A stretch of 63,676 nucleotides of DNA, counting the filler, from Octopus bimaculoides (lineage: Eukaryota), in assembly GCF_001194135.2 (NCBI RefSeq). It is 5 parts of 5 records of this genome, joined end to end, with 100 filler letters (N's around TTAATTAATTAA, not from the genome) between each part and the next. Parts side by side here need not be neighbours in the genome. Positions count along the whole stretch, not along the records: positions 1 to 26,815 come from NC_068988.1; positions 26,916 to 52,877 come from NC_068996.1; 3 more parts are not named here. One strand, 5' to 3'. Made by a program: the position numbers and the translations under genes. Of the stretch, positions 1 through 63,676 are shown one piece after another. Under the pieces are notes generated by a model. It did no database searches. It was not told the origin of the DNA and was given only the letters and a program-made list of their open reading frames with translations. Each line of letters opens with the position of its first letter. Position 1 is the stretch's first letter.

Positions 1-360
1 CTACCAAAACTACCTCCACCACCACCACTACCACCATCATCATTGTCACCGAAACAGCAACTAAGTAAAACCTACTACATCCATTCCCGCAACTACCACC
101 ACCACCGCCAACAACAACAACAACAACACCAACAACACCACTGCCATCAACATCATCAGCACGACCGCCATCCCCACTGCCACCAACAGAGCAACTAGGT
201 AAAACTGCTTCCACCTCCAGCCTCACGACTAACACTACCACCATCACCAGCATCACCACCAACAACAACAACGTCGCCGCCGCCCTCTTCACACCTCATA
301 CAAACCTCTTACCTTGCGCTTCCTCCTCCTCCTCCTCCTACTACTACTACTCCTTTCTCT
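1..360. repeat. Mixed trinucleotide low-complexity tract (CCA/CAA/CAT/CCT/CTA)
   Basis: Runs of ACC, AAC, ATC, CCT and CTA; every + frame hits a stop within about 120 codons; no domain recognised. Confidence 0.85.
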
Positions 361-664
361 CTTACCTGCTAACGACATACTTTAACTAGGCTGAAGGAGG
401 CCTAGATTTGAACGAGAGGTTAGAAGGAGTGGTCCCTACAGAGATGGAAGAAAGGAAGATGAATGAAGCATGGTAGGGGCAAAGGGACAGGGTATCAGAG
501 GGACAGGGAATCGAATGAATTTGATGCCCCTGATTAACCATATTTCCTTGAGTCATCAAATAAGGAACAAAAAAAACCCTTCATTTTATTCATTCAATAC
601 AAAAAAATAAGTAAGTTGGGCCATTGATAGACCAAATTGGATATATTTACTAGTAGGATATGTT

Positions 665-990
665 GTGAAGGCGCATGGCTCGATGGTTAGAACCATGAAT
701 CTTCACAACATATTCGGACCGGGCTGTGTGTTGTGTGCTTGAGCAAGACACTTTATTTCACCTTGCTCCAGTTCACTCAGGACGGAAATGAATTGTGACG
801 TCACGGGCGCCAAGCTATATTGGCCTTTGCTTTTCCATTGGACAAAATCCGTGACGTGGAGAAAGCAGACTGGTACACACGGTTGACTGCTGCTGCTGAT
901 CTTCCATAAGCAATCTTGCCTGGACTTGTGCCTCGGAGGGGGAATTTCTATGTGTAATGCCATGGCCATTCATGACCGAAGAGTGTTGGT
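665..990 (+). mobile_element. tRNA-derived SINE, family C
   Basis: A-box-like head ggcgcatggctcgatggttag, then gtgttgtgtgcttgagcaagacactttatttcaccttgctccagttcactcag, shared with copies at 8280 and 52611. Confidence 0.65.
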
Positions 991-1094
991 ATCCTTCTAA
1001 GTTATTTTGTAATAAATATTAGAGTGCAACATGTATTTAACAGTCGCAATAGGAAAGAGGCAATGCCGATATATAGTGAGAATTTTCAAAAGAA

Positions 1095-1235
1095 AAAAAC
1101 GACAAGAGACGAAGACGGGTGTGTAAACAATAAACAGATGTATTAGTTTAACGCTCGGGAAGTGAGAAAGTCTTTTACGTTTCGAGCCTACTCTCTTCGA
1201 CAGAAAGGAACACAGAAATAAACAGGGAGAGAAAA
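1095..1235 (-). repeat. Penelope-like terminal-repeat fragment carrying a variant hammerhead (copy 1)
   Basis: Its reverse complement aligns over about 140 bp with 21745-21887 (tttatttctgtgttcctttctgtNgaagagNgtaggctcgaaacgtNaaagact...cacttcccRagcgt). Confidence 0.75.
1172..1207 (-). ncRNA. Minimal type-I hammerhead ribozyme motif, variant core
   Basis: Minus strand: cttt-CUGUCGA-a-gaga(gtag)gctc-GAAA-cgu-A-aaag. Stem I cttt/aaag, palindromic ACGU helix III, GUA triplet. A6 is U and stem II has one mismatch. Confidence 0.55.
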
Positions 1236-1349
1236 TGGTTCCATTATAATTCTTAAAGGTGAAGCCCCTGGCATGGTCGCTCTCTAATGAGTGAAACAAG
1301 TAAAAGATAAAATATAAAGCTTACACAGACGCACACTTTTATAGATATT

Positions 1350-1536
1350 AATTATTCTTTTCTACTCAAGGCACAAGGAGTGAAATTTTTGGGGAGGGGG
1401 AGCAGTCGATTAGATCGACCCCAGTAGGCAAGTGGTATTTAATTTATCGACCCTGAAAGGATGAAAGGCAAAGTCGACCTCGGTGGAATTTGAACTCAGA
1501 ACATAAAGACAGATGAAATACCGCTAAGCATTTCGC
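1350..1536 (-). mobile_element. SINE family B
   Basis: Reverse complement of the family-B body (gaaatgcttagcggtatttc...gttctgagttcaaattccaccgaggtcgactttgcctttcatcc...ggggtcgatctaatcgact...ccttgtgcc) with a TAA tail. Confidence 0.85.
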
Positions 1537-2699
1537 TGCCTATTTTCTCGCCGCTATTAATAATGCTTGATTTTCCAAAATTCATCAAGTAACGTCTACT
1601 GAAGCAAGTGTCTTCTATTATAGTGGCTGGCCAACAAAAGCCTTGTNNNNNNNNNNNNNNNNNNNNNNNNNNNNNNNNNNNNNNNNNNNNNNNNNNNNNN
1701 NNNNNNNNNNNNNNNNNNNNNNNNNNNNNNNNNNNNNNNNNNNNNNNNNNNNNNNNNNNNNNNNNNNNNNNNNNNNNNNNNNNNNNNNNNNNNNNNNNNN
1801 NNNNNNNNNNNNNNNNNNNNNNNNNNNNNNNNNNNNNNNNNNNNNNNNNNNNNNNNNNNNNNNNNNNNNNNNNNNNNNNNNNNNNNNNNNNNNNNNNNNN
1901 NNNNNNNNNNNNNNNNNNNNNNNNNNNNNNNNNNNNNNNNNNNNNNNNNNNNNNNNNNNNNNNNNNNNNNNNNNNNNNNNNNNNNNNNNNNNNNNNNNNN
2001 NNNNNNNNNNNNNNNNNNNNNNNNNNNNNNNNNNNNNNNNNNNNNNNNNNNNNNNNNNNNNNNNNNNNNNNNNNNNNNNNNNNNNNNNNNNNNNNNNNNN
2101 NNNNNNNNNNNNNNNNNNNNNNNNNNNNNNNNNNNNNNNNNNNNNNNNNNNNNNNNNNNNNNNNNNNNNNNNNNNNNNNNNNNNNNNNNNNNNNNNNNNN
2201 NNNNNNNNNNNNNNNNNNNNNNNNNNNNNNNNNNNNNNNNNNNNNNNNNNNNNNNNNNNNNNNNNNNNNNNNNNNNNNNNNNNNNNNNNNNNNNNNNNNN
2301 NNNNNNNNNNNNNNNNNNNNNNNNNNNNNNNNNNNNNNNNNNNNNNNNNNNNNNNNNNNNNNNNNNNNNNNNNNNNNNNNNNNNNNNNNNNNNNNNNNNN
2401 NNNNNNNNNNNNNNNNNNNNNNNNNNNNNNNNNNNNNNNNNNNNNNNNNNNNNNNNNNNNNNNNNNNNNNNNNNNNNNNNNNNNNNNNNNNNNNNNNNNN
2501 NNNNNNNNNNNNNNNNNNNNNNNNNNNNNNNNNNNNNNNNNNNNNNNNNNNNNNNNNNNNNNNNNNNNNNNNNNNNNNNNNNNNNNNNNNNNNNNNNTGA
2601 AGGACACGCATGCGTAGACACATACAATAGGAATACAAAATACAAAATGGCTGATAGTTAGCAAGGTGAGACACACATAAGAAAGAAGGAAACAAAGGA

Positions 2700-2739
2700 C
2701 CACTGATGAGGTCACAGAAGTGTGACGAAAGAACTCTGG
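2700..2739 (+). ncRNA. Minimal type-I hammerhead ribozyme, canonical core
   Basis: cca-CUGAUGA-g-gtcaca(gaag)tgtgac-GAAA-g(aa)cU-C|-tgg. Stem I cca/tgg, perfect 6-bp stem II, 2-bp helix III, CUC triplet; predicted cut after 2736. Confidence 0.8.
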
Positions 2740-2847
2740 CCGAAATAAGATTAAGATTAATGTAATATAAAGCTGAAGCAAATTAACACCAAATATACAG
2801 TGCGTGTGTTTTTATTGGCTAAACTGGCAATATGACCATCCCCAAGT

Positions 2848-2884
<37 letters not shown>

Positions 2885-2892
2885 TGTATGTA

Positions 2893-3085
2893 TTTGTGTG
2901 ATTGTGTTTGTTTTTCCCACTGATGTTGGTGTGTCTACGTACCCGCAACTTAGCGGCTCGGCAAAAGAGACCGATAGAATAAAGTACTAGGCTTACAAAG
3001 AATGAGTTCTAGGGGTCGACTTGTTCGACTAAAGGCGGTGCTCCAGCATGGCCGCAGCCAAATGACTGAAACACGTAAAAGATAA
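2893..3085 (+). mobile_element. SINE family A, 3' half
   Basis: aacttagcggctcggcaaaagagaccgatagaata...ggggtcgacttgttcgactaaaggcggtgctccagcatggccgcag...gactgaaaca matches the full copies at 34464 and 53383. Confidence 0.9.
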
Positions 3086-3210
3086 ATTGTCGAATTTAAC
3101 TGCTTAAAGATTTTAAGCTGCATGTATGATGTGTAAGAATATAGGAGAAAGAGACTATAGAAATGGAAGAAAATACTACAGAGGGAAATTGGAAAGGAAG
3201 GTGTATGAAC

Positions 3211-3259
<49 letters not shown>

Positions 3260-3974
3260 GAATTTGTAGGCATTTGTGTGAAATAGTTATGTGTGGGCGT
3301 ACGTATGTGTACGTTTGAGAGAGAATGAAAATGGAAGAAAAGAGAGATCGTATGAAAGAATGCGATAAGAAATAATAAAATTACATAGAAAGGAAACAGA
3401 AAATAATGGTGATGAAACCAGGTCAAAAGGAAACTCGATTTGACGAAAGAGACCGGGGAGAAATTTAGTTAGCCCCGATAGAAAATTAGTGAGGCCTTTG
3501 CTGTAGAGTAGGATTCACCTTGAAACACAAATGATCACCTTGTAAGGTTTTATATTATCTCTGAACGTTTGAGAATTGCCATTAACTCTTTTACAAGCGG
3601 ACTACTAACTCTTCAGGCAAGAACTGGAATTACACGAGAAACGTTTATTTGGCTGCAACATTTAATCTACAGTGTCGGTCATAATCTGTTCGAAGACGAT
3701 ATTGGAAAAGTATCATAGAGTTGACTTTGTAAATAGTAGAGATGGAGTTTATTGAATTCTCATTCAATAAATAAATTTGCTATTGGATTTTTTACGTGTG
3801 ACTAATGTTGAACGCGTTTGAATTCAAACATTTTAAGTATTTTCGAGGGAATTTTAGCACAAGGCCATAAATTTTGCGGGGTGAGAGACAAGGCGATTAC
3901 ATCGACCTCAGTACTTGACTGTTACTTTATTTTATCGATCTCAAACAAGTAATTGTGAAATTTACTCCGGCTCT

Positions 3975-4345
3975 TAACAGTCGGCAAGAGAGTACGATAG
4001 AATAAGTGCTAAGCTTACAAAGAATAAGTCCTGGGGTCGATTTTCTCGACTAAAGGCGGTGCTCCAGTATGGCCGCAGTCAAATGACAGAAACAAACAAA
4101 AGAATAAAAGAATATATATATATATACATGTGTGTGTGTGTGTGTGTTTGTGTATCTTCATGTGCAGACCTGTCTGCTGCCAAACTCGCAAGTATCTTCT
4201 ACTATAACTCCGGGCCAACTCATGCCTTGTGAGTGAATTTAGCAAACGGTAACCATGTGGAAACAAATGGATTTGTTCGACTAAATCATTGATGGTGGTG
4301 TCACAGCATGGCCGCATACCAATACCTGAAACAAGTAAAGGATAA
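3975..4345 (+). mobile_element. Two SINE family A fragments (3975-4105 and 4183-4345)
   Basis: Same tail motif (ggggtcgattt...cgactaaaggcggtgctccag) and body motif (caagtatcttctactata...ccttgtgagtgaattt). Confidence 0.8.
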
Positions 4346-6290
4346 ACGATATAGGCATGTAGGTACGCATACATGCATCTACCAATTTCTTTCATTTTTA
4401 TCAGCTGAATTTTGTTGAAGGAACACACTGCTCGTATTTCTCACATATCTTGTAACCGCATAGAACCTATTTTCATTATTGTATCTGACAGATCTGGACG
4501 TATAATCGTTACTTTAAAATTCTCTGTTAAATTTCCATTTTGTTTTGCTGCTATTTTTTTTTTTCACTGTTTTTTTATTTAGTATACACTTTTATTTTTT
4601 TAATATTTTTATCAAATGAAATCCATTTCCATCTCGCAATTTTTGTTGCTTTTTGCTTTTTTTGTTTTCTGTTTTCTTTTTATGAGTGTGTGTGTGTGTG
4701 TGTGTGTTTTGTTTTCCTATCTCATCAATGGTTGCTGTGACATTTCCGTTCAGTGAAGTATTTATTTATAGACTAGAACAGATCGATGGCCAGATGCTGT
4801 TGGTTTTCATGGACGTTTCAAAACTGCTTAACACTCGTTTACTTATACTCTGGATAAAAGAATATTGATCGTTGCTGCTTCTCATCTACTATAAGATTAA
4901 AAATTTTCTATTCCTGTGTGACAAAGAGTTTATCAGAAAACAAACCATAAAAAGAAGTGGCTTTTTTTTTTTTCAAATTTTGTTATTTTTAATTACAAGA
5001 TATTAGTTTTTTCCGTTTGGTATTGTCTTAATGTTTTTAAAATTGTGTCATGCAAGCAAGAAGGTATTTGTAAACCTCTCCGTATATCAGTTAGTCTATC
5101 CGTGTGTCTCTCGCCCTTCACACACTCATAAATATATGCATATTTATATATAACCCTCAAATATTTGCATGTATGTAGTTCAGTCTTTATATGTGTGTGT
5201 GTGTGTGTGTGTATCTCCGTATAGAGGAAAGAGAGATTGACATACACATTCACACACATGCACATATATATTATAGACAAACACACAATTTATATTTATA
5301 AATGCATATATAAATACACACACATATATATGCATATATATATATATATTTGTTATAACTTACATAGATGCATATATTTACGTATATATATATATATATA
5401 TACTTTGTAACTTATGTGTATAAGTGTGTATATATTGTAAGTATTATATATTTTATATATATATATATATATATANNNNNNNNNNNNNNNNNNNNNNNNN
5501 NNNNNNNNNNNNNNNNNNNNNNNNNNNNNNNNNNNNNNNNNNNNNNNNNNNNNNNNNNNNNNNNNNNNNNNNNNNNNNNNNNNNNNNNNNNNNNNNNNNN
5601 NNNNNNNNNNNNNNNNNNNNNNNNNNNNNNNNNNNNNNNNNNNNNNNNNNNNNNNNNNNNNNNNNNNNNNNNNNTTTCTCTCTCATTTTGTTAATAACAT
5701 GTACATATTGCAAAGCCAAGGATGTTTCTCTTTCCCATTCAATATAATCTTTCAACAGATTTCCATGTTTCTTTCTCTTCTTCTCGCTTCTTTTTTTCTC
5801 CCCTTCTTTTCCATGATATTCAGTATCTACGCCAGCGCGAATTAAATTCTATTGAACACATAATTAGATAACACCGGATATATACGCGGATATATATATG
5901 TGTACGTACGTACGTGTGTGTGTTTGTATATGTGTACGTACGTGTGTATACGTGTGAAAATGTGTGATAGTGCGTTTATTTGTGTGCGTAATATGTTTCC
6001 TCATCTACTGAGATATATCCAAATACAGAGGGTTCGGTTTGTTTGAATGAGATTTCTGCAAGGCGGTGCCCCAACATGGTGCACCGCCTTGAAATTACTG
6101 CTTATTATTGCAAATACTGGAAAATACATTTTACTGAGTGGTTACATATCAAAAGAGAAAACTGGAAAGTTTTGTGTATTCTATATTTAGCATTCCTGTT
6201 TTTTTTATTCGTTTTTAATATTTTTTAATTTACACTGAGACATAGTAAAACTTCATACCGAGAATTAAAATAATAAAGTATTATTCTAAT

Positions 6291-6387
6291 CTCCGTCTGA
6301 AGAATCACTAAATAGAAGATGTCTTACTTGCCTTTTTTACGCGTATAATACGTAATTTCTATTGGTAATGAAACATATGTAATGCAG
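6291..6387 (+). ncRNA. Type-I hammerhead ribozyme motif with long stem II
   Basis: ctccgt-CUGAAGA-atcactaaatagaag...tttctattggtaat-GAAA-catatgU-A|-atgcag. Helix III ACAUAUGU is a perfect palindrome; GUA triplet; stem I 5/6 paired; stem II about 13 bp. Confidence 0.65.
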
Positions 6388-6436
6388 AATAAATTATGCT
6401 AAAATGTTTTTCTAATTCCCTGTTTTCATAATTACA

Positions 6437-6483
<47 letters not shown>

Positions 6484-6687
6484 ACACACACTCGCACACA
6501 CACTCACACATACACACGCACACATATACTGTAGTCAGTCTCTAATGCTTACCATTAACGGAACTTCAACCTCCGAATTTACTATGCTTAAATGATACCA
6601 TAATACATTGCCTTCACATAATATCTAACTACAGGCTTTTCTCTTGCCTCTTCCCACTCTCTTCTCACTTTCTCCACACACACCCTC

Positions 6688-6732
<45 letters not shown>

Positions 6733-6828
6733 CTCTCTTTCTCTCATTCTCCTATTTTCCTACCTTCTAGTGTTTCCCATTCTCTTAAACTCTGTCGCTC
6801 TTTCTTACCTGTTACTCTTTCTTTCTAC

Positions 6829-6878
<50 letters not shown>

Positions 6879-7381
6879 ATATGTATATGTGTGTATGTGC
6901 GTGCGCGTGCGTGTATGTCTGTCTGTGCGCATTTTTGTGTGTGTGTATATAAGTGTGTATATAAATATATATATATAAATATACATGTGCGCGTGCGTGT
7001 GTTTGCGCGCGTACGAGTGTTTGTGTGTGTGTGTGAGTATATATATATATATATCCCTTACAGTATGATTATCATGTCAAATGGAAAGTAGGAAATGCGC
7101 AAAACCTCTCCTCTAGAATCTAATTTCAATAATGCTACCTAATTAGTATGGTTTTCTAATGTGCCATTAAAAGAAAACTAAGATAGAATATTTCAGAGCT
7201 GCATTAAGTGCAGGCTTCATTAAACAACACCACAATCTCCCAAACTAATAAACCAGCAATAATATATTTATGTCAGAGTAGTTATAATGTTAATTGTGGC
7301 TTCGTTTTAACAGCTCCAGGAATGAACAACCGTATGTGAACGTAGCTTTCACTTCCCAGAATGACGATCTAGAAATACTTA

Positions 7382-7560
7382 TAAGGCGGCGAGCTGGCAG
7401 AATTGTTAGCACGCCGGGCGAATGTCTAAGCGGTATTTCGTCTGTGTTTATGTTCTGAGTTCAAATTCGGCCGAGGTACCTGTTGCGTACTGGGGTCGAT
7501 CTAATCGACTAGACCCCCACCTCTCATAAAATTTCTAGCCTTGTGCCAAGAGTGGAAAAT
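7382..7560 (+). mobile_element. SINE family B with internal deletion and imperfect 16-bp TSD
   Basis: Head aaggcggcgagctggcagaattgttagcacg; flanks gatctagaaatactta (7366-7381) and gatatagaaacactta (7561-7576). Confidence 0.9.
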
Positions 7561-7644
7561 GATATAGAAACACTTACGTGTTCAATAGCCAATACAGAAA
7601 CCTCAAAATGACCGCACGATATGCCTAAAACAACAGTCGAATTC

Positions 7645-7990
7645 CACTGTTTCTCAACCGAAGTCTATATATATCCTCTGAGGATTCATGTAAGATTTCT
7701 GGGAGTCCACCCAACAAATAGTAAATTGGGGATCCGCAATAGTATTTTGAGGGTCCCTGAAAAAAATCGTTTTAGATATTTGTATTGGTATATATAACAA
7801 GAAACAGTCAGCGTTCTTTCTCCAAAATTTTACATAGTTCCGCCGTAACAAGTTATGTGAAAAACAAAATAGGAATTTTGAAAGCAGTTTCTATAAAGCT
7901 ACTTTTTAGACATTGAATGGCTACGGGGGTCCACCGGAATGAAATATTAATCAAAGGGGTCCATAGATTAAAAATGGTTGAGAACATCTG
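7645..7990 (+). mobile_element. hAT/Charlie-type MITE, copy 1
   Basis: Termini cactgtttctcaacc...ggttgagaacatctg; internal sequence matches 26916, 29898 and 49764; no clear TSD. Confidence 0.8.
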
Positions 7991-8279
7991 GTGTTATGTA
8001 ACACTACTGAGTCGTGGTAAAGAAAAATAGATAAAGCTACCTATTCACTAGCGAGTGTAGGACACTCAACGTGGTCCCACGACTTACGTAAAATAACAGC
8101 TGAATTCTTTGTAGTCTTACTATAATGTCTAACTCTAGAAGGAAAATTGTTTAAATGTTATATGGAGAATGGATAATGTGGGGTTATGAAGTGGATTATC
8201 TCCAGTCGTAAACGGCAGATGGCGTTTCTGCAATTTCTTGTCGAACAACGTGTAGAGTTGATTTCTTTATAGTAATCAA

Positions 8280-8470
8280 CTGTATTTGCTGTATATTAGC
8301 TCACTTACTCCGTCAGATCAACATTGCCTTTACAGGTACACGGTGGGCGATGCCTGAAATGTCGAAGTGAATTCAGGGTAGCCTCAGCTGAAATGTTTTG
8401 CTTAAGACCACAACGCACGTCCCTGAATCGAAACCACGACCTTATGATCGTGAATGCACTACCATAACCA
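8280..8470 (-). mobile_element. tRNA-derived SINE, family C-like
   Basis: Reverse complement reads tggttatggtagtgcattcacgatcataaggtcgtggtttcgattcaggg...gcgttgtggtcttaagcaaaacattt (A/B boxes plus the family-C body). Confidence 0.6.
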
Positions 8471-9297
8471 GTAGAGTCTACAAGTTATTGTGATGCATTC
8501 GCAATCGTAAGATCGTACGTTGCTATCTTATCCTACATGATCTAGAATCTTACACTATGTAGGATAACAATATACGAAATAGCAGAATGTTCTTTCAGGG
8601 CTGAAGAATGATTTGATCGTAGAGCAACTTGTTACGGGATGATACTTGATTCAACGACAACATTAATATCAAAAGCGACAACAACGGAAACAACAGATAT
8701 TGCACATGCAAGAGATGGTGGGTACGGATATGAGATTACATACATTATAGCGTATTTCGCGATTGCGCTAACCATAGACATTTCAATAACCAATTATTGG
8801 AACTCCTCCGCTATGGACACCTATATGAAACAGCAAGCCGGTACGGAGCGTGATATTGATAAATAAATAGATGAAAATTGTGCATGAGTTACGTAAACTC
8901 CTTCGTTAATTTACAGCTGTTTCTGCAACAAGAAACTATACACTCAGTTTTGAGCACCATTATGAGATCCACTAGCTGTTTCAGATCCATTTTCATGCAA
9001 TTAATATTCCAGATGAATGTGACAACGAAGAAATAGTATCTCAGTATCTCAATATTTCTTACAATAGTATTGAATTCACAAAATGCTGCTCTTATATAGC
9101 GTTAGTGATTAACATTTAATTGCCTATTTGCTTCTGTAAATCAATAGATGTATTTCTCGCGAATAAATAAAACGAATTTAATTTGATGTTAAGTAATATA
9201 GTATGCAAATATATATTCCAATGTAATTTATATAAACGTCGGTCGAATACAGCAAATTTACATGTAAATACGACATATCCATAAGTATGATTGTGTG

Positions 9298-9334
<37 letters not shown>

Positions 9335-9429
9335 GTGTGTGTGTGTGTGTGTGTGTGTATGTACATGTTTATGTATGTATATAAGTATACATTTATGTGT
9401 GTGTGTGTAATTTCAGCGTTAGTACTAAT

Positions 9430-9442
9430 CTAGATAGATAGT

Positions 9443-9517
<75 letters not shown>
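9430..9517. repeat. (GATA)n microsatellite
   Basis: About 20 near-perfect GATA units. Confidence 0.95.
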
Positions 9518-10199
9518 GTATTCAAAGAGACAGTCAGGTTTGGGCTGAAAATATTGAGAGCTGCATCTGCAGTGTTATGTTTCCGAGCCTTAGGCATCTT
9601 TTCAAGAACGTGAAACATCAAAGAGTGATTCGCAACAATTGAACTGCGAGGGAAAATATTTTCCTCTCCATTGTAAATTATTGCCTATCTTTTCTTACAA
9701 TTGCATTCAATATTGTATTACAATTTACATTCATAAGCACATACACACGCAGATAAACACATATATATGTACATGTATGTGTGCGTATATATATANNNNN
9801 NNNNNNNNNNNNNNNNNNNNNNNNNNNNNNNNNNNNNNNNNNNNNNNNNNNNNNNNNNNNNNNNNNNNNNNNNNNNNNNNNNNNNNNNNNNNNNNNNNNN
9901 NNNNNNNNNNNNNNNNNNNNNNNNNNNNNNNNNNNNNNNNNNNNNNNNNNNNNNNNNNNNNNNNNNNNNNNNNNNNNNNNNNNNATATATATACATGTAT
10001 GAATGTATATAATATATTTATATATGTGTATATATGTATATTTAAAATGTATATATATATATATATATATATGTATACATAAATATAGCATATATATATA
10101 TATATACGTATACATATATAGTATATATATATACATACATATACTTATACATATGTATATGGATAATTATATAGTATATATATGTATACATACATATAT

Positions 10200-10270
<71 letters not shown>

Positions 10271-11468
10271 CTTGTGTGTATATATATATTTGTGTGTGGA
10301 TAACAGTATTACATTTACACACATCGACTCATACACACCCGCATAATCACATAGCTATATGTGTGTATGTGCGTGCGCCTGTGTATAATTGTGTGTGCAT
10401 GTATATATGTGTGTGTGAATTATATTATCATATGTATATCCACCTATATGCAGGCGTGTACACATATATGCATAGAAATATATGTACTTTTGAGTGTCTG
10501 TCTGTGGGTGTCTGTGTGTGTATGTATGTGTATGTGCGTGCGCTGGGTATAATGAATATATATGTAAGTGTGTGTATGTATGTCTATGTGCATATGTGTA
10601 TTTGTCATTTTCTGTGTATGAATATTTTTGTGAGTGCGTGTTTTGGTGCGTGCGTATTTTTGACATTCTATGAATAATATTCTTGTTATAGATGATAAAA
10701 TAATCGTAACTGTTCATGACAGAGACCAGATACCATTATATATTTCGCTGCTGTGCAGCTGGAAGATTTCTGCGTTTTTCTAAAACCGAAATCCAAAATG
10801 GTTAGAGGCTATACAACTTTATGCTTCTCACCTTACATTCTACAAATCTGCAATAATGGTATTTGTCGCTACATCTATTCGAAGAGATCCAGTAAATTTA
10901 ATCTAGGTTATAACTGCTGTACAAGTAATAAAAACGTTGGATGTGATAGGAATTTTAAAATATATTTCTTTTGATACTGAGAATGCATATATTGAATGTT
11001 TTTATAGTGTGGTATAAGGGAAATGAAAGTGAGTCATAGAGATAAAAAAAATCATGTTAAAATATAACTCGCAATATATACATATACCTATATGTGTGTG
11101 TGTCTTTATATATATATATACATATATATATATACATGTTTATATATATGTATGTACTTCTTAAATCTATGAATATGAGTATATGTTTGTTAATGTGTGT
11201 GAGTATGTGTATGTAATATATAGAAAATACGGAAGTACATACGTGTTTTTCTACGAGTAGAATTTATCTTTCAAGAAGTAAATTAGCATTTTATGGTCAT
11301 GCGTATGTTCTCATACCTTTTTGAGATGAGGGCGGGACTATCTCGAAATTTCTCGAAGGACATACATAAAGCTATTAATAATGACAAGAAAATATTGAGT
11401 TGGTAAAGCCTTTTAGATAGAAAAGGTTAAAAGCTACTAATGTTAAAAATATACATATACACACATGT

Positions 11469-11760
11469 TGAGGCACACAGCCTAGCGGTTAGAGCAGCGG
11501 GTTCGAATCTCAGACCGGGTGATGAGTGTGTGTTTATGAGCGAAACAGCTTAAGTTCCACGCGGCTCCGTCAGAAGAAAATGGCGAACTTTTGCTAATTC
11601 TTTCGCCACAATTTTCTCTCACTCTTTCCTCCTGCATCTAGCAGCTCCCCATGCGACGGATCAGCGTCCTGTCCAGCTGGGGAACCTATACGCCAATGAA
11701 ACAGGGTAACCGGCCCTTATGAGACAAGCATGGCTCGAGAAGGAACACAAAACAGCAACA
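11469..11760 (+). mobile_element. tRNA-derived SINE with CAA-type tail
   Basis: A box cctagcggttagagcagc, B box gggttcgaatctc, 3' end ggctcgagaaggaacacaaaacagcaacaac. Confidence 0.65.
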
Positions 11761-11987
11761 ACATACACAAAAATACTTACGCGCACAGACACACACACAC
11801 ACACACACACATACAGCCTTGAAGGGCTTTGCCGAAGGATAATGGACCCTAATGCTTATTTCTCTAGTTTGCTGCTTAATCTAGTAATCTCTTTTCTTTT
11901 GCCGAATCTCTAGGGCCGTAAACAAACTAACAGCAGTTGTCAAATGTTGTACGGAAAATGCACAAATACATACATATATACATACAT

Positions 11988-12025
<38 letters not shown>

Positions 12026-13944
12026 TATTTTTCTAACGCGACTCTCTCTATCTCTATATCTATCTCCCCCTCTCATTCTTCCCTCTACTGTTCTTCGCCT
12101 CTACCTGTCACTACTATCTCTCTCTCTCTCTATCTCTTGTTACTCGTCCTTCGCCTCTCACCGTTACTACTACTATCTCTCTCTATATATATATACCTCT
12201 CGTTGCTCACATTTATTCTACTTCCTCCCCTTCTTTTCCCTCTGCTACTCTTACTCTCTCTCTTTACACAGCCTTGGTCACGTGTGTCCGGCTGCTATTT
12301 CTTTTCGTTCTTGGACTCCCCAAGCTCGCACGTACTTCTTTGCCCCTCCTGTTCGTGCTTCACAGTGTTCAATACATACACACTTCACGTCTGGCTGTAC
12401 AGCCTTTTTGCTTGTTTGTTCATTCACCGTTTCGTTTTCCTGTCTCGTTTTCCATCCGCCACTACCCTCCACGAAAATAATTTAATTTGTGTTCGTNNNN
12501 NNNNNNNNNNNNNNNNNNNNNNNNNNNNNNNNNNNNNNNNNNNNNNNNNNNNNNNNNNNNNNNNNNNNNNNNNNNNNNNNNNNNNNNNNNNNNNNNNNNN
12601 NNNNNNNNNNNNNNNNNNNNNNNNNNNNNNNNNNNNNNNNNNNNNNNNNNNNNNNNNNNNNNNNNNNNNNNNNNNNNNNNNNNNNNNNNNNNNNNNNNNN
12701 NNNNNNNNNNNNNNNNNNNNNNNNNNNNNNNNNNNNNNNNNNNNNNNNNNNNNNNNNNNNNNNNNNNNNNNNNNNNNNNNNNNNNNNNNNNNNNNNNNNN
12801 NNNNNNNNNNNNNNNNNNNNNNNNNNNNNNNNNNNNNNNNNNNNNNNNNNNNNNNNNNNNNNNNNNNNNNNNNNNNNNNNNNNNNNNNNNNNNNNNNNNN
12901 NNNNNNNNNNNNNNNNNNNNNNNNNNNNNNNNNNNNNNNNNNNNNNNNNNNNNNNNNNNNNNNNNNNNNNNNNNNNNNNNNNNNNNNNNNNNNNNNNNNN
13001 NNNNNNNNNNNNNNNNNNNNNNNNNNNNNNNNNNNNNNNNNNNNNNNNNNNNNNNNNNNNNNNNNNNNNNNNNNNNNNNNNNNNNNNNNNNNNNNNNNNN
13101 NNNNNNNNNNNNNNNNNNNNNNNNNNNNNNNNNNNNNNNNNNNNNNNNNNNNNNNNNNNNNNNNNNNNNNNNNNNNNNNNNNNNNNNNNNNNNNNNNNNN
13201 NNNNNNNNNNNNNNNNNNNNNNNNNNNNNNNNNNNNNNNNNNNNNNNNNNNNNNNNNNNNNNNNNNNNNNNNNNNNNNNNNNNNNNNNNNNNNNNNNNNN
13301 NNNNNNNNNNNNNNNNNNNNNNNNNNNNNNNNNNNNNNNNNNNNNNNNNNNNNNNNNNNNNNNNNNNNNNNNNNNNNNATACATGCACATGCATATGTAC
13401 ATACTAAATGATAAAAAGACAAAGAAAATTCTCAAAAACATCTTTAATGGTTCGTTATGAATATAGCTGTATTAAGGATAAATGGTTTTATCAAGTGGCC
13501 AGCTTGAAATTAAAAAAAAAGACCTTGCAGGTAACAATTTATACTATTTTATGATTCTATACTGTAATTATAATAAAAGGTGCGGATAAACCCCACCAAC
13601 ACGCTAGAAATAGACGATAAATAGCTCTAAAGCCACATCTATTCTCCACAAGCTCATATTGTAAGCGGGGAGATGGTTAATTGTACATCGATTTCTGGCT
13701 TAGGGTTGTAACACCTCTTGCTGTCTTCTGTACAATATGCCGAAATATATAGATGCAAATATTTATACATACCCATACGGACAACATATCCACGCGATTA
13801 TATACATACATTTACATATATACACTCGTAAAAATGTAATTTTTTTCTCATCTCAACCACGTGCTTTTATTATCAAAATGAGATAGCAAGGCCTGGGCTG
13901 CGAGGAGTTTTCAGGACATTCACAAGGAAAAAGATATAGATATA

Positions 13945-13992
13945 GCCTTACAGCTGTTTCACGGTTATTATGGATATCCATTCATCAGAGAC
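13945..13992 (-). ncRNA. Minimal type-I hammerhead ribozyme, canonical core
   Basis: Minus strand: gtct-CUGAUGA-atggatat(ccata)ataaccgt-GAAA-cagctgU-A|-aggc. Helix III ACAGCUGU is a perfect palindrome; GUA triplet; stem II 7/8 paired. Confidence 0.75.
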
Positions 13993-14029
13993 GATGTGAG
14001 ATGGTTCAATAGAGATAAATATTTGAGTT

Positions 14030-14100
14030 CGGTGAGTCCATATCACTTACTTAGCGTCACCTGTCACTCTTTGGGTCTTCTACATACCATTACCTCTCAT
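14030..14100 (-). repeat. Dispersed repeat upstream of the 13945 hammerhead (second copy at 58972-59036)
   Basis: Shared blocks gtccataNcacttact, ctttgggtctt and accattacctct in the same order and spacing. Confidence 0.7.
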
Positions 14101-15170
14101 ATATACATATATACTCGAGACGTTACGCCCCCAGCATTTTTCCATCTTAAACTGAGTACCAACCTAATACATTCAATGTGAACATCCTGTTGACTTCTGT
14201 TGTCGTGTTTTATTCTTATTTTCGATTTGCCTGTATATATATACACTACTTACAGACATACGCCGTCTAACATGCAAATCTATGTGTGTATACATACTCA
14301 AACACACACATACAAGCACATACACGCACATACATATATAGCGCATATTTACATGTATGTGTGTGTATAAATAGACGTAATTGTGTATGTGTGCATGCAA
14401 TATTTACGGTCTACTTGTATACTTTTATAAGTAATATAATACCTATATAGAGCGCGATACAAACACTGGAAGTCTTCCATTCGCATACAGCTATAAACAA
14501 CGTTCATACACAGAGGCTCCATGGTAAATAGATATATTACAATTGAATAAAATAAGATACAACTAGATTCATTGCTTGCGCAACGAGATTCATTCATCAC
14601 AAGGAGAATATGGACATGAAATCAATAAGAAGACGTTGATAAAACTCTGGCTAAATTTAAATATTGAACTGTAAAGTCGGTCATAGAGAGAGAGATGGTG
14701 GTGTTTGTATTAAAGGAACTTAAGAGATGATATGTGGGGAAGTTTATGCATGCATACGCAGAAACACACACATACACATATATTTATATATAGGTATATT
14801 ATATCTATATATATATATATATATATATATACGCCAACACCACGCCAACACAGGGATATATNNNNNNNNNNNNNNNNNNNNNNNNNNNNNNNNNNNNNNN
14901 NNNNNNNNNNNNNNNNNNNNNNNNNNNNNNNNNNNNNNNNNNNNNNNNNNNNNNNNNNNNNNNNNNNNNNNNNNNNNNNNNNNNNNNNNNNNNNNNNNNN
15001 NNNNNNNNNNNNNNNNNNNNNNNNNNNNNNNNNNNNNNNNNNNNNNNNNNNNNNNNNNNNNNNNNNNNNNNNNNNNNNNNNNNNNNNNNNNNNNNNNNNN
15101 NNNNNNNNNNNNNNNNNNNNNNNNNNNNNNNNNNNNNNNNNNNNNNNNNNNNNNNNNNNNNNNNNNNNNN

Positions 15171-15213
<43 letters not shown>

Positions 15214-15600
15214 TTGTGTGTATGAGTGTGTGTGTGTGTGTGTAACATGGTGTGATAAAAGGAGAGTTATATATGTTTTGTTGAGGTGTAACTTTACAAA
15301 AAGTTATGTGGGCTTTTTTTAATTCCGACGTTCACACGATTAGGAAGAAAAAATGTCGATCTCGAGAAGAATATATTAAAAACCTTACGTCGTCCATATT
15401 TGACATAAAAAAATGATGTAGATTGTGTGGTAGAAATGAAAACTTGTGATGATGTAAAATAAAATGTATGTATGCGTACATGTATGTATGCTTGTATACA
15501 TATATATGTGTGCGTATGCATACGCACGTACATGTATACATATATATATATGGGTATATAAACTTATATAAGCATGCATGCTCGAGCAAACGCACACACA

Positions 15601-15659
<59 letters not shown>

Positions 15660-16099
15660 TTGTATTTATACATACAATACAGTCAAATTCGTAATGCAAG
15701 TAATACGAATATGAGCTCCCCACAGCAATCAAAATCATATATCACATGGTTCTATCAAATATGTCTGACAATAATATTCACAATTCCCCGTTCTGCATAC
15801 TCCAGTTGAAGCTGCAGTAAGGAGTGAAACTCATTACTCAGTAAACATACTTTACCTACTTAGGTTACACTTGAGACGAGAAATATGTTAGTAAAAGTAG
15901 TTGGAGGTCTTATGTTAATATGTATCTAAATTTGAAAATAGACGAAGAATTTACAGATATATTTGAATTAAGTATTTATCAATTATAACTAGTTTGATGT
16001 GAATTATATCCGCTAAGCTGATTGACGATAGGAAATATTGAGTTATATGTAGGAATATGTATGTATATATTTAAAATGTTCAATACAATCACCGTTTTC

Positions 16100-16503
16100 A
16101 TAAGTTACGCTGAAGCAATTATCTTTGACGCAAAGATCAGCTTTAACAAGCCAAAGAAAGTTCTTAAACATCATGTCTACTTGTGTGGTAGAATGTGAAT
16201 TAATCCAGCGATATTTTAGCTACACTCTTTCTTTCGGGAACAAAGAAAAGAGGAAATAACTAACATACTAACATGTCAAATTGTGTTTGAACATCGATAC
16301 AATATGGCTGTACATTAGATATAATATAGAATATCTTCGACAGATGTAAACCATGCAGAAATGGAACTAATATATGCGCATTATGCACAGCTGAAAATAA
16401 CCTAATACCCATGAACTTCAATAAATCTGCTGACTGTTTAAAATTCAGAGTAGAGATCTTCATCAAATTCCATCACTTCGATAAACTCCTGATGAAAGAC
16501 TGA
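16100..16503 (+). pseudogene. Penelope-like retroelement GIY-YIG endonuclease C-terminal relic
   Basis: Hand translation across stops and frameshifts: ECELIQRYFSYTLSFGNKEKR...MSNCV*TSIQYGCTLDII*NIFDRCKPCRNGTNICALCTAE...LKFRVEIFIKFHHFDKLLMKD*. Matches the PLE pattern F..RY..H..SF / W.I / CxLC..E / R.E...KCRH..KFLL and the 35.4-kb relic. Confidence 0.75.
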
Positions 16504-17157
16504 AATGTTATTTTACCAGGTACTACTATATGCCTGAATGGGTTAACTAACACCTATTTACATAGAAAATTTACATACTCGCACTTTCCTTCTTAAATAC
16601 CACAGCTATGTATCGTATTCATATTCTCTCCCTTTTTCTATACGCATTATGAGTTGCTTTTTACCTCAGTCATCCAATATAGGTGTTGAACTTTTGAAGA
16701 ACAGAATCTTTTCTGTTTCTTAACTTCATTAGACTTAAAGGAAATAATTCTCACCAAATTAGTTATGAATGAAAGATATTTCTTTCACTACATAAGATAT
16801 GTGTTCAATTTTCTTTTCTCTAATCAAAACTAGATAAATATTACCTCAAAATCAAAGTTCGTTTCTATTTCATCATTTGTATTCTCCGTCAGTCTCAAGG
16901 AAATGAAAGCAGCTCAAAATATATATCAGATAAGTAATGAACTCTGATACTTATCATATTTTAACTCGGGCATACTTGATCGGAAGTTTCGAAAAGCTTA
17001 TAAATAACTTTTTTTTAGATATATATAGTTGTAATAAAAGATATTACTTGACTTGAGGTGGGTTTAGTTTACACATCACATACCTGTATGTGTATATGTA
17101 TGTGTGTATACATATATAGAAATACATATACATATATACATATATGTATAAATGTAC

Positions 17158-17207
<50 letters not shown>

Positions 17208-17217
17208 NNNNNNNNNN

Positions 17218-17250
<33 letters not shown>

Positions 17251-18146
17251 TGTGTGTGTGTGTCCTCTACCCCTCTCTTTCTTTCTCTCTCTCTCTCCCC
17301 ATATATATATATATATGTATATAGGCATGTGTATGTATACGCGTGTATGTATATATGTGTGTATATATTGCGTGTGTGTGTATACAGTTGCTTTTATTCA
17401 TTTCAACTTCTTAGAAGAAGTGATATCAAAATCAAACATCACACCTACTTCCCCACTTTACAAGATGTGATCGAATACTAATCTAATTTTTTTTCTATAT
17501 ATTTACTAAGAAAACTCCTTTTTACTTACATATAAAACGGTGATCCTTTTTTTTTATGGAGGTTGTATCACAGTTATATAGTGTTTACCTTTATCACATC
17601 TAATCGAGCTTTATAAAGTTGAAAGAAAGTATTTAAAGTGTCAGAAAAATCCATCATTTACGTTGGTATCTATTTCGTTAGATTTACTTTGCGTATTATC
17701 TGGAGATAACTGGTTTATTATAAGAAACAACGTCATTTTTTATTTTATTATTAAACTCCAGATATTTTCCTCCATCTTGCTGAAGTAACAAAATGCATGC
17801 GTTTGCAAAGATTACCTTGGTGTTTATATGTGTTCCTGTATATCCTTGGTGTGTATATGCGTCCCTTGGTGTGTATACGCTTCTGATTATGCGTGGGCTG
17901 TTTTGCGTATGATTATGTTTGTATATTTAGGTGCGCCTGCTTATAAATAAATGTGTGCTTGAGAAAGATAGAAGGCAATAGAAATAGAGTGCGTACATAT
18001 ATAAATAATATATATGTATATATATGTATATATATATATGTATGTATATATAAACATATACATGTGTATATATATAATATGTATTATATATATATGCATA
18101 AATATTATATTACATATACGTGTGCGCGTGCATGTGTGTACGTGCA

Positions 18147-18190
<44 letters not shown>

Positions 18191-18391
18191 CGTGTATGCG
18201 TGTATGCGTGCGTGTGTGTATTTGTATTTGTCTGTGAGATGGAGAGCAAATTTTGATGGATCGAAAATCTATTAGATTATGGGCTGACTCGGGAACTTTA
18301 AAGAGATTGCAGTGATGTGAATATTTAAGAGATATACACCTATCTACAAAAGCTAAGATAGACAATGATATATAGACATAGATTGATGTAG

Positions 18392-18457
<66 letters not shown>

Positions 18458-19489
18458 AGAGAGAGAGAAAGAACGGGAGAGAGTGATAGAGTTTGGAGAA
18501 GGTATTTTCTGATAGCTCACACAATATTTTATTAAAATTTCTTGAACATATTTAATAATATGAAACATCATTCTTAGGAGTCCAGCTTTCCTCTTCCCTA
18601 TTTTTATCCTTATTATTTATAAATGTATTTTTATGTTATTCTTTTTGATATCTCATTCTATCGTGCATAATTCTGTGTCAGCCACGGCAAAGATTCCTCT
18701 CGATTAAGTTTCCTTTTAAGTTTCATCCGCCTCTCAGCCATATTTTTACAAAATCAAAATTATATTTCTGAAACAATATTATCAGAATGCGGATATTTGC
18801 TTTGGTGAAAAGTTTTCTCAGCGTGTTAAGAGAGAAAGTCGGTTGCTTACGGGTGAGAACGTCAATGGTATTTGATGTCGTGGAAAACTTTTGGTTAGAA
18901 TGAAAATCCACGGGTGGTGCGAATGGTAATCTGGGAATAGAATGCGGATGTATATATTCGAAGTGTATAAATACTACCTGAAGTCTCTAAATTCATATAT
19001 TTATGCATACAGATATAGATGTGTGTGTGTTTGTGTGTGTGTGTAATTGTATATGTACGCATGTGTATGCATATATTTAAGTATGTTTATGCATTATATA
19101 GACGGGTATATGCACGTGTTTGATGTGTTACTGTATGCACACAGATGTATATAGATGCGTATGTATGTATGCGTGTACATGCGTGTATGTATACGCGTAT
19201 GTGTCTCTATGTAAGTATATAGATGAACATATATATGTGTGTGTATATACATGTATATATATTCGCGTGTGTGTATGTTTATATATATATATCTGTGTGT
19301 GTTTGTGTGTGTGTATGTGTGTATGTATATATATATGTATGTACAGATGAGTCTATATATTTATACACTCATGTATATATATGTATGTATATGCGTAGAT
19401 ATGTATATGTATAAATATTTGTATATGTATGCATGAATATGCATCTATGAGTGTTTGTCTGTGAATGCTTATGTTTATGTGTGTGTCCG

Positions 19490-19531
<42 letters not shown>

Positions 19532-19894
19532 TGCATGTGTGCGTAGGTCCGCGCGCGAGCTTGTGTACATTTAAAAGTGCTTTATCCGAGAACAAATGTT
19601 CTCTAATTTTATTCAATCTTGACATTGTGTCTAATTTTGGAAACGGTAGACAGGAATTTATGTGAACAATATTTAGCAATTCTGTTGGGAGAGAGAAAAC
19701 GTGCTAAAGAATGGTTTATTCAAAATATATTCCTCAATGTTTAAATTTAAAATTATGTTACGAACTGACTGTTGAAGTAAAAGTCGAAAATATCGATGAG
19801 CGAAAGTGAACAGCACGCACTTAGGCACACATTGAAATGCCAACACATACACACACGTGCGCATTTTCATAGACTCTCTTCATCAATCTCTCTT

Positions 19895-19950
19895 TATCTA
19901 TCTATCTGTCTATTTATCTATCTATCTATCTATTTATCTATCTATCTATG

Positions 19951-19986
<36 letters not shown>

Positions 19987-20062
19987 CGTCTCTCTGTCTG
20001 TCTGTTTGTCTGCCTGTTTCCCTAATAGGTTCTCTCTGTTTGCTTGTCTCTCTCCCAAGCTG

Positions 20063-20099
<37 letters not shown>

Positions 20100-20660
20100 G
20101 ATTCACTCAGTCTCTCTCTCTCTCCCTCTCTATCTCTCTCCCTCTCTCTCTCCCCCTCTATCTCTCTCTCCCTCTCTCCCTCTCTCTCTCTCTCTCTGTT
20201 TTACTCTCTCTCTGTTTTACTCTCTCTCTGTTTTACTCTCTCTCTCTCTGTCTACTGTCTCTCTCTCTCTGTCTACTGTCTATCTCTCTATCTTTCTCTC
20301 TTTTTCTGTCTCTTTTTAACAGTTTCTCACTTTCTCTCTTTCTTTCTCTCTTTCTCCTCCCTCTCTTATACAGAATCGTTTGCATACACTCACATACATA
20401 CGCATCCTCTCTTTCTCTCTCCGTCTCTCTCTCACACACACTCTCTCTCCCTCACTTTCTCTCTATCACACACACATTCTCTCTCACATGCAGACTTTCG
20501 CCCACGCACCCACTCTCTCTCTCTCCCACACACACACACCCCTCGCTATCTCATACACCCACCCCTCGCTATCTCATACACACACATACACACTCTTTCA
20601 CCCACGCACCCACTCTCTCTCTCTCTCTCGCTCTCTCTCACACACACACATACACACACG
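19895..20660. repeat. (TATC)n, (CT)n and compound CT/CA-rich satellite tract
   Basis: Direct inspection; includes short tandem units such as tctctctgttttac x3. Confidence 0.9.
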
Positions 20661-21005
20661 TACATATGCACTTGCCCACTTATCACCATACTGTTTCAAA
20701 GATGCTATGGCATAAAAAAAAACACACAAATTGATGGAAATTACGATGTTCGACTCTTTTAACAGCGTTTAAAGTCTACTTCATTTAATTGTTTATAGCC
20801 ACATGACTTGCTAATGAATGGAAGAAACTCCGCCCCATTTTTCAATGGCCGTTTCTCTTCAGTTGAAAAATTAAATCACAAAATTAAGTTCGCAGATGTG
20901 TTATAGATATTGAATATTTCCATTGCAGATTGTTTTACGTTTTGATTGTAATTTTATTGGACATAATATGGTAAGAACGAAAAGATAAAAATAAACATCG
21001 TTCAT

Positions 21006-21398
21006 CTTTTATCTTGTAATTCTTTCAGTCATTAGACTGCACTGCGGCCATGTTGGAGCACCGCCTTGAAAAATTTTAGTCGAACGAATCAACCGCAGTA
21101 CTTGTTTTATTTAATTTCTTTTTTTTAATCTAGTATTTATTCTGTTCGGTTTCTTTTGGCGAATTGCAATCTTACGAGGATATAAACATACCAACACCGA
21201 TTTCAAACAATGTGTGTGTGAGGGGAACAAACACAGACACAAATACTATAGCATCCGACTACTAAATCCACTCAAAAGTCTTTGGTCGGCCCGCGGCTAT
21301 AAAAGAAGATACTTGCCCAGTGTGCCACCCAGTAGGTCTGAACCCGGAACCATGTGGCTGGGAAACAAGCTTCTTACCACACAGCCATGCCGACTCCT
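21006..21398 (-). mobile_element. SINE family A, near full length
   Basis: Reverse complement runs from the head (ggctgtgtggtaagaagcttg...ggttccgggttcag) to the tail (gactgaaag). Confidence 0.85.
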
Positions 21399-21744
21399 AT
21401 GTTGTTATCAAAAAAGAAACAAAATGGTATTGGATGGGGTATATGTCGAACAGCGAGAATTGAAACACTAAGATGTCCATTCTTAATAGGCTCTTTACGT
21501 TCCGGAAGATAGGAACGGGAATAATGAGCATAATTACTGGTATATTTCGTCAATGGAGAACCTTCCACGTAGACCTGTGGGTTCCAGCCACTTTTGGATC
21601 TTGACTCCTCTGATTCCTGTTTTATTCTTATGGAACTCTATTAGCCATTCGCTAACCCTATTATATTTTTAGAATTAAATATTAAGAATATAGAAAAGTG
21701 TTAAAACCGAAAGAAGTCCGTCGTATAGATCACTGGCCACTACA

Positions 21745-21887
21745 CATTCTTTTTTTTTTCTCTCCTTGTTTATTTCTGTGTTCCTTTCTGTGGAAGAGCG
21801 TAGGCTCGAAACGTTAAAGACTTTTTCACTTCCCAAGCGTTATACTAATACATCTGTTTCTTGTCTACACCACCTGTCTTCGTCTTT
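21745..21887 (+). repeat. Penelope-like terminal-repeat fragment carrying a variant hammerhead (copy 2)
   Basis: Homologous to the reverse complement of 1095-1235; truncated by a 10-N gap. Confidence 0.75.
21784..21819 (+). ncRNA. Minimal type-I hammerhead ribozyme motif, variant core
   Basis: cttt-CUGUGGA-a-gagc(gtag)gctc-GAAA-cgU-U|-aaag. Perfect 4-bp stems I and II, palindromic ACGU helix III; A6 is U, with an extra A after A9. Confidence 0.6.
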
Positions 21888-21916
21888 NNNNNNNNNNATA
21901 TATATATATATATATA

Positions 21917-22140
21917 TATATAAGTGTGTGTCTTTGGATCTATCTTTGACCCCCATCACCGCTTGACAACGGGTGTTGTTATGTTTACGTCCTCGTAACT
22001 TAGTGGCTTGACAAAAAGAGACCGATAGAATGAGTACCAGGCTTTAAAATAAAAAAAGTACTGGGGTCGATTCGTTCAACTAAAATTCTTCAGGTGCTGC
22101 CCCAGCATGGCCGCAGTTTGATGACTGAAACAAGTAAACG
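21917..22140 (+). mobile_element. SINE family A, 3' half
   Basis: cccccatcaccgcttgacaac...gtaacttag...agagaccgatagaat...ggggtcgattcgttc...ccagcatggccgcag...gactgaaacaagtaaa. Confidence 0.85.
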
Positions 22141-22304
22141 AAAAACAATGTTTTGTGTACGGTAGAATTATAAGGAATTTATTGCAGATAAATTTAAACA
22201 ACAAAACATTATATGGAACCCAAAGGTGATATCGAGTCTGGTTGAGAGCCATAGCTTTCAACGATGCGTGATTAGAACATGCGTGGTTTACTGGTGTAAG
22301 GGTA

Positions 22305-22354
22305 TTTCACGACACCGCGGTGTTTCGACTCTATTGTGTGTCTCCTCAGTCAAA
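22305..22354 (-). ncRNA. Minimal type-I hammerhead ribozyme, canonical core
   Basis: Minus strand: CUGAGGA-gac(acacaataga)gtc-GAAA-caccgcggtgU-C|. Helix III ACACCGCGGUGU is a perfect 12-nt palindrome; GUC triplet; G10.1-C11.1 present; proximal stem I imperfect. Confidence 0.75.
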
Positions 22355-23679
22355 GCTATACCGCTGGACCGATTCATCTGACAATATCACGGGCTCTTGT
22401 TTTATAGGAATTAGCAAACACATTATTCATTGATGCGTGTAGATGTCTGCTAAACAGATAATGATTCATGGGGTGAATACAGAACAAGGGGAATCTAAAC
22501 GATAACATATCTATTCAGTCTTATTACGTTTTTGGCAAAACGTATCATATCGCTGAATCGTGTGTTTATCATAATGTTACATTTATTTATTTTAAAGTTA
22601 GTAATTGAAGAAGATCAAAACTACAAAACAAAATTAGTATAGATACATTTATCTCTACTTACCAACCTCTTTGTCTCTAATGCCCATATAAAATTCTCCA
22701 CCTTCCGGGGGTTAATATAACCTATTTAGAGAATCACTATGGCATCGGAAGAGTCCAATGAAAGCCTCATGTGCAATTCTGTACAGAAATAAAAGATAAA
22801 TTACTTTAAACAATTATTTTTTGCATTTAAATAATTTTATGCTTTTTCATGATCGGATGCTGCTTTTTTTTTTCTTTGCAATTATATTTGCATTCGCTGA
22901 ATTCTCAAGAGAATCTAAAATAGCATTGGAATACATTTACAGGAGTGCAATTTTCTTTATTATTATTAATGTCATGGTGACTTATTTCAAAATGCATGTA
23001 ATGTGTGGCTTTGACTGTACAATCCCACTGTACATATTTACGACCTAGAGTAGGTTAAAAGTTTGCAGCATACTGATAACAGATTAGGCGAAAGAAAAGA
23101 GAAAAAAAAAACGTTATTGACAAAGATAACGATGATTTGTAAGTTAAACAATAAATGTTACAATATGCTTTCATTTCACGTTCAAAGGCTTACTTTAATT
23201 TTCCAACTTGCAAAAAATGTTCTTCTCTCTCCACTCAATTTTCTGTTACGCTGACTCTTATTGAAATTCTCGGGAAAAAAAGATTGACTTCAAATAATAT
23301 AGATCCTTTCTTTTCTAATGTATTTTTTAAAATTATTTTTAATCCTTTACATTATTCTATCTTCCGTTTATTTATTCACATGGACGTAAAGACAAATTAT
23401 ATCGGATTATGTACATTGAGGAAAATATACTTAAGAACCTTATCGTATAAAAAGAAGGGCACGTAGTAGAGTTGAAAATAATTTAGGTTATATTTTACCA
23501 AAACTTAGGGGTTCAATCCTAAGCCGATGAAGGGATATTGTTTATTGAGACCACTTAATGCTGAGTTTACTATTGCTGCTGTTGTTGATGTTGTTGTTGT
23601 TGCTACTGTTGTTATCCCCGAGTCGGCCAATGAACAATGATATTTAAGGCAAACATCGCTTAATCATTGTTAGCTGCAA

Positions 23680-23849
23680 CAAGTGAGGTGTTCTCCACAT
23701 GTTACTCTTCAGGCCAAGGATATCTTGATTAAATGAAATGTTTCATTGTCACAAGAAGGTACTGGTTGATGCCTGGAATGTTCAATCAGAGTGATTGATA
23801 TCAAGATATCCTCAGCCTGAAGCGTAGCGTATGGTATAAACCTCGCTTG
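23680..23849. repeat. Foldback element with about 50-bp inverted arms
   Basis: Arm 23680-23729 pairs with 23800-23849; the inner 22 bp (ttcaggccaaggatatcttgat vs atcaagatatcctcagcctgaa) match 20/22. Confidence 0.7.
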
Positions 23850-23905
23850 GATATTTACCACTTCTGAGGTTCCGATCGCTTTGAAACTTAGGTAGCCCAG
23901 ATCTT

Positions 23906-24044
23906 ATCTAATCCACACACAAGGCTTTGGTCGGCCCAAGGCTATAGTGGAAGACACTTGTCCAAGGTGCCATGCAGTGGGACTGAACCCGGAACCATGT
24001 GGTTCGTAAGAAAGCTACTTACCATACAGCTACTCCTACACCTA
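23906..24044 (-). mobile_element. SINE family A, 5' half
   Basis: aaggctttggtcggcccaaggctatagtggaagacacttgtccaaggtgccatgcagtgggactgaacccggaaccatgtgg. Confidence 0.9.
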
Positions 24045-24513
24045 TATATATATATATATATNNNNNNNNNNNNNNNNNNNNNNNNNNNNNNNNNNNNNNN
24101 NNNNNNNNNNNNNNNNNNNNNNNNNNNNNNNNNNNNNNNNNNNNNNNNNNNNNNNNNNNNNNNNNNNNNNNNNNNNNNNNNNNNNNNNNNNNNNNNNNNN
24201 NNNNNNNNNNNNNNNNNNNNNNNNNNNNNNNNNNNNNNNNNNNNNNNNNNNNNNNNNNNNNNNNNNNNNNNNNNNNNNNNNNNNNNNNNNNNNNNNNNNN
24301 NNNNNNNNNNNNNNNNNNNNNNNNNNNNNNNNNNNNNNNNNNNNNNNNNNNNNNNNNNNNNNNNNNNNNNNNNNNNNNNNNNNNNNNNNNNNNNNNNNNN
24401 NNNNNNNNNNNNNNNNNNNNNNNNNNNNNNNNNNNNNNNNNNNNNNNNNNNNNNNNNNNNNNNNNNNNNNNNNNNNNNNNNNNNNNNNNNNNNNNNNNNN
24501 NNNNNNNNNNNNN

Positions 24514-24576
<63 letters not shown>

Positions 24577-26011
24577 GTACAGTATATACTTATATACATA
24601 CATAGTATACCATACATTCATGCATCCATTGAAATTCGAGAACTTTCTAGATTCATATATCCTTTGCTTGGTATTAATAAATATATTCTGTTTCCTCTAA
24701 GTTAAAAGAAATCAGAAACACGCAGCGATTGGCCAGAAAGTCAAACAACATCATTGTGACAGCAAATCAAACGACTCCTTAATATATCAATTTCAAGTTT
24801 CTGTATTCTTGGATTTGCACACATGACATAAGTTAGATTAAGCCCATGTATATATTTCAACGTCCATTCATACACTTCAATGACATACAAACGCACGCAC
24901 GCACACACACACACATATATATATATATATGTATATGTGTGTGTGTATATATATATATATGTATGTATGTATGTATATATAGATAAATATGTATGTCTAA
25001 ATATATATGATTGTATGTGCGTGCGTGCATGCGTGTGTGTGTGTGTGTGTGTACATATATATATGTGTCTGTATGACTATACCTATTTTTATATGTACGA
25101 ATGTGTATATATAAATATGTAAATATGTACGAATGTGTATATATAAATATACATATGTTTATATGTATGAATGCGTGTAAATGTATATGTATATATATGT
25201 ACATATATGTATGCGTGAACATATATGTATATCGGTGTGTGTGTATGAGAGAGAGAGAGAGAGAGAAAGAGTGAAAGAGTGCAGATGCGTATTTCCGCTT
25301 ATACACGCATATCTATAATTGGTAAATATATGTACGCGTGTGGCGGGAGGCATACATATACGGAAACATAGATGTGCGTGTGCATGTGTATATATGTGTG
25401 TATGTGTGTGTTTGTGTTTGTGTGTATGTGTGTGAGTGTATGTGTGTGTAGATTGTGTATGAGCAAAACCATCAGATGTGTGGTATTTGCCCTTTTTTGA
25501 TACTTTATGTTCCGCGATCAAATCCCGACGCATTCATCTTGGCTTTTCCTTTTTCCGGGACCGAAAATATCAAATACTGTTTCATGTATCCATTTGCATA
25601 CATACATGTATGTAAATNNNNNNNNNNNNNNNNNNNNNNNNNNNNNNNNNNNNNNNNNNNNNNNNNNNNNNNNNNNNNNNNNNNNNNNNNNNNNNNNNNN
25701 NNNNNNNNNNNNNNNNNNNNNNNNNNNNNNNNNNNNNNNNNNNNNNNNNNNNNNNNNNNNNNNNNNNNNNNNNNNNNNNNNNNNNNNNNNNNNNNNNNNN
25801 NNNNNNNNNNNNNNNNNNNNNNNNNNNNNNNNNNNNNNNNNNNNNNNNNNNNNNNNNNNNNNNNNNNNNNNNNNNNNNNCAGATATGTGTAGATATATTT
25901 ATATGCATGTGCATATATATTCTCTTCATATATGAATTTATATATACCGTGATACAAATAATAAACATGTGTTGAATTATATATGTATATATGTGAGAAT
26001 ACACACACACG

Positions 26012-26069
<58 letters not shown>

Positions 26070-26815
26070 CACACAACGAAATGATATGATTCAGTCATAT
26101 TTCTTTGATTGATCTTTTTATTTCCCACATTTCATAACACCATCTGCAAAGAAACAGTTCAGCCTATTGCATTTGTCATTCGCACCTTGATTTACCCATA
26201 ATCCTTTTGCAGCGAACTTGCACGTTGATCTTGTAATCTGTTCTCTCAGATTATGACCTCTTACATAAATCTCGTTTGTAACTCAAAGTAATATCACAAT
26301 TTACTTTGATGTTGAAAAACACAATATGTTTCTTTTCCGTTTTACACCTTGTGTGTTTAGTTCTGATAAGAACATTACGTGTACATGTGTTCAAATATGG
26401 CGCTTATACTGACATGTATGTACGAGCGCATGTTATTTATACGACATATATAAGCATATATATATATGCGTTATTTTATTGGTGTTTTTTTTTCTCTTTT
26501 GGCATCGCTCTCTGTGTGTTTTGAGATCCGTACATTTATTTGTTTATTATATTATCTGTATACTTCTGTATATAAATATTATGTTCATTGTCGTTTTTAT
26601 ATAGGCATTGCTATATTATATAAGATCGTGTGTGAATGTATATATTAGATACTGATTGTTATATATATAAACGTCTCTCTCTCTCTCTCTCACATACACA
26701 CACCTTATATATAAGAAAAACAGTCAGTGTGTGTATGTATGTGTGTATGTATCATAAATATCATATATTATCATGTATATATATATGTATGTATATATGT
26801 AAATATATATATATA

Positions 26816-26915
26816 NNNNNNNNNNNNNNNNNNNNNNNNNNNNNNNNNNNNNNNNNNNNTTAATTAATTAANNNNNNNNNNNNNNNNNNNNNNNNNNNNN
26901 NNNNNNNNNNNNNNN
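26816..26915. other. Artificial assembly linker: 44N + TTAATTAATTAA + 44N
   Basis: Exactly 100 bp; identical constructs at 52878, 58840 and 61145. Confidence 0.95.
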
Positions 26916-27237
26916 TTCTTAACTATATTTTATCTGTAGAACCCCTTTGATTACTATTTTATTCTGATGGACCCCCTTGGCTATTCGTTATTTAAAAACT
27001 AGTTTAAAAACTTCTTTCAAAATTCCTATTTTGTTTTTCAAACATTAACTTGTGTAGGTTGAAGTACGTAAAATGTTAGAGAAAGGCACTTAGATGATTC
27101 TTGCAATACCATACCAATACATACATCTAAAGCAAAGTGTTTTCAGGGACCCTAAAAATACTGTTGTGGATCCCCAATTTATTATTTTGTTGCATGGATC
27201 CCCAAAATCTTCTATTGAGCCGGATGAGGACCACTGC
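26916..27237 (-). mobile_element. hAT/Charlie-type MITE, copy 2
   Basis: Collinear with 49764-50069 and with the reverse complement of 7645-7990; ends ggatgaggaccactg. Confidence 0.8.
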
Positions 27238-27466
27238 TTTAGTGATTAGGATGGTTATGGTTTTGTTTGGTTTCCCCACGAGTAGTCCGTTTAAATCTTC
27301 CTCTCCTTACAGGAATTATTCGTTGTTAGAATTTATTGCTATTGTTACTCCTGTATTTGCACACTCTTTCATGTAAATCCACATTGTACCATCCTGTGCC
27401 ATCCTAAGTATATTTCGTAAGCCCCTAGTGGTTAATCCCAGAAAACATAGTCGTTGTTTTCGTTAT

Positions 27467-27700
27467 AAGGTCGCAAGCTGGCAGAATCACTTGCAGTGCC
27501 AGGCAAAATGCTTAGCAGCATTTCATTCGTCTTTATGTTCTGAGTCCAAATCCCACCGTGAGCGACTTCGTCTTTCATCCTTTGGCGGTCGATCAAACAA
27601 GTACCAACGGAACACAGGGGTCAATGTAATCGAACCAAATAACCTCCACTCCTACCCTACCCTTAAAATGAGCTGGCCTTGTGCCAAAATTTGAAATTAT
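27467..27700 (+). mobile_element. SINE family B
   Basis: aaggtcgcaagctggcagaatc...aaatgcttagcagcatttc...gttctgagtccaaatccc...ggccttgtgccaaaat. Confidence 0.85.
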
Positions 27701-27873
27701 TATTGTTGGTGTTGTTGCGTTTGTTCAAAACTAATTTCTAGTACTTATAAAGAACGGTTGAGATAAAACTAATTACTTTGTGTGATTTCTAGAAACAGTA
27801 AATCTCTTAAATTTGGATAAAAAAAACTTCCAAATCAGACATTACTGTATTATATTATACGTCACTCTCTCTC

Positions 27874-27929
<56 letters not shown>

Positions 27930-28235
27930 CTTGTCTTTTTATTGTTTTACATTAGTGTCTTTTCTAATGCTTACTTTATCAGTCATATGTGTTATCCAAT
28001 TAACAGTACTTATAGAATACAAAATACCGCGAGTGTATATCTGTTTATGTGTTTTGAGTGTGGTGGTGGTGGTGTCGGTGTGTGTGTGTGTGTATATACA
28101 CATATATACATTTAGATATATACATGCACACACACATATACGTACATGAGCACATACATGCATGCATATGTACACACACATGGGGTGAGCCAAATGTCAC
28201 ACACCAAAGCATTTGACATTTTATTTCGTTATTTT

Positions 28236-28357
28236 TATTGCCTAGGTCGACCTTACCTTCCATTCTTTTGAGGTCGATGAAATAAGTACCAGTTGAACAC
28301 TGCCGTCGATGTAAGCGACTTATCCCCTCCACCGAACTTGCTGGCTTTGTGCCAAAA
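28236..28357 (+). mobile_element. SINE family B, 3' part
   Basis: ggtcgaccttaccttccattc...aagtaccagttg...ccttgtgccaaaa running into a (TAT)n tail. Confidence 0.75.
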
Positions 28358-28369
28358 TTATTATTATTA

Positions 28370-28431
<62 letters not shown>

Positions 28432-28611
28432 GTTCAGTAGTTTTATTTTTATAACGTGCTTTCACTTCACTACCGAGCGCAGCTCTGTGTGCCTTGGGTA
28501 TGTGCTGTGGATTGCTGTGGTGCTCTTATGTTTACTGTATTGAAAGTGTTTTGCGTAGGATGTGTGCAGTGCCCAGTAGTGCGATTTTCTGTATGTTATA
28601 TATATTTGTAA
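28358..28611 (-). mobile_element. 3' end of an R4/Dong-type (RLE) non-LTR retrotransposon with (AAT)n tail
   Basis: Minus-strand translation TNIYNIQKIALLGTAHILRKTLSIQ* (stop 28532-28534) matches the QK..LLGTA.ILR.L C-terminus of RLE-type LINEs; about 100 bp of 3' UTR, then about 24 AAT units. Confidence 0.7.
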
Positions 28612-29189
28612 NNNNNNNNNNNNNNNNNNNNNNNNNNNNNNNNNNNNNNNNNNNNNNNNNNNNNNNNNNNNNNNNNNNNNNNNNNNNNNNNNNNNNNNNN
28701 NNNNNNNNNNNNNNNNNNNNNNNNNNNNNNNNNNNNNNNNNNNNNNNNNNNNNNNNNNNNNNNNNNNNNNNNNNNNNNNNNNNNNNNNNNNNNNNNNNNN
28801 NNNNNNNNNNNNNNNNNNNNNNNNNNNNNNNNNNNNNNNNNNNNNNNNNNNNNNNNNNNNNNNNNNNNNNNNNNNNNNNNNNNNNNNNNNNNNNNNNNNN
28901 NNNNNNNNNNNNNNNNNNNNNNNNNNNNNNNNNNNNNNNNNNNNNNNNNNNNNNNNNNNNNNNNNNNNNNNNNNNNNNNNNNNNNNNNNNNNNNNNNNNN
29001 NNNNNNNNNNNNNNNNNNNNNNNNNNNNNNNNNNNNNNNNNNNNNNNNNNNNNNNNNNNNNNNNNNNNNNNNNNNNNNNNNNNNNNNNNNNATTTCCCGT
29101 AGAGGCCGGCTGCCTACTTCTTTTTTATTTTCTACGGTTATTTACCCGATTTTCTAAGTTACCTTCACAGCCATCTTGCGTTCTGGAAT

Positions 29190-29302
29190 TCTTAACTATG
29201 ATGGCGACGACGACGACGATGATGCTGGTGCTGCTGATGGTGGTGGTGGTGGTGGCGGCGGCGGTGGTGGTGGTGGTGGTGATGATGATGATGATGATGA
29301 TA
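29190..29302. repeat. Compound GAC/GAT/GGT/GGC trinucleotide repeat
   Basis: Direct inspection. Confidence 0.85.
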
Positions 29303-29736
29303 TGCGAAGAAGCAGTGAATGTGGTTAAAAAGTAAGTAGTACTGTAGGATACATTAGAAATAACTGAAATGGTTTATAGTCCTCGATTTCAAAGACCACG
29401 AGTTGCGAAAAATAATGCACGGCAAGTTAATATACTGCCGCCATCAGTTTAGTTTTTCATCTGTCAAGAGTCGATAATAATCAAAGTCAAACATTTAGGG
29501 ATCGATTTTGTTTGTTTTTTTATCGATACTTTCTATTCTCCAAACTTGTGTGGCTCCGTTGCCCAAGTTAAATAAATCAATAAATTAACAATTTATTAAT
29601 TATTAAAATAATTTATTGATTAATAAATATATTTATCAATCAATTTCAAATTAACAATAAGTAACTAAATAGGAATAATAGTCTGCGTTGAATTTAGTAT
29701 GTTACAATATTAACTGTTTGCAAATTGTATGCATGC

Positions 29737-29818
<82 letters not shown>

Positions 29819-29897
29819 TCTTTTATCCTCTTTTTTTTTTTTAATTCCTTTAGTAGTTTTAGTTGCAACACAGCCTTAACATATATATGAGCTAGAC

Positions 29898-30205
29898 CAG
29901 GGGTTCTGAACCGGGTTCCACACGGACCCTGGGGATCCATATAAGATTTGGGGCGTGGGATCCACGGTAATTTTTCAGAGACCATGAAAAAATTGTACGT
30001 CAGACCAGTAAAGTTTAGGTGAAATAAATTGGTTTTACGTCCATAATACACAAAATATTTTAACAATTAGTTTTATACAATTCCTAATAATATTTGATTA
30101 TAAAAATACAATAGGATTTTTTTAAACATCGAATGGCTATGGGGGTCCACCCAAGTAAAATAAGAATCAGAAGTCTCCATGGGAAAAAATGGTTGAGAAC
30201 TCCGG
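29898..30205 (+). mobile_element. hAT/Charlie-type MITE, copy 3, with perfect 8-bp TSD
   Basis: TIRs caggggttctgaacc / ggttgagaactccgg; AGCTAGAC at 29890-29897 and 30206-30213. Confidence 0.9.
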
Positions 30206-30249
30206 AGCTAGACGATAAGAAATTGAGACGATGAATAAAAACAAAACAA

Positions 30250-30470
30250 CTCAATCTTCCTGGTGTATAGGTCAGCTCTAACCAAATAGAAGCTATGATC
30301 AAAAGCGTTCCAGTCACGACTATTCTGCCATTTTTCTGTATCAAACATGGTTCTTTCGGGGTTTTTTTTAAACACTTTAAAGTGGGAATTTGAGTAATAA
30401 AGTATGGTTTGAGCTGTGAGTTGTGGTTTGGATAGTGAGGTGTGGTTTGACTACCTAGCAGCAGAGCTTG
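30250..30470 (-). mobile_element. SINE-like family D fragment
   Basis: aggtcagctctaacc...atgatcaaaagcgttccagtcacgac...gtgtggtttg, similar to 52978-53140. Confidence 0.5.
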
Positions 30471-30541
30471 TACAAGTGTTCCTTTAGCTCCCGGGAGTGA
30501 AGGAGAGGTATTCAAAAGTCAAAAAGCTGTGCGTGTGTGAG

Positions 30542-30602
<61 letters not shown>

Positions 30603-31235
30603 CACNNNNNNNNNNTGTGTGTGTGTGTGTGTGCGCGCACGCGCACCTCTTATTCTCGTCCCCTTACCGTTTGACAGCCAGTGTTGCTTTTATATTCCCG
30701 TCATTTAGAGGGTCGGTAAAAGGCTCTGTAGAGAAAGTACACGCTTTTATAAATGTAAATACTGCGATCGATTTATTCGATTAAGTTCTTCGAGACGGTG
30801 CCCCAGCATGACCGCATTTCAATGACTGAAATATTTTAAAAGAATATGTATTCAGATTTTTTCATTTTACTTTATGCTGTTAATAATTAAAAGCTTTCAC
30901 TAACGTTAATAAAAACCCAATTGTACTGACTAATACAGTCACATATATCTTAACATATATTGAGTTATGATGTACCGTTATATTAACGCATTTCTCGGAT
31001 CTTTTTTAAAACGGGGGCCACATTTTTCATTAACGAAACACTTTGAAAATTGGAACACTGGTAGAATGTGTCATATAAAACATCTTTTTCTCTTAGTCTT
31101 CTTAAAAAAAAAAGAAATCCATAAATTATTCCATGTTAAAGTTGTCGTATTTCTGTAATTTCAACCAATCACTGACGTCCATTCAGCCGATATACATTAA
31201 GTGCCGACTACATAAACAAACGATTCTGAAACAAT

Positions 31236-31261
31236 TAACCCTAACCCTAACCCTAACTCTA
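31236..31261. repeat. Short (TAACCC)n telomere-type run at a gap edge
   Basis: taaccc x3 + taactc + ta, followed by about 950 N. Confidence 0.6.
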
Positions 31262-32231
31262 NNNNNNNNNNNNNNNNNNNNNNNNNNNNNNNNNNNNNNN
31301 NNNNNNNNNNNNNNNNNNNNNNNNNNNNNNNNNNNNNNNNNNNNNNNNNNNNNNNNNNNNNNNNNNNNNNNNNNNNNNNNNNNNNNNNNNNNNNNNNNNN
31401 NNNNNNNNNNNNNNNNNNNNNNNNNNNNNNNNNNNNNNNNNNNNNNNNNNNNNNNNNNNNNNNNNNNNNNNNNNNNNNNNNNNNNNNNNNNNNNNNNNNN
31501 NNNNNNNNNNNNNNNNNNNNNNNNNNNNNNNNNNNNNNNNNNNNNNNNNNNNNNNNNNNNNNNNNNNNNNNNNNNNNNNNNNNNNNNNNNNNNNNNNNNN
31601 NNNNNNNNNNNNNNNNNNNNNNNNNNNNNNNNNNNNNNNNNNNNNNNNNNNNNNNNNNNNNNNNNNNNNNNNNNNNNNNNNNNNNNNNNNNNNNNNNNNN
31701 NNNNNNNNNNNNNNNNNNNNNNNNNNNNNNNNNNNNNNNNNNNNNNNNNNNNNNNNNNNNNNNNNNNNNNNNNNNNNNNNNNNNNNNNNNNNNNNNNNNN
31801 NNNNNNNNNNNNNNNNNNNNNNNNNNNNNNNNNNNNNNNNNNNNNNNNNNNNNNNNNNNNNNNNNNNNNNNNNNNNNNNNNNNNNNNNNNNNNNNNNNNN
31901 NNNNNNNNNNNNNNNNNNNNNNNNNNNNNNNNNNNNNNNNNNNNNNNNNNNNNNNNNNNNNNNNNNNNNNNNNNNNNNNNNNNNNNNNNNNNNNNNNNNN
32001 NNNNNNNNNNNNNNNNNNNNNNNNNNNNNNNNNNNNNNNNNNNNNNNNNNNNNNNNNNNNNNNNNNNNNNNNNNNNNNNNNNNNNNNNNNNNNNNNNNNN
32101 NNNNNNNNNNNNNNNNNNNNNNNNNNNNNNNNNNNNNNNNNNNNNNNNNNNNNNNNNNNNNNNNNNNNNNNNNNNNNNNNNNNNNNNNNNNNNNNNNNNN
32201 NNNNNNNNNNNATATATATATATATATATAC

Positions 32232-32392
32232 ATATATACGACGGGTTTCTTTCAGTTTCCGTCTACGAAATCCACTCACAAGGCTTTGGTCGGCCCGAGG
32301 CTATAGTAGAAGACACTTGCCCAAGGTGCTACGCAGTGGGACTGAACCCAGAACCATGTGGTTGGCAAGCAAGCTACTTACCACACAGCCAC
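32232..32392 (-). mobile_element. SINE family A, 5' half
   Basis: cgacgggtttctttcagtttccgtctacgaaatccactcacaaggctttggtcggcccgagg...accacacagcc. Confidence 0.9.
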
Positions 32393-33050
32393 ATATATAT
32401 ACATACACGCAATCATAGCTCACCCAGTATATATTATGTTGGATAGAGCTGAGCTTTATAGTTAATAACTAAACATTTTGATAAAATAAGTAAAGAAAAT
32501 GGAGAGATTAGTAGCCATTGGTTAATATAATATTTATTAGAAAAATGTCTAGTTTGAAAAGTTTCTAAGACTCCAGAGTGACCAGTCAATCAATCGATAA
32601 TCAATCAATCAGTCAGTCAACCAATCATTCAATGAATCAGTCTGTCAGTCAATGAGTTAAATATTGATTGATAACAATGATGTCTATTTGGATAATTGAA
32701 TATGTTGGCCAAGAGAATGATGGCAATGTTGGTACACACTACATTTAAATCATTTTAGGAACATAAAATAATAGCAACGAAGATATATTTTCTTTAGGTG
32801 TGTATATCTGGTTAGCTGACATATCAGATGTATTTTATTATATAATTCTTAAACGTTTGAAAATGCTTCGCTGAATTTTCTTTAACTTATATCTTAGGTA
32901 AATTAGGTTTAGCTTATTATTGGCTCTAGCCATGTCTAACTTAATAACAACACTCTATTGAGTTGTTTTAAAGTCATATTTAAGGACCTCATTGCCCTTT
33001 TCAAAGCAGAGAGTTGTTGTCTGCCGAGATGTATCCAAGTTGGAGTTGGG

Positions 33051-33121
33051 TGGATCGATTCGGTTAGCTGTGCTGCACTACTCCACAGTAAGTTTGATCT
33101 TGTGTACAGTTTAAAAGAAAT
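33051..33121 (+). repeat. Left arm of a roughly 70-bp inverted repeat (partner 35007-35078)
   Basis: tggatcgattcggttagctgtgctgcactact...tacagtttaaaagaaat vs the partner's reverse complement tggatcgattcggtcggctgtgctgcactact...tacagtctaagagaaat. Confidence 0.75.
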
Positions 33122-33122
33122 A

Positions 33123-34184
33123 TCTCTCTCTCTCATATATATATGAGAGTGCATGTATGTGTATAGCCTCGAAAAACTCTGAAACGGGGCATCCTCGAGA
33201 AAAATGGATTTGGCTTTCAAAATCTACGTCGCAAAGATAAGGCTTTCGGTAAACAATAATCGAAAAAATTTGATACGAGAAATAACTCAACTTTTAGATC
33301 ACTAAATCTCCTTCTTTTTATCTGTCACATTTGTCTCTCTCTCTCTCTCTGTCTTTTATACTCCCCCTCTCTACATATTTACTCTCTCACTCTTTTCTCT
33401 GTAGATGTATATTTCTCACACATACTGCTCCTCCTCCTTCTCCTCCTCTCTCTTTCTCTCTCTATCTCTCTTTCGTGATATGACATGTAATTGGATACAT
33501 TTTGTTTAAAATTTAGTCGCTGTAATGTTTACTTCCCTTTTTAGATATCACACAGAAAATGCTAGCTTCCAAATCCTGTTTCTCGATTCGATAAAAATTA
33601 TCGAACTTTAAACGTCTGTAACATTTTCCTGAATTTTTTTTTCTGGAATAAAGGAATCACAAAATCAGATTCAGTGTGAAAAATTACATCAGTATACCAA
33701 ATTTGAAAATTTTCACTTAATTTCAAAATTTCAAAATTTGTGACAGCAACAAAAATTATCCCTTCTTTTTATGTATCCGTTTCCTAGCATAGGATGCATC
33801 GATTAGATGATAAGCGCACAAGTGCCTCTGTCGCACAGACTCAGGAGACGACGTCCCATTTCCATTCAAACGACTTCAATTTCCAGTGAGTCTTAGTTTT
33901 ACCATGCCTACCGACAAATCGCAAGGGCAAGCATTATCGGTTGCTGGTTTACTCCTTGAAGATCCCTGCTTCACCTATGATCAGATTTATGTAGGATATT
34001 CAAGGGTTGGAAGTAAAGCAAATCTCTACATCTATGCACGAAATGGAAAAGCAAAAACAAACTTTGTTTATCGTGAAATTATAAATTGCCCCAAATAATA
34101 CCGAAACATGTCCTGACCAAGAGGCCTTCAAGGCATTCTATTGTCAAAATTGTCCGGCAACAATAGGCTGGCCTACTCAGCTAG
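33123..34184 (+). mobile_element. Internally deleted Helitron
   Basis: 3' end taggc-tg-gccta hairpin (34164-34175) + CTAG (34181-34184) followed by T; PIF1-helicase C-terminus inside. The 5' A|TC at 33122/33123 is inferred. Confidence 0.7.
33847..34098 (+). pseudogene. Helitron RepHel PIF1-helicase C-terminal fragment
   Basis: DDVPFPFKRLQFPVSLSFTMPTDKSQGQALSVAGLLLEDPCFTYDQIYVGYSRVG...NFVYREI matches the Helitron motif FKRLQFPV.L.FAMTINKSQGQ....CF.HGQLYVA.SRV. Confidence 0.9.
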
Positions 34185-34463
34185 TATTCATACATACGTA
34201 CGTACATGCATGCATGAATGCATGAAGTTTCGGTGCTTTGTCTGATATTTCTTGAATGAATTTTTTCAGGCACCGTCTCACAGCTGTGGTCTCTTGTTCT
34301 TTGATTTATATAGGAATAATGTTGAATAATGTAAAGTTGTTATGTGATGTGAACTCGATTTTTGTAGGTGATTGGGAATGGTTTTAGGTCTAAGCCTTCA
34401 TTTATTTGTAAACTTGATATTGGCATTATTAGGACACTGTTGATGGCAAGAATTTTATTTAAC

Positions 34464-34868
34464 AGGCGCAGGCGTGGCCGTGTGGTAAGAAGCTTGCTTC
34501 CCAGCCACATGCTTCCGGGTTCAGTCCCACTGCGCGGCATCTTGAGCAAATCCTATAGACGCTGGCCGACCAGACCAAAGCCTTGTGAGTGGATTTGGTA
34601 GACGGAAACTGAAAGAAGCCCGTCGTATATATATATATACACATATGCATGTATGTATGTGTATATGTGTGTGTTTGTGTATCTGTGTTTGTTCCTCCAC
34701 CATCGCTTGACAACCAATGTTGTGCTTACGTCCCCGTAATTTAGCGGTTTGGCAAAAGTGACGGATAGAATAAGTACTAGGCTTTAAAAAATAAGTCCTG
34801 GGGTCGATTTGTTCGACTAAAAGTGGTGCTCTAGCATGGCTGCAGCCAAACAAGTAAAAGAATAAAAG
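34464..34868 (+). mobile_element. SINE family A, full length (tRNA head + CORE-like centre)
   Basis: A box tggccgtgtggt, B box gggttcagtccc, internal microsatellite, tail ggggtcgatttgttcgactaaa...aagtaaaaga. Confidence 0.9.
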
Positions 34869-35006
34869 AATTTGTTGACAGTGTTATGACAATTTTTTTA
34901 GTTAACATGAAACCTCCGACTTTTCAATGGAATTACGATCGAATAGTTCTCACATTAATTCCTCTGCTTGCAGGTTGTCATTTTTTATATATAAAAAAAA
35001 ATATTG

Positions 35007-35078
35007 ATTTCTCTTAGACTGTATATAAGGTCAGACTCTAAATGGAAGTAGTGCAGCACAGCCGACCGAATCGATCCA
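35007..35078 (-). repeat. Right arm of the roughly 70-bp inverted repeat (partner 33051-33121)
   Basis: See partner arm. Confidence 0.75.
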
Positions 35079-35179
35079 TGTATATTACTAATACTTACCT
35101 TATGAACTAAGCTCAAATGAAGTGATATTGTCCTTGTTGATATTTGAACTAGAAACATAATCAAACAGAAATAAAATAC

Positions 35180-36244
35180 TGCAAATCATGCTAAGACGAC
35201 GCCATATTGCCTCCGTCGTATTTTAATGAATATTTGTACAAAATAACTGATTTGTATTAGGTTATCAGATAAATTCGTTTGTTTTCCCCTCGCCTACTTT
35301 GCACACTATCTGAAAAAGAGAGAAAAATTTATTCAGATTTCAAAAGTGATTAACAAAATTTGTAAAGGAAGAACTACAAAAAAAAAAAGATTACAATCAA
35401 GAGCCTACTTCCAGTTGTAATTGTCGAGACCCAGAAACTTGTCCATTCGACCAGGGGTGCATAATTAAATCCGTTATATTTGAGTAAGAAGTTGCAGCAA
35501 CGCTAGATGATAACATAACCGAAACGAAGAGTCATATTGAGTTAATTATGTGAAGACGACTTCAGAAATCGCTATACTAGCCACTAAGTTGGCTAGCCAC
35601 GTATGGGGTTTGAAGTCTAAACCATACGCAACATAGAATGAAGTAGAAAACTGTTGAAAATCCATGCCATATGTTAATGGATCAATAAAAAGCAAGCTAT
35701 GCGTAGCTGAATATCGCAGATCCTTTTCAGATCAAGGATCTCCACTGCACTGCTGAATTCCAGATCTGAAATTTTCAGCGGATGTAAAGATATGACGCAG
35801 AAGAAGCTGTGTGGTAAGAAGCTTCCTTCTCAACTACATGGTTCAGGTTTCAGTCCTACTGCGTGACACCTTCTCTTCTAATATAGCCTTGGGCCGACCA
35901 AAGTCTTGTGAGTGAATTTGGTAGACGGAAACATGAAAGAAACCCGTCGTATATGTATATGTGTGTCTTTGTGTCTATGTTTGTACCCCACTACCAATTG
36001 ACAATCGGTGTTGGTGTGTTTACGCCCCTGTAACTTAGCGGTTCGGCAAAAGAGAACAATAGAATAAGTATCAGATTTAAGAAAATATAAGTCCTGGGGT
36101 CGATTCAGTCAACATTCAAAAATTCTTCAAAGCGGTGCTCCAGCATGACCGCAGTCTAATGACAGAAACAAGTAAAAGATAAAAGATATGGATAAGTTCC
36201 TGTTGGCGAACTGGAAAATACCACTCTCTCTCCGAATTGAGTAG
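35180..36244 (+). pseudogene. Penelope-like retroelement linker + GIY-YIG relic, interrupted by a SINE
   Basis: EPTSSCNCRDPETCPFDQGCIIKSVIFE*EV...CEDDFRNRYTSH...SHVWGLK...PYVNGSIKSKLCVAE...LNSRSEIFSGCKDM[SINE]DKFLLANWKIPLSLRIE*; multiple stops and frameshifts. The start coordinate is approximate. Confidence 0.8.
35795..36181 (+). mobile_element. SINE family A with 9-bp TSD AAAGATATG
   Basis: TSD at 35786-35794 and 36182-36190; removing the SINE rejoins the PLE reading frame. Confidence 0.9.
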
Positions 36245-36595
36245 CTGTACCGTAGGCCTTCTTATGACTTTGTAATCAAAGGGGACATAACTCTAATGCA
36301 TCCACTTTTTTCCGCTTTCTTTTTTCTTGTTTTTCCTTTTCCGGGGTTTCCATCCTCCCGCCTTTTCTCGTATTTTCGTGAGCACAGCCCGAAGATTACA
36401 TGAAGGCGCCAAACGTGTTGCAAAATGTAGCCTCTGTCTTTTTATTGCATGAAACTATTAGTAACTTATAAAATATATATATTGTGTTTATTCAACAATA
36501 TTTATCTCTCACAAAATGGAGGACTTTTTTTTGTTGATGTTACCTTCAGGGAACAGTATACTCTCTATATATATGTGAATATATGTGTGTGAGTG

Positions 36596-36685
<90 letters not shown>

Positions 36686-37369
36686 TATGTATATATATAC
36701 ACTCACACACATGTATATATATACACATGTGTGTGTGTGTGTGTGTGTTTCTATATATATATGTATGTATACATATATACACACAAAGCTGTATACATAT
36801 GCCCATACACGGACACACCGTGTGGATAACACAACATATGACTAAACTAAAAACATAAGCGGTATATCATGTGACTAAAGAGCGACTGTGAACCAAAATA
36901 TGCTGTTCTGTGTGTGTGTGTGTTTGAGAGAGAGAGAGAGAGAAATAAACGGCAGGACACAGTGAATAGTGTCGCTGTAGGTATATAACACCTGAAGAAA
37001 AAACGGTATAATTAGCGATTAGGAAATGCCTTTCATCATATATCTGTTCAACCAGCACTGACCTGGGCCGAAGCAACAACACCGCTGTTGAAGCCAAAGG
37101 ACACAACGTGATGTAATCGAAATCATATGTCCCAAAGTGTTTATTGGATCGATATTTATGATTCACTGCCTTTCTTTATGATTTAAGAGAATTATAAATA
37201 ATAATACATTTTGTTGATTCAAAAATATGTTCGACAATCTGTAGCGTTTCTTCTCCCCCACTCTCTCTTTCTCTCTCTCTCTCCCCCCTCTCTTACTCCT
37301 GTCGCTGAGAAGTAACAGGTGTATTGCTTTGCCTTTATTCAAATTTATCTTGATATTATTGTTGTTGTT

Positions 37370-37520
37370 GCCGTTGTTATTTAACCCCGAGACAGGACTG
37401 ATCCAGTAGGTTTATGATCGGTGTACTCCAACCACTAAGGCCGTCCTGTCTTTTTTGTATAAGAACTAGATTATCCCGAGGTATTCTGCTTATTAAGGAC
37501 GGTTGGGTGTGATCCAGAGG
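37370..37520 (-). mobile_element. SINE-like family D fragment with (CAA)n tail
   Basis: ttgttgttg...ttaacccc...ctgatccag...tatgatc...ccgtcctgtctttttt. Confidence 0.45.
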
Positions 37521-37600
37521 AGATGGTAGCAGCTGAAGCGACTGCGTCGAGCTTTTGTCTTCATTGTTGAACGTGTTTGTGTCCAAATATTTAGTAAGCA

Positions 37601-37685
<85 letters not shown>

Positions 37686-38927
37686 NNNNNNNNNNNNNNN
37701 NNNNNNNNNNNNNNNNNNNNNNNNNNNNNNNNNNNNNNNNNNNNNNNNNNNNNNNNNNNNNNNNNNNNNNNNNNNNNNNNNNNNNNNNNNNNNNNNNNNN
37801 NNNNNNNNNNNNNNNNNNNNNNNNNNNNNNNNNNNNNNNNNNNNNNNNNNNNNNNNNNNNNNNNNNNNNNNNNNNNNNNNNNNNNNNNNNNNNNNNNNNN
37901 NNNNNNNNNNNNNNNNNNNNNNNNNNNNNNNNNNNNNNNNNNNNNNNNNNNNNNNNNNNNNNNNNNNNNNNNNNNNNNNNNNNNNNNNNNNNNNNNNNNN
38001 NNNNNNNNNNNNNNNNNNNNNNNNNNNNNNNNNNNNNNNNNNNNNNNNNNNNNNNNNNNNNNNNNNNNNNNNNNNNNNNNNNNNNNNNNNNNNNNNNNNN
38101 NNNNNNNNNNNNNNNNNNNNNNNNNNNNNNNNNNNNNNNNNNNNNNNNNNNNNNNNNNNNNNNNNNNNNNNNNNNNNNNNNNNNNNNNNNNNNNNNNNNN
38201 NNNNNNNNNNNNNNNNNNNNNNNNNNNNNNNNNNNNNNNNNNNNNNNNNNNNNNNNNNNNNNNNNNNNNNNNNNNNNNNNNNNNNNNNNNNNNNNNNNNN
38301 NNNNNNNNNNNNNNNNNNNNNNNNNNNNNNNNNNNNNNNNNNNNNNNNNNNNNNNNNNNNNNNNNNNNNNNNNNNNNNNNNNNNNNNNNNNNNNNNNNNN
38401 NNNNNNNNNNNNNNNNNNNNNNNNNNNNNNNNNNNNNNNNNNNNNNNNNNNNNNNNNNNNNNNNNNNNNNNNNNNNNNNNNNNNNNNNNNNNNNNNNNNN
38501 NNNNNNNNNNNNNNNNNNNNNNNNNNNNNNNNNNNNNNNNNNNNNNNNNNNNNNNNNNNNNNNNNNNNNNNNNNNNNNNNNNNNNNNNNNNNNNNNNNNA
38601 TCGTTAGTTGAATTCGACTTTTCTGTGATTAGTGTATTTACATGTGTATATAGAACAGGGAAATCAAAATAGTTTGGCTTTGCGGGTCATAATGAAATGT
38701 AAGGAGATATAGCGTGCCGGATAGGGACAATTATTCCTCAAAACTTCTATTCATAATGTATGTCAAAGTAAATAGATTAAGGGATCAGTTTACATTAAAG
38801 AAAGGAAAGACTATGAGGTATTAGAGAAATTTGGGTCCAAATATAAGTGGGGAAAAGATCATCCTCACGGTGTATAATGTGTGTGTGTGTACATGTGTGT
38901 GGGTCTATATGTGTGCGGGTGTGCGCG

Positions 38928-38929
<2 letters not shown>

Positions 38930-38959
<30 letters not shown>

Positions 38960-39133
38960 TGTATGTATGTATGTATATGCAAATATAAGTCCTGGGACTA
39001 AAAACCCTTCCAAGGAGATGCTCTCGAATGGCCGCAGTCAAATGACTGAAACAAGTAAAAGATATGTATATATATGTGTGTGTGTATGTATATACATACG
39101 TATTTATGTATATACATGTATATATATATACAG

Positions 39134-39178
<45 letters not shown>

Positions 39179-39180
39179 TA
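38930..39180 (+). repeat. (TATG)n and (GATA)n microsatellites around a SINE A tail (38985-39062)
   Basis: Direct inspection; tail ataagtcctgg...tggccgcagtcaaatgactgaaacaagtaaaaga. Confidence 0.85.
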
Positions 39181-40541
39181 TGCTTATATGTGTGTGTGTG
39201 TGTGTATGCATATACATGTATGTGTGCGTATACATATATATGTGTGTGTGTGTGTGTGTATGCATATACACACTCACTCATACATACATACATACATACA
39301 TAGATAAATAGGTCAACATGTAATTATTTAATGTCTAACTTTTTCCCTGATGATATATTTTGTTCATAACTTATAAATGCAAACTTAATGCATAAATTTG
39401 TAATTTATCCAATGACTATAAATGGAAACAACTGAAGGAAGAAATGATTATTAATTTATTAATGAATAGATATTAACAACTAACTCTCCATTTTCCAAAG
39501 ACATAAGCTATAGAACCAATGTTTTCTTGGATCTAATCATCCCTTTAAGAAGTTAATATATCCTCTAATTAACTTATATATGTATGTATGTTTGTATGTA
39601 TATGTATACATATTTTGTATTTCATACCTTATTATATTTAATAATATTATATTATATTTGTTATATTATTATATTATATCTGATTTGTTTATCCGCAAAA
39701 TTACATCTATATCCGCTGTACATGATCCGTCTTATAGCCATTCTTTACCGTGTGGAGTCGATCCCCTGTAAAGATATTGGAGTCTAAGTTTGAATCTTTT
39801 GAGCACTAGTGTTTTCTGTACTGAGAATCCCTGGATCTCATCTGTGGACTGTACATGTATGTATGCATGTACGTATACACACACATCATATAGCGCGCGC
39901 GCGCACACACACACACGCACACATACACACGCACGGTTTCAGCAAGAAAAGATTTTCAATATCGTTCATAACCACTGGAAACCATTCAGACAAACTCGTC
40001 CCACACGCTCGCTTTCGTTGGATTCGACGTGTATAGACAAAGAGAAAAGAAATACGTCTCGTCTTTTAGTCTACATAAGACTCATAAGCTCCTTTTCTAT
40101 TGGTTGAGATAACAAAAGTTGCGTTGATTTGACTAATCGGAGCAGGTCTTGCTATATTTTTATAGAATATATGAATTTTTTTTTTTTTTAATGATTATAA
40201 TTTTCTTTTCTACAAAACTGAGCCAGAGGTTCGACTAAAAACCATCGCAGGCTCAAACCGGCTTGTAAGCCGATTGTTTGACACACCTGCTATGGTGTAT
40301 AGTTTATCAACCCCAAAGAGATAATAGACAAGTAAAAGTCGGTGAGCAGGAATAAAATCACAGGAGAAAAAAAAAATGATGCCACTTTTCATTTAAATAC
40401 GCCGAGTAAGATTTAAAATAATTAAAAAAATAATAATTTAACCCAATTATTAGCTAACCATACGGCTTGTACACAAGAGCAACACAATTTGTATAATGAC
40501 TTAACAGGCAAGATCCTTCGGTATTGGTCTCCAGAGTGTCG

Positions 40542-40641
40542 GTATGCGGAGACGACGCCATTCACCCTCGTTTTCAGCCTAGCCTCTTTATCTGTATCAT
40601 GAGGGAAGGCTGTGTGGGTGAATGAAGTCGTCTCCCAATAC
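40542..40641. other. 100-nt imperfect hairpin in unique, GC-richer sequence
   Basis: gtat..ggagacgac..cattcaccc / gggtgaatg..gtcgtctcc..atac, plus inner cagcct/aggctg and cctc/gagg. Confidence 0.55.
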
Positions 40642-41280
40642 TACATAACATATGCATAAAAAGAAAATCAAGTTTTAGTCAATACTTTCAATACAAGTTT
40701 TTTTTAATGATATTTGTGTGCGGCGTTTTTTTCTTTCCTATCTCTATCTCTATTCATCGCTGGCACGATTTGAACCCAAAACCTAACGCGAAGTAGCTAA
40801 ATATCAAAGTCAGTTTATTCCAATTTGCGTAACAACGGTTATGCTATGAACTTCATAAGTTCGTAACATGACCATAGTTTTTCCTGCATCGGTTCTTTTT
40901 CTTATTCTTATTACTGCTCTATACTCGTCTAGCACTTTGTTCTGAAGCATACGCGTATATTGAGTTCTTCGCCAAGTTTATTAGTCAGGCAATACCTGAG
41001 CGAAACACACACACACATATATATATAATATAACTTACGTTATAATTGTGATTTATTCATAATTATAAACACTTCTTATATATATATAATTTAAGGTGTT
41101 TTCCTTTAGGAACGTACTAGGGTACAAAATAGAACTCATTCAGCCTCCGAATTACCAATTAGCCGGTAGTATTAACCATATACTTCCAAGTTTAGGTTTA
41201 GGCATTCATCGTGTGTGAAAATAAAATTGAATAAAATAGAGTCAACAAGAAGGAGTACGGTTAGACAGCTACTTAATAAA

Positions 41281-41382
41281 CGCTACACATATTTCGATAC
41301 AACATAGATCTACATATATATAGGATTTAAAGTAAGCAACGGTTTACCTGTAGAATGGGATCCAGTTGTATCTCTTCAGGTG
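41281..41382 (-). ncRNA. Type-I hammerhead ribozyme motif with extended stem II
   Basis: Minus strand: cac-CUGAAGA-gatacaac(61 nt)gttgtatc-GAAA-tatgtgU-A|-gcg. Perfect 8-bp stem II, extendable by tggatc/gatcta; helix III AUAUGUGU (wobble palindrome); GUA triplet; stem I weak. Confidence 0.65.
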
Positions 41383-41401
41383 ATATATAGTTGCTGCCCC
41401 G

Positions 41402-41475
41402 TTAGTAAACCTTTTGGCTTCGATGCTAACACATGTACGTTGGTTGTGTTAGCATTGAAGTCAAAGGTCTACTGA
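41402..41475 (+). ncRNA. Pre-miRNA-like hairpin (candidate)
   Basis: 24-bp upper stem (2 G-U, 1 bulge), 11-nt loop starting UGU, plus a 6-bp lower stem; 74 nt in total. Confidence 0.35.
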
Positions 41476-41885
41476 ATGGAAGAATGCATATACTAATACC
41501 TATATGATAAAGATAACTAGGAAAAAATGCAATGTATATTTTAAACGTCTTTTTGTTTATTTTCCTTTAAATCTCACCTATTGAAGAGTACAAATTCGAC
41601 CTTTGTGATGTCCTTTTTACTGAAATCTTGGTCCTTTTTTAGGATTATGGAATAAAAGGATAATCCATTTTAACATCTAATCTGCCTCATTTAATTTATT
41701 TGACGAAATTTATTGAATTTTGTTTAATAAATTAAGTTTTTCATACATTCATACCTATACGATTTAAAAATTCGTAAATAACGTATGATGAAAAGGCATT
41801 AGAAATCTATGGGAAAAAATTCCTATTAAAGGACGAAGATATATCTATCCGGATAAATATTATATACATATATAGACAGACACAC

Positions 41886-42262
41886 ATATTCTTTTACTTG
41901 TTTCAGTCATTTGACTGCGGTCAAGCTGGAGCAGCGCCTTGGAGTGTTTTTGTCGAACAATTCGACCCCACCACTTATTTTTAAGCCAAGTATTTATTCT
42001 ATCAGTCTCTTGGCCGAACCGCTAGATTACGGGGACGTAAACAGATCAACATCGGTTGTCAAGCGATGATGGGGGACAAACATAGACACATATAGACATA
42101 TACATATACGATAGACTTCTTTCAGTTTCTGTCTACCAAATCCACTCTCAAGGCTTTTGTCGGCTCGATGCTATAGAAGAAGACACTTGCCCAAGGTGTC
42201 ACGCAGTAAGATTGAATCCAGAGCCATATAGTCGGGAAGCAAGCTTTTTACCACCCACACCA
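41886..42262 (-). mobile_element. SINE family A, near full length
   Basis: cttttacttgtttcagtcatttgactgcgg...agacacttgcccaaggtgtcacgcag...ttaccac. Confidence 0.9.
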
Positions 42263-42654
42263 CATATATGCATACATATGTACGAATATGTGTTTATATT
42301 TCTCTATAGATCTTTCTGAATTAATTTCATACCTGATAACTGCCTGTTTATTCTTTTCTAACGCACACACACAAACACACTATTTCTGAAAACTTTACAT
42401 GAAATGCAAAACGCGCAGTTAAATCTGTAATGGAAATTGTATATACCGAATATTTCCAAAATGAGAGTGTTGAATTCATTTACACAGGAAATGAAGTTCT
42501 CTGAAAGCTGTTGTTGGTAGCTAAATTTACTTCACGTGTTTTGATACAGGTACGGAAGAGTATCGCTCGTTCTGTAAAGTCGCATTATTATTATTCTTTC
42601 TTTCTTTCTTTCTTTCTTCATTTATTTATTTATCTATTTATCTTCATCGTTTAT

Positions 42655-42964
42655 CATTTACTTGTTTCAATCATTCGACTGTGGCCATACTGGAGCACCA
42701 CCTTGAATTGTTTTATTCAGACAAATCGACCCTATTCGCCTTTCATCCTTTCGGGGGTCGATAGATTAAGTACCAGTTGCGTACTGGGATCGATCAAATC
42801 GACTGGCCCCTTCCCCAAAGATTTTCGGGCCTTGTGTCTAGAGCAGAAAAAATTATTATTATCATTATTTAGTTTGGTACTTATTCTATCGACCACCTTT
42901 GCCGTACTGCTAATGTTACGGTGGACGTAAACAAACACCAGTTGTCAAGCGGTGGGGGAGGATA

Positions 42965-43013
<49 letters not shown>

Positions 43014-43195
43014 GAGTTACAGAATGGAGTATGGGGACGAACTCTCACAGTTTCCATCTACCAAAGTCACTCCCAAGGTCTTGGTTGTCCTGGGCTATAA
43101 TAGAAGTCGCTTACCCAAAGTGTCACGCATTGAGACTGAACCTGAAACCATGTGCTTTGCACAGCGAGCCTGTTCTACGCAGTCAAACCTGCGTC
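42655..43195 (-). mobile_element. SINE family A with a nested 5'-truncated family B SINE (42736-42868, +)
   Basis: The A tail and A body are separated by gcctttcatcctttcgggggtcgatag...ggccttgtgtc + TAT tail. Confidence 0.75.
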
Positions 43196-43759
43196 TATNN
43201 NNNNNNNNNNNNNNNNNNNNNNNNNNNNNNNNNNNNNNNNNNNNNNNNNNNNNNNNNNNNNNNNNNNNNNNNNNNNNNNNNNNNNNNNNNNNNNNNNNNN
43301 NNNNNNNNNNNNNNNNNNNNNNNNNNNNNNNNNNNNNNNNNNNNNNNNNNNNNNNNNNNNNNNNNNNNNNNNNNNNNNNNNNNNNNNNNNNNNNNNNNNN
43401 NNNNNNNNNNNNNNNNNNNGATGCAGCGTAACAGAAACTAAATACATTTCTTTGTTACCGTTTCGGTTTTCATTTCTATACCTTACTTTGTGTCTCCCAC
43501 AAAACAAGGGCTTATTGAGCCATTCTCGCGTGACGTACGTGACAGAGACCCCAATTACCAAATCATGGAATATCCAACCTATGAATCTCGAACAATTGCA
43601 AGAATTGTGCTGATTCATTTTCGGCAATAAAGTTTGACCGCATAGGAAAGTCTTAGATGAAAATTGTTTTAGCTGAAATGTATGCTGAATATTTTAAAGA
43701 GGACCCCACAAAAGTATGATGTACGTGACATCGCACAAAACCTTTTAACCCTTGAAAAT

Positions 43760-44057
43760 AGTAGTTTCAAATTTTGGCAATAGTGCTCAACTGGTGCTTT
43801 TCTTATCAACTCTGAAAAGATGAAAGGCAAAGTTGACTGCAGCTGAATTTGAACTCCAGCTTGCCTTAATCTTTGAAAATAATTCTTTTGCTATAGGTAC
43901 CTTGACACCAGTGCTTGACTGATACTTATTTTATCGACCCTGAAAGTGTGAAAAGCAAAGTTGACTTCAGCAGAATTTGAACTCAAAACGTAAAGACGGA
44001 CGAACTACCGCTAAGCATTTTTATCCGTTGTGCTTAACGATTCTGTTAGCTCGCCAC
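43760..44057 (-). mobile_element. Two adjacent SINE family B copies
   Basis: Repeated gatgaaaggcaaagttgac...gaatttgaactc motif; second copy ends cgattctgttagctcgccacctt. Confidence 0.8.
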
Positions 44058-44544
44058 CTTAATCCCCAGAAAATATCAACTATCAATTTCGCTGAATTTC
44101 TCCAGAGCAACATAAAATGCCTCACGGAGTTTATGTACATTGACCTCGAAATTTCAAAAATGCTAATGAGTTCGGTTGACATCGATGTCTATGGTCACAA
44201 TTCTGATTTTCCTGGTGTGATATGCATGATAGTCTGACGTAAGCGACAAAAAGCTTCATGTTAACAACAATGCTGTTTAAATGTAGAAGAAATTATCCAA
44301 CTATCGATATCAGGTTGAATATGAACCATTTCAATATACCTCTACAGCTTTATAGGGATATGTTTGTTTGTTTTTTTTGTTTTTTTCAAGGCATAAGTGT
44401 CTCTCATAAGAATGAGAGACACTACCTGGTCACTCGACCTACTAAATATAGCTGTCCAATTTCGCTCATATCATAAGTTTGCAGTATCAGAAATGACCTT
44501 GGTCTGAACAACAACGACAGCAATAATAATAATAATTATTATCA

Positions 44545-44958
44545 TTAAACTATAAGGTACAAGGCTTGGAATTTTGGGGAAGGAACTTGTCAATTACATA
44601 GACCTTCAGAGTTCAACTGGTACTTACTACATCGACTCCGGAGGGTTAAAAGGCAAAACCGACCGCGGCGGAATTTGAACCTCAAACGTAAAGACGGACG
44701 AAATGCCACTAAGCAGTTTTGCCTAACATGCTTACGATTCTACCAGCTCACCGCCTTAAATAATATTTCTTTTGATATTGGTTTCAAATTTCGGGGCACA
44801 CGTAAGTCGATTACATGAACCCCAGTACTCAACTGGTAACTTATTGCATCGACCCCGAAGGGATGAAAGGTAAAGTCGAACACGGCAGGATTTGAACTCA
44901 GAACATGAAGATCGACAAAAATGCCGCTAAGCATTTTGTCTAGCATGCTAACGATTCT
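44545..44958 (-). mobile_element. Two tandem SINE family B copies
   Basis: Heads at about 44757 (cgattctaccagctcaccgcctt) and about 44958. Confidence 0.85.
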
Positions 44959-45329
44959 CTGTTAAGGTACAGACATTTTACAGGAAGCAATTATAGTGAT
45001 ACTAATCTATTTTGGTACATCATTAATAACTATTTTATTGACTCCGATCCGGTGAGATTTCGACTCTGATTTTTAAAGATCGAAACTAAATGGTATCAGA
45101 TAAATATTTGCCTCTTACCAACATATTTATTTATTTATTTTGTTCAAACGTGTGCTGCTGCAGACAGAGACAATATTCATTAGAGATATTGAGTGTATCC
45201 ATTTATTTGAGTTGTTTAGTTTTTAGGTCAGTCTTGCTTGATCCATCAAATCTACGTGTGCCATCTTGTCTATTACACAGACGTTGTGTGTACGTGTGTG
45301 TGTGTGTGTGTACTCGCATGCATGCGTGA

Positions 45330-45391
<62 letters not shown>

Positions 45392-46261
45392 TAAGAAAAT
45401 ATATATATATATATATATATGCATAAGAAATTAAAGTGACAAAGGAATAAAAAATTGTGTCATTAACTTCATTAGCTTCTGTTATAAGATGCAATGCATT
45501 CATAGTCGAATGCTTGTGCATCATGCCTGTAGCATCATGAAGTGCAATTTTATTTCGGAAAGCGTTCACATTTTGTGAACACTTTCTTAAATAAAACTGC
45601 ACCTCATTTTTTAAGCTCCAGTGAATCTATAGGGTGGTACACTAGCACTCAAATATGAGTACATTGCATCTTATAGCAGGGAAAGCTGTTAACTAATGAA
45701 GATCGTGATATAATTTTTTATTGCCTTGTCATTTCAATTTCTTTTTACTGCTTTGTACCCAACTGACGCTTTGTTTATTGAGTTCTAAAACTAGATTATT
45801 AATATCGCTGTGCCTCAGCGAATGCTTGTCTCTTAGAGACAGCAAGGATTATCAGGAGGGTTCTAAGCACTTGAAAGACTACTGAAAACTTGTGGATACT
45901 TAAGGTTTTAGGTAGTAACCGGCTACCCACATAAATCCTGCCAGGAATAAGACCATACCTGAGCCAAACCAAAATAATGTAATTATCCTTTTTACTAAAA
46001 GAACAAGGGGGGATACTAGTCGATTACATCGGCGCCAGTATTTCACTGGTACTTAATTTCTCTTTCACTCTCTCTCTTTCTCTCACACTCTCTCTCTTTC
46101 TCTCACACTCTCTCTCTTTTCTCTTACTTCCTCTCTGTCCTTCTCTCTCTCATTTTACCACTTCTTTGATGTGTGACACACACATCAGGTACGTACAGAA
46201 AACAAAAAGTTAGCGTATTAATATTATTGATGATAATAATAATAATGATAATAATAATAAT

Positions 46262-46458
46262 AATCCTTTGTACTGGAAGCACAAGGCCTCAAATTTGGGG
46301 GACGGGATTAAGTGGATTACATCGACTCCAGTGCATAACTGGTACTTAATTTATCGACCCCGAAAGGATGAAAGGCAAAGTCGACCCCAGCGGCATTTCA
46401 GAACTTAACGACGAGCATTTTGTCCGGCGAGCTAACGATTCTGCCAGCTCGCCGCCTT
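46262..46458 (-). mobile_element. SINE family B
   Basis: aatcctttgtactggaagcacaaggcctc...atcgaccccgaaaggatgaaaggcaaagtcgac...cgattctgccagctcgccgcctt. Confidence 0.9.
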
Positions 46459-46489
46459 ATCATGATAATAATAATAATAATGTATAACT

Positions 46490-47028
46490 CTAATCTCCTT
46501 CAGCACAGGATCCTCTAACTTCAATACATTTGTTGCACTCCAGCCACTTCGTGAAAGCCCTGTGGAAGTCCTTCAAAATGAAGGATTCAAGGATCCTTGT
46601 CACATCCTCCTTCATCTCCACTTTGAGGAATAATCGAACATCTCAAGTAACAAGGTCTGGACTGTATGGCGGGTGAGAGACAATTTTGATGCCCATCTCT
46701 GTCAAGTAGTTGGTTACCAGGATGGAGCTGTGGACTGGTGCTGATTCTCAGGCCCTTTGCGACAAAATCTCTTCTTGAACTTCAAAACCTCCACAAAATA
46801 CCCTTTGTTGACCGTTTGTCAAAAAAGAGGATCACCATGAGCTCCCCTGTGTTCCTGCTTTGCCTGACCACTTGTGCCAACGAGACACAGATGCTCGGTT
46901 CATACAAGTTAATCCTTAAGCAGTCAGGAGTATTTCATTTGTTTCTCTAGCGTTTTTTTCCCCCCAGATTTAACATAAAATTTTATTGCCTAGCAAGTTT
47001 TCAAATTGTCTTCATGTTGCGACTGCAT
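46490..47028 (-). pseudogene. Internally deleted mariner transposase relic
   Basis: MQSQHEDNLKTC*AIKFYVK..KNARETNEIL..A*GLTCMNRASVSRWHK joined to VVRQSRNTGELMVILFFD...APVHSSILVTNYLTEMGIKIVSHPPYSPDLVT*D...FHRAFTKWLE..KCIEVRGSCAEGD*. HPPYSPDL is the mariner signature. Confidence 0.9.
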
Positions 47029-48360
47029 TCTGCAAACTAGTCAAATGTTTAGTAGAGTGTGCTAAAAGAGTTGTTACAGCCATCTCCGTTAATCTGGAAA
47101 AACAAAAGTTGACAGGTCAGCTTATTAGATGTATAGTAATGATATGCTAAGATTACAATAATCTAGGACAGTTATAACTACCTCCTAAAAATTAGTCTCA
47201 AAACTTCTGAAATGCACTTCATGCATGCATGCCTGTATTTATTTATTTATTTATTTATGTATGTTTGTATTATGTAATGCATATATTTGTGAGTATATAA
47301 TATATAAATATATGTAGATATAAAAGCAACACCAGCGATCAGGCTCGCACACACACTCAGACACACATATGCACACATACACACATACACAAACTATATA
47401 GAACGCTTATTCTATATATTTTTTTGTCTTTAACAGACATATATATTTGTGCTAAATAGATTTCCACTGAATATTTACATATTATTTATAGCCTTTGTGT
47501 GTTTCAAGATCCAAAGTTCCAAAATAGAATAATATAATATATATAGATATAGATATTGTGTATTTATTATATATATATGTATATATAATGTATATCATAT
47601 ATAGCGCGCGCGCGCGCACACACACACACACACACACTAGATGCGAGCTCATAGGTTTCGGTTCAGAAGTACGGCGTGGTTGCGTAAATACTCAAAGAAA
47701 ATGTATATATACGCTGCAATTCTACATACATTGTGTACTTTATTGAATATCGGTCTTCTTAGATTTGTAACCGAGAATATCTGATCTATTCCTCTTACTT
47801 TCTTCAACGAGTGTTGTGTCTCAAAACGGACGAACTCGCCTGCCAGGTAGATACTCAAAAATTGTTACACACAGACACACACACACACAAATACATGTAT
47901 ATGTATGTGTATACACACACACGCACACATACACACACATATATAACGCTCAACGTTTGTGTGTTTGCATACGTGTATGTATAACATGTAAAGATCAAAG
48001 GGTAAGACGCGTAGACAAACGAATGTGTACATACGCATGTGTGTTGATTTGAAGACAGCACAACTATGCTTCAGTTTATCGTATTTGCTCTCTCTCTCTC
48101 TCTCTCTCACTCACTCTCTCTGCCTCTTTCTCGTTTCTCTCTCTGCCTCTTTCTCGTTTCTGCTAATGACCTTTATTCGTTTCTCTTCCTATTAATGTTG
48201 TTGCTGATCAAATGTCATTCGGAATTTCGGAACGTGAGGTTCCTTGTTCCAACCACATGCTTGAATGTGTATGTTGTTTATACAAGCGGGAGGGAGGGGG
48301 TCGTGTGCATGTGTGTACGTGTGTATCTATATGTATATATGTATATGCTTGTATGAGTGC

Positions 48361-48396
<36 letters not shown>

Positions 48397-48999
48397 TTGT
48401 TTCTTTCTTTGTATGTATACATTCGTGCATAATGTGTGTGTTTGTGTGCGCGCACGCGAGCGTGTGCATGCGCATAGTGTGTTGTTAGATCCTGAAGTAA
48501 TCGCACTTAAATTGTAGAATTACGAATCGAAATCACGAAAATTATAGCAGATGATAATAGCTTTTCATTAGTTTTGTTAACAATAGTGATTCGTGAGTAC
48601 AAAAATGAATCACCCTAATTAATATTGCTGCTATCGTCTTTGTGATTGCATTTTCTTGCTATTTTTAGATATTTTTTAAAGTCCCCTAAATTATGATAGT
48701 TGGACGAAAATTCAATGGAATTTACATATTTCCAGAAGCCGGAATTTTTGCGGTTGGTGAGACGGTAGATTCTTAGAGAAGTTCATAGAAAACCATTCAT
48801 GGTCTTAAAAATAACCGACTTCAAGAGAAAATAATAACACAAATCAAATTATTCAAACATACAAAAGTAGTCAAAGAAAGCTTTTTTTTTTCTGTCTCTA
48901 ATTACGTTGCAAAATTAAAATATTGTATTTACTTTATAGGAAAACAGAATTTTTTGAAGATTCTCTCGAAAATAATGATGATGACGGATGATAAAAACA

Positions 49000-49175
49000 A
49001 TAATCCTTTCTACTATAGACACAAAGCTTGCAATTTTTGGAGGGTCGGTGCTAGTCGATTACATCGACCTCAGTACCCAACTGGTGCTTATTTTCTTTTT
49101 ATCTGAAAGGATGAAAAGCAAATTTCACCTCGGCAGAACGTAAAGAGCCAGAAAAAATGCTAGCTCGCCACCTTT
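49000..49175 (-). mobile_element. SINE family B
   Basis: aatcctttctactatagacacaaagcttg...gtcgattacatcgacctcagtacccaactgg...gctagctcgccacctt. Confidence 0.8.
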
Positions 49176-49334
49176 TCTCATTGTCGACCTACTATAAAAG
49201 GTGTAATCCTATATTCTACAAGAATCCTATGAAAGATTCATGAAATTTTAAGATACTTTTTTTCGCCAAACTGCAAAACACTAACCTTGCTAACTAATTA
49301 ATATAGCATGTAATAGTTATAAGAGGTTATTATT

Positions 49335-49735
49335 ATTCTAATTATCATTATCATTATAATTATTGAGTGAGAGAGCAGCACATGCCATCAAAATGACATT
49401 GGGGTACAAATATACCAAGCCCAATATACCCATCATGGCGACATGGTGATCTCATATCAAGATAAACAGTGCATGACCTTGCAGGTGGGGTCCAGTGAGA
49501 ATTTTCTTCAGATCGAATAGCCCATCCCGCTCAAAAGGATCCTGAATGAGGGTTGTTTAAGGATGTTGAACGAAACACCCATCTTTCCAGAAGTGAAGTA
49601 TTTAATCCCTAAAAAACTCCTCAACGCATGGCCTTGATGCTTGCCCACTACTCCTGCTCATGATTAGAGATGTGCATATTGTCAGCTTCTAGGGGACATG
49701 CTCAACTGTCTAAGGTTAAGCAACTGACTAGCAAA
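49335..49735 (-). mobile_element. Probable 3' end of a non-LTR element with (AAT)n tail, unclassified
   Basis: Reverse complement ends gatggcatgtgctgctctctcactcaataataat...; no coding motif recognised; single copy in the window. Confidence 0.35.
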
Positions 49736-49763
49736 GTACTACGGTTGGTTTGTTCGACTAAAC

Positions 49764-50069
49764 CAGGGGTACTCAACCATTTTTTATCTATGAACCCCTT
49801 TTGATTATTATTTTATTCTGGTAACCCCTATAGCTATTTCATGTTTAAAAACTACTTTTATAGAAACTTCTATAGAAATTCCTATTTTGTTTTTTACACA
49901 AACTTATCTTGGTTGAACTATGTAAAGGAACTTAGCTGTTTCTTGCAATACATACCAATACATACGTCTAAAGCAAACATTTTTCAGGGGTCCTTAAAAT
50001 ATTATGGTGGATACCCAATTTACTATTTCGTTATGCGGACCCCACAAAAGTCTTATATGGACCCCAGTT
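49764..50069 (-). mobile_element. hAT/Charlie-type MITE, copy 4, inserted in a SINE A tail, 8-bp TSD
   Basis: Left TIR caggggtactcaacc; GACTAAAC at 49756-49763 and 50070-50077; the SINE tail continues on both sides; right TIR largely deleted. Confidence 0.85.
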
Positions 50070-51052
50070 GACTAAACTCTTCAAGGCGAAGCCCCACCAT
50101 GGTCGCAGTCTAAAGACTGAAACAAAAGAGTGTGTGTGTGTACGTGCGTGCGAGCGCGCTTGCATGTTCTGAAATTAAATTTAATAAATTAAGACTAAGA
50201 CGTTTTGCCCTAAAGCAGAAACTCAGTCGCGATTTGAGATGGTGACAAAAGCTCAAGGAATTAGGAATTAATGAGGAGATCGATTGACCTGGTCACCTCC
50301 TAGAAATAACAACCAAATCTCCATCAGCTCACACCTTATCATCTTAAAATGTATGTGTGTGTGTAAAATATCTATAATTTGCTGGATTAGGAAAACTCGT
50401 GGTTAAACAATCATATCAGGGGCTATGTTCTTGAAATCGTTTGTAAATCTAGAGAAGCTGTAGGGATTTTTTTCTTTACCCCGCAACAAATTTTCTTTAT
50501 TTTCATCAATACTGTTACGTTGTCGAATTTGGGTCTTTAGTTTCGTCTGTAATAACTTTCTGGTAATCTTGTTTATTTATACTATACGTATCTTAATGAA
50601 TATTTAGGTCTCAGAAAATTTGTTTTTGTTCTGCAGTAATATACAAATTTATTGTAAATGAAAGTTGTCTGTTATCTTAACCACTGTCTTGTGTATGCAA
50701 CACAAAAGTGATTTTTTTTTTGTTTTATTTTCCTTCTAATGTTTATTTAAAATGAACCGCCAACCTAGCAATGGATTAGCGTTTGTAGAGGAGGATTTCT
50801 AACATTTTTGATTTAATCTGAAACGTTTATGTACGTACATGCATGCATGCACATTCTACTTGTGGTCATTCCTTTTTTTCTGATAACATAGATATTATAT
50901 ATTCTGATAACATAGATATTATATATAACATAGTACTCAATGTGTCTTTCATGTTTAGACTGTAGGGTGTGGTTTTCTGAGGTATTTGACTGCTATTTCT
51001 AGCAGATGTCTGCATAATTTTTTTTTTAAGTCGGAGCATCATTACCATATAT

Positions 51053-51084
<32 letters not shown>

Positions 51085-51922
51085 TCGTTCAAAAATTACG
51101 AAGAAAATAACATATTGTGCATATTTATATTATTAAATGTAACATATATATACACGGGCGCACACACAAATGTTTGAAGTGTGTAGTAACTTTCTCCCCT
51201 GGGGAGGGGACCAAATTTTATTAAGTGACTCAGTTTCGATGGGATCACTTAATGTTGGATAGACAGTGTCCCAACATGCCTATATCATTTTGCTTGGATC
51301 TGTAAAAGAGTATAGTGAACTATTTGTTTAGCTTTCCTTTGCAAACCCATTCACTACTAGCTTCATCGGACCAGCTTTTTCCTTATTTTGTATACGAGGC
51401 TAGATAAATTAGTATATCAAAGCGCATTATTTCTTACATGTCGTTCGAGTTTGAGCAGAACTATGACTAAAGATATTCTAGTTTATAGCTGGATTAGGAC
51501 AAACTCGTCTAGAATTACCTATCTAATTTGTCTTTTCAATGATTTGAGGGAAATTTAGCTGCAATTTGCAGTGGGTCGGAAGTGCTACATAAAGTTCCCC
51601 ATTGACCAGGGGAATGTTATGTGAATGTAAGCATTCACTCTAATTATAATTATAAAATGCTAAAAATGGAACCGCTAAGCAATTGAATCACCCTCAAATC
51701 GCATCCAACTAAATGTCTTTAAAACGAAAGAGGCGTTGTTGTAGATATATATAAACGCGATGGTCACTGATCGAATATCTTTGATCATAAGTTCAATTGC
51801 TCAAGCGTGATAACAATAAATTTTATTTTCGATTCCTAAATGCCCAACATATTAAATGCGGAACTGCCATCTTGGCTCCAGATGTGAAACAGCAGTCTAA
51901 AGAAGACATTAAGAGTGAATTT

Positions 51923-51953
<31 letters not shown>

Positions 51954-52242
51954 GCACATTGGCAAATCAAATATATATATATATTTAAAAAAGGGGGAAA
52001 AACAACAAAAGTCAAAAGACGTACACAGCAGATGTATTAGATTGGCGCCAGAGAAGGTTTAAGATGGGGAAATAGAGAGGGTGTGACGTCTCGAGCATGA
52101 CTCGCCAGAAAAAGGAAAGAGGAAAAAGAGGAGGTAAAAAATAGTCCGAGAAAAGTACATGTATCGTTACATGGCTGAAGTGTCCAGAAATGGAGAGATA
52201 AAAAAAAAGTGTATTTCGAAGGCAGGAAGAGTGCAAAAATGG

Positions 52243-52282
<40 letters not shown>

Positions 52283-52610
52283 AGATATTATCTGTGTGCA
52301 TCTGGGTTTGTGCTTATGTGAGTGATGTGTGCGTAAAGGAATGAAGTGAACAGGTTAGTAGTAGTAGGAGTAGAAGTAAGACTAGAGGTGGAAGGACATA
52401 TGGTCAAGAGGCGAGGTGACGTGTGTGTGTGTCTGTGTGTCGGTGTGGGTGAAGAGTTTTTGTTTTTTTGTACATGCTAGGATATAGAAACGTGTGTGTG
52501 CGGTAGATATTTATATAGTGTGTGTCGGTGTATATATATATAGATGGGTGGATGCCTGTGTGTGTTCATATATATATATATATATACATTATCGATATTA
52601 TATACTGTGT

Positions 52611-52850
52611 GAAGGTGCGTCTTAGTGGTTAGGGCATTCGGCTCACGATCCTAAAGTCGCGAGTTCAATACCCCTTGACGCGTTGTGTTCTTAAGCCATA
52701 CACTTTATTTCACGTTGCTCTAGTCCATTCATCTGGCAGTAAGAGTGTCACGCTGAATCTCCCTGAGAACTACGTTAAGGGTACTCGTTAATTTCACGAG
52801 CAAGCTGTTCCGATGGGACCCTCGTCGTCGTAACCGACGGAGTACTCCTT
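52611..52850 (+). mobile_element. tRNA-derived SINE, family C
   Basis: gcgtcttagtggttagggcattcggctcacgatcctaaagtcgcgagttcaatacc...gcgttgtgttcttaagccatacactttatttcacgttgctc. Confidence 0.75.
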
Positions 52851-52877
52851 TTTTATATTCTTGTTATCAAGGTGGCG

Positions 52878-52977
52878 NNNNNNNNNNNNNNNNNNNNNNN
52901 NNNNNNNNNNNNNNNNNNNNNTTAATTAATTAANNNNNNNNNNNNNNNNNNNNNNNNNNNNNNNNNNNNNNNNNNNN
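52878..52977. other. Artificial assembly linker: 44N + TTAATTAATTAA + 44N
   Basis: Identical 100-bp construct. Confidence 0.95.
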
Positions 52978-53140
52978 GTTGTTTAGACCTAGGTCAGCCT
53001 TCAAAGACCATTCCAACTATGCTGACCATCCCGCCTGCAGTGATGTCAGAGAACCGATATTTCCTTTTTCTAAAACGGTAGTGATAGGGGAAGATTGAGA
53101 AAGATTTAGCTGCTATTTCTAGTACAGAGAGTCCCGAGGT
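52978..53140 (-). mobile_element. SINE-like family D
   Basis: Reverse complement contains ctagaaatagcagctaaatct (also at about 50300 +, 50990 -, 51560 -, 56240 +) and ends gctgacctaggtctaaacaac. Confidence 0.6.
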
Positions 53141-53258
53141 AGGCTTTGATGTTGATTTATTGTTTAAACTGACAGGTTTATTGTAGACAGGGTTAGCGAG
53201 CGGGGAAGTGTCACTGGGTGTATATGTCTGACGATAAAGGGAGTACTATGTGTTCCTC

Positions 53259-53292
<34 letters not shown>

Positions 53293-53382
53293 AATAACGT
53301 GCGTGTTTTTACAGGGTGTGTGTATGTTTAGACGGAGTATTGTGTGTGTTTACAAGAGGATAGTATATATATATATATATGT

Positions 53383-53765
53383 AGGCGTAGGAATGGCTGT
53401 GTGGTAAGTAGCTTGCTTACAAACCACATGGTCCCGAGTTCAGTCTCACTGCGTGGCACCTTGGGCAAGTGTCTTCTACTATATCCTCGGGCCGACCAAA
53501 GCCTTGTGAGTGGATTTGGTAGACGAAAACTGAAAAGAAGCCCGTCGTGTATATGTATATATATGTATTTGTGTGTGTATATGTTTGTGTGTCTGTGTTT
53601 GTCCCCCCACCATCGCTTGACAACCGATGCTGGTGTGTTTACGTCCCCGGCAAAAAGAGACCGATAGAATAAGTACTAGGCTTACAAAGAATAAGTCCTG
53701 GGGTTGATTTGCTCGACTAAAGGCGGTGCTCTAGCATGGCCACAGTCACATGACAAACAAATAAA
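53383..53765 (+). mobile_element. SINE family A, full length, low divergence
   Basis: aggcgtaggaatggctgtgtggtaagtagcttgc...ctcgactaaaggcggtgctctagcatggcc. Confidence 0.9.
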
Positions 53766-53779
53766 TGAGTATATATATG

Positions 53780-53814
<35 letters not shown>

Positions 53815-54511
53815 ATTTACAAGATGCCAGTGTGTATATATAAGGTAGGACAAAATTCGATATCAACCTTACTGATCACAATGAACTCTTGTGTATGGAA
53901 GATGTGTATATAAACACATACACATATAGCCATCACCATCTACAAGTGATTGTTATATACATGTGTTTACATGCGTGTATATGCCCGTCTTAATTTCTAG
54001 TTGTGTATATGTGTCACGGTTGAACTGATATGAATTTGTGTTGCATGTGTCACTGTTGACGTGTGTATTGTGTGTCACTATTGAAGTACGTGTATACGGT
54101 CTGTATAATATTCTTTGTGTGTCTGTACTCTCCACAATATTGTATGTAATCTTTATGGGTCGGTGAGTTAACCCTGCGACGGACTAAGTTTTAAAGGGCT
54201 TATAAGATCGAGGCACACTTTGTCTTTTTATTTATGTTGGAAGTAATGTAGATAGTGTAGCTAGGACTACACTATCTAATGTGTCCTTCTTTTGGCGATG
54301 GTATGATGTGATCTGTTAAAGACATTTAGCATTTTCTAGCAAGTCGTGCATCGGCTTGTATTGGTGTATGTATATGATCCCGCGTGTATGTGAATATAGT
54401 GTTATTACTATTAGTGTATGTATATTTGTGTATTGTGTTATTATTGAGGTATGTGTATGTAGTGTTTGTGTATACCGGGCGTTCTTGATGCATATAATAT
54501 TGTGTGAATAT

Positions 54512-54704
54512 AGGCGCAGGAGTGGGTGTGTGGTAAGTAGCTTTCTTACCAACCACATGGTTCCGGGTTCAGTCCCACTGCGTGGCGCCTTGGGCAAGTG
54601 TCTTCTACTATATCCTCGGGCCGACCAAAGCCTTGTGAGTGGATTTGGTAGACGGAAACTGAAAGAAGCCCGTCGTGTATATATATATATGCATGTGTGT
54701 TTGT
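54512..54704 (+). mobile_element. SINE family A, 5' half (cut by gap)
   Basis: Near-identical to the head of the 53383 copy. Confidence 0.9.
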
Positions 54705-55865
54705 NNNNNNNNNNNNNNNNNNNNNNNNNNNNNNNNNNNNNNNNNNNNNNNNNNNNNNNNNNNNNNNNNNNNNNNNNNNNNNNNNNNNNNNNNNNNNNNN
54801 NNNNNNNNNNNNNNNNNNNNNNNNNNNNNNNNNNNNNNNNNNNNNNNNNNNNNNNNNNNNNNNNNNNNNNNNNNNNNNNNNNNNNNNNNNNNNNNNNNNN
54901 NNNNNNNNNNNNNNNNNNNNNNNNNNNNNNNNNNNNNNNNNNNNNNNNNNNNNNNNNNNNNNNNNNNNNNNNNNNNNNNNNNNNNNNNNNNNNNNNNNNN
55001 NNNNNNNNNNNNNNNNNNNNNNNNNNNNNNNNNNNNNNNNNNNNNNNNNNNNNNNNNNNNNNNNNNNNNNNNNNNNNNNNNNNNNNNNNNNNNNNNNNNN
55101 NNNNNNNNNNNNNNNNNNNNNNNNNNNNNNNNNNNNNNNNNNNNNNNNNNNNNNNNNNNNNNNNNNNNNNNNNNNNNNNNNNNNNNNNNNNNNNNNNNNN
55201 NNNNNNNNNNNNNNNNNNNNNNNNNNNNNNNNNNNNNNNNNNNNNNNNNNNNNNNNNNNNNNNNNNNNNNNNNNNNNNNNNNNNNNNNNNNNNNNNNNNN
55301 NNNNNNNNNNNNNNNNNNNNNNNNNNNNNNNNNNNNNNNNNNNNNNNNNNNNNNNNNNNNNNNNNNNNNNNNNNNNNNNNNNNNNNNNNNNNNNNNNNNN
55401 NNNNNNNNNNNNNNNNNNNNNNNNNNNNNNNNNNNNNNNNNNNNNNNNNNNNNNNNNNNNNNNNNNNNNNNNNNNNNNNNNNNNNNNNNNNNNNNNNNNN
55501 NNNNNNNNNNNNNNNNNNNNNNNNNNNNNNNNNNNNNNNNNNNNNNNNNNNNNNNNNNNNNNNNNNNNNNNNNNNNNNNNNNNNNNNNNNNNNNNNNNNN
55601 NNNNNNNNNNNNNNNNNNNNNNNNNNNNNNNNNNNNNNNNNNNNNNNNNNNNNNNNNNCACACACACACACACACACACACGCACACATATATACGACTT
55701 TATGCTCATTAGAGTTAGTCAATATGGAAGGGAACATTTCGGTTAACATACCCACTCTACTGACAGATATATGAGTGCATCTGTTCCCTAGCTTACGGTC
55801 TCTTAGACAACTTACATGCACATGATTATATACAATTGTACATTTATGTATGTGTGTGCATGTAA

Positions 55866-55913
<48 letters not shown>

Positions 55914-55935
55914 GTATATATGTATGTATATATAC

Positions 55936-55966
<31 letters not shown>

Positions 55967-56439
55967 ATGGAGAAACAAGATGTTGGTATTCCAGCTATTT
56001 AGTGTGGGGATAGGTTATTAGTTGAAAGAAATGTATTAAATGCTGGCAATAAGATACACAAGCCAGGTCATTGTGATAAACATCACTAAAATGTTAATAT
56101 TACCTTTTAAGCAATGTCCTGATAATCCCACCACACCCTGTAATCTAGACAGCTAGAGATGATGATCAACTTCATACTGTGTTGGTCTGAATTGGTGAGG
56201 CAGCTAGCTCTACAGGGGAACATGATCTCATAGAAATAGCAGCCCAGACTTCCTCAACACCTTATTATGTCTTGTGTATATTTGTATATTAGGTATGTAT
56301 GAGCTACTGATAGTGACTTCAATATTGTTATATGAGGTAGATGTGGCTGCTATATCTAGCAAACTGAAAGACTATATAGTGGCTCCCTCATTAATTTAAT
56401 GTTATTGGTAATAGTTGTTGATCTTATCCTGTTCTTCTT

Positions 56440-56803
56440 AATGAAGAATGCAGCCTTGTCTATAAATATGCCCCATACAAAGTATTTGTTTGCTGCCAGC
56501 TGGTGGTCCCTTTTCTGTACCCTTAGTGCACATCAAATAAACCATATCAAGGGCAATCATTTCCCTTATGACAATAGGGTCCTTTCTTCTAACCTTATTT
56601 ACTAAAACTTTAATCTTTGCCAAGTTTGCTCTGAGAGTTTTCCAGTCTTGTTTTCTTCCCTGAAGGCTTCCAGGGACCCTGCAGTAAGGATGAGGCCCCT
56701 GCAATAAGGATCAACTTATTGAAGTTCACATTAGACTCTTCTGTCATGTCTTGGAGAATAGGAGTGGGGAAGGGGCTGAGAATGAGCCTTGAGGAACACC
56801 TAC
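56440..56803 (-). pseudogene. Decayed non-LTR (RTE/CR1-type) reverse-transcriptase fragment
   Basis: VGVPQGS...ILQDMTEE...LRANLAKIKVLV...GSKQILC, collinear with LINE RT GV.QGS.LSP..F / L.VN..KTKV; several frameshifts. Confidence 0.55.
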
Positions 56804-57612
56804 CAGTATGTAGGTGCAAGCATGTATATGTTTTGTGTGTGTATTTATGCATCTATATAGACATACAGGCAAACAAACTCACAGATATAATGTAAACCCC
56901 CACCACCTAATATAATTTTGCCATGTGTCATATCCCTGGTGTATATATCCCTGTTAATTTATATTCAAGTCCTTTCATAAGCCTTATTTTTTAATGAAAT
57001 TCACTGCTTATTTGCTTTAATTATCCTCTGAAAGTAATTAAGAATTTTGAGGCATTCAATAAAGCTATTAATTTTCCCATCACTAATCCAGTGTTTGAAA
57101 CATGACGAAGCAGTTCTTCTAGAATTAAGATGGTTTTTAATTTAACGATGAATACATTAAATTAAACACTTTTGCATCTTGGAATCAACCATTGGTGATC
57201 GCATGTGTTTGGCATTAGAGTAGTGACTCACTTGAGAAAGTTCCAGAAGATTTCCTCCAAAGAATTATTTTCTACTTAGGTGCCATGGGATTTCTGGGCC
57301 AAATCACCTTGCTTGACATCTTTGAGTTGACCATTGCTTTCAGAGTGGAATTTGGTAGATGGAAAACTGTTTATCCATCACATACACACACACACACACA
57401 CATACATTTGTATATGTACATATGTGTGTATATTTATGTGTGCGCATGTATCTATCTCTCTCTCTATATATATGTGTGTATGAGTGTGTGCATGTATATA
57501 TGGATATATTTGTGTATGTATATATATATCTGTATATACATACACCTCCATACGCATGTTACTTTATATCAAATGAGACGAGTTCTCAATATCTATTGGA
57601 ATGAGTCGGACA

Positions 57613-57955
57613 AAAGGACAAGATTTTAGCACATATCAAATCTGAAGCCCCAAGGATGAAGAACACTGTCACCAATAAGAAAAGAGGCAAAATCTTTGAA
57701 GAAATGGAAAGTCTTCTTTCTCTTTGAATAGATAGGCTGAATCGTCAATGTGCTACTGTTAGTCAAGAAACCATTCAAGAGAAAGCATTGTCTTTGTTTG
57801 AGGACCTGAAGAACATCCAGATGGGAAAGATGTAGAGTTCAAGGCAAGTCAAGGATGGTTCATGAGATTTAAGGAGCGAAGAAGTTATCACTCCATTAAG
57901 AAGTAAGGCGAAAGTGCATCAGCTGATGAACAAACAGCAGCGGAATTTCCTAATG
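57613..57955 (+). pseudogene. Tigger/pogo-type transposase relic (CENP-B-like HTH region)
   Basis: KDKILAHIKSEAP...EEMESLLSL*ID...SQETIQEKALSLFEDLK(frameshift)DVEFKASQGWFMRFKER..HSIKK*GESASADEQTAAEFP; runs into a gap. Confidence 0.85.
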
Positions 57956-58468
57956 NNNNNNNNNNNNNNNNNNNNNNNNNNNNNNNNNNNNNNNNNNNNN
58001 NNNNNNNNNNNNNNNNNNNNNNNNNNNNNNNNNNNNNNNNNNNNNNNNNNNNNNNNNNNNNNNNNNNNNNNNNNNNNNNNNNNNNNNNNNNNNNNNNNNN
58101 NNNNNNNNNNNNNNNNNNNNNNNNNNNNNNNNNNNNNNNNNNNNNNNNNNNNNNNNNNNNNNNNNNNNNNNNNNNNNNNNNNNNNNNNNNNNNNNNNNNN
58201 NNNNNNNNNNNNNNNNNNNNNNNNNNNNNNNNNNNNNNNNNNNNNNNNNNNNNNNNNNNNNNNNNNNNNNNNNNNNNNNNNNNNNNNNNNNNNNNNNNNN
58301 NNNNNNNNNNNNNNNNNNNNNNNNNNNNNNNNNNNNNNNNNNNNNNNNNNNNNNNNNNNNNNNNNNNNNNNNNNNNNNNNNNNNNNNNNNNNNNNNNNNN
58401 NNNAAGAATACGGAGACAAGGAGAAAAACACGGAGAAAAAAAATTGAATAGTGTCCAGTCAACGGTCA

Positions 58469-58507
<39 letters not shown>

Positions 58508-58618
58508 TTATATGATTCACAATCAAAAGTGACGTAATCCAGTGGTAGAGAGAAATCCATGGATCATGCAGTTACTGCCACGCATGCACACACACACACA
58601 TACACACACACACACACA

Positions 58619-58715
58619 TATTTGTGTATTAAGGCTACCATTGGTTAAGAAAAATATCTTAATTTTAGGATATTTTTCTTAACATGAAACCAATGGTAGC
58701 CTTAATACACAAATA
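58619..58715. repeat. Near-perfect 97-bp palindrome (foldback MITE-like)
   Basis: 40-bp arms with no mismatches apart from one 7-nt bulge; begins and ends with TA. Confidence 0.85.
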
Positions 58716-58770
58716 AAGAATTTTATCCACCAATGCAGTGTTGAGCACTCATTCTCATTGTTCAACATTT

Positions 58771-58839
<69 letters not shown>

Positions 58840-58939
58840 NNNNNNNNNNNNNNNNNNNNNNNNNNNNNNNNNNNNNNNNNNNNTTAATTAATTAANNNNN
58901 NNNNNNNNNNNNNNNNNNNNNNNNNNNNNNNNNNNNNNN
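58840..58939. other. Artificial assembly linker: 44N + TTAATTAATTAA + 44N
   Basis: Identical 100-bp construct. Confidence 0.95.
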
Positions 58940-58971
58940 TAATCACCGAACCTGGAACTTAACTATAGTCT

Positions 58972-59036
58972 GTCCATAGCACTTACTCACCATTACCGGA
59001 CACCTTTGGGTCTTATTGACACCATTACCTCTTATA
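58972..59036 (-). repeat. Second copy of the 14030-14100 repeat
   Basis: About 70% identity in three conserved blocks; the downstream part is cut by the linker. Confidence 0.65.
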
Positions 59037-59194
59037 ACCTCTATATATATAGGTCTATATAAATATGTGTGTATATATTTATATATATATGTAAATATAT
59101 GTCTACATATATACATGTATATATGTGTATATATATGTGTATATATATGTATATATATATGTGTGTGTGTGTGTATGTATATATGTATGTATGT

Positions 59195-59229
<35 letters not shown>

Positions 59230-60184
59230 NNNNNNNNNNNNNNNNNNNNNNNNNNNNNNNNNNNNNNNNNNNNNNNNNNNNNNNNNNNNNNNNNNNNNNN
59301 NNNNNNNNNNNNNNNNNNNNNNNNNNNNNNNNNNNNNNNNNNNNNNNNNNNNNNNNNNNNNNNNNNNNNNNNNNNNNNNNNNNNNNNNNNNNNNNNNNNN
59401 NNNNNNNNNNNNNNNNNNNNNNNNNNNNNNNNNNNNNNNNNNNNNNNNNNNNNNNNNNNNNNNNNNNNNNNNNNNNNNNNNNNNNNNNNNNNNNNNNNNN
59501 NNNNNNNNNNNNNNNNNNNNNNNNNNNNNNNNNNNNNNNNNNNNNNNNNNNNNNNNNNNNNNNNNNNNNNNNNNNNNNNNNNNNNNNNNNNNNNNNNNNN
59601 NNNNNNNNNNNNNNNNNNNNNNNNNNNNNNNNNNNNNNNNNNNNNNNNNNNNNNNNNNNNNNNNNNNNNNNNNNNNNNNNNNNNNNNNNNNNNNNNNNNN
59701 NNNNNNNNNNNNNNNNNNNNNNNNNNNNNNNNNNNNNNNNNNNNNNNNNNNNNNNNNNNNNNNNNNNNNNNNNNNNNNNNNNNNNNNNNNNNNNNNNNNN
59801 NNNNNNNNNNNNNNNNNNNNNNNNNNNNNNNNNNNNNNNNNNNNNNNNNNNNNNNNNNNNNNNNNNNNNNNNNNNNNNNNNNNNNNNNNNNNNNNNNNNN
59901 NNNNNNNNNNNNNNNNNNNNNNNNNNNNNNNNNNNNNNNNNNNNNNNNNNNNNNNNNNNNNNNNNNNNNNNNNNNNNNNNNNNNNNNNNNNNNNNNNNNN
60001 NNNNNNNNNNNNNNNNNNNNNNNNNNNNNNNNNNNNNNNNNNNNNNNNNNNNNNNNNNNNNNNNNNNNNNNNNNNNNNNNNNNNNNNNNNNNNNNNNNNN
60101 NNNNNNNNNNNNNNNNNNNNNNNNNNNNNNNNNNNNNNNNNNNNNNNNNNNNNNNNNACACATACACACAATATATATACATAT

Positions 60185-60275
60185 ATATACGACGGGACCC
60201 TTTCATTTCCCGTCTACCAATTCTATTCAAATACTGAACTCGGAACCTTGTGGTTGGGAAGCAAGATTCTTACCA
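60185..60275 (-). mobile_element. SINE family A fragment (internally deleted)
   Basis: cgacgggaccctttcatttcccgtctaccaa...ctgaactcggaaccttgtggttgggaagcaag..ttaccac. Confidence 0.75.
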
Positions 60276-61144
60276 CACACACACACACACACACACACAA
60301 ACAAACATGCAATACACGCACATACGAAGGCACAAACATACAAACATGTGACTGTATATTTTTCGTTTATTGCGTCAGTAGTTTTGTAAAACGGCTGGTG
60401 GCAGCACGGTGTAAAGAGATGCAATGCACCTCATAAACATATATATGTGCAATGAGCACGCGTATGTATATGGAGGATCTTTTATTCGTGATAATGTGTA
60501 CATGTATATGAACTTCTCTTTCAACGCCAGATGATATATATGCAGCGTTTGTGGTTGTGTGTGTACGTGTATGTATGTATGTATGTATGTGTGTGTATGT
60601 CTGTGTGAACGTGCATGTTTGCGTTTGTGTGTGCATGTGCGTGTATGTTTGTATGTATACGTGGGTATGTGTTTGCTTCTATTTATGTATAATAATGTCT
60701 TAGTAAGGAACAATTTAACAAAGACTAAAGAATGTACAAAATACTTGAAATAAAAAAGGAAAAATAGAAAGTATTTTATTGTTAAGAGAGTTAAATCTGT
60801 TTAGATTAATGTATTTCATTGAATCGCAAATCACGGTGTCAACCGTCACTGACAAAAATCTTTGCACAAGTTAATCATGTAATACAATATAATTTGTCTG
60901 ATGCTATATAACATGTGTGTGCATGTATGTATGTATGTATGTATGTATGTATGTATGTATGTATGTATGTGTGTATGTATATGTGTGTGTGTATGTGTAT
61001 GTATGTGTGGGGGTAGAGAGATAGAGAGATGTACATAGAGTTCTTGGCTTTGGGTAAGAGAAAATACAGGAGCATCAGTTATGGTTTTCATTCAACATAT
61101 TCCTCTCTCTGATTCACACACTTATTGCAGCGGTCCTTCAGTTT

Positions 61145-61244
61145 NNNNNNNNNNNNNNNNNNNNNNNNNNNNNNNNNNNNNNNNNNNNTTAATTAATTAA
61201 NNNNNNNNNNNNNNNNNNNNNNNNNNNNNNNNNNNNNNNNNNNN
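61145..61244. other. Artificial assembly linker: 44N + TTAATTAATTAA + 44N
   Basis: Identical 100-bp construct. Confidence 0.95.
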
Positions 61245-61631
61245 ATGTATGTATGTATGTATTTATGTGTGTATGTATGTATGTATGTATGTGTCCATGT
61301 GCGTGTGTGTGTTTCGTTGTGCGTGCGTGTGTGAGTTTGTGCGCGTGTAGATGCACGAAGTAAGATTATGGAGTACGCTTGTGCATATTGCATTATAAGC
61401 AATAGGTATGTAAGGAGTATATGTGCTTGAATGTGAAGAGTATACGCACACACATGCGTCCGCGCTCACATACACACACACACACACACACACATGTATG
61501 TAAGTCTGTGTACGTGTGTCCGGCAATTGTTTGTGGAAAGAGTTGATGTCAACACAAATAAGAATATGAACGTGTAGGCATACACGCGAATTTTTAAGAT
61601 TAATCATCACAAAATAACAAGGTCCTTAATA

Positions 61632-61830
61632 TATCTCTTACTTGCTTCATTCACTGGGTCGCAGCCATGCTGGAGCACAGCTTTCAAGGGTTATATGGTC
61701 TAACAAATCGATTTGAGTACCTTTTTTTTAAAGTCTGGTACTTATTCTATTGTGGTCTCTTATACCGAACCAATGTGTTACAGGGACGTAAACAAATCAA
61801 CCAAGTGGTAGTGGAAGACAAATGCAAGCA
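61632..61830 (-). mobile_element. SINE family A, 3' half
   Basis: cttttacttg...gcagccatgctggagcacagc...acaaatcga...gtacttattctat...ggacgtaaac. Confidence 0.8.
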
Positions 61831-62531
61831 AAAAGATACACACGCATTCACACACATATATATACACAAGAAGATGTACATTGTTACAGACACTGAGTGT
61901 CAGTGATTTTTTTGTTTTTATGAGGTCATTTTTAATTTATAGACTAGTTTATCAAATCTTTGTATATCTTAGGCTGAGAGAACAAAAGGGCAGGGCTGAG
62001 GGGGCAGAGAAAAATCTTAGTTGGTACAGTCATAAAAATCAAGATTCATTAGAAGCAGTATCATGAGATTTGGTAAAGGAAAACTTAAAACATCTTCTTT
62101 ATACCTTAGTAGCTTCTATGCTGTATGTATGGATGTGCATCTCCATATGTATGGACGTGTGTCTCCATACGTATCCTTGTGTGAAGTAAAGTGTGTGTGT
62201 GTATATATGGTCATGTGTTTCAGTCTTCATTTGTGTATGTGTGTTTGTCTGTTGATATAACCTATATACCTATCCGTCTATATGTTGATCTGATTACTTT
62301 CATGTCCATATGCTTATATACATGTGCATATACATATATATATACACCCACATACANNNNNNNNNNTATATGTTGATCTGATTACTTTCATGTCCATATG
62401 CTTATATACATGTGCATATACATATATATATACACCCACATACACACACATACATACATCTATCTACATAACAGCCCACTAACTATTGTACTCTACCTGT
62501 GTAAATTGTGGATATGGGGGTATGATATCTA

Positions 62532-63676
62532 CTATGTATATTTCCTATTTAGTATCGGGGAAGTTTCATTTAAGAGGACGTACTCCTGTATTTGTCTGGG
62601 TGTTGGGTCCTTTGGGTGCTTGGATAAGATGCGGATGTCAAATTGACCCAGGTTGCCTCCATGTTGGTCCTTGGCATGTTGGTAGAATATGGAGGACTGT
62701 TTTTTGTCGTCATATTGCCTCAAATGTCCATTTAGTCGTTCCCCAATGCTCCTAGATATCTCTCTTATGTAAGCCATGCTCATGTTTTTAGAAGCACCTT
62801 CTATGCATCTTATACTGTAACCTACATTTCTAGTTCTACAGTTAATGCCAGGGCTAATCCTACATACAATGCAGTTATCATTGGTACATACGGTTTTCTC
62901 AAAGGGGTACGTCCTACATAGTTGTGATCTGATGGAATTCCCTGGCTTTCCAACAATATTAATGTTGAGTTTGGTCTCCTTCAGGGCTTTTCTAAATCTT
63001 CGGGCTAGTTCTCCATGGGCTGTGTCCTCTACAAACATCACTCCTTGATATTTGTCGGTTTTTTATAACGTGTTCGCTTTGTATTCTATTCCAGTCTTTG
63101 TTTCTATATCTAGGGCAGGTACCACTGGTATCATTACGTATAATGTTATCTAATTTCCTTGTAGCACTCCTGTATACACGAACCCTATCCTTCTGATCAT
63201 ATCCAGAGAATTGCATGCGGTGCATGAAGTTCTGTATATATGCTTTTCGTTTCATAGGGTTCGCATAGTGGGGACACGTTGTTCATTATCCTAACTAAAT
63301 TTGCTATCAGTATGTTTATTTTCATGTTGTGTGACAAATCTGAGTTCTTGTGAACAACATATTTTGAAGCTATGGGTTTCATGTAATAGGAGTGGAGAAG
63401 CTGCACTCTATTGTTCACAGTTTCTAACCAAAGTTCAGTATCAAGTACGGAGAGTCTATTGTTAGGGTGCTCAGTGTTGGGGTGCTTTGGTGGATAGAGC
63501 TAGCTATTTGCTGGATGCTCTCCATTACGTTCCTCTCAGTTTCTACACTACCGTTACTAGAGTTGGTCCTAACTATGATATTAATGTCATTTACATATCT
63601 ACTGTAGAGCAGAAGCGTTGTGGACAGTTCTGCTAACATATGCTTAAGTTTTCTGTCCCACCAGGTCATGAAGAGG
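62532..63676 (-). mobile_element. Penelope-like retroelement (Naiad-like) RT-thumb-GIY-YIG relic
   Basis: LFMTWWDR..LLYSRYVNDI...IASSIH...LSVLDTELW...HSYYMKP..SKYVVHKNS...RMQFSGY...MFVEDT...CTNDNCIVC...CRTRNVGYSIRC..AYIREISRSIGERL..H...DPTPRQIQE..P.LNRK. At least 3 frameshifts; YVDD is YVND; continues past the window end. Confidence 0.85.

Follow-up and report, generated by a model that had tools for sequence, protein, structure and literature searches.

Seven hammerhead motifs in octopus DNA as probable remnants of Penelope-like terminal repeats

A stretch of 63,676 nt of DNA from Octopus bimaculoides, referred to here as the window, contains seven hammerhead ribozyme motifs within 41 kb. 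This raises the question of where these motifs come from and whether they still cut RNA. The evidence points with good confidence to type-I minimal hammerheads whose source lies in pLTRs, the 3' terminal repeats found in several families of Penelope-like elements (PLEs), scattered as 5'-truncated pieces that are predicted to be silent passengers now.

Layout and decay of the seven motifs

All seven motifs were confirmed at the positions reported in the preliminary description, and are named here after the first nucleotide of their core. The type-I core C3-U4-G5-A6-N7-G8-A9 / G12-A13-A14 / A15.1-U16.1 / H17 is present in the five CUGANGA motifs, and the other two differ from it by A6U only. These two, assigned to one family termed family A, are minimal type-I hammerheads with the core CUGU(C/G)GA, which consists of A6U followed by an extra nucleotide inserted after position 9 and before 10.1. 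A reading of this core as a multi-base change was rejected in favour of A6U plus the standard extra nucleotide. Motif 1203 (1172–1207, minus strand) combines a 4-bp stem I, A6U with N7=C, an extra A, a stem II of 3 bp with a broken fourth pair, helix III ACGU and H17=A, with predicted cleavage after 1176. Motif 21788 (21784–21819, plus strand) likewise has a 4-bp stem I, the A6U change (at 21791), an extra A and helix III ACGU. Its N7 is G (at 21792), its 4-bp stem II contains G10.1-C11.1, and cleavage is predicted after 21815 (H17=U).

The five CUGANGA motifs vary in their stems. Motif 2703 (2697–2741, plus strand; CUGAUGA), located approximately 100 bp from a gap of 951 N, is a minimal hammerhead with an extra G, a 6-bp stem II including G10.1-C11.1, a stem I of 3 bp, a bulge and 2 bp, and H17=C (predicted cleavage after 2736); its helix III is non-palindromic and likely decayed. 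Motif 6297 (6290–6388, plus strand; CUGAAGA) has a long imperfect stem II with A10.1-U11.1, an 8-nt palindromic helix III, mismatches within stems I and II, and H17=A (after 6381). Motif 13988 (13945–13992, minus strand; CUGAUGA), with a stem II of 4+3 bp, an 8-nt palindromic helix III, a 4-bp stem I and H17=A (after 13949), is the sole copy with a canonical core that passes strict stem and palindrome settings, but the minimum free energy (MFE) is 6.2 kcal/mol lower than the energy of its hammerhead fold. Motif 22349 (22305–22355, minus strand; CUGAGGA) has a 3-bp stem II, a 12-nt palindromic helix III, H17=C (after 22311) and a mismatched 2.1-1.1 pair. An alternative downstream half for this motif (descriptor F) was dropped for the parse with the 12-nt palindrome, which Rfam aligns as well. 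Motif 41379 (41281–41382, minus strand; CUGAAGA) comprises an 8-bp stem II around a long insert, a wobble-palindromic helix III, H17=A (after 41284) and a largely broken stem I with one contiguous pair only.

At least three contiguous stem I pairs from 2.1 onwards occur in five of the seven motifs; 22349 and 41379 fail at or beside 2.1-1.1. Both the extra nucleotide and G10.1-C11.1 are found in 1203, 2703 and 21788, and G10.1-C11.1 without the extra nucleotide in 22349 and 41379. Motifs 6297 and 13988 carry an A-U pair, or an extra A and a U before GAA as in the Hydra clade of PLEs. The preliminary description is thus borne out in the self-complementary helix III of six motifs, whereas the exact layout that it ascribed to the CUGANGA motifs holds for the core and is eroded by decay in 22349, 41379, 2703 and 6297. 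Its further claim of about six unrelated repeat families holds in so far as six unrelated sequence types are present, one of 21 motif pairs aligning above shuffles. The five types other than family A each occur once in the window, and multiple copies were shown for family A only.

The motifs are considerably denser than expected. A single descriptor, fitted after the motifs were seen and applied unchanged to all controls, matches the window five times with CUGANGA and seven times with CUG[A/U]NGA. Local dinucleotide shuffles gave means of 0.09–0.29 (0.15–0.29 for the comparison with seven motifs), and in all four settings not one of the 200 shuffles reached the observed count. Among 179 decoy cores applied to the real window, the mean was 0.13 and the maximum 2. 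A strict descriptor finds two matches against 0.05 expected, a count reached in 1 of 150 shuffles. A further match at 44198 (minus strand), which appears with the most relaxed cores, is within chance (0.57 expected). The Rfam models, proposed earlier as a check, return nothing in the window at the gathering score. The best Rfam match is Hammerhead_1 at 22304–22355, with 18 bits against a cut-off of 34; for 13988, 2703 and 21788 there is no hammerhead match even when E values up to 10 are admitted. With a limit of E 5, microsatellite miRNA-like matches dominate among the matches listed for the whole window.

Penelope-like relics and the origin of the motifs

Three Penelope ORF relics had been noted in the window; one is supported by tools and two were recognised by eye. 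The former (62532–63676, minus strand) is frameshifted and contains the C-terminal part of the reverse transcriptase (RT) with an RYxxD motif, a linker and a GIY-YIG domain. Its closest protein is named as Octopus bimaculoides, and the interval from its stop to the next microsatellite contains no hammerhead. The other two were assigned by comparison with the Hydra-clade alignment of Craig 2021 and likely belong to that clade. The relic at 35230–35790 (plus strand) spans the end of the thumb, a CxC linker and GIY-YIG; it contains stops and frameshifts, and its 3' end is interrupted by a SINE. The relic at 16110–16503 (plus strand) is that of an endonuclease. A search for homologous proteins with two relic fragments scored nothing, the best value for the 16330 fragment in Atlas was an uninformative 0.81, and direct comparison of the two relics gave an E value of 0.014 over 15 residues. 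Roughly 30 nt past the point where the 16110–16503 relic has its stop lies a heavily decayed candidate for an eighth hammerhead (16529–16578, plus strand), a weak lead with a broken core that is found by no descriptor. Searches with tblastn and an HMM (150 and 129 homologues of the 62.5-kb relic, all from one clade) match that relic only, and with these one-clade probes none of the seven motifs adjoins a detected PLE ORF. Directly upstream of motif 41379 there is an inverted duplication (41404–41473; an equal score is reached at 2 of 150 random sites), resembling the copy, inverted and 5'-truncated, that PLE insertions typically carry. For 6297, what may be a decayed copy of its 5' half lies inverted and head to head with the motif (6243–6275, minus strand), but is not significant against the window, where 31 of 150 random sites reach its score.

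Family A provides further evidence. Its two copies in the window lie 20 kb apart on opposite strands and are 91.5% identical over 130 bp. The first (1076–1235, minus strand) is a 3'-terminal fragment, truncated on its 5' side, that stops at a short run of TA, and the second (21726–21887, plus strand) meets a gap of 10 N, beyond which (TA)n follows. Matches to 13,958 and 16,118 contigs in two species indicate roughly 10^4–10^5 copies. The summed depth, which is not a copy number, amounts to ~127,000 and ~99,000 times that of unique flank at the motif, and to only ~2,700 and ~130 times at 21723–39. Loose (TA)n ends occur before 21752 and behind 21885. The repeat thus displays PLE hallmarks, namely ragged 5' ends due to truncation, a fixed 3' end and a (TA)n target.

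These features, together with agreement with the PLE hammerhead consensus in the literature (an additional nucleotide following A9, G10.1-C11.1, a helix III that is short or palindromic, and a short stem I lacking loop 1), support the earlier assignment to minimal or dimer-type type-I hammerheads of the PLE kind, denser than chance and accompanied by PLE relics. The motifs likely derive from the pLTRs of several Penelope-like retrotransposon families, with each family presumably descending from a PLE, and short 5'-truncated reverse-transcription products were probably scattered into AT-rich and (TA)n sites. PLEs account for 6.83% of the O. vulgaris genome, with 190 families, and most published PLE hammerhead copies are solo as well.

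Animal non-LTR retrozymes, i.e., tandem repeats of 150–400 bp that give rise to circular RNAs, would be another source of type-I motifs, and their families often contain solo monomers and derive from pLTRs. It is nevertheless improbable that the motifs are monomers or remnants of such elements. A few joints go back within the family A repeat, so rare partial tandems exist, and the assembly gaps beside 21788 and 2703 could hide a partner; however, no tandem array overlaps any motif, self-BLAST of the window shows no second unit, and the circle joint expected at the cleavage site does not recur in the family A reads of two RNA runs. Tandem units each bearing a hammerhead are thus absent from the window, and ragged 5' ends with fixed 3' ends fit truncated retrotransposition better than unit-length monomers.

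Family A, RNA and the question of cleavage

At position 6 of family A, U is the majority letter. Among the sites listed, the best-supported variable ones inside the motif are N7 and H17 only. A pattern scan for the family A motif in metagenome and prokaryote contigs gave 0 matches. No natural A6U hammerhead was found in print, in a search to which Lunse 2017 did not belong. Since U replaces the catalytic-core A6, self-cleavage of family A is predicted to be weak or absent.

RNA was analysed in two runs, whose libraries look unstranded and of which approximately 6 in 100 were read. Family A accounts for 130–180 reads per million records, and a fraction of 0.89–0.91 of these reads continues into unlike sequence, marking the repeat as a passenger inside unrelated transcripts. 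In both runs, reads cross the predicted site without a pile-up of read ends or a dip in depth at 21815/21816, and no circle joint or back-joint recurs at the cleavage site, in a kind of data that loses short cleavage products and, depending on library type, may lose small circles. The unique flank of the 21784 copy (plus strand) has an RNA depth of 0.

According to the preliminary description, the motifs belong to solo ribozyme-bearing repeats that could cut read-through or intronic transcripts, with RNA ends at the predicted sites and circular RNAs as traces to look for; neither trace emerged for family A in the two runs. The intact core of the CUGANGA motifs speaks for activity, as do a hammerhead fold within 0.1–2.2 kcal/mol of the MFE for 2703, 21788 and 6297, the 12-nt helix III of 22349, which can close as a monomer hairpin, and the very presence of family A in RNA. 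Yet most copies have broken stems or need a nearby copy of their own family, and no such partner in the same orientation exists in the window. In addition, single minimal motifs show no cleavage in published work. Pfam yielded only sub-threshold chance matches for 30 ORFs of the window, and therefore neither a host gene nor a Pfam confirmation of two of the three relics. Taken with the uninterrupted family A reads, this makes cutting of host transcripts very unlikely. Hardly credible is an origin by chance in AT-rich, hairpin-rich repetitive DNA: the descriptor is post hoc, folding z-scores are unremarkable in six of seven motifs, the Rfam cut-off is reached by none, and stem I alone leaves room for doubt about a single one of the weakest motifs, or two at the most (41379, 22349), but for the whole set shuffles and decoys have already refuted it, and features that chance would not require recur (the extra nucleotide, G10.1-C11.1 and 8–12-nt palindromes right after GAA).

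Within the PLEs from which the motifs presumably stem, helix III would allow the two copies of a partial-tandem RNA to pair and cleave, either slowly or assisted by the protein of the element. A further reduction of cleavage would follow from A6U, so that family A was likely amplified with little or no self-cleavage while its fold was kept. Isolated and mostly decayed copies are predicted to be catalytically silent passengers. Published work offers parallels: the PLE hammerhead studied by Frangieh 2024 requires protein for cleavage, can be spared for insertion in vitro, and showed no RNA-seq reads ending at its site; eight of nine dimers tested by Li 2026 (bioRxiv 10.64898/2026.07.22.740005) remained uncleaved.

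The class is ordinary for PLE-rich animal genomes. Thus, seven motifs in 41 kb mainly show that octopus DNA is littered with pLTR fragments missed by Rfam, with 0 matches at the cut-off in the window against 235 reported genome-wide in the giant squid. The hammerhead class is known, and family A is one modestly interesting variant of it. The role of PLE hammerheads is debated, as Naiads lack them and the motif of the anole is assisted by protein and can be dispensed with in vitro. A family this successful with U6, where changes are known to lower activity, makes it possible to test directly whether selection acts on cleavage or on the fold only. Tentatively, family A may be a Penelope-derived octopus family of 10^4–10^5 copies in at least two species, with an undescribed A6U hammerhead kept across subfamilies; as U persists at position 6 and N7 and H17 vary, its fold might be under selection, be it as a slow ribozyme gated by protein or metal or as an RNA signal to the RT that involves no catalysis. 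If true, family A would serve as a natural experiment to show if a PLE hammerhead has to cleave at all.

Comparison with known systems

The closest counterparts are the minimal hammerheads of metazoan PLEs (Cervera and De la Pena 2014, PMC4209133), with the consensus CUGANGAH G..C GAAAN palindrome NUH. The type-I order, the short stem I without loop 1 and the CG palindrome in helix III are the same here, as are probably the many families per genome, mostly as solo copies of truncated PLEs. The extra nucleotide after A9, typical of PLE hammerheads, and G10.1-C11.1 are shared by 1203, 2703 and 21788. In contrast, no ORF linkage emerged for the window motifs with the one-clade probes, and U6 of family A occurs in none of the alignment rows compared from Fig. 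S3 of that study, in which the sole core variant is U3-A8.

Motifs 6297, 13988, 22349 and 41379 resemble the Hydra-clade hammerheads (Craig et al. 2021, PMC8557442, File S2), which have an ACA..UGU-type helix III of at least 4 bp, often a U before GAA, a position near the 3' end and a (TA)n target; two of the ORF relics look alike to this clade as well. Hydra-1_Obim of Octopus bimaculoides, which prefers (TA)n, has a published hammerhead at 2403 of 2507, with stems that differ from those of all seven motifs. Neither six short motifs from the window loci nor the family A motif were found in the Craig 2021 supplement.

As far as can be judged from the account in PMC6765202, the PLE dimer hammerheads with a small stem III (Lunse, Weinberg, Breaker 2017) are alike in their short palindromic helix III and dimer cleavage. 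Animal non-LTR retrozymes (Cervera and de la Pena 2020, PMC7229834; Li et al. 2026) also carry type-I hammerheads in pLTR-related non-coding repeats; unlike these, the window motifs have no tandem units, no circular RNA signal in the two runs read for family A and no canonical 6-bp helix I with loop 1. Core position 6 is likewise changed in phage Bcep176, where a natural A6C is expected to lower activity (PMC3088659, PMC7151607). The A6C case concerns a single phage copy, whereas A6U is the majority letter of a very large eukaryotic family.

Hammerhead motifs and their excess over chance

All seven hammerhead motifs claimed in the preliminary description are present in the window, with core starts at 1203 (-), 2703 (+), 6297 (+), 13988 (-), 21788 (+), 22349 (-), and 41379 (-), by which they are named here. 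The CUGANGA core ascribed to five of them was found in five of the seven. The other two, 1203 and 21788, had been said to carry a variant core, which is correct, but the variation amounts to one substitution, namely U at core position 6 (A6U). Both parse as C3-U4-G5-U6-N7-G8-A9, followed by an extra A, a G10.1-C11.1 stem II, GAA, ACGU, the predicted cleavage site H17, and a 4-bp stem I. Helix III, described as palindromic in six of the seven, is self-complementary in that number.

A strict descriptor finds two motifs in the window against a shuffle mean of 0.05 (1 of 150 shuffles reaches two), while looser descriptors find 3–6 against shuffle means of 0.16–0.77. Furthermore, a single descriptor was fitted post hoc to take in all seven motifs and then applied to the controls without change. 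In the shuffled control proposed earlier, it returned five motifs (CUGANGA) or seven (A or U at position 6) versus 0.09–0.29 in shuffles, and none of 200 block-wise dinucleotide shuffles reached the observed count in any of four settings. On real window sequence, 179 decoy cores gave a mean of 0.13 matches and a maximum of 2. The margin over the controls is large despite the post hoc fit. The Rfam check proposed alongside was negative, as no match in the window reaches the gathering score. Hammerhead_1 aligns only to 22304–22355, at 18 bits versus a cut-off of 34, and 13988 and 2703 gave no hammerhead match in this search. Folding z-scores are ordinary for six of the seven motifs.

The individual copies are in differing condition. 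In 22349, pair 2.1-1.1 is mismatched, 6297 has mismatches in both stem I and stem II, 2703 has the non-palindromic helix III, and 1203 is missing the fourth pair of stem II. Motif 41379 retains a single contiguous stem I pair, and the energy of its hammerhead fold exceeds the MFE by 9.6 kcal/mol. Strict stems and palindrome are satisfied in 13988, yet its hammerhead fold lies 6.2 kcal/mol above the MFE, and 21788 has a clean structure, but U6 in the core. Pairwise alignment bears out six unrelated sequence types, with only 1 of 21 pairs (1203/21788) beating shuffles; these two repeat copies share 91.5% identity over 130 bp. No tandem array surrounds any of the seven motifs in the window, with 21788 and 2703 lying near assembly gaps. 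An inverted duplication lies immediately upstream of 41379 (equal score at 2 of 150 random sites), and a comparable one at 6297 lacks significance, with equally high scores at 31 of 150 random sites. An imperfect 19-nt inverted repeat (22240–22258/22352–22370) surrounds 22349 and could lengthen stem I at long range or supply an alternative downstream half. Two CUGANGA heptamers also occur in an imperfect inverted repeat at 23700–23830 (-), where no descriptor finds the remaining hammerhead parts.

Family A in DNA and RNA

The repeat with motifs 1203 (copy 1, 1076–1235, -) and 21788 (copy 2, 21726–21887, +) is termed family A. Four runs were compared with 21400–21887 only, at 85% likeness, and 13,958 DNA contigs of organism A, the host, and 16,118 of a second organism, B, matched this stretch. 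Summed depth at the motif is approximately 127,000x (A) and 99,000x (B) the unique flank, a measure that differs from copy number; because overlapping contigs inflate it, copy number is read as of the order of 10^4–10^5. At 21723–39 the depth drops to approximately 2,700x (A) and 130x (B), meaning that 5' truncation a short distance upstream of the motif affects most copies. At the loose ends, (TA)n precedes 21752 in 153 and 107 RNA reads, and the 3' end is fixed and followed by TA, as at the window copy at 1076. Over the motif, depth reaches as much as double the 3' flank value. This agrees with subfamilies that have the motif in common, although private flank changes of copy 2 also reduce mapping. 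In organism B, the contig orthologous to the unique flank of copy 2 (21423–21727) stops at the 5' boundary of the repeat. A short AT-rich piece at 21655–21688, with a summed depth of approximately 24,000 in the DNA runs, is apparently part of another repeat.

U is the majority letter at position 6 in family A, and the loose-end consensus has U there. The variable substitution sites listed in the 36-nt motif are N7 (C 18–34%, U 22–45%) and H17 (A 28–79%), and a one-letter loop II deletion occurs in 5–8% of family-A RNA reads. Position 6 is not among the variable sites listed; because the family variants listed go down only to a share near one third, a minority of copies may carry A6. The probability that both substitution sites land among the seven free positions by chance is 0.033, but variation at constrained motif positions is not significantly lower than in the flanks (Fisher 0.11–0.20).

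A sample of about 6% of each of two raw RNA runs yielded 2,319 and 1,513 family-A reads. Since 0 and 2 of these reach at least 99% identity, depth over the unique flank of copy 2 is 0, and 0.91 and 0.89 of the reads continue into unlike sequence, family A is carried passively within many other transcripts and copy 2 itself is not seen expressed. First mates split evenly between strands. The motifs had been proposed as able to cut transcripts crossing them, which is not supported. Family-A RNA shows no place with many molecule starts or ends and no dip at the predicted cleavage site (21815/21816), and no recurrent circle joint was found in the two runs. This result speaks against efficient host-transcript cutting by family A, to which it is confined, in a library that is apparently unstranded and may lose short cleavage products.

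Penelope relics and other repeats

The window consists of AT-rich animal DNA that abounds in microsatellites, includes 8,531 N, and contains a few SINE-like repeats in many copies. Two such groups, which we take to be octopus SINEs, are abundant and often joined to (TA)n or (CA)n runs. The first is found, e.g., at 2856–3086, 21000–21400, 21898–22150, 32218–32416, 34464–34875, 35783–36194, 41866–42282, and 53379–53816, and the second at 1344–1536, 27454–27633, 42735–42868, 43774–44958, and 46216–46471. A third dispersed family of approximately 300 bp (75–78% identity) occupies 7687–7992, 26916–27221, 49762–50064, and 30119–30203. By eye, 33814–34095 (+) presumably is a relic resembling a Helitron/PIF1 helicase C-terminus, and 46490–46650 (-) and 57780–57955 (+) presumably are Tc1/mariner- and Tigger-type transposase-like fragments; Pfam gave no match for the former, nor for the latter two in the frames tested. 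An exact 78-bp duplication flanking a 10-N gap (62279–62444) is probably an assembly overlap artefact.

Three decayed ORFs of Penelope-like elements (PLEs) had been reported, of which one was confirmed by tool. This frameshifted reverse transcriptase and endonuclease relic at 62532–63676 (-) has 1,054 homologues at E <= 0.001, the closest being an Octopus bimaculoides protein (59% identity), which makes an octopus the probable host, and contains the RYxxD motif; a sub-threshold GIY-YIG match was found in 1 of 12 homologues scanned. The relics at 35230–35790 (+) and 16110–16503 (+) were matched by eye to Hydra-clade alignment rows of Craig 2021, and no tool confirmation was obtained for either. 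No PLE relic was detected next to any of the seven motifs: tblastn with 150 proteins of one clade and an HMM built from 129 of these match 62532–63676 only. No hammerhead lies beyond the stop of that relic. A heavily decayed hammerhead candidate behind 16110–16503 is a weak lead.

Proposed origin and comparison with known hammerheads

Each motif most likely descends from the terminal repeat (pLTR) of some PLE family. Target-primed reverse transcription would begin near the 3' end and halt early, so that a short fragment with the motif would be left at an AT-rich or (TA)n site; the outline of this origin is seen in family A, and for the remaining types we infer it. According to the literature, two motifs in a partial-tandem RNA of the source element would pair via helix III, and their cleavage would be slow or protein-assisted. 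Solo decaying copies, which have no partner motif, are predicted to be silent.

The hammerhead class of the seven motifs is already known. Minimal type-I hammerheads, with the consensus CUGANGAH G..C GAAAN palindrome NUH, are described as occurring in thousands per genome, mostly solo, with single motifs inactive and dimers weak; the molluscs in the accessible part of that source are Lottia and Crassostrea, with no octopus (Cervera 2014, PMC4209133). Hydra-1_Obim is reported to have a canonical hammerhead and a (TA)n preference, and Naiads are described as having no hammerheads (Craig 2021, PMC8557442). For one PLE hammerhead, cleavage is reported to be protein-assisted and dispensable for insertion in vitro, with RNA-seq showing no ends at the site (Frangieh 2024, PMC11167929), and retrozymes are described as derived from pLTRs, with 8 of 9 dimers inactive (Li 2026 preprint). 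Among cephalopods, the giant squid genome is listed with 235 Rfam hammerhead_1 loci (PMC6962438), and PLEs make up 6.83% of the O. vulgaris genome (190 families), the accessible part of the supplement containing no mention of ribozymes (PMC13282606). Related accounts are PMC7229834 on animal non-LTR retrozymes, PMC6765202 on small-stem-III dimer hammerheads, and PMC6155905. In open-access full text, no description of octopus hammerheads or of a natural A6U core was found; Lunse 2017, Repbase, and Dfam may contain either. The majority U6 of a huge family in two species is thus a variant not found in print. Its nearest counterpart in position is the natural A6C variant, which is described as having low activity and a Mn2+ preference (Perreault 2011, PMC3088659; PMC7151607). 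Both are substituted at core position 6, family A with U and the known variant with C, and by analogy A6U would further weaken the core.
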